64,000 nt of DNA from Macrostomum lignano (lineage: Eukaryota), in NCBI GenBank assembly GCA_002269645.1, contig NIVC01000890.1, positions 1 to 64,000 of the forward strand, given 5' to 3'. The notes under the pieces were generated by a model. That model had not been told where the DNA came from. It did not search any database and saw only the letters and a program-made list of their open reading frames with translations. Below are positions 1 to 64,000 of this stretch, piece after piece. The position numbers and the translations under genes were made by a program. Every line of letters starts with the position of its first letter. The stretch's first letter is position 1.

Positions 1-3000
1 CTTCTTCAACACGCTCTCTCTTGCTCGAATTCTGTCTCTGCATCAATGCGCAGTACACAACTGTTTGAACCTCTGCTGCATTTGTATTAGCTCCAGTCCT
101 TACTTCTGCTGTGCGTTTCGACCTCTGCCTCGCCATCGAACTGAACCGCAGCGTTAGCGTAGTCGGTATCCGGCATGGATGAAGAATCTTTTGTTTCGAC
201 CTTTATAATCGTGTACAGATCATCCACTGCATCCTGTTGAGGCTCATCTGGCTCTGCATGACCTTCAAACTGAACCGAACTGTTTGTGAGAATTCCTTCC
301 GTCTGAACTTCCCTTTCGGTAGAATTTTCCTTTCTTTCTTCGTGCGGTACTTTTGTTTCAAGACGAGCCACAACCAAGGCATTGCACGAATCCTCAGGCT
401 CAAATTGAACGTGTGCTTCAGCTGTGAATACTGACGTCCTCATCTGTGACGTCTTTTTAACCTCCTGATCAGCCGGTCAACCCTAGGAGGTGTACACTCG
501 TGTATGGTTGTTTCAAACGTTTCCTTAACTTCTTCTTCAACGAATTCCGTTTGAGTAGAGACTTCTGGTAATTTTCGTTTTCTTGAGCGTGAGCGAGATC
601 TTCTATCTCTCAGTACTAGAGAGTTCATCTGGACTTGAGCAGATCTCTGTTCAGCTCTGTGACGCACGCTCGTTTCGCTGGATTCGGGTCTTGACTTTCG
701 CGTTAAAGTATCCACTTCATCTGCAATGAACTGCATCGCAGTTGAGGCGCACTCAATCGAAGTTTGGCATTCTTGATCAGTAATCTCTGTACTTTTTTTA
801 GCGGCGCGTAGCTTTCCGGCGTACTTTGGCCGTTGATTTTCATCGAAGTCTTCGAAGTCGTATTCAACAGAAGCATCAGCGCTGTAACACATCGTTTGCG
901 TGTCTACGGAATCACAAAAAGTCTCCGTTTGAACTTCGACCTCCAATGTCTCGATGGCTTCGCTTACAGACAACTTGCGAGGCGTTGAAGAAATCAATGA
1001 GCACTGTATAACCGAGTCTTCAGTTTGAATTGGCTGAGACAGATTGTCGGTTCTAGCAACTACGCTGGCTTCAAGTGTTTCAGTATCTGGCTCTGTATAG
1101 TGAGTGACTGGAAACATGACAGTGTCAACAACTGCTGAATTTCTTACTGTCAGTCTTGTCAGGTTCATCGCTGTCCGATCTGACTTCTGATTTTTCATCA
1201 TCCACTGTTTGTGTTTCACTTCTGGAATGAAGAGCAACTTCAAACACGCACATGCTACTCGTGACAGAAATGGGCCATTGTGTCTTTACAAGCACATCAC
1301 AGACTTCTACTGAGTATTGGCCTGAACTCTCATCCATTTCCTCTTTTGTCTGGTTTCCTTGAGCAACTTTCCTTGACTCTAGCGATTCTAGCGATTCATA
1401 TCGTACCTCAGAAGATTCATATTGGCCATTGCTGTCCTCCATGAATGACTTTGTCTGGCAGAATTTGTTATTAACAACTGGAGCTGCTGTTTCAGCGAGT
1501 TGAGCTTGCACTATTGTAATGACTTCTTCGTCGTCCTTGATTACGTCAGTGGACGCATCGTCTATCTCGATGCAGCAGCTCGTCTGAACAGAAGCAGTTT
1601 CTGTTATCATCAAACAGGCAACTTCGGCCGTTTCAACGTCTGTTCCACTACTCTTAGCCACGTGGACGACTGGCATAATGTCCCACTTGGGACAGTAGGG
1701 CGGCACTTCGGACTCTTCTTCTTGCGCTGACGCTTCAAACTGTTCGGTATTCGTACTGGCGTTCTTGATCTTAGAGAACGGAACGCCTCTCTGAACTCGC
1801 TTTGCTTGGCGCGGGATCTCAATAGGATCGCATGCAGCTTCAGCGCTGTCGACATGCCTAGGAGATGGCTCCGACTGAAAATCGATGCTACACTGAACTT
1901 CGATGTCACAACAGTACTCGATAGTCTGGGTGCCGAAGTCTTCAAATTCATCGGAAAGTCGACGAGGTCCAAACTGTTTTTTAACGTTGCGCGGTGAGTC
2001 ATCGAACTGTTCTTGAGTATCGATGCTACACTGAACTTCGATGTCACAACAGTACTCGAAAGTCTGGGTGCCAAAGTCTTCAAATTCATCAGAAAGTCGA
2101 CGAGGTCCAAACTGTTTTTTAACGTTGCGCGGTGAATCATCGAATTGTTCTTGAGCCAGAACGGCTATTTCGGCGCGGAAGGCAGCTGGACATCCATGCT
2201 GAATGCACTTTCCCTTGAACTCCTTCGTGCTTTCAACTGGTCCTGGCTGCACATCAAACTGGACTTCACTGTCACAGCAGTATTCAATGGTTTGAGTACC
2301 AAAATCTTCAAATTCAGTTGAAAGTCGACGAGCCCCAAATTGTTTCCTTGAAGTTCCGGGCGAATCGTCTGATCTTTCTAGTGCCAGAACACCCGCTTCT
2401 ATTCGGAAGGCAGTTGGGCATCCATGCTGAATGCATTTTCCCTTAAATTCCTTCGTGCTTGTAACTGGTCCTGACTGAACATCAATGCTACACTGAACTT
2501 CCATGTCACAGCAGTATTCAATGGTTTGAGTACCGAAATCTTCAAATTCAGTGGAAAGTCGACGAGCCCCAAATTGTTTCCTCGAAGTTCCGGGTGAATC
2601 TTCGGATTTTTCTTGTGCCAAAATACCCGCCTCGATTCGGAAGGCAGCTGGACATCCATGCTGAATGCGTTTGCACTTGAATTCTTTTGCGGTGGTAGGC
2701 TCTGTGCTCTGCAGCTGCATTTGTACTTCTTCAAAGATTTCTTCCGTTTCCGTATTTGAGCTTGCTTCGCGAGTCATCAACCAAGGGCAGCCTCGCTGGA
2801 TGGCCTTCATCATCACTTGAATGTCGTACTGATTTCCACTGTCGATCATTTCGGTCTTGTCTTGAGTCACTTGGTAGGGCACAGCAGGGCTCTCTAAGCC
2901 AGCAGTGTCGCATCCAACAGCACTCAGCTCTGTGTAGCACTGAACTCCACAGTCAACAAGTGAAGCCTTTGTCTGCGGTTCAGGTGAACTACCAAGGCCC

Positions 3001-6000
3001 TCGTATCGCACTCGACTTCGTATTTCATGCTCCATGGGCAGCCACGCTGAATGGCTTTTCTCGCTATCCCAACATCAAATTGATTTCCACTTTCGACAAG
3101 ATCGCTCCTCTTGACTGGCGTAGTGAACGGCGGGTCCATGTCTGCGCTGCACTCAACTTCGTGTAGCATTGAAAACGGACAACCCTTTTGTATTACCTTG
3201 CCAATTGTTCCAGGGGCAAAAATGTACTCGTACTGTCTTGAGTAGCAGCCTTGTAGGCAACCAATATCTCTCCAGAGTCCTTTTCAACCTGAACGATAGT
3301 GGGCTGCGTGAGTTCGACTTGAATTCCGAGTTCTTCTATTTCCTGGAAGGACTGCGTTGCTGCATTGCTGCATTGAGGCACAGAAGCAGATTGAACTGGC
3401 ACAGTTACTTCAATTTGAGTTGGCTCAAACAATTCTACTTGGACTCCCCACTCTTGAACTTCTTGAAACGCTTGAGTTGTTGCATCGCGCTTGCGTACCG
3501 GGGCGAACTCGAACTTTGGCGCCTGGACTGCAGCCACAATTTCTGTATCCGGATCAGTTTCAGTTCCTACGTCGGAGTGCATGGCAAACGGACATCCATG
3601 CTGAATAGCTTTTCGGTGAAGATCTGCTTTTATGCTTGCCTTCACCATTGCATCTGAGTACTCGGCAGTTTTTAAAGTCTCCGGGAGCACATACTGATCG
3701 TAGGATCCATATTCGACGTAGTCCTCAGTCTCGAAATTCTCTGTGTTTGAAGCAACGTTGCGAACGGCGAACGATGGACAGCCTCGTTGAATTGCTTTTG
3801 ATTTCCAGGTGATTTCTGGAGTGCCGACGTTTTCATCGAGCTTGCTAACAACCAATGGTACGGGAATTTCGATTGTTTCCGCCTTTAGCGGTTCGGTATT
3901 GCAGTCGCCATCAACCATCATGAAGTAGGGGCAACCGTGCTGAATCACCTTATGCTTAGATTCTGATTTAAATGTTGTCTCTCTGTCCAGCATCAAGGAT
4001 CGGTGCGATTGAGTTGCGATGCTGACTTTTTCAGTAAGTGGCGCAGATTCTACAAAGCGAATTTGAACTGGCACCTCTTCATCTTCGGTATTAGTACCTG
4101 TTTCAACCAATCTGAAGAAAGAGCAGCCATACTGCGACACTTTATTGTCAAGGTTTGCATCGAACGTCGTCGAAATATCTTTCATCCGTACGCCAAATTC
4201 CATTTTCGTTTCTGCGAATTCTTTTTCTGGCCCAGTAGTCGGAGATGTCACAACCGGTTCATAGAGACGAGCTTGAATTCCAACGCTTTCATATTGAGAT
4301 TGTTGATACTGAGTACCTACATCGGCCAGTTCAGGTCGAGGTGTAGACTCTACATGGCGCACCTGAACTTCTACTTCCTCGACTTGATCTGTATTACAGT
4401 AGTTTTCGACTCGGTTCGAAAATGGCGAGCCCAACTGAATAACTTTGTGCACATGAGTGACATCAAAGCCGGTTGATAGTTCTTGCATTTCTACTCTGGC
4501 TTTTACCTCAGAATCGTACATCTCCTTCTCAGCGGGTTTGGTCGTGTCCACCTTGACTATTGCATCCTCACGAGCAACACCAAAGCCGGTTGATAGTTCT
4601 TGCATTTCTACTCTGGCTTTTACCTCAGAATCGGACACCTTCTTCTCGACAGGTGTGGTCGTGTCCACCTTGATGATTGTATCCTCATGAGCAACACCAA
4701 AGCCAGTTGATAGTTCTTGCATTTCTACTCTGGCTTTTACCTCAGATTCGGACACCTCCTTCTCAACGGGTTTGGTCGTGTCCACCTTGATGATCGCATC
4801 CTCACGAGCAACACCAAAGCCGGTTGATAGCTCTTGCATTTCTACCCTGGCTTTTACCTCAGAGTCGGACACCTCCTTCTTAACAGGTTTGGTCGTGTCC
4901 ACTTTGATGATCGCATCCTCACGAGCAACACCAAAGCCGGTTGATAGTTCTTGCATTTCTACTCTGGCTTTTACCTCAGAATCGGACACCTTCTTCTCGA
5001 CAGGTGTGGTCGTGTCCACCTTGATGATTGTATCCTCATGAGCAACACCAAAGCCAGTTGATAGCTCTTGCATTTCTACTCTGGCTTTTACCTCAGATTC
5101 GGATACCTCCTTCTCGACAGGTTTGGTCGTGTCCACCTTGATGATTGTATCCTCATGAGCAACACCAAAGCCAGTTGATAGCTCTTGCATTTCTACTCTG
5201 GCTTTTACCTCAGATTCGGATACCTCCTTCTCGACAGGTGTGGTCGTGTCCACCTTGATGATTGTATCCTCATGAGCAACACCAAAGCCAGTTGATAGCT
5301 CTTGCATTTCTACTCTGGCTTTTACCTCAGATTCGGATACCTCCTTCTCGACAGGTGTGGTCGTGTCCACCTTGATGATTGTATCCTCATGAGCAACACC
5401 AAAGCCAGTTGATAGCTCTTGCATTTCTACTCTGGCTTTTACCTCAGAATCGGATACCTCCTTCTCGACAGGTGTGGTCGTGTCCACTTTGATGATCGCA
5501 TCCTGCAAAAATGATTGCGTCTGGACCTCAATGTTTTCTGTGTCGGCTTTTGGCGCTGATTGCAGCTGGACGACCTCCCGGATGACCTCCGGTTCCTCAG
5601 CCGGATCGGTCTGGACAAACATCTCGGCTAGATTGAAAGCCGATGTTCCTTTTTGGATTCGCTTTGCTTTTTGATACGGTTTGACACGCACGTGCTCCTC
5701 TAAGCCTACTCTATTTGCGGCTGCCTCTAGATCTGAGACTTTCTGTGACAGTTGAGCAACAAGGCTCTCGTATGTGTGGCACACAACCTCCAGACTCTGG
5801 TAGTCGTAGTCCAGTGCCACGACACAAGCATCAGCTGTTTCTTTTGGCTGGGTAGCTTTAAAACCTTTTTCTATAGTTTTTGGGCTTTCAGAAGTAAACA
5901 GAACCTGAAGGCTCTTGTCATCGCTAGATTGGTCATATTGCGCGGCTCTGTCAAGCAGAGGGGACCAGTACTGGGTCTGCGATTCAATTATACTAACTTT

Positions 6001-9000
6001 GCCACGACGAGCGCACTCTGGGTACTGGCTTCTAAACAACAGGCTGTCGTCCTGATAAGAAAGGCGTTTGCTGGTTGCAGCCCCGTCGACATGCTCCACT
6101 TGAGTCGTTAAAGCAACACGAACCGATTCCGACTTTAAGTCTTTCTCTACTTCTTTAGCCACGACACTAACCTCGGCACAGTCGGCATAGTACGCCGACA
6201 TGACGTCTCGCTTTTCAGTTTTGCCAGTCTGACAAGCCCTATTTATTCCTTCACGCTGCTGCACGGCCATAACTTGAACAGCTGTCTCCGGCTCGATATC
6301 AGTCTCTTCTTCCGTGTCTTCAATTAGCAGCTGATCGGTCTGTGTTTCGCTCGAACTCCAGATGAACATTGTTTGACAGTCTTGCTCAAATCTGCTAACC
6401 GTTTGGTCAGTTAAGCTGTCTTCATCTGATGACGATTCTTCTGTCTGAATGGCTGAGTCGGAGTAGAAATTCCACGGTACTCCGAGCTGTACTCGCTTTG
6501 AAATCAGCTGTGGCGCGGCCTGTGAGCTGAAGTCTTCTCCTCGGGCGTGGTAATGCAAGCTGGATTCGTTCAGCTCGGGATCAAACTGGCTTGATAAATC
6601 GGATTGCACAGTTGTCTTCACTTTCATTTGGCTCTCCTGAGCGTTCGGCTTCACTATAACATTAATATCGGTCTGCGTGCTTCTAGCAATATCCGCCTCA
6701 TCCATTGAGCGTTCAGTTTGAAAGCCTGACTCGATTAAACTTTCACTTTCGCTGTCCATAGCCACAGTTTGAACGCTGTTATTTAAAGAAGCACTTGGCG
6801 CAAAGCCGCAGGCGGACTCCTTCATGGTCGGAGCAGAGTGCGTCTGGCATTGGAAATCTATCATTTCAGCCCTCGGTTTCTCAAACTGGGTCTCCAAGCC
6901 AACCTGCACATGGCCAGTGGCTTCGAATCTCTCTGTCTGAATACCGAAGGTGCTGGAGCTAGCATTGAAAAATTGGGCATCGGTGTCTTGCATGGCCGAA
7001 ACAACTTGCGTGCTTTTGTTCACTTGCTCAGTCGGTTCCATTTTTAGAGGTGCTTGCTCCACCTGCACAATTGTTTCGACTTCTTCCTCAGTTTGGCTAA
7101 ACGCATTGTGCGATGACGCCAGGAGGACGTAGTGAGTACTGACATCCCTCATTTTCGTTGTACTCACGCTCTGAGCTGAAGCTATTGCGGAAACAGTTTG
7201 TGAGGAAACGTCCGACTTTTCGTCGAATACCCGAGCTACAATTCTGCTATCCGAACTCTCCAGCGCCGCTTCGGCCTCCGACGAAGAGGCAACAACACCG
7301 GGAACAAGAGTGGCAGAGTTTGCTGTCTTGAGGTAGTACTGCCCGCTGGAATCAACCATGACCCGAGAACCGGCCAAGGCACTGGCTGTTTTACCGAGCG
7401 GCTGAACGCGAGCGCTCTTATCTTGAGCATCAACTGTCTGGCTGAACACCGCCACAGACTCCCCAGTGGCAATATCTGTTGATAAACCTTTGTCTGATGC
7501 ATACAGCAAGAACTCGCTCTGGACGTCCCGCAGGGGTCCACGAGTCGATCGTGTTTTTGAGGTACTACTTTCAACAACAGTCTGCGATGTAACGTCGCGT
7601 GTTTCTGTTACCACCTTGGCTATTATACTCTTTTCGGAACTCGACAGATGGCTTTGAGCTTCGGTCTCGGAGACGACTTGACCACGAACCATCATTCCAG
7701 TATCGGCACTGGCTAAGTAGTACTGTCCGGCACTGTCGCACATTAACTTGGATTGAGCAAAGGTGCTTTCAGCTAGTCTTGTTTTTGTTTGCGTGGCAAA
7801 GTCCTCTGAGGTCTTTACTGCATGTACATCCGCTGTAATGCTCTTATTAGACGAGTAAAGAGAATACTGCGTGTTCACTTCTGAAAGAGTAGAGCCGCTT
7901 TGTGTGGCAGCTTGCTTAGAGTCAGGGACTTGTGGTTGATGCGTCTGTACTGTAAAGTCTCTAGTATCGCTGCTGACTCTTGCAACAATGCTTCTCTCTG
8001 AAGTAGCCAAGTAGTTCTTAGCGTCGGATTCCGTAACCGGTTTGCCAGAAATGATCACACTACTGTCAGCGCTGGACAAGTAGTATTGGCCTGAGCTGTC
8101 TCGCATCAGCTTCGGCTGGTATTGGCTGCCTGCGTCGGCATAGTCACCATCAACTTGCACCGAAAAATCTTCGCTGCTACTAGCTAGCATGGACAAGTCT
8201 TTAGTTGCGGAGTACAACTCGTACTGCTGCCGTTCTGCAACGATTTCCTCTTCCGTGGCAACAGTTTGGGTAGTGAAATCTCGAGCATTGCCGACGATTC
8301 TCGCCACAATGCTTTTCTCCGATGTGCTGAGGTGATGCCGCGCCTCAGACTCAGTCACAACTTTTCCTAGAACTCTGACGGCAGAATCCTGACTCGTCAA
8401 GTAGTACTGACCTGCACTGTCTCGCAGGAGACTTGGCTTTGACGCAGCACTGTGAACGCTGACCATTTTGGTCTGCGTGGCGAAATCCTCAGAAGATTTA
8501 ACAAATTCAGCTGTTTGGCTCTTGCTAGATGAGAATAGATCATACTGTGCGTGTACGTCTGTGAGTTCATTTGTGCCGCTCTGCGTTCCACTCTCCTTTT
8601 TAACGGGGCGAGCGAGAGACGCTGTTTGAGTCGAGAAATCTTTTCCTTCATCTGAAACTCGAGCAACTATGTTCTCAGAAGTAGCTAGGTAGTACTGCGC
8701 CTCAGCCTCCGTCAGTGACTGGCCCTGCACCGCCACGCCTGCAGTGGAGCTCACCAGATAGAACTGCCCAGAGCTGTCCTTCATTAGTTTGGCCTGCGAC
8801 ACTGCCGCATCAGAGTAATCTAAATTGGCTTGGGTGCCAAACTCTTCCGAGCTTCTTACGTCCGCAGTTGCTAGCGACTTGTTAGACGAATAAAGGACGT
8901 ACTGCTGCTCGCTGGAAATCAACTCGCGTCTGCTGTCTTCCTGAGCAGTTTGAGACGTGACGTCTCTGAATTTACTAATCACTCGAGCTACAATGTTGTT

Positions 9001-12000
9001 CTCAGAAGTATTGAGCTGGTGCATAGCCTCCGACTCTGTGACAATTTGGCCCTGAACTCGAACGCTCGAGTCCTCGCTTGTCAGGTAGAACTGACCGGAG
9101 TTGTCGCGCATCACCACTGGAAACCTGACTGCGCTGCTTTCGGCCGTACTTGACCTGGTCTGCGTTGAAAAGTCTTCCGAAGTGGCGCTGAAGTCTACAG
9201 TTACGCTTTTGTTTGATGAATACAACGCGTATTGAGTTTGCATTTCAGCCAGCGGTTGGCCACTCTGCGTCTCGCTTTCAGCCTTTCTAACCGACGCTGA
9301 CCGCTGGTCAGTTTGAGTAGAGAAATCTTTTGAATCGGCAGTAACGCGAGCCACTATATTCTTGTCAGAGCTCGCCAAATGCTGTTTAACCTGAGACTCG
9401 GCTATCGGTGTACCGGCCACTGCAACGCTCGAATCGGCGCTGCACAAATAGTACTGCCCCGAGCTGTCTTTCATTAGTCGGGGAACGGCGTAATCGGCAG
9501 TGTCTCGAGACGGAACAATCACATCGGAGGATAAATCAGCCGACAGGCTTTTGTCTGAAGAAAATAGCACGTACTGCGTCTGCGATTCTTTCTGCTCGTT
9601 GCTTCTACGAAGTTCAGCTTCTTTGCGAGCCGACGATGACTCCATTAACGTTAGCGTTTGGGTAGAAAAGTCGCTCTTTTCTTCAGGGACACGGACCACA
9701 ATGTTTTTGTCTGACGAGGTCAGGTACATCTGGGCTTCCGATTGGGTAACCTTTCTTCCAGCCATCGCCACGTTTGAGTCGCAGCTGTAGAGATAGTACT
9801 GTCCAGAGCTGTCTTTCATCAGTTTCGATTTGAATACGGCGCTGGACTCGTCTTTGGGACTCTCTCGTGGAGTATCCGCCTCCAAACTCTTATTAGACGT
9901 GTAAAGCATGTACTGAGTGTCAACTTCAGCCAGGGTTTTTTCACTTTGATTGCTCGAATCTCTCGTGGCTGCAATGCGCACCGTCTGGCCGGAGAAGTCC
10001 CGCGATTCGGTTTCAACTCGCGCAACGATATTCTTTTCCGAGCTGGCCAGGTGTTGGTGAGCCTGTGATTCTGTCACGAAAACGCCTTGAACTGCAACGT
10101 TAGAATTGGCAGAGGTCAGGTAGTACTGGCCGGAGCTATCGCGCAATAGTGCTGGTTGGAATACCGCCATCGACTGCGAGGAGACCTGCGCTGAACTCAT
10201 CGAGCTTTTCACCATGTCGGCGCCTACATCCTTGTCCGAAGAATACATCAGGTACTGACTGGAAACGTCTTTCAGGGCACCGCTGCCGTCGGCCTTCACT
10301 GCGGCACTCTCGTTTCTTACTTTAACAACAATGTTCTTCTCAGAGCTGGTTAGATGTTGCACAACTTGGCCTGGACTGACAGGGGTGCCTTGGACAACAA
10401 CCGAGCCATCAGTGCTTCCAAGGAAATACTGTCCGCTTGAGTCCTTCAGGAGTGTCACCTCGGTGTTGATCGCCATCTGGCGCAGATCTGGCTTGCCGGT
10501 TGCACTCGACTTGTCTGTTCTGAACACCACATACTGCGCTGTTGAATCGCTAGTAGCTCGAGGCTGAGTCGATGCTTCAGCTGTGGCTGAGCCGAAACTA
10601 GCGGCTAAGCTTTCGTCTCGGGTGAGCAAGTCGTACTGTGTATAAATCTCGCAAAGGCTCGGTTTGGCCTCGCCAGAAAAGGCTGTCTGACTAGCCGCCG
10701 CAGTTAGTGGAACAACAGTCTCTTCTGTTACTCTAGCAACAATATTCTTTTCGGACGATTGCAGAGCGGTTTGTACTTGAGAATCTGCAATTACTTTTCC
10801 AGCAATCGGATTGGTTCCCTGAGCGGTTGAGGTCAGGAAATACTGACCGCTGGAATCTCTTAAAAGCCTTGGTTGAGCCCTAGTTAGCTTTGGCTGGCTT
10901 TGGAAAATTTCGAACTCTGAAAAAGTGTCATCCGTAGTGGTCTCGCGCGAAACGTTGCTAGTAAAGCGATGGGCGACCTGCTTGTCCGATGAAAACAGCT
11001 TAAACTGGCATTCCGAATCTCTGAGGCCTCCGGTTTGCTGGCGACTTTCGGAAACCTGCTGCTGGAAGTCGCTGGTCGCTGGAGTGGACACGCGAGCGAC
11101 AACGACGCTATCAACCATGCGGGTGAGGTAGGACTGCGCCTCGGCCTCGCTTACCGATTTGCCTTGGATCAGTGCATCTGCTTGGTTCAACGCGAGGCAG
11201 TAGCCGCCTTGCGAGTCACGCATCAGTTTAGGAATGAACTGAGTCTGAACATCTGATACAGTCTTTGTTGTAGTCTGGTCTTGTCGGTCGACACTGTACC
11301 GCTGGTACTGCGCTTCCGAGTCTGTCTGTTGGACAGTCGATGCTGCTGACATTGCCGTGGCTTCACGCGGTGTGTGGAACACAACGTACTCGTGGTTCAT
11401 TCTGCTTGACGTCTGAGATTGTGCATCTCGTCCAATCAGTTTTGCCGACAATTCTGGGCTTGACTCAAATAGCACGAACTGCGTCTCGGACTCTCGAGTC
11501 GCTGATTTTGTGCTTCTCACATTTTCTGCACTAAACAGAAGGAATTGGGTCTCCTTGTCCGAGGATTCAGCCCTAGCCTGGGTTTCGGCAGTCGATGAAT
11601 CGACGAAAGCAGACAGCTGCTTGCTGGCTTGGAACAGCAGATACTGCGAGCTGCGGCTTTCCGTGCTGGCTTGCTGGCTCACGCTAGCAGTTCTCTTGGC
11701 GGTTAGAGCGCTAACATCCTTGTCCGATTGGACCAGAACGTACTGGGCTTGTCTGTCAGCTGTGCGACTTTCTACCTGGGCACTGAAGTCTCTGGAATCG
11801 ACCGTTGGCCTAACGCTTGCGTCGCATCGGAACAGGACAAACTGCGTCTGTGTGTCTGACGATTTCGCTCCTGCTTGAATTGTAGCGTCTTTGACTGTTG
11901 TAGTGGACACTGTCGATAAGTCTTTGTCGGACTGGAAGAGTATGTACTGGGCCTGACTGTCCGTTGTCTGCCGACTAGTAGAAGCTTGCAGGCTCGCGTC

Positions 12001-15000
12001 CCTCAGCTGCGGAGTCATGAGTGCGGTCAGGTCCTTTTCAGATTTGAATAGGATGTACTGCGCTTGCCCATCCTGAGTTGTGCTCGACGTTTGCAGACTG
12101 GCGTCTCTGACAGTCGGTGCCAAATTAGTACTCATGTACTTATCAGACTGCTGAGATATATACTGTGCCTGGTGTTCTTGAGTTGTGCTAGACGCTTGCA
12201 GGCTGGCGTCTCTGACAGCCGGTGCCAAATTAGTACTCATGTACTTATCAGACTGCTGAGATATATACTGTGCCTGGTGTTCTTGAGTTGTGCTAGACGC
12301 TTGCAGGCTGGCGTCTCTAACTGTCGGAGTCAGTAGTGTCGACAAATCCTTGTCTGAATGGAACAGTACGTACTGAACTTGACTTTCTGTAGTGGATCGG
12401 CTGGCCTGTTGACTGGCATCTTTCACCGGGCTAAGCAATGTATTCAAGTCTTTGTCCGACTGGAACAAGAGGTACTGCGCGTGGCCTTCTCTGGTTTGGG
12501 TTGATGCTTGGAGACTGGCGTCTCGAGTGTCGCTCGTTGTTAGCGCCGATAGGTCTTTGTCCGATTGGAATAGCACATACTGCGCCTGACTCTCGGTAGT
12601 GACTCTAGAAGCTTGCTGGCTAGCGTCTCTCAATTTTGGACTCATCAAGGCCGTCAGGTCTTTGTCTGACTGGAACACCAAGTACTGAGTCTGACCCTCT
12701 GTCATCGTCCGAGAGACTTGCATGCCGGCGTCTCGCATTTTTGGCTCTAACATGACCGACAGGTCTTTGTCCGACTTGAACAAAACGTACTGCGTATGAC
12801 CCTCCGTGGTCAGAGCCGACGCCTGAGTGCTAGAGTCGGTAACAGCCGTCGAGTCTTTGTTCGACTGAAATATGACGAACTGCGTGTCGGTGTCGCGCGA
12901 GCGGATCTGCAAACCTGCTTGGCAGCTTCTGTCTCTGAGGATGAGCCTCTGCTGCAGTTCAGCTCGGAGCTCCTCCGTATCCAGGTGCTTCAGCCAATTG
13001 ACGCTGTCCGTAGCATCTACCGGCTGACTCACCGCCCGCACCTTTTCCTCCGTCTGCCAGTCTTCGTCCAAGTCGATTTCGACAATTCTTGGTCCAGAGA
13101 ACTCCAAAGCGGTGTCCTTGAGCGCCCAAGACGTTTGGATGGCGTGGTCGATTTGGCTCAGGCTTTGCTCCTCCGTCGCGACTTGAAAGAACGCGCTGGC
13201 CTCTCCGGAGTCCGGCATCGTCTGGATGGCGTGCTCTCGACCTTCGACTTGGCTGTACTGACTGCCCGATTTGGTGGCTGGCAGCCGTGTGCTCAGCATT
13301 AGCGTGTCGCTGGTAGAGTACCGAGTCTGGACGCCGTGGTCCGCCCGCTCGCTGTCGAACTGACTACCCGAGTGCTCCGTGACCAGGCGCTGAGATACCG
13401 CCGAACTCAACAAGCCACCGCCGACTCCCACGGTCTGAATTCCGTGCTCCATAGCTGAGGGTTGCTGCGCTGTAACGCTCGAGTCGGCCGTGGCGAAGCC
13501 AGTCTGAATTCCGTGATGCTGCTGGCTGGCCGCGATTCGCGTTTGGATGCCGTGCTCCGCCCGGCGGCCGACGCTGCGCTCCGTCGTCTGCAACGCCGCC
13601 TCGCGAGTGCCGGCCTGAGTAGTTTGCAGACCGCGCGAGTGCTGCTGCAGCCACTGGCGACCGACGACGTTGTCGGCGACACTTTCGCGGGCGGAGGACG
13701 AGGCTACCGAAGACAGCTCGCTCCAGCGGGCCTCGTCGACGCCCGCCTGTCGTAGGCCGGCAGCGGCGGCTTCGTTGAACTCGGACTGACGGGCACGCTG
13801 CGACGGCAGCTGGAACTGCAAAAGCCCCGCGACAGTGTCGCCGCCGGTAGCCGCATGAGCGGACATCAGCACCTCCTGGCGGCGCAGCTTGCGCACGTGG
13901 CGGCGCTGTTCGGCAGCCTGGCCAGCTCGCCAAGCGTTCAGTTTGGCGAAGAGCGACTCCAGTTGCTCCTGGCCGCTGGCTTGGAGAGTCCTGCGGAATA
14001 GCGATTGCATTGCTGGCTAGATGGGTTAGTACCGACTGTCTGGTGATGTATTATGCATCTTTGATGGCTGTTGACTGACGATTGATAGCTCATTGGTTGA
14101 TGATGATAACTTATTGATTGATTGATGATTGCTTGATTGGTTTGTTGATTGATTGATGATTGATTAGTGATTGATTGATGATTTCTTGATTGATTTATTG
14201 ATTGATTTTTTATTGATGATTGATTGGTGATTGATTGATGATTTCTTGATTTATTTATTGATTGATTTTTTATTGATGATTGATTGACGATAGATTGATG
14301 ATTGATTTTTGATTGATTGATGTTTTATTCGTGATTGATTGATGATTGATTGGTGATTGATTGATGATTTCTTCATTGATTTGTTGATCGATGATTGATA
14401 ATCGATTTTTTACTTATGATTGATTGATGATTTGTTGATTTATGATTGATTGACAATAATTGATGATTGATACCGAGATATATGTAATTGCAAATCACAT
14501 GAGAGCTGACTATTTGTAAATACAAACTGCTGCTCTACACCATCCAAAACTATGCTCAATACTCACTCTAGCAGAGCGATGGAGTTGTGCAGCTCAGGCT
14601 TGGAGCAGTCCAGCTCAGTCAGCCAGTACTCGGAGCCGCGCACGGCCAGAGACTGCCGCCGGAACGACTCCCAGTACTTGATGTGCGACTCCAGCTTGGC
14701 CAGCAGGCTCCTCAGCTGCACAATTTCAGCCTCTTTGAGCAGCACTCGCTTCCTCGAGCCGCGTTTCGACGGGTCGTTGCGTCGGTCCAACTGAGCGAGG
14801 GTCTGCAGCACCGAACGGAACCGATCGTCGTCTCCAAAGATATTGTACACCTCCTGCTTGAGCAGCTGCCACTGCTCGGGGCTCTCAAATTCGGCGTAGT
14901 CGTGAGCGGACAGGTGGCGGAAGAGCAGGGTGAGGTAATCGCACAGCACCGTCTGGAACCGGGCCGCTGAGCTGCCCCAGAGAGACAGGAATTTCTCCTC

Positions 15001-18000
15001 CAGCCTGCGGAATGACAAATCATCACGTTTGAGACAGGGGAATTCTTTTTTTCGAGATCGGGGAATCCCTTTAGAACAAGATAAAATAAAACAAATTTGA
15101 ACTGGGAATCTCAGTTGGAATGGGGAAATCCTGTTTATTATGGGAATTTGGGTTGGAATGAAAGAATAAGATGCCTAAATTTGGTATTAGGGAATCCGTG
15201 TCAATAATGGGGAAATTCGAGTCGATACGGGAGAATTCAAGTTAAAGAGGGAATCGAGTTCAATATTTGGAAAATTCAATTTAATAAATGGGGAATCCAA
15301 CTCAGTACTTGGGGAATTCAAGCAATTGATGAGGAAATCCAATATAATAAAGGGAGAAGCCAATTTATTAATTGAGAATCCAATTTATTAATTGGGGAAT
15401 CCGATTCAATAATTGGGGAATCCGGTTCAATAATTAGGGAATCCGGTTCAATAATCGGAGAATCCGATTCAATAATCGGGGAATCCGATTCAATAATTGG
15501 GGAATCCGATTCAATAATCGGGGAATCCGATTCAATAATTGGGGAATCCGATTCAATAATTGGGGAATCCGATTCAATAATTGGGTAATCCGATTCAATA
15601 ATTGGGGAATCCTATTCAATAATCGGGGAATCCGATTCAATAATTGGGGAATCCGATTCAATAATTGGGGAATCCGATTCAATAATTGGGGAATCCGATT
15701 TATTAACTGGGGAATCCGATTCAATAATTGGGTAATCCGATTCAATAATTGGGGAATCCTATTCAATAATCGGGGAATCCGATCCAATAATTGGGGAATC
15801 CGATTCAATAATTGGGGAATCCTATTCAATAATTGGGGAATCCTATTCAATAATTGAGGAATCCGGTTCAATAACTGGGGAATCCTTATTTTCTTTCAGA
15901 GAAGAGGGTGAATTTCTTTTAGAACTGGGAAGAATTTTTATAGGGAGAATACTCTACTCACTTCAGCGCCAGCTCGGTCGCGCCGAGATCAGGCGGAGGC
16001 AGCCACAGCATGATCGAAGGCACGTCGAAGCTGGCTGCCTCGCCATCCTCAGACTCGTAGGAGACCCGCCAGAGCAGACTGTCCGAGTTGTCAAGCAGGG
16101 TGAGCTCGGTGCCCTCCTCGAATCGGCCGATCGAGTTTTCGAATGGGCACAGCAGCAGGGCCGGCCGGGGCTGTCGGGTGGGTTCGAGTCTCTGCTGCAC
16201 CTGGGTGTAGGGATGATGAATGGTTTTATGGACTATGTGGATTGCTAATCTAGCCAATCGCATTGATAAAGGAATAGAATGGATTGCTAATCTAGCCAAT
16301 CATATTGATAAAGGAATAGAATGGATTGCTAATCTAGCCAATCATATTGATAAAGGAATAGAATGGATTGCTAATCTAGCCCCAACTCACTGGCACAACC
16401 CGCCGGCTAGCAGACACCACAGTCTGCACCCGCTGCCAGAGGCACAGGAACTCCGACAGCTGGCTCTGCATGAAGGTCTTGATGGAGTCGGTTTCTCGCA
16501 CAATCGGCTTGGGCGAGAAGGCGCTGAGCCAGTGCTCTAGCTGGTGCCAGCGGTCTTTCAGCAGCAGAAAGGTGTCCCTGTAGTCGAAGAAGAACTGATG
16601 ATAGTCTGAGGCGTTTCTGGTGTGCACGCGGGTCAGGTCGGTGAGCCGCTGCACCTGTGACCAGCAGTCGGTCACGCCCTGGCTTGTCACCTTGTCACCG
16701 TGCGGATGGTCACGCATGGCCTTGGCGCGGGCCATAACAGTGTGCATCAGTTTCTGGAGGGATAAGGGTAGCGTTCAGTAGAAGTGTAGTACAGTAGAGT
16801 AGATCTGAGTAGAGTAGAGTAGGGTAGATCTGAGTATAGTAGAGTAGAGTAGATCTGAGTAGAGTAGAGTAGATTTGAGTAGAGTAGAGCAGATCTGAGT
16901 AGAGTAGAGTATATCTGAGTAGAGTAGAGTAGATCTGAGTAGAGTAGAGTAGATCTGAGTAGAGTAGAGTAGAGTAGATCTGAGTAGAGTAGAGTAGAGT
17001 AGATCTGAATAGAGTAGAGTAGATCTGAGTAGAGTAGAGTAGATCTGAGTAGAGTAGAGTAGATCTGAGTAGAGTAGAGTAGAGTAGATCTGAGTAGAGT
17101 AGAGTAGATCTGAGTAGAGTAGAGTAGATCTGAGTAGAGTAGAGTAGATCTGAGTCGAGTAGAGTAGAGTAGATCTGAGTAGAGTAGAGTAGATCTGAGT
17201 AGAGTAGAGTAGATCTGAGTAGAGTAGAGTAGATCTGAGTAGAGTAGAGTAGATCTGAGTAGAGTAGAGTAGATCTGAGTAGAGTAGAGTAGAGTAGATC
17301 TGAGTAGAGTAGAGTAGAGTAGATCTGAATAGAGTAGAGTAGATCTGAGTAGAGTAGAGTAGATCTGAGTAGAGTAGAGTAGATCTGAGTAGAGTAGAGT
17401 AGAGTAGATCTGAGTAGAGTAGAGTAGATCTGAGTAGAGTAGAGTAGATCTGAGTAGAGTAGAGTAGATCTGAGTCGAGTAGAGTAGATCTGAGTAGAGT
17501 AGAGTAGAGTAGATCTGAGTAGAGTAGAGTATATCTGAGTAGAGTAGAGTAGATCTGAGTAGAGTAGAGTAGATCTGAGTAGAGTAGAGTAGGGTAGATC
17601 TGAGTATAGTAGAGTAGAGTAGATCTGAGTAGAGTAGAGTAGAGTAGATCTGAGTAGAGTAGAGCAGATCTGAGTAGAGTAGAGTATATCTGAGTAGAGT
17701 AGAGTAGATCTGAGTAGAGTAGAGTAGATCTGAGTAGAGTAGAGTAGAGTAGATCTGAGTAGAGTAGAGTAGATCTGAATAGAGTAGAGTAGATCTGAGT
17801 AGAGTAGAGTAGATCTGAGTAGAGTAGAGTAGAGTAGATCTGAGTAGAGTAGAGTAGATCTGAGTAGAGTAGAGTAGAGTGGATCTGAGTAGAGTAGAGT
17901 ATATCTGAGTAGAGTAGATCTGAGTAGAGTAGAGTAGAGTAGATCTGAGTAGAGTAGATCTGAGTAGAGCAGAGTAGATCTGAGTAGAGTAGATCTGAGT

Positions 18001-19113
18001 AGAGTAGATCTGAGTAGAGCAGAGTAGATCTGAGTAGAGCAGAGTAGATCTGAGTAGAGTAGATCTGAGTAGAGTAGATCTGAGTAGAAAAGATCTCTGA
18101 GTCGGATGGAACAGAGCAGAGTAGAATATATCAGAGCACTAGTAACAGCCATCATTACCGTGAAGTCGTCCTCCAGTCCTGCAATCCGCTGCAGATAACC
18201 AACGCACTTCTTGTTCTGGTGAATCTCGCCTTTGATGCTCTCGCTCTCCTTCAGCAGGCGGGCCTCGGTGTCGCCCTGTTGGGGTTGCGAAGGGGAGGGG
18301 TTCAATGTTGAACATCAGCTAGCCATCGGCAGCTCAAGTACCATGAAGCACTGAAAGTTCAATGGACGATTCTCACCCGGACTCCATCGCAGATCTGCTT
18401 CTCTATATCGAAGAGGCGAGTCTCCAAATCTTTTTGAAGCTCGCCAGCCTCGCCCAGAAACAAATTGTTGTCCCCGAATCGAACTCTGGTCGCTTCGTCC
18501 TGCGAGCGGTGTTCGGGTTTATGTGGGTCTTTGTTAGATATAATCTTAGGAGAATTATTTCAGTTGTTCGAGTGTAACAGGTAACAGTTCAAGTCTAACA
18601 GGTAACAGTTCGAGTCTAACAGGTAACAGTTCGAGTCTAACAGGTAACAGTTCGAGTCTAACAGGTAACAGTTCGAGTCTAACAGGTAACAGTTTGAGTC
18701 TAACAGGTAACAGTTCGAGTCTAACAGGTAACAGTTCAAGTCTAACAGATAAAACACCAGTCTAACATGTAAAACCTACCCCAGTCTAACAGGTAAACAC
18801 CTGTATAACAGGTAAAACCCCCAGTCTAACAGGTAAAACACCAGTCTAACAGGTAAAACACAGAGGTCTAACACGTAAAACCCACCCCAATCTAACAGGA
18901 AAAACCCCAGTCTAACAGGTAAAACCCGATTCTAACAGGTAAAACACCAGTATAACAGGTAAAACCCCAGTCTAACAGGTTAGAATTTAAACAAATTCAA
19001 CTCCAATGTTAACAGAGAAATTCTCAAGAGTCAAGTATTATAACAAAATATCATGGACTCACCTTGATAGCTCGAAGAGCATCTTCAAGCTGCACCTCCA
19101 CCTCTGTCCCCAT
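1..19113 (-). CDS. Giant plakin-domain (spectrin-like + SH3) protein with a very long repeat-rich, TQT-motif-rich tail; 3' end beyond the window
   Basis: Phase-consistent GT-AG exons: 19113-19063 (MGTEVEVQLEDALRAIK), 18544-18377, 18275-18159, 16753-16391, 16200-15962, 15004-14567, then one exon from 13990 to <1. HTRNASDYHQFFFD...RVQTVVSASRRVVPVQQR...LLCPF...LTLLDNSDSLLWRV...VPSIMLWLPPPD matches from memory the desmoplakin/plectin plakin-domain SH3 region (HLKENAAYFQFFEE...ALCDY...ILKDNNERSKWYV...VPSVGLIIPPPN). The ORF is open 13990-3193 and continues with the same motifs in shifted frames (3169-2924, 3035-1125, 1243-440, 443-87). Confidence 0.85.
4455..5508 (-). repeat. Coding tandem repeat, 117 bp / 39 aa x9 (IIKVDTTTPVEKEVSESEVKARVEMQELSTGFGVAHEDT)
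   Basis: The DNA period of 117 is visible (agcaacacc at 5041, 5158, 5275, 5392); nine copies counted in the translation. Confidence 0.95.
7290..11230 (-). repeat. Coding repeat region: 12 diverged units of about 100-135 aa, each containing (L/M)(R/K)DSSGQ(Y/F)(Y/F)L...S(S/E)KNIVARV
   Basis: Twelve DS(S/A/Q)GQ-like motifs counted in the 3605-aa ORF, spaced about 305-410 nt apart. Confidence 0.9.
11480..12900 (-). repeat. Coding repeat region of about 33-36 aa units (xQYxLFxSDKDLS...RDASxQAS)
   Basis: Recurrent SDKD(L/V) motif about every 100-105 nt; a near-identical pair at 12121/12226 (period 105). Confidence 0.9.
14075..14470. repeat. Degenerate GATT-rich simple repeat (intron)
   Basis: Runs of gattgattgatgatt between exons 14567 and 13990. 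Confidence 0.9.
15360..15885. repeat. 21-bp minisatellite (aataattggggaatccgattc), intronic
   Basis: About 24 near-identical units, with degenerate copies continuing towards 15050. Confidence 0.95.
16238..16380. repeat. 42-bp tandem repeat x about 3.5 (atggattgctaatctagccaatcatattgataaaggaataga), intronic
   Basis: Read directly; fills most of intron 16201-16390. Confidence 0.9.
16785..18090. repeat. Compound AGAGT / AGATCTGAGT satellite, intronic
   Basis: Fills intron 16754-18158. Confidence 0.97.
18575..18985. repeat. 19-21 bp minisatellites with a TCTAACAGGTAA core, intronic
   Basis: tctaacaggtaacagttcgag x about 8, followed by tctaacaggtaaaacccca-type units. Confidence 0.9.
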
Positions 19114-20122
19114 GGCAACCGAAGGGGAAGTGGGGCTGCTAATAGAGCCGCTAAAAAAGTTTCGAGTAAAGTAAATTGGCAGTGATCAGACGGTGATCAG
19201 CAGGTATCGGTCTGTTTTGCTAGTTCCAATTGGAATATATTGTTAATTTTAGTTAGTTCAAATACCGATTTCGCGGTGGACCTATGAAAAGTTTGGCACA
19301 AAAGCTGGCGGGAGGCAGACCAGCCAGGCATATTATAAAGATGCGCGCTAGAGGGCGGGAGCTGAGCCCAAACTCAAGCTTCTAATTCGCTGTACCTCTG
19401 ACAATCCACCCCCTGGCCTAACCCTCATCTCAAGCGATGGTTGCCCACCCAACCTTATCTCTCTCTCTCTCTTTTCAATTCTTTTTTCCAGATGAACAAA
19501 AGATGCCCACAAGAGATAAAGTGAAGCACGGCATCGGCATCGAAGAATACTCGGTTGAGCATGCTCGGAGAAGCAGGCAGATAGCCCTCTGTTTGTGTTC
19601 CATTCAACCTCAACCATCTCACCGCCCTGAGCCTCGCCGCTCGCGCTCAGAATAACAACCTGCAGAATTCCAGTTCAGCTTAGTTATGTTTGAGCAGAGA
19701 ATGCAAAGTTCTCAAGCCATTATGACCATGGTCTATCTAATCCACAGTATCTGCAGGGACGCTGCTCTGTTATTGCAATCTTGCGTGTTGACGAGTTCGC
19801 AACAAAAAAGTGGGTGGGCACCCCAGCTAACACCAGCACTTCACTGTCTAAACTTGGAAAAAATTTTCAACTACAGAGAAAGAGCGAAGACAACCAAAAC
19901 TATTGCTTTAGCGCTGAGATGGCTATAGGGACGGTAAAAGACAAAGATTGCAGCTGCTATTTCTGTTAATGATATGATTGTGCGAAATGTGCTTTTGCTG
20001 TGAAGTTAACTTTTCAGAAAATTTCCACGTAATGGCGCTTTTTATTGGCAGTTAAAACAAAACCATTGTCAGCTTAAGGGCGGCCATTGCAGAGGGGTGC
20101 ATCAAACGATCGAAAGACAGGC

Positions 20123-21443
20123 GCCATTAGAGACAGGCGCCATCAGTGACAGGCGCCATCAGAGACAGGCGCCATTAGAGACAGGCGCCATCAGTGACAG
20201 GCGCCATCAGAGACAGGCGCCATTAGACACGCGCCATCAGAGACAGGCGCCATCAAAGAGAGGGGCCGTTTGAGACAGACACCATCAGAGACAGGTGCCA
20301 TTAGAGATAAGCGCTATTAGAGACAGGCGCTATCAGAGACAGGCGCCATTAGACAGGCGCCATCAGAGACAGGTGCCATTAGAGATAAGCGCTATTAGAG
20401 ACAGGCGCTATCAGAGACAGGCGCCATTAGACAGGCGCCATCAGAGACAGGTGCCATTAGAGATAAGCGCTATTAGAGACAGGCGCTATCAGAGACAGGC
20501 GCCATTAGACAGGCGCCATCAGAGACTGGTGCCATTAGAGATAAGCGCCATCAGAGACAGGCGCCATCAGAGACAGGCGCCATCAGAGACAGGCGCCATC
20601 AGAGACAGGCGCCATCAGAGACAGGCGCCATCAGGGACAGGCGCCATCAGGGACAGGCGCCATCAGACAGGCGCCATCAGAGACAGGCGCCATCAGAGAC
20701 AGGCGCCATTAGACAGGCGCCATCAGAGACAGGCGCCATCAGAGACAGGCGCCATTAGACAGGCGCCATCAGAGACAGGCGCCATCAGAGACAGGCGCCA
20801 TCAGAGATCAGACACAGGCGCCATCAGACACAAGGCGCCATCAAAGACAGGCGCTATCAGGAACAGGCGCCATCAGACAGGCGCTATCAGGGACAGGCGC
20901 CATTAGACAGGCGCCATTAGACAGGCGCCGTCAGAGACAGGCGCCATCAAAGACAGGCGCCATCAAAGACAGGCGCCATCAAAGACAGGCGCCATCAAAG
21001 ACAGGCGCCATCTGAGACAGGCGCCATCTGAGACAGGCGCCATCTGAGACAGGCGCCATCAGGGACAGGTGCCATCAGAGACAGGGGGCATCAGGGACAG
21101 GTGCCATCAGAGACAGGGGGCATCAGGGACAGGTGCCATCAGAGACAGGGGGCATCAGAGACAGGCGCCATCTGAGACAGGCGCTATCAGGGACAGGCGC
21201 TATCAGGGACAGGCGCCATCAGACAGTCGCCATCAGAGACAGGCACCATCAGACACAGGCGCCATCAGAGATCAGACACAGGCGCCATCAGACACAGGCG
21301 CCATCAGAGACAGGCGCCATCAGAGACAGGCGCCATCAGAGACAGGCGCCATCAGAGACAGGCGCCATTAGAGACAAGCGCTATCAGAGACAGGCGCCAT
21401 CAGAGACGCGCCATCAGAGAGAGGCCCCATCAGAGAGGCGCCA
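20123..21443. repeat. 14-16 bp minisatellite (agagacaggcgccatc), intergenic
   Basis: Dozens of variable units read directly. Confidence 0.95.
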
Positions 21444-21896
21444 TCTTACTATCCTATCATTTACGCAATTTTTGAGCCATCGCGCAATTGAGTAGCCTAA
21501 GCTTGCAATTTAAAAGTGTTGAGTGGGCAAAATGTTGCTAAAAATAGCTCAGCTCATCAGATGAACAGATGACGCCCAAATGTTAGCAAAACGAATGGCT
21601 AATAAGGCAGACCCAAGCCCACACGATGTCACATGATTAAATAGCCAAAAAACCATCTCTATATGTTAGAGACGAAAAAAGAAAGAAAAACAGAGAGTTC
21701 AAGAGGACCGCCATGCAGTGAAGTTCGTTGGCTATGGCGCCACTCCTCTCTGTATGCCCGAACAAGCTGAAAGCAGATGACCGCTCATGCAGTCAACTAC
21801 AACTTTTAAATAAATAATAAATCTATTTGTGCCGAAATAACTTGGTTGCTGTCTAATAGGTACATGTACACTCATAGTAGGAGTGTCCCCATGTGT

Positions 21897-23944
21897 CTCT
21901 AACAGGTAGCATCGGTATCTAACAGGTAGCATCGGTATCTAACAGGTAGCATCGGTATCTAACAGGTAGCATCGGTATCTAACAGGTAGCATCGGTATCT
22001 AACAGGTAGCATCGGTATCTAACAGGTAGCATCGGTATCTAACAGGTAGCATCGGTATCTAACAGGTAGCATCGGTATCTAACAGGTAGTACCTCTATCT
22101 AACAGACAGCATCTGTATCTAACAGACAGAATCTGTATCTAACAGACAGAATCTGTATCTAACAGAAAGCATCTCAATCTAACAGACAGCATCTCTATCT
22201 AACAGACAGCATCTCTATCTAACAGAGAGAATCTCAATCTAACAGACAGCATCTCTATCTAACAGAGAGAATCTCTATCTAACAGACAGCATCTCTATCT
22301 AACAGACAGCATCTCTATCTAACAGACAGCATCTCTATCTAACAGACAGCATCTCTATCTAACAGACAGCATCTCTATCTAACAGAGAGAATCTCTATCT
22401 AACAGACAGCATCTCTATCTAACAGACAGCATCTCTATCTAACAGACAGCATCTCTATCTAACAGACAGCATCTCTATCTAACAGAGAGAATCTCAATCT
22501 AACAGACAGCATCTCTATCTAACAGAGAGAATCTCAATCTAACAGACAGTATCTCTATCTAACAGAGAGCATCTCTATCTAACAGACAGCATCTCTATCT
22601 AACAGACAGCATCTCTATCTAACAGAGAGAATCTCAATCTAACAGACAGCATCTCTATCTAACAGACAGCATCTCAATCTAACAGACAGTATCTCAATCT
22701 AACAGACAGCATCTCTATCTAACAGAGAGAATCTCAATCTAACAGACAGCATCTCTATCTAACAGAGAGAATCTCTATCTAACAGACAGCATCTCTATCT
22801 AACAGACAGCATCTCTATCTAACAGACAGCATCTCTATCTAACAGACAGAATCTCTATCTAACAGAGAGAATCTCAATCTAACAGACAGCATCTCTATCT
22901 AACAGAGAGAATCTCTATCTAACAGACAGCATCTCTATCTAACAGACAGCATCTCTATCTAACAGACAGCATCTCTATCTAACAGACAGCATCTCTATCT
23001 AACAGACAGCATCTCTATCTAACAGAGAGAATCTCTATCTAACAGACAGCATCTCTATCTAACAGACAGCATCTCTATCTAACAGACAGCATCTCTATCT
23101 AACAGACAGCATCTCTATCTAACAGAGAGAATCTCAATCTAACAGACAGCATCTCTATCTAACAGAGAGAATCTCAATCTAACAGACAGTATCTCTATCT
23201 AACAGAGAGCATCTCTATCTAACAGACAGCATCTCTATCTAACAGACAGCATCTCTATCTAACAGAGAGAATCTCAATCTAACAGACAGCATCTCTATCT
23301 AACAGACAGCATCTCAATCTAACAGACAGTATCTCAATCTAACAGACAGCATCTCTATCTAACAGAGAGAATCTCAATCTAACAGACAGCATCTCTATCT
23401 AACAGAGAGAATCTCTATCTAACAGACAGCATCTCTATCTAACAGACAGCATCTCTATCTAACAGACAGCATCTCTATCTAACAGACAGCATCTCTATCT
23501 AACAGAGAGAATCTCAATCTAACAGACAGCATCTCTATCTAACAGAGAGAATCTCAATCTAACAGACAGTATCTCTATCTAACAGAGAGCATCTCTATCT
23601 AACAGACAGCATCTCTATCTAACAGACAGCATCTCTATCTAACAGAGAGAATCTCAATCTAACAGACAGCATCTCTATCTAACAGACAGCATCTCTATCT
23701 AACAGACAGCATCTCTATCTAACAGACAGCATCTCTATCTAACAGACAGAATCTGTATCTAACAGACAGCATCTCTATCTAACAGACAGCATCTCTATCT
23801 AACAGACAGAATCTGTATCTAACAGACAGAATCTCTATCTAACAGACAGCATCTCAATCTAACAGACAGCGTATCAATCTAACAGACAGCATCTCTATCT
23901 AACAGACAGAATCTCTATCTAACAGACAGAATCTCTATCTAACA
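21897..23944. repeat. 20-bp minisatellite (atctaacagacagcatctct and variants), about 100 units
   Basis: Strict 20-bp register across lines; the first about 190 bp use the variant atctaacaggtagcatcggt. Confidence 0.97.
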
Positions 23945-24434
23945 GTGGCATCAGTAACAGATAATTGATGAATAGTAAAGATGAAAATAATTTTATAGCT
24001 ACTCGAGACATGCAAGAAAAGTATTTTGCATTCTTTTTTAAATTTATAATGTACAGACAGACTAACAATACTTTTATAAATCACTGTATATTCATAGTTC
24101 ATGCGATAAAAGCAGTACAATTTTGGAACCTGATATCGAAATTCAAGCAAAAAACTAGTCATGAACACTGACTACAATACTACTGTGCATAGCACATTAG
24201 AATAGAATTACACTGAGGTTAATAATCTTTTGTTCCTAAACTGGTTAATTTCGCTACTAACAGTAGTCGCATATAAAATTGAATGCGAAAAAAATTTCAC
24301 CAAAAAATAAAAAATAGCTATCTTTAACATATCGATCCGTTTGCATCCAAATTACTCTACTATTAGTAGCTAAGTTAAGCAATTTGTTAGTAAAATTAAT
24401 TTTGACAATAAAATTATTGCGCAATCGCCGTATT

Positions 24435-27400
24435 TCACGCCGACTCGTCCTCGAAGACAACGCGTCGCTCCTCCTCGGCGCACAGAAGATCTTCGGCAGC
24501 GGCTCCGTGTTGATGACCGCCAACAACTCGGACGAATTGATCAAAATCGCTGGCCAGACACCACCGTCTGGCAGCGGCAGCGTCAGCCGAATGACCCGTG
24601 GCGGCGGCGAATTGCAACAGTTGCGCGCCGCAGTGAAGCCGGCTGAGCGAGTAGGCGAACTCCCGAGCAGCGTGGGTCAGGCGATCTGCTGGCACCGCGG
24701 CTGCCGCGGTCAGCACTCGACGGTAGGAGGCACGCAGACGATCCACCGGCGCCGATAGACCCAGCACGCTTGGCGCCGAGCCGGCAACGCTACAGGCCGA
24801 CTCGAGGCTGCGCTGCAGGGCAGGCAGGGCGGCGCCGCGCGATTTGTGCAGGGCGCGCAGCAAGTCCAGGCTCAGCACGTTGGTGGTGCCCTCCCAGATT
24901 GGGAGAACGTTGGCATCGCGTAACATCCCGGGAATGCCGCTCTCCTCGACGTAGCCGACTCCGCCAAACATCTCCATAGCCTCCTGGGGTGGTAAGAAAA
25001 ATTTCAGAATTGAAATTAATTGTTTACTCGAGAATGAGACGATTGACAGCAGGAGTCTAGAAAGAGCAATTATGGAGAGACTGATTGTTAAAAAATTATT
25101 TAGGACATTGAAGCAAGTAATAGAAAAGGAAGAGAGTAGGGGAGAGGAGCGAAGAAGAAATGGAGAGGAGTGGAGAGGAGAGTAGAGTAGAAGAGAGGAG
25201 AGTAGAGGAGAGGAGAGGAGAGTAGAGGAGAGGAGAGAAGGGATGAGATGAGAGAAGAAGAGATAAGAGGAGAGGAGAGGAAAGGAGAGTAGAGAAGAGA
25301 GTAGAGGAGAGGAGGGGAGAGGAGAGGAGGAGAGGACAGGAGATAAGAGGAGAGGAGAGGAGAGGAGAGGAGATAAGAGGAGGGGAGAGGAGATAAGAGG
25401 GGAGAGGAAAGGAGGAGAGGAGAGGACAGGAGAGGAGAGGAGGAGAGGAGAGGAGAGGAGACGAGAGGAGAGGAAAGGAAATAAGAGGATGGGAGAGGAG
25501 AGGATGGGAGAGGAGAGGAGAGGAGAGGAGAGGAGATAAGAGGAGGGGAGAGGAGAGGAGAGGAGGGGAGAGGAGAGGATAGGAGATGAGAGAAGAAGAG
25601 ATAAGAAGAAAGGAGAGGAGAAGAGAGGAGAAGAGAGGAGAGGTGAGGAGAGGTGAGGAGAGGAGAGGAGATAAGAGGAGGGGAGAGGAGATAAGAGGGG
25701 AGAGGAAAGGAGGAGAGGAGAGGAGAAGAGAGGAGAGGTGAGGAGAGGTGAGGAGAGGTGAGGAGAGAAGAGAGGGAGAACAGAGGAGGGGAGAGGAGAG
25801 GAGCAGCGGACATGAGCATGCTAGTCAGGCCAATCCCCAGCAGCTCACCTGAGCCTGTCTGACTGCCTGCTTAGCCGTGAACAGTTTCAACAGCGGCGAC
25901 AACAATCTGACAAGCTGTTGATCATCCTCGCCAGCTGCGGCGTCAGCGCCATCGCCACGAGGCAGCAGGCGGGACTCTGTCCGGCCCAGCGCTGCCGCGT
26001 AGTTCATTGCGAACAGGCAGGCGGCCCGGGAGTGCACCTCGAGGTCCGAGAGGCCGCGAACGTGCAGCGGATACTCGGAGATTCGATTGCCAAATGCCGT
26101 GCGCTGTCTGGATTGGGGACAGGAGGGTGAGGAGGGTGAGGAGAGTACAGGGGTGAGGAGGGTGAGGAAGGAAGGGAGGGTACAGGAGGGTGAGGAGGGT
26201 GAGGAAGGAAAGGAGAGTACAGGAGGGTGAGGAGGGTAAGAAGCGTACAGGAGGGTGAGGGGTTGCGGAGGGTGACGATGGTATGGTAAGAAGGGTACAG
26301 GAGGGTGAGGATGGCAGAGGAGGCTCCAGCAAGCAGCCAGCAGTTCCTGCACAATTCCCTCACCTAGCGTGGTCCCGACACAACTGGCTGAAGCGCCTCA
26401 AAGCTCCGGCAGCGTGCACGGCGTTGTGCAGTCGGGTGAGCTGCAGCATGGTGGAGATCTCAGCCACCCCGCGACCCGGCTCGCCAATCAGGCGGGCCCG
26501 GCAGCCGTCCAGCAGCAGCTCGGCCGTGGGCAGTTGCCTGGTGCCCAACTTGTTCTTCAATCGCACCACCTGAATGCCGTTTAGCTGGTCCGGATTGTCG
26601 GGGCTTCGCACCCGGATGAAGAAGAGGCTGAGGCCGCGACTTCCAGGCGTTGGGGCTCCGCCTGAGCCGTTCGGCACCACCCGAGCCAGAGCCAGGGTCA
26701 TGTCCGAGTCAGTAGCCGAGCTGAACCACTTGAATCCGTACAGCCTAAATTGGAAAATAAAAAACTCTTTTTAGAACTAGTAGTTTTTAAAACCAATATA
26801 ACACTGGTAACTATAGATACTGTATTTTCAGATTCAAAATCCATACATGTATGCAAAAAATATTACACTGTACATAAAGTAGCTTGCTAACTTTATAATT
26901 AAAATCGATAAATGACGCATGTATCTATTTTAAGAAACAAAGATCGATAAAATGACTTAGTTCGCATTATCGATCTATTTTTAGAAGAAAAATCTATAAA
27001 AATGACATAGGCAGCTATTTTTAGAAACAAACATAAAAATTTCGAATATATAGCTATTTTTAGAAACTGAAATCAATACATGACGTATGTTGTATTTCCA
27101 AAATTTGAAAATTACTATTAATGTCGGTAGGTCTTTCTTTGGAATTTCCTCAATCTGCGAGCCTCACCGATAAGTGCCGTCATCCTGAGGCACGGCGACA
27201 GTCTCGGTGCCGTCGCCAACATCCGAGCCGCCGCCTCGTTCCGTCATCCACTGACCAGAGGTCCAAAATCTTTTAGGATCGCGAGTTGTTAGTCTGAAAA
27301 AAAATTGCAAAGCAGCAACAGGTTTTAGAAATCAGGCAATTAGAAATTAGCATTAGGTAAACCTAAAAATACAATTGCTATAGCTGGCACTTTCATTTTA

Positions 27401-28414
27401 CTTTACTAACAGTGAAAGTGACACAATAAGTTAATCGAACAAACCTATCGTAAGCCTCCGAGAGACAGCCTGTCTGTCCCGAACCTCCCCGCTCATCCAA
27501 CAAGCGAAGAGTTTTGGCAGCCCCGTCTGTCATGGCCAAAGGACAGCCGTACAATCCGCTCGATGGTGCGTACAACAGATTCTTCAACATCTGATGAAGC
27601 CGTCCGTTGCTAACGACTCCGCCGCCGTTGCTAGGGCTAGGATAAGCCAGAGCAATGAAACCTTCCTCGGCTGAGAAAGTTTTCATCGATTTCCAAGCGT
27701 GCGAAGTGTGAATCCGATCGATTCTGCGACCCCAGCAGTCGAACTGTTCCAGGGTTGGTGGCTGACGCTCGCAGTCGAGCGCCAGTTCGTGTACATCCGT
27801 TGCTATGCGGTTGCCGAGGCGACTGAGATCCAATTGGATCGCTGCAAGCTCTGCTGGCTGTGTTTATTGACAAAATGTTTTTAAGAACAACTTTTGATGA
27901 CCTATTTTATATGAAATAAACTATGAGTGGTCATGGACACTCTATTGAGAATTTCTCTCTCTGACATTGCTGATCAAGCCTCCACAGTAGGCAAGCCTCA
28001 ACTGCTGGACATTCTCAGCTAGTGCCTAGCTTAGTCTCCCAAGCTTTCTATGGTATCCCAATGGTAATAATTAAATAAATAGCAAAATCAGTACAGGGAC
28101 CACTAGTAAACTAAAGGAAAGATAATAATTTAGGCATACTAGCTATGTAAAAAATTGATGCTTTGTTGTTACAAGTATATAACCATTTTGATAACTTGCT
28201 GTTTTTTAGAAAAAAAATGATATAATTAGCTTACCTTATTACCAAAGGCCACTTTAACATATCTCTGCATAAATGGATCCTTGTCAAAGGGATTGGTGAC
28301 TGGCACTGATTGTTGATAAAAGGAGCCATGCTTGGCACCCTGAAAAACTGCTTCATTGTGAGCAAATTGCTTAATCAAATGAGAAAATCTTGATATTTCT
28401 CTTGCTTGAAGCAT
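24435..28414 (-). CDS. Acyl-CoA dehydrogenase, AidB / ACDH-11-like clade, about 635 aa
   Basis: Exons 28414-28235, 27857-27445, 27293-27168, 26744-26364, 26107-25849, 24983-24435, all phase-consistent. Motifs: GCPLAMTDGAA, WTSGQWMTERGGGSDVG, GFKWFSSATDSDMTLALAR, RLKNKLGTRQLPTAEL, EAMEMFGGVGYVEES, LPIWEGTTNVLSLD. The N-terminal EQFDCWGRRID region resembles AidB. Confidence 0.93.
25105..25800. repeat. Purine-rich (GGAGA)n low-complexity intron fill
   Basis: Lies within intron 24984-25848. Confidence 0.95.
26125..26320. repeat. Short degenerate GAGGAGGGT-type tandem repeat (intron)
   Basis: Lies within intron 26108-26363. Confidence 0.8.
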
Positions 28415-31013
28415 TTCAATGTTTGATAATAAAACTGAAAAGAATATAAGCAAGTTTAATTAAAATAAATTAAATGCAATATTCAATATATTTAAATATT
28501 TGTTTTTTCTTACATTTTTGCAGTTAAAGACTATAAAAAGCTTGTTTAAAGATTTATTAACAAATAAAATAAAATATAGATCATATGGTTTTGCTTATTA
28601 TATATTTATGCATATATAAGCACACACATATATAAGCATAACACAGCAGACTAAGGTTCCTTTATTTTAGACTAATTTGGTGTACTTAATTATCATTTGA
28701 AATTAGCCACTCTCTCTAGTCAAGCATATCTAGTATTTGTATTTGATAAAATATTTGGTATTGGTAAATAAAATATGCTGTGAATATGCAACAAAAGTAT
28801 ATTCGATGTATCAAAACTTTTTTAATTTTAATTTTATTAATTGTTGACAGCGCTAAAAAGCAAAACTTAAACACTATACGGATTATAGATTGCGAATATT
28901 GTGCAAACTTTACAATATAGGAAGTAAATAAAATCAGTATTGTGGCACCGCACCATATAGTCCATAAATACACTTGAGTGCTTTAGGTACTTTCGTCTTC
29001 GAGATGAAGTCATTATTGCTGTGTGTTTTGAGTGCATGTGGGTTTGCTTGTGACGGAATAACTAAAAATGAGATATTGATATAAAAAATATAAAATGAGG
29101 CTGGTTTCTTGTAAAGCATGAAATTCAAACCTAGACTCGATCGATCATATTTAAATCTAAGCAGTTAAACAGTTCCTAAATGAAAAAAAGCATTAGGATA
29201 TGTTATGCTTACTCTGGGACTATAGCTTGTTTTAAAAAATAAACATCAACAAATTAAAGTTTGAGAGCGCTTTTGAAGCGATTAATTTCTGCATTACATA
29301 TCCAGCTCCAAGGAAACAAAAATGCCTAATTGAGGCTTTGTTGATAAACTATAAAATCTCTAAACAGGGCCATTTTATAAAGGACAAGGACCACCAGACG
29401 TCAAGATATTGTATTCGGATATAACACTTGCGTTCTATATAGACGTTTTATGCAAATTAATTCAGGGTCATACATATGTAGACAGCTGCTAAAAGCTATG
29501 TACATGTAGTAGAAGCTAGGACGCTTGTCACCTTGCCGATTTTCTCATAACTAAACTGGAGGCCGTTAAGTGACGTACATGTATGTTTATATGCATACGT
29601 AAGCATACTTTTGATAATTTGCACGTTCACGTTTTAGTTGCTTGCAGTGTGATATATATTATTAAAAAACTAGTCCAGGTTCAGAATTCGATCTTATTTT
29701 ACGTATCAATTTGCATATACATTGGGTAGTTTGTTGATTAAAAGCTAGAGGCCGTGACGAATCACTATAAACATTTTTTGGCTAGTAGCAATAGTATATT
29801 TGCAGCAATTTTACACTAGGCGTCTAAAAAATTGGAACGCAGCTGAATAAAACTGCGCGAATGTACCACTCAATACAGAGGCAATAAATGTAATTATGTA
29901 CATGCATCACGATCGTCTTACATGTAACTTCTAAATGTAGCAGTAGAAATTGAACCAACATTTTACTGGGCGTCGACCGATGGGACCCAAATATTAGTAG
30001 TTTCCGTTTTTGTTAATGTGAAAGCTAAATATTCGCAATATACTACTAAATTCCACTAATTTATATATTCGACATATCATCAATAATTTATCTTAATTAC
30101 ATTTACAGACCGCGGTAAAACGTGTACTATGTACTTATCATATCCAACAGTATATGTACGCTTTCCGTACGCAAGTTTTCAAAGTTCTATGCTATACCGA
30201 TAGCTTACCCGAATGAAACACAGCTACCTGTGTAATGCCACACGTACATTGTAGTACATGTACTTAATTTATATTATGCTTGATGTGAAATATATACATA
30301 AAAAATAACGATCAACGTCACAACTTCAATAAAAAAGGTGAGTCTGCTGCATGCTGGCTGTTTTGAATTTAAAAAGTCTAATGCAGCTTACGAACTACAC
30401 ACGTACACCTGTACCATGCACAAACCGGGATACCTATAGTAAATATTGTATTCATATTTTGCAGTAACCCCCTCCCAGAGAGATAGAATGTGAATTGCCA
30501 CGACGAAATTCACATTATGATACGCGGCGCCCCTCCGTGTGGTGCTTACGAGCGCGTATGAGCATTTTTTATGTCTGGTTGATTGGCAATATAAACTTTT
30601 TAATGCAGTTTTCGCGTTATACGACATATGCAGCTCAATTTCCTTCTAGATTCCATCAGTATTGCTCAACTGCTGTGAGCTCATCATACGATCAGTTATT
30701 GCCTCCTGCAATTGGGATTTATCTCGCATCTGTACCTCCGCGATAGCCCTGTCTGCTTTTTTCAACAGCAGCCACCCAACAGCTGATCGTACGATGCGCG
30801 CGTCCATGCATCCATCCTCCCCATAGGCTGTGAATAGAGAATGAACCGCTAGAACTAAAAGCCCAGTATTGGATATTTATTATGAAAGCATTCAGGGGTG
30901 GTTTGCATCCCACAAACGCAATAAATGCTAATTTAAAACCGATGTAGGGATCAATTTTAGAAAATAACTGCGATAGCTGTATTGTTGTATCCGTGACATT
31001 GCTGTTGCAGATA

Positions 31014-33653
31014 ATGGAGAGTGTCAGAAACTCCAGTGGGAGGCGCAGCTCAAATCGGAAGAATTCGGAGCAGAGAGCTTGTGGGATCGCACACGCTAGA
31101 AACTCCATTTTACCTCATAAGGAGGACGTGGATGCCGCGGCCCAGACTGGTTTGATCAAACGAGCCATTGAAACGTTCATAGAAAACACGTCGCTTCGTG
31201 GATTTCGCAAGTGCTACTCAAACCAATACAAAGTGCTGCGCCTCCACTGGCTATTATATCTGTTGAGTATGACCGCCATTCTATCCTACGGTTCCTATGA
31301 ACTGATGAAAGAGTACTTCGAGTACCACACTACCTACCAGATTGAAGAGCGAGTTAACGATCCGACTCATTTTCCTAGCATGACAGTCTGCTCAGTGTAC
31401 CCGTTCTCGCCCGGCGCCCATCAGCTGTGGACCTCGAATCAGCTGATCAGTCCGGCCGAGTTCTCGCGCCAAATGCGTCGAGGCATCGGTCACTACATCC
31501 GGCGCAATATGATCAAAGAGGCCGGCACCCTGTTCCATAGCGATCGCGTGTCCACCTACTTCCAGCGGTTGAACGCCACAGAGCTGTCCATGGTTGAACA
31601 CTCTCTGCACGAGCTCATGCCATTCTGCAGCATGCGGCACAGCGCCAAGGTAAATCCAAGCGTATCGCACTCCGAGCCGTGCGAGTTCCAGATGCGCAGG
31701 GTCTACCATCCCGAGTATTTCACCTGCTACACGCTCCAGCTGCCGCTAAACAAGTCCACTAAAGTTAGCGACGTGTCGCTTATTTTATCCAACGTCAATT
31801 TTAAAAGCATCGAACAGGGAAATCACAGCAACATAGCTGTGGGACGCCAATCGAAATTACTTGAGGAGCACGTGTACAACATTTTTACTCAGGGAGCCGG
31901 GTTCCGCATTGCGCTGCACGAGCCTGACACATATCCCCACCTTGATGAGGACAGTTTCAGTGTACAGATGCAGACTTCGACGTTGATTCGTTATCGCACT
32001 ATTCGCTATCAGAAAGACTCCAAGCAAACGGACAAATGCTCGGACAAGGCCGACAGGACAGTCCAAATTCGAGACGTACAAGAGCGGTACAACTACACTA
32101 GAAGCGCATGCATTAGTAAATTCATTGGACGATACATCCTTAAGAAGTGCGGATGCATCTCCGCCTTTCATATCCGGCCTCGTCAGCCGGGCCGCAGAGC
32201 GCCTTACTGCGGCCACTACAACTTTAGCGAGTCACAAAAATTTGTCGACAGGCTCAACTGCGTTCGCCAGCTGAACTTGACTGACCTGGTCTACGGCGTC
32301 GGGCATCACCAGTGTCGCAAGCGGTGTTCGCACCACTCGTACGAGAGTCACATGTCCTCGTCGAACTGGGAGCCGAGTCTCTGCCAGTTTCACTGGGTGG
32401 GCCACATCGAACGGGCTCTGGATCATCTGCAGGATAATCCGCGGTGAGTTTGCCGTGCTCTGAAAACAGAGAAAAAGCCATTTTAAATATGGTAGGTAGC
32501 TTTAGGCACCTCAAGCACCAAGAAACAGCTTTGACACATTCACATCTCTATTTAGTTACCATCGCGAGTAAAAGCGCCATGACGTCTCTTCAAGGTCGAT
32601 TTAAGCTCCCTAGTAGAATAATAAAGTTAATAAAACTGTGATAACATTTCCCAATATCCCAAAGTAAACTGGAGAAATACGGAGGTACCTAGGCCGTTAT
32701 GAAGTCAATGAAGTCCTTCAGGTCTTGTTCTTGGCTGTGATCTAGAAAGCTCACATTAGACAGAAACTGCAACTCCTTGGACGATATTCCATCTAAGGAT
32801 TCGACCGGTAGATGCTTCCAATTAATCATTTTCAGTTTGTCGCTTGACAAGAAAAAATAATCTCAATGGTGTCTGTCTGTCTGTTATCGTCTAAATAGTA
32901 CACACAGGCTCTGACAAGCTTCGATCTGACCAAGAAAAAACTTTCTATGGCCTCAAGCAACCGAGATTTCTCGTCTTTCTAGCGTTGAACAATCAGATTC
33001 GCTTTATAGTTGAACAATGATGGATTGTTCAACGCTGATCAAAAGCGTACATCTATGAAACAATGTTGATGCTTCGCCACTCGTGAAACTTAATCATTGT
33101 CAATCTCTCAAACCACATACGCAACTATACATTGTTCGGTGTCTAATTTGACATACCCTTTGCAAAACAATCGCTCATATTCAGAAGCAGCGAGAGCCGA
33201 GAGCAGCTGCTCCGATTCGCCGAATTAGACTCGATTCTATCAGCTCCCGAACAGATGAAAATTCAACACTTCGAAGACAGGGCTCTAAAGAACATGGCTT
33301 TGGTCACGGTCGCCAGGCTCAACTATCGTACAGTTGTTAGCCGAGAGAAACTGCAAATCAGTCTGAGCGCCCTGTGGAGCCGCCTCGGCGGTCTCGGCAG
33401 CCTAACTATCGGCGTCACGCTCACGTTTGCCTTCGAATTAGTCGAACTGCTCTACCTAATAGGCAGGTGGAGTTTTGAAGAGTTGGCCTCTAAAGTTGGC
33501 TTGCGCAACAATCGAGACAGCAGTTACGAAGAAGATTCGAACTCTTTCGAACCGATGGAGACGCTGGAGGAGTCAAATCAGAGCGACGGGATTGCCGACG
33601 GCGACAGGCAGACGTCGTTCTACGACAATGTGCCGGATGGTGCTCAAAACTGA
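31014..33653 (+). CDS. DEG/ENaC (ASIC/FaNaC-related) ion channel subunit, about 630 aa
   Basis: Exons 31014-32443 and 33185-33653 (phase 2 join). Features: FIENTSLRGF before TM1, TM1 LHWLLYLLSMTAILSYG, FPSMTVCS, HPEYFTCYT, GFRIALHEPDTYP, a Cys-rich thumb (CISKFIGRYILKKCGC...CRKRC...YE), and TM2 LWSRLGGLGSLTIGVTLTFAFELVELL. Confidence 0.93.
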
Positions 33654-33788
33654 TATTCGCCGGAGTCTTGTCTTGGGGTTGAAGGTTTACCCTGGCGCTA
33701 CGCCTTCAAAGACATGGTTTCACAACCGGTGAGGTGAGGCAGTTCAGCCCATTCCACTGACTCCCAAGCACACCCAAGCGTTCGGATC

Positions 33789-33883
33789 CTGTACGCAGAC
33801 ACGCACTCGTGCACACGCACAAACAGGTTGTACAGCGGCCCTGACTTCTAGTTGTCAGGCATGTGCACTCTCTGTGCCTTGGG
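33789..33883 (-). mobile_element. Short dispersed repeat (SINE-like fragment), copy 1
   Basis: Its reverse complement matches 56319-56416 (shared caaggcacagagagtgcacatgcctgac and gagtgcgtgtctgcgtacag). The SINE class is not demonstrated. Confidence 0.6.
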
Positions 33884-34716
33884 TTTGGCCAGGGTGTAAG
33901 TCTCACGACAGCCGAGCACGAACTCGAACCAAGGGTCGTAGCCTCCTTACCGGTCTAATAGTGGGGTCTTTCCAATTTGAGACAATTCTGACATCCGCAA
34001 TTATTGAATAAATTTACTGAAGCAGAAGGCTAAATTTCGGTTCACAATTCATTAGGAAAATTTAAATTTAACATCGTCACGAAAAGCAACAACGGCACGT
34101 TTGGCTCCATCTTCCTGATTAGCCAGTCTCCAATAATAAAGTAATTTTGCAGCCTGCATCTCTGACCAAGCGTAAACATCGGCTTTATCACAATTTGAAA
34201 TCAGTTGAAAACACAGAAGACTTCAAGACTTCTGGTCTCCCTGTGATTCGTCTTTTATCTGTTAGAAGTTTGCCTTCTCTCCTTTTTGGTTGATTGCCAG
34301 ATCCCACATCTATATTTTTTAATTTCAAATTTTTACTCCGCAGACCATCAACCTGCGCTTAGTTATGATGGAGTTGCTAATGAGAGCGCCACTTTTAATT
34401 GAGGAACTATTTTAGCAGTTGCCATGAGCTCATTATGTATGACCTGCCGGTTGGGCTTAAGCTAAGGACTTTTAAAATTTTTAAAACAATCTGGATCGGA
34501 AAGTCGAAGCCTGGGCAGTAAATTTAAAGGCTTACCAGACAGCACAAAAGCTGGTATACCCATTTGTCTCATCAACATTCAGCCAACATGCGTTGTGTCC
34601 TAAAACATTCCGTGCCTTTATGGCGAAACCTGAGAAATTTCCTAATCCAAGTTCTGAAAAAAAGTCCATAGCCTAATTTATCGTTTTACTAGAGCTTTTT
34701 GCAGCCCATTTGGGCC

Positions 34717-34887
34717 NNNNNNNNNNNNNNNNNNNNNNNNNNNNNNNNNNNNNNNNNNNNNNNNNNNNNNNNNNNNNNNNNNNNNNNNNNNNNNNNNNNN
34801 NNNNNNNNNNNNNNNNNNNNNNNNNNNNNNNNNNNNNNNNNNNNNNNNNNNNNNNNNNNNNNNNNNNNNNNNNNNNNNNNNNNNNNN
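34717..34887. other. Assembly gap (171 N)
   Basis: Run of N. Confidence 1.
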
Positions 34888-37800
34888 TTGGACGCAGCAG
34901 CGTCTGCTCCGATTGATGAGGAACTGGCTAATCTCTTCCATGCTCCTCGGCGATTTATCAGATTCGCTGACAATTCTGCCGTGGCTGTCCTTGACGGTGT
35001 TGCGCCAGAATCTGTCGCTGAAGGTGCCCAGTATGCAAATGACTGTGGAGTTGGCCAGGTGGAACGGAGTGGTTCGCAGCACCCGCATGAGGACGGACAG
35101 CGAGATGTTCGGCACGCTGTTGACGGCGCTTGTCAGGCCGAGGTAAACATCGAAATAGCTGTAGGCTACAAATGATTCTAAGAATTTTGAGCAGCAGAGC
35201 ACTTCGATGAGCTGATGAACGATTCGTTCGATTGTTGATTCGTCTTGATCGCATTGGATCGCGTTTTGGGCAATGCTGAACAGAAGGCAGATGCAGTTAA
35301 ACACGTCCCAGCGTTGGTACCAGGCCAGCGAGTCTTCGCTCTGCGGAAACCCGGTTCGATGATCCCAACTATTAGTCCCGGTTTTGACAGTCCTAACTAT
35401 TAGTACCGGTTTTGATAATCCCAACTATTAATCCCGGTTGTGATGATCCCAACAATTAGTCCCGGTTTTGATGATCCCAACTATTAGTCCCGGTTTTGAC
35501 AGTCCCAAATATTAGTCCCGGTTTTGACAGTCCCAACTATTAGTCCCGGTTTTGACAGTCCCAACTAATAGTCCCGGTTTTGACAGTCCCAACTATTAGT
35601 CCCGGTTTTGACAGTCCCAACTAATAGTCCCGGTTTTGACAGTCCCAACTAATAGTCTCGGTTTTGACAGTCCCAACTATTAGTCCCGGTTTTGACAGTC
35701 CCAACTATTAGTCCCGGTTTTGACAGTCCCAACTATTAGTCCCGGTTTTGACAGTCCCAACTATTAGTCCCGGTTTTGACAGTCCCAACTATTAGTCCCG
35801 GTTTTGACAGTCCCAACTATTAGTCCCGGTTTTGACAGTCCCAACTAATAGTCCCGGTTTTGACAGTCCCAACTATTAGTCCCGGTTTTGACAGTCCCAA
35901 CTATTAGTCCGCGGTTTTGACAGTCCCAACTATTAGTCCCGGTTTTGACAGTCCCAACTATTAGTCCCGGTTTTGACAGTCCCAACTATTAGTCCCGGTT
36001 TTGACAGTCCCAACTATTAGTCCCGGTTTTGATGATCCCAACTATTAGTCCCGGTTGTGATGATCCCAACTATTAGTCCCGGTTTTGACAGTCCCAACTA
36101 TTAGTCCTGGTTTTGACAGTCCCAACTAATAGTCCCGGTTTTGACAGTCCCAACTAATAGTCCCGGTTTTGACAGTCCCAACTATTAGTCCCACCCAGGA
36201 TCTAAATAATAGTAGAGCCCATCCAGGATCTAAATAATCTAAATATTTAGATCGGTTTTGACAGTCCCAACTATTAGTCCCGGTTGTGATGATCCCGACT
36301 ATTAGTACCAGTTTTGATAATCCCAACTATTAGTCCCGGTTTTGATGATCCCAACTATTAGTCCCGATTCGATGATCCCAACTATGAGTCCCAAATTGAG
36401 ACATCAGATTTTGCGCCAGAAATTATAAAAAATCCTCCATATTGTTATAAATCTGGTCGCAAACACCCAGCACAGAATCCCAATACTTTTGACCGCACTC
36501 ACAGAGCTAATCTCTTCCCATGGCTGGTTCCTCAGGTACACCATAGCGTTCCCAGTTCCCTGTCGCATGCTATAGACGAAATCATAGATTTGAAAGACCA
36601 GCGGCTCCTGCCAGATGTCTGTGCACGAGCAGATTGGGTGCATGGTGAAAAATTCCATTTTTAGCATGCTGTCAACCAGAGCCAGAACTTGAGCAAGGCT
36701 TCGCATGTTGTCGCGGTCGTAATAGTTCAGATGCATCAAAAACCGGCGGAGTGGCGAACAGGCGTGTGGCAGCACCGGCCTGATCACGCCCTGGTGCTGC
36801 GGGGGAGCGCGGGTTGCGGAGGGATTGGTTGAAGTCACCCAGTAACAAACTAGTGCCATTAGCTAGCGGGATGGGAGGGCGAGAGAGGGGGAAAGGGAGA
36901 GGAGAGAAGGGGAGAGAGGATAATAGAGAAGAGAGGATAGTAGGAGAGAGAGGAGAGAAGGGGAGAGAGGATAATAGAGAAGAGAGGATAGTAGGAGAGA
37001 GAGGAGAGAAGGGGAGAGAGGATGATAGGGGAGAGAGGAAAGTAGAGGAGAGAGGATAATAGGGGAGAGAGGATAATAGGGGAGAGAGGATAATAGGGGA
37101 GAGAGGATAATAGGGGAGAGAGGATAATAGGGGAGAGAGGATAATAGGGGAGAGAGGATAATAGGGGGGAGCGGATAATAGGGGAGAGAGGATAATAGGG
37201 GAGAGATGATAATATGGGAGAGAGGATAATAGGGGAGAGAGGATAATAGGGGAGAGAGGATAATATGGGAGAGAGGATAATAGGGGAGAGAGGATAATAG
37301 GGGAGAGAGGATAATAGGGGAGAGATGATAATAGGGGAGAGAGGATAATAGGGGAGAGATGATAATAGGGGAGAGAGGATAATAGGGGAGAGAGGATAAT
37401 AGGGGAGAGAGGATAATAGGGGAGAGAGGATAATAGGGGAGAGAGGATAATAGGGGAGAGAGGATAATAGGGGAGAGAGGATAATAGGGGAGAGAGGATA
37501 ATAGGGGAGAGAGGATAATAGGGGAGAGAGGATAATAGGGGAGAGAGGATAATAGGGGAGAGAGGATAATAGGGGAGAGAGGATAATAGGGGAGAGAGGA
37601 TAATAGGGGAGAGAGGATAATAGGGGAGAGAGGATAATAGGGGAGAGAGGATAATAGGGGAGAGAGGATAATAGGGGAGAGAGGAGAGTAATGGGGAGAG
37701 GAGAGAGGGGGAGAGAGGAGAGTAAGGGGGAGAGGAGAGAGGGGGAGAGAGGAGAGTAAGGGGGAGAGGAGAGAGGGGGAGAGAGGAGAGTAAGGGGGAG

Positions 37801-40800
37801 GAGAGAGGGGGAGAAGAGTTAGGAAGCAGCCGACACTGACAGAAAAGAGCAACAGTTTAGCCTTGGGTTCAAAATAGTCTGAATCAGCGATGCAGTCCCG
37901 GTGCCGCAAGTCTCTGGAATCGCTGCGTGTCTTACCTGCTTGAAAGCGTCGGCAAATATGGCGGGACAGCGAGCGTCCCTGTCTTTGTACACCCTCCGGC
38001 CAGCGTACAGGCCACGAAGCTGCTTCTCCTTGCAGTTGGCCTTGGTGAGCTTCCGTAGCTCGACGCACTCAAGCATGCTGCGACCGAAATAGCGCAGATC
38101 ATCAACGTCCACTCCGCCAATGTCTATCAGCCTCTCGTAGAAGCCCGTGATTGATATTGTCGGGTTGGTGCGCAGATGGTAGCGGATCATGTCTACCCAG
38201 TCGAGGAAGGGCGTCATGTACTGGTAATACCGGCGCCTGTACAGCAGCATCTGCGGCGAAGGACGGGCGAGTGGAAAGAAAATTAAACTGATGGAAATAA
38301 TAAAGCGTTTCTAGAAAGTCTGTGAATATTAACAAATGCTTGAAGCAATGCAATGGATTGCCAATCTATCAATATTAACAAATGATTGAAGCAACACAAT
38401 GGATTGCTAATCTATCAATATTAACAAATGATTGAAGCAACACAATGGATTGCTAATCTATCAATATTAACAAATTATTGAAGCAATGCAATGGATTGCT
38501 AATCTATCAATATTAACAAATGATTGAAGCAACACAATGGATTGCTAATCTATCAATATTAACAAATTATTGGATCAATGCAATGGATTGCCAATCTATC
38601 AATATTAACAAATGATTGAAGCAATGCAATGGATTGCTAATCTATCAATATTAACAAATGATTGAAGCAACACAATGGATTGCCAATCTATCAATATTAA
38701 CAAATGATTCAAGCAACACAATGGATTGCTAATCTATCAATATTAACAAATGATTCAAGCAACACAATGGATTGCTAATCTATCAATATTAACAAATTAT
38801 TGAAGCAATGCAATGGATTGCTAATCTATCAATATTAACAAATGATTGAAGCAATGCAATGGATTGCTAATCTATCAATATTAACAAATGATTGAAGCAA
38901 CACAATGGATTGCTAATCTATCAATATTAACAAATTATTGGATCAATGCAATGGATTGCTAATCTATCAATATTAACAAATGATTGAAGCAACACAATGG
39001 ATTGCTAATCTATCAATATTAACAAATGATTGAAGCAACACAATGGATTGCTAATCTATCAATATTAACAAATGATTGAAGCAATGCAATGGATTGCTAA
39101 TCTATCAATATTAACAAATGATTCAAGCAACACAATGGATTGCTAATCTATCAATATTAACAAATTATTGAAGCAATGCAATGGATTGCCAATCTATCAA
39201 TATTAACAAATGATTGAAGCAATGCAATGGATTGCTAATCTATCAATATTAACAAATGATTGAAGCAATGCAATGGATTGCTAATCTATCAATATTAACA
39301 AATGATTGAAGCAATGCAATGGATTGCTAATCTATCAATATATTAACAAATGATTGAAGCAATGCAATCCCTAGGGACCCAAAATGGACAAATAATGCAT
39401 TTTCAGAATCTAATGACAAAATAGTGCATTCTTGGTGCATTATATGTACGTGCATTTTTAATGCATTTTTAGTAAAAGTTCTATCTACACTATTTAACAA
39501 AATAAGCATGAATTTAGTTCAAGATTGGCTTTATTGCGCATCTGTGTATTTATAAATTATACTTCCGTTGCTAACTTTGAAGAACAAATAATAAAACGTG
39601 GTGCGATAAAAATGCATTATTTTCTGTAACAATTATCAAATTACAAATGCATTTTTTATATCCAGCCGTAGCGAATTAGACCATCACAAATTGAAATTAA
39701 AATGGCGGTCTAATTGCGTGCTGGATTATTTTGTTGCTCGAAGCGAAATTCGTAATTAAATTTCTATTTCAGGTTCTTATCTAGCAAACAAACTTACATT
39801 CGTACGCAAAAATTGGGTCGCTTTTGTTATTTCTCTATAACATAGCTTGTTCAATCGATTTTGATTGTCGAAATAAAAGCTTTGTTTTCTTCACTATTTT
39901 ATGACATCCTCTCAACAATTTAATTGCATTAATCAATCTGGTGTGACAATTATTCCAATTTCTAATTATTCCAATTCAGTTAATATATTATTATTATAGG
40001 TTTGAATTTATTGACTTCAGACACTAAGAGTTGGTGGATCTTGAATGGATCTTGCGGCTGGTTCAAGTAGGCGCTCTTCGAATAGAGTAGTGAAACCAGT
40101 GCAACGATTGGCAAATTCTGCTGCGTCATTTTATGATTCGAAGTACCTACTATTCTTCATTCGAAAGACAAGAACTTATCATAACTTTTCCCGTGGCAGT
40201 CTTGCACTTAGCCATAATGAGCCTGATGTGAAATTCATTTTTGTAAGTAATTTTTTGCTTACTTACTAGGCCCAGGCCTAATCCTAGTAATTGTTACAAA
40301 TGCTATTGCATATTGTATACAAAATTCTGCAGGATTTGAAAAAATAAATAAATTGCTTGAGTGCATATGGCTTAAAATGAATGTAGTTTTGTGTGCCTAA
40401 CTATCAAATATCTATTAACTCCTACAAATATATTTATTAGGGCCTAAAGTTAAATGAAGCTAAATAGTTTTTTATATTGTTTTACTAGTAGGCTGGGCTT
40501 CTATAGCCATATGCCTAGTTTAGGCCATGTAGGGAGTAGGCCCTGATGCCCAACTATAGAACTAGTTAGGTATTTTTTAGTGAATTAGGCTTATTCTAAG
40601 ATTTCATCTTTTTATAGTTTTAGTAATACTAGGCCAAGGCTGTTTAATTTGCAAAAGACTACTTTTTAGTGCTTGAAATAGGCTGTTTAGTTGCTATCAA
40701 TGTTAGAGTATGATTAGCTAACTCATGCATAAAGAACTATGGTTGGTTTGGCTAGCTTTCCTTTCTTTTCTATATGTTCTCTATTCTAAGTATAGAGAGA

Positions 40801-43800
40801 ATATATTGGGCTGTTAGGAAAATTCTGTCCGTTTTGACTAAAATATGTTGGAGCGAGTTTTTATAGGAATGCAGCAGTGTTACTCAGTAAAATAATTGCC
40901 ATCGCAATCGATGACCCTCTGCCAACGAGAGGGCAGACTTTGGATGCCAGCTCTGTAGAAATCCTTGGGCTGTGATTCAAAAAAGTTAGTAATGCAGTCC
41001 TTGACCCCTTTGTCATCTTCAAACGTTTTCTCTTTCAGATGATGGTGCAGCGCTCGAAAAAGATGGTAGTCTGTAGGGGCCAGATCGGGGCTGTACGGTG
41101 GGTGGGGCAGCACTTCCCAGCCCAGATCCAGCAGCTTTTGTCGGGTCAAATTGGCGGTGTGCGGCCGAGCGTTGTCATGAAGGAAGCGAACATGCTGACG
41201 CCCTGGACGCTGTGTGTGGAGGCAGTCGGCCACATTCTGCAGCTGGTTACAGTAGAGCTCGGCGGTGATGCTGGTGTTGGGCGGCAGCAGCTCGAAGTAT
41301 ACAACTCCTTCACTGTCCTACCAACAGCAGAGCATCACCTTCTTAGGGTGCAGTGGGGCCTTTGGCTCTGGCTGTGGCGGTTTGCCGGCATCAACCCACT
41401 GGCGCTTGCGGTGTATATTAACGTACATCACCCACTTCTCATCGCCAGTGAGTATTGAGGCCAGCCAGTCTGTTGTTCTCTTGTAGGAGAGCAGTGAGGT
41501 GCAAATGTCTGCTCGGCTTTGACGGTCCCTGTCAGTCAGGTCATGGGGGGTCCACTGTCCGAGCTTGCTTTTCTTGCCCATGGCAGCCAGGTGTTCAGCG
41601 ACTTGCACATGGGAGCACCCAAGAGTGGCTGCCAGCTCTCGTGTAGTCTGGTGCGGATTGGCCTCCACAAGTGTCCGCAGCAGCTCAGTGTCTATCTCAG
41701 ATGGGCGTCCAGGGCGAGGTTCGTCAGCAAGGCTGTAGTCGCCGCTGCGAAAGCGATCAAACCAACGACGGGCTGTGCGGTCAGAGACAGCATCCTGGCC
41801 AAATGCACTGCACAGGCGTCGAGTCGATTCGGCTGCTGTAATACCTGCTAGAAAATCATATAGCATGCACTGCCTTAGAGCGATGCTGTTTAATTCAAAA
41901 TTTCTGGCCATAATTGGGCGCTGAAAAGCAAATGACTTGGTTAGAATGACCACAACTCTGGCTGTATATGCATACACAAGTATTGGATCCAACACAGCTT
42001 CATGATCCTCTGCATAGAAAAATAAAAAACGGACAGAACTTTCCTAACAACCCAATAGAATTTTGGCCATTTTTAAATGTCTTATTGTCTATTTTTTTAA
42101 TATATATTTTGTATAATGTATTCATTTTCAAACTTGACTGCCTTCATTGATTTTTATAACATTTTATATAGTGGTCTCAGTATGTTTATATATCTATTTA
42201 TCTATGAGCTATTTTATTCCTATGCTAAGCCTAAGGTGTTCAATTCATAGGAAGGTCTATTTGCTGATAAGGTAGGCCCTATATTCTATCCAATAGCAAG
42301 TTTACTATTTGAACTATTGTCCAGTGCTTTAGTTTTCTATTTTAATATTTCTTATACTTTTAGTTTTCCTAGTATTTTAATAGGCTATATTTGCCAACTC
42401 TATTAAGCTATCTAAAGTTTTATTTTAGTTAAGTTTGTCTATTTTTCCAATGGATTTATTCTCTTTAGCTTGTCTATCTTTCTAAAGGACTCTTTTGTTT
42501 AGTTTGTCTAACTTTCTAATAGGCTATATCTATTTTGTTAACTATTCTAAAAAGAATTTTCTATTTAGTTTGTTTATAATTCTTAATTAAAAAATTAATT
42601 TGGTCTAATATTAGCTCAAAATCTAATAATGAATCACATTTTTATTTTAGGGTGAGGACTACCCACTTGCTCTCAAGGATGGCATTTTCAATGGCATGTT
42701 CATTGCAGCTGAACCATGGTCAAAAATGATCTACCTTGAGAAGGAGCTTGATGCATTCATAACTGAAAACAAGGAGAACTCCGAGCTCTCTGATCATGTC
42801 CAGTCTCATATGAAAGTCTTCATGAGACAACAAGAAGACTCAAGTGATGAAGATGCAGGTGATATTGACGATTCGGATGATGATGAGACCTGGCAGCCTA
42901 CTCCGCCTCCTACTCAGGTTTCTTTTGTAAGCCCAAGTCCAGTTTCGACACCTACAGCTGCTCATTCTCGTGCTAGGAAGCAATCTCAAGGCAGTCTAGC
43001 AAACAAGCGGCCAAGGACAGCTGGTACTCATGTTGAAGACAGACACCAAAATTCTGAGGCATCATTGGCTTTAATTGCAAGTGAGGAACAGCGTGCCTTA
43101 CCACCGGAACTACTTCCTCAAGTTCTTCAGGCTCATGAATCAGCAAAGGCAGCAAGTGCAAACGATCCCACAAATTCCAAGCCTCTCACACTGGCTGAAT
43201 TTCAGGAAGGAATGGGTAAGGTTTAATTATTTCTTTCTTGTGCTTTTGTTTTTATGCTTTATTCTCATTATCTCAGTGTAATACAACTTTTTTACTCACA
43301 AATCCTGCATTTCGTGCTGCTTATGTAATCACTATCAGTATAGTACAAATGTGAAACACCAAATGTTTCAGACAGTTTGAAGCGGTTCATCGCTCACAAA
43401 CTGAGGAAGATTCGCACTTCATCATCCAGCTTGCATCAAATGGTATCAGCTGATTTCCTTAAGGAGGTAGGTTTCTCAGTTTCTGTGCAAATTAATTTAC
43501 TTTCTTTACTAACCATTTACTATAAAATTATTATATGCTTTACTTTGCCATTTTACTTTACTGTTTTTCTTATTTTTCGCTCTTCTTCATGTGGCTTGAC
43601 GTTTTCACATTTCACTGACATTTATCATGACATAATCCAAACAATCGGTCCTGAGTACCAATTTTCTTTGTACTTTTTCGTAGGAATTTGAAGGCCACGA
43701 TGGGCGAGTTTGCAATTTCTCAGATCTGCCTCGTACAACGACGTCGAAGTTCATCAGGGCATATGCTTCTGCGAGGTATGGCGTCGAGTATGTGCAATCG

Positions 43801-46800
43801 CATGTTTTCGGAGAGTACAAAGGCACGACACAAAGGCCAAAGGCTCCAGGAGAAGTGCAAGACCATCTTAAGAGTAAGCGATACAATTTCTTTGCAACTG
43901 AATGTTTTTTGGCAACTGACTTAGTATTGTGGGCATTAGATGGATGCAGGTCATTCTATATAGTCTTTTAAAGCTAAAAATTCAAACTGGCTCACTGTAG
44001 CCATTCCATTGTTGGAAAATGTTTGTGTGAATTTGCTGCTACTATAAAATCTTTCTTAAAAAAAACTAGGCATTCTGAACAAGGCCTTCAATATCCCGAG
44101 GGATCAAACGGTTTCTGCGTGGACAGCCGTCAAAGACTCTCTGAATCGACTTGGTCCAGAGTCAACCTTCCGCAAGCGAAAGGCCGGTGATTAGACTGAC
44201 GGCTAAACGTGTGTCGCAATATTTTAACTGAAGATGCAATCACCCAACTGCCATTCGACATGTAACAAACTATAACGTTTTTGAACTGAATCGATCCCTA
44301 TTTTACGTTATCTGCGCTAAAGTCAAACTCTTACTCTGTAGTGTTTTTTTAATATAAAATGAAGCGACTACCTTAATTATTTTTTTAGAATAATAACTGT
44401 TGCGTTTGAAAAGTGTTGGCACTCTTTGTATGGGTAGTTAGGATACCCTTAATGATTTCCGTAGTCGTTCAAAATGTATATATGTGGAAGAATCTAAACT
44501 CCTTCAACTTTAACGCCACCGAGCTAATTTATTCCACTTCATTTCATATTTATCGATAGATGATGGTGCACATTCTTATTTCGATGGCACGGGTACGTAA
44601 TTTTCTCCAAACTTTTCAGTCTATCCTAACACTCGTAGAACTGAAGTTGAAATTATGAGTTCGTCGTCGGAAAGTCTGTCCTCTGGGTCGTCGGAAAGTC
44701 TGTCCTCTGGGTCGTCGGAAAGTCTGTCCTCTGGGTCGTCATATGTCTCGATGTCGGTTGATTCAAGTACACATTCGATTGACACATCCATGGGTGAATA
44801 CAGCGATTCGAGCTCTTCCGCTGCAATTCAAGCAAACGTCGGCGAGCAACCGACTATTGCAATTCCTGCTGATGACGAGAATGAAGTGCAGGCAGCTGGT
44901 CCATCTGATATCGAGCACCCTGAAATATTTTCTGCGGATGAGGATAGTAACCTTCTTTCTGTCTTTTGTATCCAAGGTATCTCTATGGAGGTCAAATGTG
45001 CCCTTCTAATGTTGTGGATGATCTTGTCGAACGTTTCCAAGAAAGCTGTTAAAAACATGCTTCGCCTCATTTCCATTCTGTCTCCTCGCGCTGCTTTACC
45101 TACATCTTACAAAGCAATGGAAGCGGTTCTGCTTCGTTCATTCATTTTAAAACCGGACTTCGTTGTGAAAGTTTGTTTAGCGTGTCTACTTATAAACTGT
45201 AGTGAACATCCAGTCGACTCTTTCGAGGGACTATGGCTCTTAAATGTAAACCATCAGGTGGAGCTTACAGTTGAAAGGCATTTAAATGATATTTTATCTT
45301 ACCAGCGTGAGCTAAGGCGAGGATTTCAAACTGACATTCTGAACTCTGCTGTTAGCAATGAACTAGAAACCGGCTCATCTCCTGACATTTTTCACTTGTA
45401 TTTTCTTCTTTCGGCTGACGGAGCAAACTTCTTTAAAGTTTCTGAAATGTCTGTGTGGCCTTTCTGTGCACTGTGCCTCAATTTGCCTGTTAGATTACGC
45501 CAGAAGTTTGTCAACATTATCACAATCGCTTTGTTTACCAATCGAGGAAAGCCGAATTTTGAAAAGTTTTTGCCTACTATTTTAAATCGCTTGCCTTCGT
45601 GTGTAAAAGTAAGGAATGTGACGTTTTTTCTTCACTTCTCGTTTTTTACCTGCGATTTGCCCGCTTTATCTCACCTTTTTGGAATCAAGCAATTCAACGG
45701 ACAATTTGCTTGTCCCAGATGCATCCTACCTGGCAAGTCTCTAAAGGTGTCAGAAAAAGGCCAAGTTCGTGTCTTCCCCGCTGTCCATGGAATTCCGCTT
45801 CGAACTAATGCCATGCATGCGCAGCATCTCACAGTTCTCAAGGCTCAAGGGCTTAAGGATTATTTTGGAATCAAACGCGAAACTGCTCTTCTCAAAATCA
45901 TTCGTTTTCCAGAAAATTTCATTGTTGATTCTATGCATTGTCTCTGGGAAGGTCAAGTAAAACACATTCTAGCCTTCTTGACTGATTCTAAGACTAAAAG
46001 CTGCAATCCCAATCATTACCGTGTGCTAGGCTCAGCATCTGTCAATGTAATCGACTCTCAGATTATGCAACTGAAACTTCCCCAAGGTATTAGCAATGTT
46101 CCTCCAATTAGTCAGCTCTCACTTTGGAAAGCGAAAACATACAAGATTTTTGCTCTGTATCTGTTTCCATCAATTCTGCTTCCACGAATCGAAAATCCCG
46201 AACTTAGGGGCCTGCTCCTTCTTCTTAATTCTATTTATAACTTGCTGTACTCGCAAAATTCTTGTGTTTCAACTTTAAAACGTCTGTGCAATATGTTTCT
46301 TAACCTGTGTCCTGAGTTTTTTGGCGAACGTGTTATGCTTCTTAATTTTCATCTTCTCTATCATCTACCCGACCAGTATGAACGATTTGGTCCTCTGTAT
46401 TGTGCATCAATGTTTCCCTTTGAGTCAGCTATGCATGGCTTTAATATGCTTCATTTTGGCAGTCGATTTCATGGAAAGCAAATTTCCGAAAAGTTTTTCT
46501 GGCTAAAAGTGCTATTGTATTCACTGCAACCTGCTGCAGGCTCCAATCCCTCAATTTCTGATGCACTCCTTGTCATCGCTAAGCACTACTGCAATCCTCC
46601 TGAGCGCGAAAATCGAACTCTAGGCGCTTCTGGGGGTAAAATTTTAACAACCACTTCTGCGGATTGCACTTTAAAAACATGTAGTTCGTATGTCCTGGAT
46701 GTATCAAATTCATATTTTGCTATTAATCATTTTGCCGATAGCAAAATCTTTGGCTCTTTTCTGACTCCACAATGTCGTTTAATCGACTTACTGTTCAATG

Positions 46801-49800
46801 CTGTTCCGGATTTTACCAATATTGGTGCTAGTGCATCTGAACAAGCAATCTTTCTTGCTTTTTTTACATCTGATGTTCCACTCCGAAATATGCTTATCTT
46901 TACGAGTCAGGAACCCACTCGGGAAAATTACAATTGCATACGTCTCACTGATGTGGCTGCGAGGTGCATTCGAGTCGATGTCAACTTTCCGAACTTGCCA
47001 TCAGGCAGTTTTTGTCTGGTACCCCTGTTGGAAGAGTGTGAGCACGATTAGCTCAGATAACTTCAAACGCGCGTCAGTTTTTCAGGGTCATTGTCTTGTC
47101 TCGTTTTCTATTCTGTAAGTAGTCCTGGTTGTCAATGTAATCATTGCATGAAATTTTTTCTGGTACGTATTCCTGATTTATCTGCTGGGTAGCTATTGTT
47201 GTGTAGCTTTTGTCGATGTTAGCCAGCCGATGTGTGTGTGCTAGGCTTATTCTAAAAGCTCTATTGCTAGGACACAGGAAGAAAATATGACTGGGGAATT
47301 AGACGGGACCAAGAAAGAGACACTAACTGGCAAACTTTCGGCTAGCAAACGCCGGCTGGCTAACATCGTAGACCCAGTACCATCTAGTACTTGTACTTAA
47401 GCAAGCTTTGTTTCTTGTTAGTTTTTCTAAACTAAAAAGCCCTTTTTCACAAAACATGCGCGCCTAATGCTCAGCTATATTTATCCTACATGTTATGTTT
47501 TACGTTTTCTCTCATATGCCGTGCGCTTTGTTTAGATACACCTAATTCTTTGTCACATTTTTGCAGTTTTTTATGTTTAATTGCTTTTACGTAAAACTCC
47601 GGGGACACAAATTTTTTTTTTACATTTGGCTTCTTTGTTTGGTAATAAATATTACATTTTCGGCTCACTCACTTAGTTGAGACCTGTCTTATACATAAAA
47701 CTAACCAATTGTGTTATTTTGAGTGTGTCTTATTGTGTGTACATCGCCCATGGTTTGGTAAGACAAACCAGAATAGAACTAAGTACGGTTTTAATGAGCC
47801 GATTTAAACGAAGGTACGAAGTGCAATGTATTCATATATATACGAGTATATATGGCTCGCAAGATGACTAAAAATGCATTATTTCTAATTAATTGCAACC
47901 ACATTATAAATGCATTTTATATATATAGAATTTGCATTATAATGGCAATTATAATGCCATTAAGTGGCAATTATAATGCCATTAAGTGGCATTCAATGTC
48001 ATTATAATGGCCAGTAAAAATGCATTATTTACCCATTATGGGTCCCTAGGGATGGATTGCTAATCTATCAATATTAACAAATGATTGAAGCAATGCAATG
48101 GATTGCTAATCTATCAATATTAACAAATGATTGAAGCAATGCAATGGATTGCTAATCTATCAATATTAACAAATGATTGAAGCAATGCAATGGATTGCTA
48201 ATCTATCAATATTAACAAATGATTGAATCAATGCAATGGATTGCCAATCTATCAATATTAACAAATGATTGAAGCAATGCAATGGATTGCTAATCTATCA
48301 ATATTAACAAATGATTGAAGCAATGCAATGGATTGCTAATCTATCAATATTAACAAATGATTGAAGCAATGCAATGGATTGCCAATCTATCAATATTAAC
48401 AAATGATTGAAGCAATGCAATGGATTGCTAATCTATCAATATTAACAAATGATTGAAGCAACACAATGGATTGCCAATCTATCAATATATTAACTAATGA
48501 TTGAAGCAATGCAATGGATTGCTAATCTATCAATATTAACAAATGATTCAAGCAATACAATGGATTGCTAATCTATCAATATTAACAAATGATTGAAGCA
48601 AGCAATGGATTGCTAATCTATCAATATTAACAAATGATTGAAGCAATGCAATGGATTGCTAATCTATCAATATTAACAAATTATTGGATCAATGCAATGG
48701 ATTGCCAATCTATCAATATTAACAAATGATTGAAGCAATGCAATGGATTGCTAATCTATCAATAATAACAAATGATTGAAGCAACACAATGGATTGCTAA
48801 TCTATCAATATTAACAAATTATTGAAGCAATGCAATGGATTGCTAATCTATCAATATTAACAAATGATTGAAGCAATGCAATGGATTGCTAATCTATCAA
48901 TATTAACAAATGATTGAAGCAATGCAATGGATTGCTAATCTATCAATATTAACAAATGATTGAATCAATGCAATGGATTGCTAATCTATCAATATTAACA
49001 AATGATTGAAGCAATGCAATGGATTGCTAATCTATCAATATTAACAAATGATTGGATCAATGCAATGGATTGCCAATCTATCAATATTAACAAATGATTG
49101 AAGCAATGCAATGGATTGCTAATCTATCAATATTAACAAATGCTTGAAGCAACACAATGGATTGCCAATCTATCAATATTAACAAATGATTGAAGCAATG
49201 CAATGGATTGCTAATCTATCAATATTAACAAATGATTGAAGCAATGCAATGGATTGCTAATCTATCAATATTAACAAATGCTTGAAGCAACACAATGGAT
49301 TGCCAATCTATCAATATTAACAAATGATTGAAGCAACACAATGGATTGCTAAACTATCAATATTAACAAATGATTGAAGCAATGCAATGGATTGCTAATC
49401 TATCAATATTAACAAATGATTGGATCAATGCAATGGATTGCTAATCTATCAATATTAACAAATGATTGAAGCAACACAACGGATTGCTAATCTATCAGTA
49501 TTAACAAATGATTGAAGCAACACAATGGATTGCTAATCTATCAATATTAACATTCAAGCAACACAATGGATTGCCAATCTATCAATATTAACAAATGATT
49601 GGATCAATGCAATGGATTGCCAATCTATCAATATTAACAAATGATTGAAGCAACACAATGGATTGCTAATCTATCAATATTAACAAATGATTCAAGCAAC
49701 ACAATGGATTGCTAATCTATCAATATTAACATTCAAGCAACACAATGGATTGCCAATCTATCAATATTAACAAATGATTGGATCAATGCAATGGATTGCC

Positions 49801-51847
49801 AATCTATCAATATTAACAAATGATTGAAGCAACACAATGGATTGCTAATCTATCAATATTAACAAATGATTCAAGCAACACAATGGATTGCTAATCTATC
49901 AATATTAACATTCAAGCAACACAATGGATTGCTAATCTATCAATATTAACATTCAAGCAACACAATGGATTGCTAATCTATCACTCACCGAGGGACTGTT
50001 GGGCAGCCAGCCCATATCCAGCATGATCGGTACAGCGTCCTGGTATTCCCGCCTAACCATGAGGTAGTCGAGCTGGAACCGGAAGATATCGCCCTCGTAG
50101 CAGTACACATAGGTGGCGTACTGAAACGCGTACACATTGAAGAATGGCAGCATTTTCTCGGCTTTTTTCTTTTCGTAGGCTTTTGCTGAAGCGAAATCCG
50201 ACTGCGGCTGGCCTTGCCTCGGCTGTCGGTTCTCCCGACGGTTGATCATCTTCGGGGTGCGCGGCAGGACACCTTTAGAGTGCACGCGTACTAATAGACT
50301 GAGAGCGGTTGTCTGCTTCAGGTAGATTAGGACACCGATGCTGGTCAGGTAGAGCACGACTCGGTCTGACAGGGGATTTTGGGGAGTTGTGACTTGGGAG
50401 TTTGTGAGGAACTCTACCCAACTACATAGTCTCTTCTTGCTGCAACCTTGCTGTCCTTGCCATCGTCAAGTTTCTTCATTGATTCCCATTTTTATTCCCT
50501 CTCTTCGATCCTACTTTTAACTCCCTGATCCTCTTCCCCCCTACTGATCCTCTTCCCCTATCCTGATCCTCTTCCCCTATCCTAATCCTCTTCCCCTATC
50601 CTGATCCTCTTTCCCTATCCTAATCCTCTTCCCCTATCCTGATCCTCTTCCCCTCTCCCCGATTTTCTCTCCCCCCTACCTGATCCTCTTCCCCTCTCCC
50701 GATTTTCTCTTCCCCTATCCTGACCCTCTTTCCCTCTCCCTGATCCTCTTCCCCTCTCCCCGATTTTCTCTCCCCCTCCCTGATCCTCTTCCCTCTCCCC
50801 GATCCTCTTCCCCCCTCCCTGATCCTCTTCCCCTCTCCCCGATTTTCTCTCCCCCTACCTGATCCTCTTCCCCTCTCCCCGATTTTCTCTTCCCCTATCC
50901 TGACCCTCTTTCCCTCTCCCTGATCCTCTTCCCCTCTCCCTGATCCTCTTCCCCTCTCCCTGATCCTCTTCCCCTCTCCCCGATTTTCTCTCCCCCTCCC
51001 TGATCCTCTTCCCCTCTCCCCGATCCTCTTCCCCCCTCCCTGATCCTCTTCCCCTCTCCCCGATTTTCTCTCCCCCTCCCTGACCTTCTTCCTCTATCCT
51101 GACCCTCTTCCCCTATCCTGATCCTCTTCCCCTATCCTGATCCTCTTCCCCTATCCTGACCCTCTTTCCCTCTCCCCGATCCTCTTCCCCTCTCCCTGAT
51201 CCTCTTCCCCTCTCCCTGATCCTCTTCCCCTCTCCCCGATTTTCTCTCCCCCTCCCTGATCCTCTTCCCCTTTCCCCGATCCTCTTCCCCTCTCCCTGAT
51301 CCTCCCTCCTTCTCCCTGATCTCCAGTAACCAAACGGTATTTGAATCCCTCGCTGCAACATAAGCAAGTCCTACTCACTGTGAAAGCAAGGCAAATCCGT
51401 GCACTTGCTCCTGAAGTACAACTGAGGATCGTCCAGGATCTGATAGTACCTGTCATCCCTGAGCATAGCTCTCAGGTGCACCCGGTTCAATAAGCGAGTC
51501 ATCCTGGTATGATTCGAGTCCAGCAAAATTGACAACAAAGTTGACGTCTCGGCCGAGTTAAAGCTGAAATACTCCGGCAAAGCAACGGTCGGATGGGTCT
51601 CGATCGCGTCGAGAACGAGGCCGTTGTCTAGGAAATCTTCGCAAGCCGGCGGCAACAGCTGGTCAACCGGATTCAAGTCGCGAAACACCGGGTGCCGGAC
51701 CCTGCGAACCCGATCATGCATCTTGGTTTTGGCCTCCTTGATCTGCTCAACTTCGTGCTTGATCTGTTGACGAATTTCGGTCAGATGGCTCTGCGGTCGG
51801 CCTTGCGAAGCCTGTTGGCAGCTGCTGCTATTGTTGCTTGTCGCCAT
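34888..51847 (-). CDS. Uncharacterised multi-exon protein; 3' part of the model uncertain and truncated by the gap
   Basis: Phase-consistent exons 51847-51379, 50365-49989 and 38250-37936, then about 36862-36404 and about 35340-34888, whose donor sites and frames are ambiguous. Coding-like, GC-rich blocks lie between satellite-filled introns. No family recognised. Confidence 0.7.
35351..36392. repeat. 28-bp minisatellite (gttttgacagtcccaactattagtcccg)
   Basis: About 35 units, interrupted by a unique insert at about 36193-36253. Confidence 0.95.
36875..37815. repeat. 17-bp minisatellite (aggataataggggagag) with purine-rich flanks, intronic
   Basis: Read directly. Confidence 0.95.
38325..39368. 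repeat. 46-bp satellite, left arm (aatctatcaatattaacaaatgattgaagcaatgcaatggattgct)
   Basis: Period of 46 measured; the array is cut mid-unit at 39368 by the transposon. Confidence 0.97.
40045..44194 (+). CDS. Spliced accessory gene of the EnSpm-like element, about 390 aa, with a putative C-terminal BEN-like helical domain
   Basis: Phase-consistent exons 40045-40242, 42651-43215, 43372-43466, 43684-43873, 44070-44194, ending ...SKFIRAYASARYGVEYVQSHVFG...WTAVKDSLNRLGPESTFRKRKAGD*. The BEN assignment is by resemblance only. Confidence 0.75.
40806..42055 (-). mobile_element. mariner (DD34D) element, 1250 bp
   Basis: 30-bp TIRs with 2 mismatches (ttgggctgttaggaaaattctgtccgtttt) and TA flanks at 40804-05 and 42056-57. 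Confidence 0.95.
40880..41911 (-). pseudogene. mariner transposase with one in-frame stop (TAG at 41320-41318)
   Basis: Motifs WTPHDL, LTGDEKW, FLHDNARPH and YSPDLAPTDYHLF. The two ORF-track pieces are in the same frame, separated only by KVMLCCW*DSEG, where WW is expected. Confidence 0.92.
44655..47051 (+). CDS. EnSpm/CACTA-type DDE transposase, 798 aa, uninterrupted
   Basis: Motifs LSADGANFF..SVWP, FTCDLPA, FNGQFACPRC, VDSMHCLWEG and LNFHLLYHLPDQYERFGPL..SMFPFES (Tnp2/Transposase_21 plus DUF4218-like pattern). The N-terminus has a 24-bp x3 SSESLSSG repeat. Confidence 0.92.
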   Translation: MSSSSESLSSGSSESLSSGSSESLSSGSSYVSMSVDSSTHSIDTSMGEYSDSSSSAAIQANVGEQPTIAIPADDENEVQAAGPSDIEHPEIFSADEDSNLLSVFCIQGISMEVKCALLMLWMILSNVSKKAVKNMLRLISILSPRAALPTSYKAMEAVLLRSFILKPDFVVKVCLACLLINCSEHPVDSFEGLWLLNVNHQVELTVERHLNDILSYQRELRRGFQTDILNSAVSNELETGSSPDIFHLYFLLSADGANFFKVSEMSVWPFCALCLNLPVRLRQKFVNIITIALFTNRGKPNFEKFLPTILNRLPSCVKVRNVTFFLHFSFFTCDLPALSHLFGIKQFNGQFACPRCILPGKSLKVSEKGQVRVFPAVHGIPLRTNAMHAQHLTVLKAQGLKDYFGIKRETALLKIIRFPENFIVDSMHCLWEGQVKHILAFLTDSKTKSCNPNHYRVLGSASVNVIDSQIMQLKLPQGISNVPPISQLSLWKAKTYKIFALYLFPSILLPRIENPELRGLLLLLNSIYNLLYSQNSCVSTLKRLCNMFLNLCPEFFGERVMLLNFHLLYHLPDQYERFGPLYCASMFPFESAMHGFNMLHFGSRFHGKQISEKFFWLKVLLYSLQPAAGSNPSISDALLVIAKHYCNPPERENRTLGASGGKILTTTSADCTLKTCSSYVLDVSNSYFAINHFADSKIFGSFLTPQCRLIDLLFNAVPDFTNIGASASEQAIFLAFFTSDVPLRNMLIFTSQEPTRENYNCIRLTDVAARCIRVDVNFPNLPSGSFCLVPLLEECEHD
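48052..49982. repeat. 46-bp satellite, right arm
   Basis: Same unit as 38325-39368; ends 6-8 nt from the donor at 49988. Confidence 0.97.
50520..51315. repeat. Pyrimidine-rich 20-21 bp minisatellite (cctgatcctcttcccctctc), intronic
   Basis: Read directly. Confidence 0.93.
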
Positions 51848-52178
51848 GCCGACTGGATGTTCTGATGTTTCTTTATTGCCAAGAGAAAACAACTAAGAAT
51901 TTTTTCGTTCAACGATTACGTTGCTTCTATAGTTTTCTCGGCAATCTCTACTTGGCAATATAAAAGTCCACGTTGTTCGGATGTTTAACCATAGACAAAA
52001 GTTTACGAGCGCATCGCAGCTAATCTCAGTTCGAGCGAGTGCCAACTGCATTCTACGGTAATCATGTCAGGAGCGACTGAAGAGACCGACCGACTGACTA
52101 GCGGATTGGGACTAGACTACTAAGAAACTAAGGACGTAGAACTTAGCATTCGTAGGATTTTTTTTCAAGGCCTGCAGT

Positions 52179-52698
<520 letters not shown>

Positions 52699-52699
52699 A

Positions 52700-53170
52700 C
52701 ACTCAGCGACATTAAAAAGTCTCCACCCTTGCGCCATGGGTCAATGGGCAGCACGATCGATGGTTTCGCCAATTGGTTTTGGGCCATAGACAAATGAGCA
52801 AAAAAGGGCAGGAAAGTAAAGACCTATATCTGGTGTCACAGGGAAAAGCTTTACAGTAACGAGTGTACAGGAGCATACTGGAGGCATCTGGACGCAGGTG
52901 ACAGCGATAGCCCGCTAAATGACTGATTGGCGCACTCTGCGTTGGCCGTCCAGATCACCGGATATGAACCCGATTAAGCACGCGTGGGATTTCCTAAAGC
53001 GCACGATTCGGTGCAACAATTTCTATCCCCCCAGAACATGGTCCAGCTGCACAATGCGCTTTAAGTCGCGTGGCAACAGCTTCCACAAGACTTTCTGCGG
53101 CGCCTTGCTCGGGAATGCCTCGACGAGTGAGCGGTCTGTTGGACGCTGGTGGTTGCTATACCCTGTTCTG
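52700..53170 (+). mobile_element. Degenerate Tc1-like transposon fragment
   Basis: WPSRSPDMNPIKHAWDFLK resembles the Tc1 WPxxSPDLNPIExxW motif. Begins TA|CACTCAGCGAC; boundaries uncertain. Confidence 0.6.
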
Positions 53171-53519
53171 TGCTTTAGACACGTACACAGCGTGGAAATG
53201 GGCATGCACTTGTTTCGCTGTTCATTAGTTGTTGCCTTATTTTGATGGTCTATGGCTCAAACAGTTAAAAACCTTTCAATCCCTAATCGTTCAGCTAGTG
53301 TAGCCTTTTGTGCAGACGTGCACACTTTTCATTGTACCCTTTTGTCTATGGTTTTCGGCAGTGATCCTCTCGGCAACAATTCAATTGTTTTCCGGCTGTT
53401 AGTACATTAATACCCATGCTTTAAGGGCGTTAATGGGAAAATCAGAGGGCGCAGCCCTCGTATTAATGCCATTTCGGCCCTCGGAAACATAGGAAGCTGC
53501 ACACTTCTGTCATCGGCTG

Positions 53520-54130
53520 TGCATGTCGACAACGCACGTCCCACATGGCCAAGAAAACGAGACGATCGAGCAGGCAAATTTTGTGCTGCTCTCTCTGCCA
53601 CTCTACTCTCCGTATTTGTTAACAGCTGACTTTGCCTTCTTTCCAAAGAGGAAGAAGCTGCTGCATGGACAAATCTTTGCTTGTCGTGGGAGCCTGGAAG
53701 CATTGACTCGCCAAGTTCTCCTTCATGAAATGCCGCGCTCAGATTTTGCTGATTGAAGACATTGACGACATGCACAGCCGATGGCAGAAGTGTGCAGCGC
53801 ACCCAGTGGTGACTATTTGGAGAAGCCTCAGGACAATGTTGATTAACTTTTAAATGTTCTTTCCTCAGCTTTCATGTTGCGGATGTTGTTTTGTTGATTC
53901 GTTGAATGTTTCGTTGCTTCGTGCATCAGGTAAGCTTTGGTCTATGGCAATTTGTAAAAGTAGCACAGGGGGTGGGGCAGAAAAGTGCTCATATCTCAAG
54001 AATGCCAACAGATACAGAAATAAACAGAAAGTCATTTTAACGGGCAGATAATTCTCTTTTCAACTTTTATATGATCGGTCAGAAAAGGCTGTAGTGAAGA
54101 AAGTGCACCGACTTTTGGGACACCCCTCAT
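53520..54130 (+). mobile_element. Degenerate mariner-like fragment
   Basis: LPLYSPYLLTADFAFFPKRKKLLHG resembles PPYSPDLAPxDFxLFPxLKxxLxG; TIR-like end gacttttgggacacccctcaTA at about 54110-54131. Confidence 0.55.
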
Positions 54131-54539
54131 AGTTCAGAAACTCATAGAATTTAAGGCTTTGTTATTTATTGTTAACCGAATGGCAACGTAGCAACACGAA
54201 TTTCAATAAATATCGGTAGAAATATTCAAGTCCAAAACCCGAAATGATTGTTTTACTGGCCTCATATCCAGCTTTAATACTTTGTTTCGCTGTAAATGTT
54301 TTATTAACGAGTTTATTTCAAGCGAAAATGATTTTAAAGTCATGTTATGTACAAAATGTTTTATAAGTATTTTACGTATCTTATTTTACAATGACAATAA
54401 ATACTTTGTCGACCAAATAGAAACTGCAAATTTAGCTATTGCAAATTGACTTCAGTGATTCATGACAAATCGCATTTATTGCGTGCCTCACATCATACTG
54501 TACTTACTCTTGATCTATGAGGCGGTGCCCCAGAATCTG

Positions 54540-54872
54540 AGGATCTGAGAGGCTGGCCCAGCAACTGATGATCTGGGAGGCTGGCCCAGCAACTGAGGAT
54601 CTGGGAGGCTGGCCCAGCAACTGAGGATCTGGGAGGCTGGCCCAGCAACTGAGGATCTGGGAGGCTGGCCCAGCAACTGAGGATCTGGGAGGCTGGTCCA
54701 GCAACTGAGGATCTGGGAGGCTGGTCCAGCAACTGAGGATCTGGGAGGCTGGCCCAGCAACTGAGGATCTGGGAGGCTGGCCCAGCAACTGAGGATCTGG
54801 GAGGCTGGTCCAGCAACTGAGGATCTGGGAGGCTGGTCCAGCAACTGAGGATCTGGGAGGCTGGCCCAGCAA
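54540..54872. repeat. 28-bp minisatellite (ggcccagcaactgaggatctgggaggct) x about 12
   Basis: Starts about 70 nt downstream of the hnRNP L-like stop; related to the 26-bp array at 58283-60783. Confidence 0.95.
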
Positions 54873-54939
54873 CTCGACCTTCCCCGTTTTGCTTTTCATT
54901 CCAAAGCCAGATGGCAACAATAGAAAGCCCCCAACGATC

Positions 54940-57900
54940 TCAAGCGGCAGCCCCACCAGCAGTCCCTGATAGAATAGCAGAATCGCTAAAGTTCAGCTTC
55001 AACAAATGCTGCTGCTGGCGTTGCTGCAGCTTCTGCTCCGCATCCTTGCCAGTGACGGTAGCCGACTCCTCCTCAGCAGCAGCGGTTGGCACCGGCAGGT
55101 GATTAGCCAGACACACGGCTCTAACAGCTGCATCTCGACTAGAGAACTCCGCTAATCCGGCTACAAACTTTGCTCCGCCGCCGCCGCTATTGCCGAATCG
55201 AACCAATCGGACGGGCCTCTCGGCGCCGCACTGGCCAAACAGATCGGACAGATTGGCATCCGTGACGCCGTTTGGCAGATTAAAAAAGTGCAACGTAGCC
55301 GACGGAGAGCACAGACGATTTCGTCTGGCCTTGCCGGCCACCACGAACCGGTTGTTCTTGCTGCCCGTGTAGTCGGCGTAGGCCGGGCTGCCGTCCGGCA
55401 GGGTGTCCACGCTCCGGTGCTTGATGACGCTGTCCTGTCGGCATGGCAACGCCGTTAATCTCCGACCGAACAGCGGACAACCAGACAGATGGCGGAGAGC
55501 GGCCGAACAGTCCGCTGGCTGGCCGAACTCGGCCATAACAGTGTCCGGACGGTTGCGTAGGAATTTCAATCGGAGCACGTTGCCATAGAGACAGAGAAGG
55601 TTAAATAAACGCTGACAATTGACTAGATTGCGAGGCACGTTGCGCAATAGGAGACAGCGATGGGTGCAGCTTCCAGTGCTTGGCTGCGGCTCTTCTGACT
55701 GCTGCTGCAGCTGCGGAGTCTGATGAGCGCTAGCCTGATGAAGCTGGAAGCTGCTTGCCGAAGGTTCAACGTTGTTTGGAGCCAGTGTTGAATACAGGTC
55801 GGCCTAAAACAGGGGGATAGAGAAGAGATGAATTGAAACTATCCCGGGTTTGATTCCACAATCATTACGGAGTTATGAAGGAAAATTTGACCTAGGGAAC
55901 TGCCGTGCGATTTATACCAAAGAGAGCCAAGACTCGAGGGTTTTAATTCCCCACCTGCCACAGTCTTCATTCCCCACCTGCCACAGTCTTCATTCCCCAC
56001 CTGCCGCAGTCTTCATTCCCCACCTGCCACAGTCTTCATTCCCCACCTGCCGCAGTCTTCATTCCCCACCTGCCGCAGTCTTCATTCCCCACCTGCCACA
56101 GTCTTCATTCCCCACCTGCCGCAGTCTTCATTCCCCACCTGCCACAGTCTTCATTCCCCACCTGCCGCAGTCTTCATTCCCCACCTGCCACAGTCTTCAT
56201 TCCCCAACTGCCACAGTCTTCATTCCCCAACTGCCACAGTCTTCATTCCCCAACTGCCACAGTCTTCATTCCCCACCTGCCACAGTCTTCATGTGGATTC
56301 ACAGCCATGAGAGCCAGCCCCCAAGGCACAGAGAGTGCACATGCCTGACGATTGGAAGTCAAAGGGCCGCTGTACACCCCGTGTGAGCATCTGTATGAGT
56401 GCGTGTCTGCGTACAGTATTAGCGCACAGGCAAATATTGGAAAAGTGCAACAGAAAGAACTCACAGCAGCAGTTTGTACTGCCCTATCGCATCGGGCAAA
56501 TGCTGGCACCAAGCCAGCCGACCAGTCCAATAGGCAAGCTCTGTAGGGGGCATCTGGCGCCTCAAGCAATTCGGCACTGTAGTGACAGGCGTCGTTAGTA
56601 ACGCCTGGACTGAAGCGGATTTCCGTTTGATTGGAATAGCTGGCCCGAATCCGGTGCGATTCCTGGAACAGTTGGGCGCCGTTAAGGTGGCGCTTGGCGC
56701 GCGTGGCCTCCTCCTGGCTGGAGTACTCGACAAGGGCCTGCAGGGGTGGGGGCAGGGTGGCAAAGCGGCTTTAGTTATATTTCCTGCTCTTAACTGGTTA
56801 TTGTTTATTCATGCATGATATGGATGAAAATAGGAAGAAGAATGAGGTGAGGAAGAATAAAGGAAAGTTATGGAGCAGGATATAGGGGATTTGGGGAGCA
56901 GGATATAGAGGATTTGGGGAGCAGGATATAGGGGATTTGGGGAGCAGGATATAGGGGATTTGGGGAGCAGGATATAGGGGATTTGGGGAGCAGGATATAG
57001 GGGATTTGGGGAGCAGGATATAGGGGATTTGGGGAGCAGGATATAGGGGATTTGGGGAGCAGGATATAGGAAATTCGGGGAGAAGGATATAGGGGATTTA
57101 AAGAGCAGGATATATGGAATTTGGGGAGCAGGATATGGGGGTTTTGGGAGCAGGATATAGTTTTGGTAAGCAGGATTATACAATTGGGGATCAATTAGGG
57201 ACAGTTATAATAACTCTCTATAGCACACAGTGAAGCAATCCAAACGCAACATAAACACAATTATATCAACACTCACGTGAACGCACATGTCGGCCACGTG
57301 GTCCCGGCGCATGACCAGCAGTCGAGTGATTCGGCCAAACTGGCTAGCCGCCTGACGCAACAGCTGGGCGGTGACCGGCGGCCCGCCAGCGGCCAGATCA
57401 GTGAGCACCAGCAGGAGGACCCGGGATCTCCGGCCGCCGTCCAGAGCTCCGGCATGATCGATGCCCGGCTGTCGGCAGTACTGAAGTCGAAGACGTTGGC
57501 CGTGCACCGTCGGCGGTCGCTGATTGCCGCGACTAGCCGCCACTGCAGTCTGCGCAGCCAGGATGTCGTTGAACTGGACGTAGGCCGTAGCCCGGCTGGG
57601 CAGGACGACAATGTCGCGAATAACGCCGAAAGATGACAGACTGTGCAGCAGGGCGGCTTCGGTGGTGTTGGGCGCCAAATTACTGACGTGAACAACTGGC
57701 GACTGGTGCAGATCGGATGCGAGAATAGGCGAAAGCTCTGGCTCACTGGTTGCTATGGTAACTCGTTTGTTGCTATGCTGGTCGATTGGCTGCTGCTGCT
57801 GCTGACTGGTACGGTGATAGCCAAACTGATTAACGGGATGGCTATCCAACTGGTTGCCATGGAGACTATTGGCATGATAGCTCGGCTGGTTGCTATGCTG

Positions 57901-58207
57901 ATCGCGTTGGTTGCTATGCCGCAAATGATTATGATGATCGTAGTCTGTGCTTAGCAGATTCTGTCTATAGGCGTCGACAGCGGTTGGAACTGATTGGCAG
58001 GGACGCTGCAAAGGTACGATGTGAATTACTCGTAGAACCGATTTGCGAAGGCAAGACTTAAAAAATTAGGGCTATTTTGTCTGTAAGAAATCAAAGAGAA
58101 CAAACCTTAGCATTCGGCCACTGTCCAACAGAAGTCCAATGACCAGCGTTAGCAGCTGGCATAGCGGAGGCGATGCCATTTGAATATGGAACTGATGGAC
58201 GTTTCAT
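54940..58207 (-). CDS. HNRNPL: hnRNP L-like (PTB/hnRNP L family) four-RRM RNA-binding protein, about 655 aa
   Basis: Exons 58207-58106, 58005-57277, 56737-56465, 55803-54940 (all phase 0). RRM1 SPVVHVSNL...AYVQF; RRM2 ALVEYSSQEEATRAKRHLNGA; RRM3/4 LPDGSPAYADYTGSKNNRF...SPSATLHFFNLP, matching the hnRNP L signature. Confidence 0.88.
55945..56290. repeat. 23-bp minisatellite (ccacagtcttcattccccacctg), intronic
   Basis: About 14 units. Confidence 0.95.
56319..56416 (+). mobile_element. Short dispersed repeat (SINE-like fragment), copy 2
   Basis: Inverted homolog of 33789-33883. Confidence 0.6.
56870..57170. repeat. 23-bp minisatellite (ggagcaggatataggggatttgg), intronic
   Basis: About 12 units. 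Confidence 0.93.
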
Positions 58208-58282
58208 GCTGCAATTTTGGCAGTGCAATAAACGTATAGCGACTATCATCGATTGGTGATACACTATGGAATTGAAGAGTTA

Positions 58283-60783
58283 GCCCAGCAACTGAGGATC
58301 TGGAAGTGGCCCAGCAACTGAGGATCTGGAAGTGGCCCAGCAACTGAGGATCTGGAAGTGGCCCAGCAACTGAGGATCTGGAAGTGGCCCAGCAACTGAG
58401 GATCTGGAAGTGGCCCAGCAACTGAGGATCTGGAAGTGGCCCAGCAACTGAGGATCTGGAAGTGGCCCAGCAACTGAGGATCTGGAAGTGGCCCAGCAAC
58501 TGAGGATCTGGAAGTGGCCCAGCAACTGAGGATCTGGAAGTGGCCCAGCAACTGGGGATCTGAGAGGCTGGCCCAGCAACTGGGGATCTGGGAGGCTGGC
58601 CCAGCAACTGAGGATCTGGAAGTGGCCCAGCAACTGAGGATCTGAAAGTGGCCCAGCAACTGAGGATCTGGAAGTGGCCCAGCAACTGAGGATCTGGAAG
58701 TGGCCCAGCAACTGAGGATCTGGAAGTGGCCCAGCAACTGAGGATCTGAAAGTGGCCCAGCAACTGAGGATCTGGAAGTGGCCCAGCAACTAAGGATCTG
58801 GAAGTGGCCCAGCAACTGAGGATCTGAAAGTGGCCCAGCAACTGGGGATCTGAGAGGCTGGCCCAGCAACTGGGGATCTGGGAGGCTGGCCCAGCAACTG
58901 AGGATCTGGAAGTGGCCCAGCAACTGAGGATCTGAAAGTGGCCCAGCAACTGAGGATCTGGAAGTGGCCCAGCAACTGAGGATCTGGAAGTGGCCCAGCA
59001 ACTGAGGATCTGAAAGTGGCCCAGCAACTGAGGATCTGAAAGTGGCCCAGCAACTGAGGATCTGGAAGTGGCCCAGCAACTAAGGATCTGGAAGTGGCCC
59101 AGCAACTGAGGATCTGAAAGTGGCCCAGCAACTGAGGATCTGGAAGTGGCCCAGCAACTGAGGATCTGGAAGTGGCCCAGCAACTGAGGATCTGAAAGTG
59201 GCCCAGCAACTGAGGATCTGGAAGTGGCCCAGCAACTGGGGATCTGAGAGGCTGGCCCAGCAACTGGGGATCTGGGAGGCTGGCCCAGCAACTGAGGATC
59301 TGGAAGTGGCCCAGCAACTGAGGATCTGGAAGTGGCCCAGCAACTGAGGATCTGGAAGTGGCCCAGCAACTGAGGATCTGGAAGTGGCCCAGCAACTGAG
59401 GATCTGGAAGTGGCCCAGCAACTGAGGATCTGGAAGTGGCCCAGCAACTGAGGATCTGGAAGTGGCCCAGCAACTGAGGATCTGGAAGTGGCCCAGCAAC
59501 TGAGGATCTGGAAGTGGCCCAGCAACTGAGGATCTGGAAGTGGCCCAGCAACTGAGGATCTGGAAGTGGCCCAGCAACTGGGATCTGAGAGGCTGGCCCA
59601 GCAACTGGGGATCTGGGAGGCTGGCCCAGCAACTGAGGATCTGGAAGTGGCCCAGCAACTGAGGATCTGAAAGTGGCCCAGCAACTGAGGATCTGGAAGT
59701 GGCCCAGCAACTGAGGATCTGGAAGTGGCCCAGCAACTGAGGATCTGGAAGTGGCCCAGCAACTGAGGATCTGAAAGTGGCCCAGCAACTGAGGATCTGG
59801 AAGTGGCCCAGCAACTAAGGATCTGGAAGTGGCCCAGCAACTGAGGATCTGAAAGTGGCCCAGCAACTGAGGATCTGGAAGTGGCCCAGCAACTGAGGAT
59901 CTGAAAGTGGCCCAGCAACTGAGGATCTGGAAGTGGCCCAGCAACTGAGGATCTGAAAGTGGCCCAGCAACTAAGGATCTGGAAGTGGCCCAGCAACTGA
60001 GGATCTGAAAGTGGCCCAGCAACTGAGGATCTGGAAGTGGCCCAGCAACTGAGGATCTGAAAGTGGCCCAGCAACTAAGGATCTGGAAGTGGCCCAGCAA
60101 CTGAGGATCTGGAAGTGGCCCAGCAACTGAGGATCTGGAAGTGGCCCAGCAACTGAGGATCTGGAAGTGGCCCAGCAACTGAGGATCGAGAAGTGGCCCA
60201 GCAACTGAGGATCTGGAAGTGGCCCAGCAACTGAGGATCGGGAAGTGGCCCAGCAAATGAGGATCTGGAAGTGGCCCAGCAACTGAGGATCTGGAAGTGG
60301 CCCAGCAATTGAGGATCTGGAGTGGCCCAGTAACTGAGGATCTGGAGTGGCCCAGCAACTGAGGATCGAGAAGTGGCCCAGCAACTGAGGATCTGGAAGT
60401 GGCCCAGCAACTGAGGATCGGGAAGTGGCCCAGCAAATGAGGATCTGGAAGTGGCCCAGCAACTGAGGATCTGGAAGTGGCCCAGCAATTGAGGATCTGG
60501 AGTGGCCCAGCAACTGAGGATCTGGAGTGGCCCAGCAACTGAGGATCGAGAAGTGGCCCAGCAACTGAGGATCTGGAAGTGGCCCAGCAACTGAGGATCG
60601 GGAAGTGGCCCAGCAAATGAGGATCTGGAAGTGGCCCAGCAACTGAGGATCGGGAAGTGGCCCAGCAACTGAGGATCGGGAAGTGGCCCAGCAACTGAGG
60701 ATCGGGAAGTGGCCCAGCAATTGAGGATCTGGAGTGGCCCAGCAACTGAGGATCGGGAAGTGGCCCAGCAACTAAGGATCTGG
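58283..60783. repeat. 26-bp minisatellite (ggcccagcaactgaggatctggaagt), about 96 units
   Basis: Read directly; contains interspersed 28-bp variants. Confidence 0.97.
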
Positions 60784-63332
60784 AGGTGGAGGCGCACTCT
60801 GAATTACTTAAGCGAATCTGTTTGAAAGGAACTGCATGAAAAGTCGACAATGGTTAGGAGTTAGGAATATTCAATAGCTTTTAATACGCTTTTTTATATA
60901 TTTGTACAAGCATATTGTAAAAAAATAAGTAGCTAGAATGGCATGCTTCTTAGCGGCAAAAATCAACGAAGTGCAAATACATGCAAGTACAGCTTGTTTA
61001 ATATATGAATCCCATAATAATTATTGTATAATAAAAAATTTCAATAATGCAAAAATACCAAGTAACTGGGCACAATATTTTCTGCAGCCCTGGCTTGAAC
61101 TAAGAGGAAAAATCTTGAAATAGTACTGTACTACCCCTGGTAATTGATAATGTGAAAGTAGAAATTATAGATCTTGTTTCTTTCGAAACAAACGGAAGCC
61201 CGAAAAGAAAAGCATCGCTTGGGCATAAAGGAACTACACTGGAGAGTGGAGAGCAATAATAAAAAGTACTGTTTTGTTGCAACCTGCAATCAAGATACTT
61301 ATATTGTAATTTTTTAAGTTGAGATTGAAACAGACTCTGTCATATTACGCCTTGAGCCTTATAAGGGTAGTATTAGAAATCGTATATAGCCTAGAACTAG
61401 AATTCCTTTTTTATGGGAGGATCACACCCCTTCACGCAAGGGGTGGTTGGTGTTTATCGATTTTCTTGTTGGCTTTCGCATCCTACCCTGTTACGAGCAT
61501 CTTTTACCACGCTGCACGTAAGGGGGTGGTTGGTTGGCGCTTATCGATTTTCTTGTCTCACCCTTTTTCGTTTCCCTTTTACGAGTACCAATGCTAACCC
61601 TGACAAATTTCACCAAGGCTGGAAGGCTGGATTGCCGGGCTAGGCGTTAGGGGAGGGGGGTGGTTGGCTATCAGTTTTCTGGTTGGACCAAAGTGTTCTT
61701 GATCTTCACATCTACCCCCCTCCGCGGGTAACCCTACATAATGGCTGATAATTAGCTGGATGCCCCTTCTCTGACGTGCTGCGAGTGGGGGTTGGTTGGT
61801 CATTATCGATTTTTATGGGTTAGCTGTTTGCAAACTGGCTAACCGATTGTAGATTTTTAATAGGCTATAAAATCTCGACGCTGAAACGCAGACGGTTGGA
61901 GAACATTTGCGATATAATCTAAACTACGCAGCCACTATATAGCTTCTTATTCACCCCCTTACACTCACAGAATTTGTGTTCAATATTAGGAATATAAAAA
62001 GGAATTCTTCGCTTCAAAGTTGACTCAGGAATAAATTATGCAAACAAAGTAGCAGTTTTACTTGGTTAATTTAGGTACAGATACACGATACAAATATTAA
62101 GTATTGGACATCGATTTTGGTTCCAAATTTCGTTTTTAGATTCAAAACAGAAATCAATATACATCGTCGCTTGTATTAAAATATACAATGCAGCAATAAA
62201 ATGTGTAAAAAATGAACAGTCAATTTGGACGCTGAGATAATGTGAAAGCGAAATAGATTAATTCTATTCTCAAACCTAACAGCACAACATAATTTGCCTA
62301 TTAGGCAAATATACTATCACCTAATCAATCATAATGAATTAACTATAAATTTAATTTGTCAGAACAGGCAAATAATGGGAACAGTATAATAAATAACCCT
62401 TAATTTTAGAGTTAAATAAATCCTGTCGTTGCTTAAGGCAAGGTTAGACGAATCAAAACAAAAAAAACAATTTCTTCCTGTTAAAACTAAATCACCGAAT
62501 CAACCGAAAAAAACTTGAATAGAACTAAAAACTGTTTCAAAAGACTGAATAAGCAGAATCTATAGATGGTTTTTTGTCTTTAAACACGATTTGAATGAAA
62601 ATAGCCGTAGTGAGTTGTAGTGAAATTGTAACAATTTTGCTTTAACCCGATGAAAACGGTACCCAGGCCAAAAAGCGTCCCAGAGTCGCTTGCGTCGCCC
62701 CAGAGTCATTTCAGAGTCGTTGCAGATGGCACAGGTAAAATTGGAGAGAAGTGACTCGAAGCGACTCTAAAAATGACGAGATGTCACGGTACAAGCCGCC
62801 AAAAAGTCGTCATCGTCAAAGAGTCGCTCAACAATCACTTTGAAGCGTTTTATTTCCTGAAACTCTGAAACGACACTGGGGCGATGCAAGTGACTCTGGG
62901 GCGTAAAGTGGTATTTGAGGCGTGCTAGAGTCACTGTAGAGGAACTGAGTTGTGTTTAGAAGCGCATTTGCGTCGCTTCATGATCTGAGTCGCATCTCTA
63001 GCGAAAGCTAAGTGCCAACACAACGATTCTTGGACGACTCTTTTACGATTCTACAACTCACGTGACGCGCTTGTGACGCAACAGTCGCCTCTCCGTCGAG
63101 TTAGACGCGTTTGAGACGTTAAAAAGTCACAGGAGTTGTCCCAGAGTCGCTAGAGTCACTAGTGAGTTGTTTGCAATGGCTGTTTAGCGATTCCTGTCAT
63201 GGTAACGTTTTCAATTGGTTTTTTAGTTAATTACTTATAGCACACTTTTCGTTTCAACAAGGCTCAAAACGATGCTCTTGTAAAAAAGGGGGACTCGGAT
63301 CTGGAAGCAACAACAACACTAGATAAGCATTA

Positions 63333-63613
63333 TCAGGCAAAATTGTAATTGTCCGGCGGCTCGCAAACTGTAGGCTGCGGAGTAGCCGCCAGCGCGGCCG
63401 GGCTGACCCCAGCCTGGGCCAGCACAACCAGTCTGGCCTCCAGTTCTAGTCGGACAAAGCCGTCCAATTGCTGCCGATAGAGAGGCGATCTCATTGGGCC
63501 GCCATTAAGACGGTTCAGACCGTCTGACCAGTGGTGAAACACTTCAGCATCGTCTGTGTGCAGCAGGCAGCTGATTTCGGTTTCAAGCAGATTTTCGATT
63601 TGCTGCAGTTGCA

Positions 63614-63644
<31 letters not shown>

Positions 63645-63735
63645 GGCTGCCGCTTCTGCTGTTTGATCGCCAAAGTCGTTCGGCTCGCCTCTGCGCGGTT
63701 GAAAGGTGAGAAGGGTTGAGTTGTTTATTAAGCAC
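63333..63735 (-). CDS. ELMO: ELMO/CED-12 family, final exon (end of the PH domain and proline-rich tail)
   Basis: The acceptor at 63736 gives ...EVFHHWSDGLNRLNGGPMRS...LELEARLVVL...EPPDNYNFA*, matching from memory ELMO1 WTDGLNALLGKDMMS...MEIKLRLLDL...EPSNYDF. Upstream exons lie beyond the window. Confidence 0.85.
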
Positions 63736-63875
63736 CTAGAAAAAATTGAAAAACTATAAATGGGCTAAAACAAATGAGAAAAAAATAAAGAAGAGAGACA
63801 TTTATGAGACAACAAACAGGAAAGAAGTAAAAATACCATGGGATAAATGAGAGAAGGAGTGAAGTTAGCGAGGAA

Positions 63876-64000
63876 TAAACACACGTGTGATAAATACCTC
63901 ATTCGATACACACGTGTGATAGATACCTACAGGATAAACACACGTGTGATAAATACCCCTATGCGATAAAAACGTGTGATAGATACCCCATTCGATAAAC
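63876..64000. repeat. About 30-bp tandem repeat with a CACGTGTGATA core, intronic, truncated by the window edge
   Basis: Four copies visible. Confidence 0.75.

What the first reader, a model, noticed from the sequence alone, without database searches (positions are those of the whole stretch)
1..19113. Giant plakin-headed protein whose tail is a multivalent array of LC8 (dynein light chain)-type TQT motifs
Seen: about 460 aa of plakin-like helices plus SH3 are spliced onto a single exon of >13.9 kb (>4,600 codons). The exon is rich in S/T/Q/E/D and has at least 15 literal TQT motifs (e.g. DFSTQT, DFATQT, FGTQT x4, SETQT, RSTQT) plus many xQT/GIQV variants (HGIQT x3, GIQVE, GVQVE). Established: TQT and GIQVD are the canonical LC8/DYNLL binding motifs, and multivalent LC8 partners are disordered scaffolds. 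Classical plakins continue into a coiled-coil or spectrin rod and plakin repeats, and often begin with CH domains; none of these is recognisable in the visible part. Inference: a lineage-specific cytolinker in which a junction-targeting plakin head is followed by an LC8-zippered filament in place of a coiled-coil rod.
Basis: partly seen in the sequence, partly recalled or inferred. Interest (0 to 1): 0.85.

Follow-up and report, generated by a model that had tools for sequence, protein, structure and literature searches.

The report
Giant flatworm plakin with repeat tail
This is a real but uncharacterised Macrostomum lignano gene for a giant plakin-type cytoskeletal linker whose huge single-exon tail carries many TQT-like motifs; that they bind dynein light chain LC8 is plausible for some of them but unproven.

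Summary
The gene is real and lies on the minus strand. Seven GT-AG exons (19113 down to 3193) give 4,042 aa, identical to GenBank PAA75311.1 (Macrostomum lignano, "hypothetical protein"). The 443-aa head is a plakin domain: Pfam SH3_10, and desmoplakin and plectin as best sequence and fold matches.

The ">13.9 kb exon" is open for only 10.8 kb in this window. The stop at 3193-3195 and the frame changes below it come from private 1-2 base indels in the last 3.2 kb of a contig. Two other genomic copies read straight through, so the true exon is at least 16.1 kb and its 3' end lies outside the window.

The TQT count holds: 18 in the window, and 11 versus 2.5 expected in the annotated protein. About 12 sites resemble known LC8 binders, and in the one repeat module modelled the TQT motifs lie in low-confidence (probably flexible) linkers. 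However, the best-conserved tail motifs are not LC8-type, the -1 anchor residue varies, and sites lie about 85 aa apart.

The family is found across flatworms and is unstudied. The Schistosoma relative is enriched in tegument-lineage cells together with dynein light chains. Verdict: a new plakin variant; LC8 binding is a testable hypothesis (about 0.25).

The parts
19063..19113 (-). Exon 1 with the start codon (ATG at 19113-19111); 17 codons
   Evidence: Donor AAG|gtgagt. The model equals PAA75311.1.
18377..18499 (-). Exon 2, helical (first spectrin-like repeat)
   Evidence: Borders cag|GAC ... CGG|gtgaga. Modelled as helices with pLDDT above 84.
18159..18275 (-). Exon 3, helical
   Evidence: GT-AG borders; AF2 model.
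16391..16753 (-). Exon 4, the spectrin-like repeat before the SH3. It aligns to SR4 of desmoplakin and plectin.
   Evidence: phmmer against 3r6n E=1.3e-13 and 3pe0 E=4e-7.
15962..16200 (-). Exon 5, plakin-type SH3 domain (aa 218-286, roughly 15997-16200)
   Evidence: Pfam SH3_10 E=1.3e-10, 41.6 bits against a cut-off of 22.8. Beta strands at residues 230-279 in the model.
14567..15004 (-). Exon 6, the spectrin-like repeat(s) after the SH3
   Evidence: GT-AG borders. Foldseek against 3r6n E=2e-14 over 460 columns.
3193..13990 (-). Giant exon 7, the part that is open in this window (3,599 codons plus TAA at 3193-3195). The stop is probably an artefact.
   Evidence: ORF scan. dN/dS between copies is 0.23-0.28. 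All indels between copies that do not shift the frame are multiples of 3.
1..3192 (-). Continuation of exon 7 to the contig end. The same repeat families continue (KxIQxGCP, EFEDFGTQT x4) but in shifting frames.
   Evidence: Private 1-2 base indels at about 3217, 3004, 1145, 1131, 477, 115, 50 and 18. L002 and L003 agree with each other and read through.
13117..13569 (-). Tail region B (aa 585-735): six H[GA][IV]QT motifs spaced 13-36 aa apart. This is the only stretch with the spacing typical of LC8 clients.
   Evidence: Positions 592, 605, 628, 664, 699 and 728. Matrix scores are low, 4.6-6.3 bits.
11422..12939 (-). Tail region C (aa about 795-1300): about 15 tandem units of about 35 aa, 'RDASLQAS...QAQYVLFQSDKDLS'
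   Evidence: Motif list; TRF 105-bp periods.
7024..11235 (-). Tail region D (aa 1363-2766): 12 modules of 101-138 aa. Each has a 45-aa mini-domain (LMRDSSGQYYL..G..VTESEA..HL.SSEKNIVARV) followed by a linker carrying DF[ST]xQT, TQYxLYSSNKS and SSEDF[AS]TQT.
   Evidence: Alignment A1. In the AF2 model residues 1-45 have pLDDT about 80 (three strands and a helix) and the rest is below 50.
5500..7023 (-). Tail region E (aa 2767-3274): irregular and acidic, with many xQT[DE] motifs. It holds two of the three best LC8-like sites (SSSETQTD, IARSTQTD).
   Evidence: Matrix scores 18.1 and 15.9 bits.
4426..5499 (-). Tail region F (aa 3275-3632): nine near-identical 39-aa (117-bp) repeats. Copy number differs between the genomic copies.
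   Evidence: TRF 4452-5504, period 117, 9 copies, 94% identity. 117-nt indels between copies.
3196..4425 (-). Tail region G (aa 3633-4042, continuing below 3196): modules built around K[AVR][IV]Q[HRKL]G[CS]P. The same motif occurs in tapeworm and fluke relatives.
   Evidence: Regex census.

Best explanation
Window 1-19113 (minus strand) holds the 5' 19 kb of a real, expressed-type gene of the flatworm Macrostomum lignano (BOX15_Mlig005848g1). It encodes a giant cytolinker of the plakin family, and belongs to a paralog-rich family found so far only in Platyhelminthes.

Shown:
- The 443-aa head is a plakin domain: spectrin-like three-helix repeats with an embedded SH3. It has no CH or actin-binding domain.
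- One giant exon encodes the rest: 13,990 nt in the window and at least 16.1 kb in another genomic copy.
- That exon is a chain of at least five tandem-repeat families.
- One family consists of 12 modules of about 115 aa. Each has a 45-aa mini-domain (three strands and a helix) followed by a linker that the one modelled module shows at low confidence, so it is probably flexible. The linker carries conserved glutamine-centred motifs.
- The tail is under purifying selection.
- The annotated stop codon is a contig-end sequencing artefact.

Inferred:
- The head targets the protein to junctional or adhesion complexes of the epidermis. The epidermis is the free-living counterpart of the parasite tegument, where the Schistosoma relative is enriched.
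- The tail acts as a very long multivalent spacer or scaffold that replaces the coiled-coil rod of desmoplakin-type plakins.
- By analogy with the parasite relatives, a C-terminal plakin-repeat domain may lie beyond the contig end.
- A subset of the Q-T motifs (about 10-25 sites) may recruit LC8-type dynein light chains and so pair two tails. LC8 binding does not appear to be the organising principle of the whole tail.
For: Gene model and identity:
- Seven GT-AG exons; the translation equals PAA75311.1.
- Plakin head: SH3_10; desmoplakin 3r6n and plectin 3pe0 by sequence and by fold (AF2 pLDDT 79, Foldseek E=2e-14 and 4e-7).
- The helix at residues 433-489 and the homology to relatives (query positions up to 474-485) span the exon 6/7 junction.

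Coding constraint on the tail:
- dN/dS is 0.23-0.28 between three genomic copies.
- Indels that do not shift the frame are all multiples of 3, including whole 105- and 117-nt units. In the part that is open in the window, every frame-shifting indel is a private 1-base deletion in a short base run; the contig-end indels are private 1-2 base changes, several of them also in short runs.

Family:
- 91 hits among 1.84 billion representative proteins. The 20 looked up are all flatworm proteins and none has a characterised function.
- Long members share the architecture. The fluke and tapeworm ones add a C-terminal plakin-repeat-like domain.

Expression:
- Smp_073450 is in the definitive-tegument cluster 5, 13-31-fold enriched in TSP-2+ cells. 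Dynein light chains are among the most enriched genes in the same cells (PMC5927768 Suppl. 2).

Module anatomy.

LC8-like subset:
- 12 sites at or above the lower quartile of binder scores, against 1.0 in shuffles.
- DFSTQT resembles the Bassoon binder AEFSTQTP, and SDVSSQTV resembles the KIBRA binder LDVSSQTD.
Against: - There is no direct expression, localisation or interaction data for the Macrostomum gene. No paper in the held library mentions it or its Schistosoma relative by name.
- The 3' end was not reached, so the C-terminal domain is unknown.
- Orthology to Smp_073450 is not one-to-one: the heads are 27-29% identical and Macrostomum has several paralogs.
- The mini-domain has no significant structural or sequence match. 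Similarity to plakin repeats is not supported (hhalign probability 0.18).
- A charge-hydropathy plot is borderline, so 'disordered' rests only on low pLDDT from a 12-row alignment of internal repeats.
- Each of the three copies carries frameshifts. Decay of some copies cannot be formally excluded.
Confidence: 0.7

Rival explanations
1. The tail is primarily a disordered, multivalent array of LC8/DYNLL-binding TQT-type motifs. LC8 dimers zip two tails into a ladder or filament that functionally replaces the coiled-coil rod of classical plakins.
For: - TQT 11 against 2.5 expected, and [TVI]Q[TV] 35 against 11.5, in the tail.
- 12 sites at or above 11.4 bits on a matrix built from 79 published binders, against 1.0 in shuffles. 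Schistosoma relative: 30 against 1.3, with hexamers identical to ATMIN and RSP3 binders (TETQTM, TSTQTD).
- D at -4 and a small residue at -2, as in known binders (PMC6607443).
- The motifs sit in stretches with pLDDT below 50.
- Region B has six IQT/VQT anchors 13-36 aa apart.
- The LC8 domain PF01221 is expanded in flatworms and abundant in the tegument (PMC3510090, PMC10302083).
- Dynein light chains are co-enriched with Smp_073450 in TSP-2+ cells.
- KANK1-L2 shows that LC8 can turn a disordered linker into a rod even with weak motifs (PMC12803091).
Against: - In the 12 homologous modules the buried -1 anchor is T in 4, S in 3, and G, V or Q in the others. D(-4), Q and T(+1) are what is conserved.
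- The homologous motif in the 35-aa repeats is RDASLQAS or SQQAS, which is not an LC8 anchor.
- The commonest partner of Q in the tail is Y (41 QY, 5.4-fold). KxIQ[HRK]G has a charged +1 residue, which is disfavoured.
- Density is 3.4 sites per 1,000 aa. ATMIN has 10 in 428 aa and KANK1 at least 15 in 220-300 aa. Median spacing here is about 85 aa, so a rigid rod is not expected.
- Tapeworm relatives have only 3-5 sites.
- My matrix separates binders from TQT-containing non-binders only modestly: the non-binder upper quartile is 12.5 bits.
- Many peptides containing TQT do not bind LC8 (PMC6607443).
Confidence: 0.25
2. The glutamine-centred motifs serve another partner or chemistry. Examples are docking of intermediate filaments or microtubules, or transglutaminase cross-linking of Q and K residues as in the envelope plakins and involucrin. 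On this view the TQT instances are by-products of a more general [TCMILV]-Q-[TVISA]-[G/D/E] repeat grammar.
For: - Across the family the enriched context is -1 T/C/M/I/L/V, +1 T/V/I/S/A and +2 G/D/E. That is broader than the LC8 anchor.
- Motif classes shared between flatworm classes are K[RK][IT]QxGx[PS] and GKKLQV, both pairing K with Q.
- The best-conserved tail elements are the mini-domain and [TA]QYxL[FY]xS[DN]K.
- Established background: periplakin, envoplakin and desmoplakin are transglutaminase substrates (my own knowledge, not tested here).
Against: - No positive evidence for any particular alternative partner.
- No transglutaminase, intermediate-filament or microtubule-binding signature was detected in Pfam.
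- This is purely an inference from motif grammar.
Confidence: 0.15
3. The locus is a decaying duplicate (a pseudogene copy) or an annotation chimera, so the long reading frame has no present function.
For: - This copy has a premature stop and eight frame-disturbing indels. The other two copies each carry one to three private frameshifts.
- The tail matches no Pfam family.
Against: - The indels cluster in the last 3.2 kb of a contig.
- In the part that is open in the window, all frame-shifting differences are single-base homopolymer deletions private to one copy. All other indels are multiples of 3.
- dN/dS is 0.23-0.28 over about 3,500 codons.
- The exon is 98.6-98.9% identical between copies, against 90-93% for the intron-containing 5' part.
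- Relatives with the same architecture exist in flukes and tapeworms. One is supported by a cDNA-derived entry (Q5DAE5) and by RNA-seq.
Confidence: 0.05

Closest known systems
Desmoplakin, BPAG1e and plectin (classical plakins)
   Same: - N-terminal plakin domain with a non-canonical SH3 embedded between spectrin repeats; these are the best sequence and fold matches (3r6n, 3pe0).
- Head-spacer-(tail) logic.
- No CH domain, as in desmoplakin.
- Parasite relatives end in a plakin-repeat-like domain.
   Different: - The head is only about 16-30% identical.
- The central coiled-coil rod is absent. It is replaced by more than 3,600 residues of S/T/Q/V/E-rich tandem repeats from one exon.
- No plakin repeat is detectable in the visible part.
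- The family is confined to Platyhelminthes.
Spectraplakins (MACF1, Shot, VAB-10), including their giant plakin-repeat exon isoforms
   Same: A plakin domain and a giant exon encoding a repeat region. Some database entries for relatives are auto-named 'microtubule actin cross linking factor 1'.
   Different: No CH domains, no spectrin rod, and no EF-hand or GAR domain in the window or in the complete parasite relatives. The auto-name is not supported by domain content.
ATMIN/ASCIZ, Nup159 and KANK1-L2 (multivalent LC8 clients)
   Same: Repeated TQT-type anchors in low-confidence or disordered sequence. D at -4 and a small residue at -2 in many copies. Shares the concept of LC8 pairing and stiffening a long linker.
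   Different: - Known clients pack 5-15 sites with linkers of about 10-40 aa.
- Here the candidate sites are about 85 aa apart (23-370), except in region B.
- The anchors are not conserved across homologous repeats.
- Binding is untested.
AHNAK (giant single-exon repeat scaffold)
   Same: A small N-terminal domain from short exons joined to one giant exon that encodes dozens of modules of about 115-128 aa. A cortical scaffold role is plausible.
   Different: No sequence homology. AHNAK has a PDZ head, not a plakin head, and different repeat chemistry.

Membership tests
Plakin family (plakin domain) | Plakin-type SH3 (Pfam SH3_10) embedded in the helical repeats | tested here: met
   SH3_10 E=1.3e-10, 41.6 bits against a cut-off of 22.8, aa 218-286. 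Strands at 230-279 in the AF2 model.
Plakin family (plakin domain) | Flanking spectrin repeats homologous to SR3-SR6 of desmoplakin or plectin | tested here: met
   phmmer 3r6n E=1.3e-13 and 3pe0 E=4.4e-7. Foldseek 3r6n E=2.1e-14 over 460 columns and 3pe0 E=4.4e-7.
Plakin family (full architecture) | C-terminal plakin repeat domain(s) | tested here: inconclusive
   - No Pfam Plectin hit in 4,042 aa or in the downstream frames.
- The 45-aa mini-domain against the parasite C-terminal profile: hhalign probability 0.18.
- The gene's 3' end lies beyond the contig.
- Relatives: Pfam Plectin at 19.4 bits against a 20.5 cut-off in Smp_073450, and PF00681 precomputed for S. japonicum Q5DAE5.
Plakin family (full architecture) | Coiled-coil or spectrin-repeat rod after the plakin domain | tested here: not met
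   - Helices end at about aa 489-525.
- The tail is S/T/Q/V-rich and matches no Pfam family.
- The D-module model has only one 10-residue helix.
- No dedicated coiled-coil predictor was run.
Spectraplakin (MACF1/Shot) | N-terminal CH actin-binding domains, and C-terminal EF-hand and GAR domains | tested here: not met
   - No CH hit in the head.
- The ATG lies at 19113. The upstream 5 kb holds only minisatellites, then the next gene.
- The three long parasite relatives and the one long Macrostomum paralog that were scanned show only SH3_10, plus a weak Plectin hit in one.
Multivalent LC8/DYNLL client | Several [TVI]Q[TV] anchors with favourable flanks (-4 D/S, -3 K/R, small -2, +2 D/E/P) | tested here: inconclusive
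   - 36 anchors in the protein, 35 of them in the tail, against 11.5 expected for the tail.
- 12 sites at or above 11.4 bits and 4 at or above 14.6 bits on a matrix built from Table S4 of PMC6607443.
- The -3 residue is F, not K/R, and +2 varies.
- The matrix overlaps with non-binders.
Multivalent LC8/DYNLL client | Motifs lie in intrinsically disordered sequence | tested here: inconclusive
   pLDDT is below 50 for the linker carrying DFSTQT, TQYALY and SEDFSTQT. The alignment had only 12 internal repeats, and the charge-hydropathy plot is borderline.
Multivalent LC8/DYNLL client | Short, regular linkers between sites (duplex ladder or rod) | tested here: not met
   Spacing is 23-371 aa with a median of about 85. 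ATMIN has 10 sites in 428 aa and KANK1 at least 15 in 220-300 aa. Region B (13-36 aa) is the exception.
Multivalent LC8/DYNLL client | Anchor conserved across homologous repeat copies and across relatives | tested here: not met
   - The -1 residue is T in 4 of 10 module copies.
- Region C has LQA or QQA at the homologous place.
- Tapeworm relatives have 3-5 sites against 30 in S. mansoni.
Multivalent LC8/DYNLL client | Physical binding to LC8 | not testable with these tools
   Needs pull-down, ITC or SEC-MALS, or AlphaFold-Multimer with the Macrostomum LC8.

The most novel reading that the evidence does not exclude
A phylum-wide family of giant plakins has replaced the coiled-coil rod by a ladder of LC8-type light-chain binding sites. 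These proteins would be the missing cortical scaffold for the strikingly expanded and abundant dynein-light-chain proteins of the flatworm epidermis and tegument. LC8-driven pairing would set the length and stiffness of a junction-to-cytoskeleton tether.
Probability: 0.25. Interest if true: 0.8.

Novelty: new variant of a known kind. Interest (0 to 1): 0.55.

Why it matters
Plakins are the textbook linkers between cell junctions and the cytoskeleton, and their dimerising rod is thought to be central to how they work.

Flatworms have a whole family of giant plakin-headed proteins (3,400-6,500 aa) with no rod. In its place is a fast-evolving but selectively constrained repeat tail.

The Schistosoma member is enriched in tegument-lineage cells. 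The tegument is the host-parasite interface and a drug and vaccine target. Dynein-light-chain-like proteins are notoriously abundant there, and their role is unexplained.

If even part of the tail binds LC8, that would link the two puzzles and add a second natural example, after KANK1, of LC8 building a long structural element. If it does not, the conserved QYxLFxSDKDL and KxIQxGCP motifs and the 45-aa mini-domain are new elements that still need partners.

There is also a practical point. The GenBank model is truncated by contig-end indels, and all three copies in assembly GCA_002269645.1 carry such errors.

Tried and rejected
- **Word-indexed protein search.** Queries with the head and with the downstream repeats of L002 returned nothing, although an identical protein is in the collection. 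The tool was insensitive here, so the exhaustive HMMER search was used instead.
- **Reaching the true 3' end.** L003 ends at a contig end. L002 is still open after 16.1 kb. A profile of the parasite C-terminal domain found no Macrostomum protein. Unresolved.
- **Is the 45-aa mini-domain a plakin repeat?** No support from Pfam, the PDB profile search, Foldseek or hhalign against the parasite C-terminal domain. Not supported.
- **Parasite C-terminal profile against the PDB.** Desmoplakin 1lm5 and plectin 2n03 appear only at E of about 0.9. This is a hint, not evidence. The precomputed PF00681 on Q5DAE5 is better.
- **Short introns as the cause of the frame changes.** A GT at 3195 looks like a donor. 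Rejected, because the 'intron' would remove repeat-homologous codons and the other copies differ only by 1-2 base indels.
- **Charge-hydropathy plot for disorder.** Borderline and uninformative.
- **Repeat-register alignment for region C.** MAFFT aligned the overlapping windows by identity, which made it useless for structure prediction. Not pursued.
- **Literature.** No paper in the held library names Smp_073450 or Mlig005848/003549/027648 in its main text, or describes this family.

Full report
**What is in the window**

The feature lies on the minus strand. An ORF scan shows one open stretch at 3196-14016 (3,607 codons) and several short helical or SH3-like stretches between 14.5 and 19.2 kb. 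Reading the splice sites gives seven exons, all with GT-AG borders:

| Exon | Window coordinates |
|---|---|
| 1 | 19113-19063 |
| 2 | 18499-18377 |
| 3 | 18275-18159 |
| 4 | 16753-16391 |
| 5 | 16200-15962 |
| 6 | 15004-14567 |
| 7 | 13990-3193 |

They join in frame to a 4,042-aa protein. That protein is identical, residue for residue, to GenBank PAA75311.1. The entry is BOX15_Mlig005848g1, 'hypothetical protein', from Macrostomum lignano; UniProt auto-names it 'Desmoplakin SH3 domain-containing protein'.

The upstream neighbour on the same strand (24.4-27.9 kb) is an ACAD11/AidB-type acyl-CoA dehydrogenase. It sits next to all three genomic copies of the gene. No CH-domain exon lies between the two genes.

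**The head**

- Residues 1-443 come from exons 1-6.
- Pfam finds SH3_10 above its curated threshold: 41.6 bits against 22.8, aa 218-286.
- The only PDB sequence matches are the plakin domains of desmoplakin (3r6n, E=1.3e-13) and plectin (3pe0, E=4.4e-7).
- An AlphaFold2 model built with 17 relatives has pLDDT 79 and pTM 0.66. It shows long helices with an SH3 sandwich at residues 230-279.
- Foldseek ranks 3r6n (E=2e-14, 460 columns) and 3pe0 first.
- One helix (433-489) runs across the exon 6/7 junction (aa 443/444), and homology to relatives extends to query positions 474-485. Both support the splice that joins the head to the giant exon.

**The giant exon is truncated by sequencing errors**

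In this window the exon is open for 10,798 nt and ends at a TAA (3195-3193). Below that, similar coding-like repeats continue to position 1 but change frame at least five times.

Window position 1 is the end of contig NIVC01000890.1 of assembly GCA_002269645.1. Two further copies of the gene were fetched: L002 inside a 635-kb contig, and L003 at another contig end. Both are 98.6-98.9% identical in the exon.

A three-way alignment gives the following picture:

- Every frame-disturbing difference in the window's last 3.2 kb is private to the window copy. These are 1-2 base deletions at about 3217 (CCCCC to CCCC), 3004, 1145, 1131, 477 and 115, plus small insertions at about 50 and 18.
- L002 and L003 agree with each other there and stay in frame. 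L003 is open for 2,517 codons across this region.
- L002 and L003 each have their own private single-base homopolymer deletions elsewhere.
- All other indels between the copies are multiples of three (3, 42, 105, 117, 171 and 285 nt), including whole repeat units.
- dN/dS over about 3,500 codons is 0.23-0.28.

The simplest reading is one continuous, selectively constrained exon of at least 16.1 kb (L002 17867 to beyond 33983). That implies a protein of about 5,800 aa or more. The annotated stop is a long-read indel artefact, and the true C-terminus was not reached.

**Anatomy of the tail**

Composition: S 13%, A 9%, T 9%, V 9%, Q 8%, E 8%. No Pfam family matches. The tail is a chain of repeat families:

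| Region | Residues | Content |
|---|---|---|
| B | 585-735 | Six H[GA][IV]QT motifs, 13-36 aa apart |
| C | 795-1300 | About 15 units of 35 aa, 'RDASLQAS...QAQYVLFQSDKDLS' |
| D | 1363-2766 | Twelve modules of 101-138 aa |
| E | 2767-3274 | Irregular, acidic, many xQT[DE] |
| F | 3275-3632 | Nine near-identical 39-aa repeats |
| G | 3633 to the window edge | Modules around K[AVR][IV]Q[HRK]GCP, then EFEDFGTQT units; further 120-aa repeats in L002 |

Each D module begins with a well-conserved 45-aa unit, LMRDSSGQYYL.S.DS.V.V.G..VTESEA..HL.SSEKNIVARV. AlphaFold2 models this unit as three strands and a helix at pLDDT of about 80. The rest of the module carries DF[ST]xQT, TQYxLYSSNKS and SSEDF[AS]TQT, and is below pLDDT 50.

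The mini-domain has no significant match in the PDB by sequence or by fold, and no detectable relation to plakin repeats.

**The TQT observation**

- Literal TQT occurs 11 times in the annotated protein, against 2.5 +/- 1.5 in shuffles. It occurs 18 times in all coding frames of the window.
- In the tail, [TVI]Q[TV] occurs 35 times against 11.5 expected.
- I built a log-odds matrix from the 79 binders and 32 TQT-containing non-binders of Jespersen et al. 2019 (PMC6607443, Table S4).
- Twelve tail sites reach the lower quartile of binder scores, against 1.0 in shuffles. Four reach the binder median. The best are SSSETQTD, KDFSTQTD and IARSTQTD.
- DFSTQT resembles the Bassoon binder AEFSTQTP, and SDVSSQTV resembles the KIBRA binder LDVSSQTD.

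**Why LC8 is not yet the best account of the whole tail**

1. The enrichment is partly a founder effect of recent duplications.
2. Within the 12 homologous modules the buried -1 anchor residue is T in only 4 of 10 copies (S x3, and G, V, Q). D(-4), Q and T(+1) are what is conserved.
3. The homologous motif of the older 35-aa repeats is RDASLQAS or SQQAS, not an LC8 anchor.
4. The commonest and best-conserved Q motifs are [TA]QYxL[FY]xS[DN]K (41 QY, 5.4-fold enriched) and KxIQ[HRK]GCP. The latter has a charged +1 residue, which is disfavoured in LC8 grooves.
5. Site density is 3.4 per 1,000 aa with a median spacing of about 85 aa. ATMIN has 10 sites in 428 aa and KANK1-L2 at least 15 in 220-300 aa, and in those proteins short linkers are what produce a rod. 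Only region B has comparable spacing, and its motifs score weakly.
6. My matrix separates binders from non-binders only modestly, and many TQT peptides do not bind LC8.

**The family and its biology**

An exhaustive HMMER search of 1.84 billion representative proteins found only 91 hits. The 20 looked up are all from Platyhelminthes: Macrostomum paralogs, Schistosoma, Calicophoron, Dicrocoelium, Sparganum, Dibothriocephalus, Hymenolepis, Taenia, Hydatigera and Echinococcus. They are labelled 'hypothetical' or carry automatic names.

- Long members (3,441-6,525 aa) share the SH3_10 head and a Q/T-rich repeat tail.
- The enriched context around Q across the family is -1 T/C/M/I/L/V, +1 T/V/I/S/A and +2 G/D/E.
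- K[RK][IT]QxGx[PS] occurs in Macrostomum, Sparganum, Calicophoron and Schistosoma.
- The two fluke relatives and the Sparganum tapeworm relative end in a conserved domain of about 220 aa. It gives a near-threshold Pfam Plectin hit, and PF00681 is precomputed for the cDNA-derived S. japonicum fragment Q5DAE5. These relatives therefore look like desmoplakin with the rod replaced.
- LC8-like matrix hits vary widely across the family: 30 in S. mansoni (including hexamers identical to ATMIN and RSP3 binders), 16 in a Macrostomum paralog, and 3-7 in tapeworms and Calicophoron.

No paper in the held library names these genes in its main text. However, Supplementary file 2 of Wendt et al. 2018 (PMC5927768) lists Smp_073450:

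- log2 fold change is 4.9 against neoblasts and 3.7 against other differentiated cells.
- Two dynein light chains (Smp_040680 and Smp_200180) are among the most enriched transcripts of the same TSP-2+ cells.
- The LC8 domain PF01221 is known to be expanded in flukes and tapeworms and abundant in the tegument (PMC3510090, PMC10302083).

This is circumstantial support for a tegument or epidermis role. It keeps the LC8 idea alive at family level.

**Conclusion**

- Two corrections apply: the ORF is interrupted in this window by contig-end errors, and the gene is incomplete at the window edge.
- It is best described as a flatworm-specific variant of the plakin family, with a modular repeat tail in place of a rod.
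- LC8 recruitment is a reasonable, testable hypothesis for a subset of motifs. It is not shown, and it is not the most conserved feature of the tail.
- Novelty: a new variant of a known kind.
- Interest is moderate to high, because the family is unstudied, spans the phylum, is linked to the tegument, and offers a concrete experiment.

Noticed in passing
window 1-3217; L002 about 23980, 25770 and 26688; L003 about 21611: All three copies of this gene in assembly GCA_002269645.1 carry private single-base homopolymer deletions. These break the reading frame, so the GenBank models are truncated at 4,042, 2,482 and 2,730 aa. The window copy has eight indels in the last 3.2 kb of its contig.
   Followed up: yes
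window 24438-27863 (-): Exons of an ACAD11/AidB-type acyl-CoA dehydrogenase (AidB_N, Acyl-CoA_dh_M, Acyl-CoA_dh_1, ACDH-11_C). It is the conserved upstream neighbour of all three copies of the plakin gene.
   Followed up: partly
window 30948-33650 (+): A DEG/ENaC (amiloride-sensitive sodium channel, PF00858, E=2e-43) gene. Most of it is in one 499-codon open stretch.
   Followed up: no
window 41321-42043 (-): Fragment of a mariner/Mos1-type transposase (HTH_48 and the start of the DDE domain).
   Followed up: no
window 44601-47048 (+): A single 816-codon open frame that starts with SSSESLSSG repeats and matches DUF1258 (E=8e-14). The nature of the gene is unknown.
   Followed up: no
window 54943-56770 (-): Exons for a PTB/hnRNP-L-like RNA-binding protein (RRM_5, RRM_10).
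   Followed up: no
window 14113-14471, 15249-15885, 16788-18063, 18566-18980; also 58.1-60.9 kb, 24.4-26.4 kb and 36.7-38.1 kb: - The introns of the plakin gene, and several other intervals, are filled with long minisatellite arrays (periods of 4-21 bp and 85-106 bp).
- These give long spurious open frames in all frames.
- Between copies the intron-containing 5' part is 90-93% identical, against about 99% for the giant exon.
   Followed up: partly
window about 34.7-35.2 kb: A run of 171 N (an assembly gap).
   Followed up: no
P0010 (Smp_073450) aa 560-1150; P0007 aa 640-1130: Fluke and tapeworm relatives carry a bipartite repeat, 'D[AV][IV][TC]Q[IVT]G.[VI]....[ST][TC]Q[TS]', with two Q motifs 9-10 residues apart. 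The window protein lacks it. It may be a hairpin-forming unit or a second class of binding site.
   Followed up: no
P0097 (UniRef A0A1I8I886, 4,429 aa) and P0123 (A0A1I8IQ65): Older Macrostomum gene models fuse plakin-head paralogs to RNase H or RING domains. These are probably chimeric predictions with neighbouring transposon or other genes.
   Followed up: no
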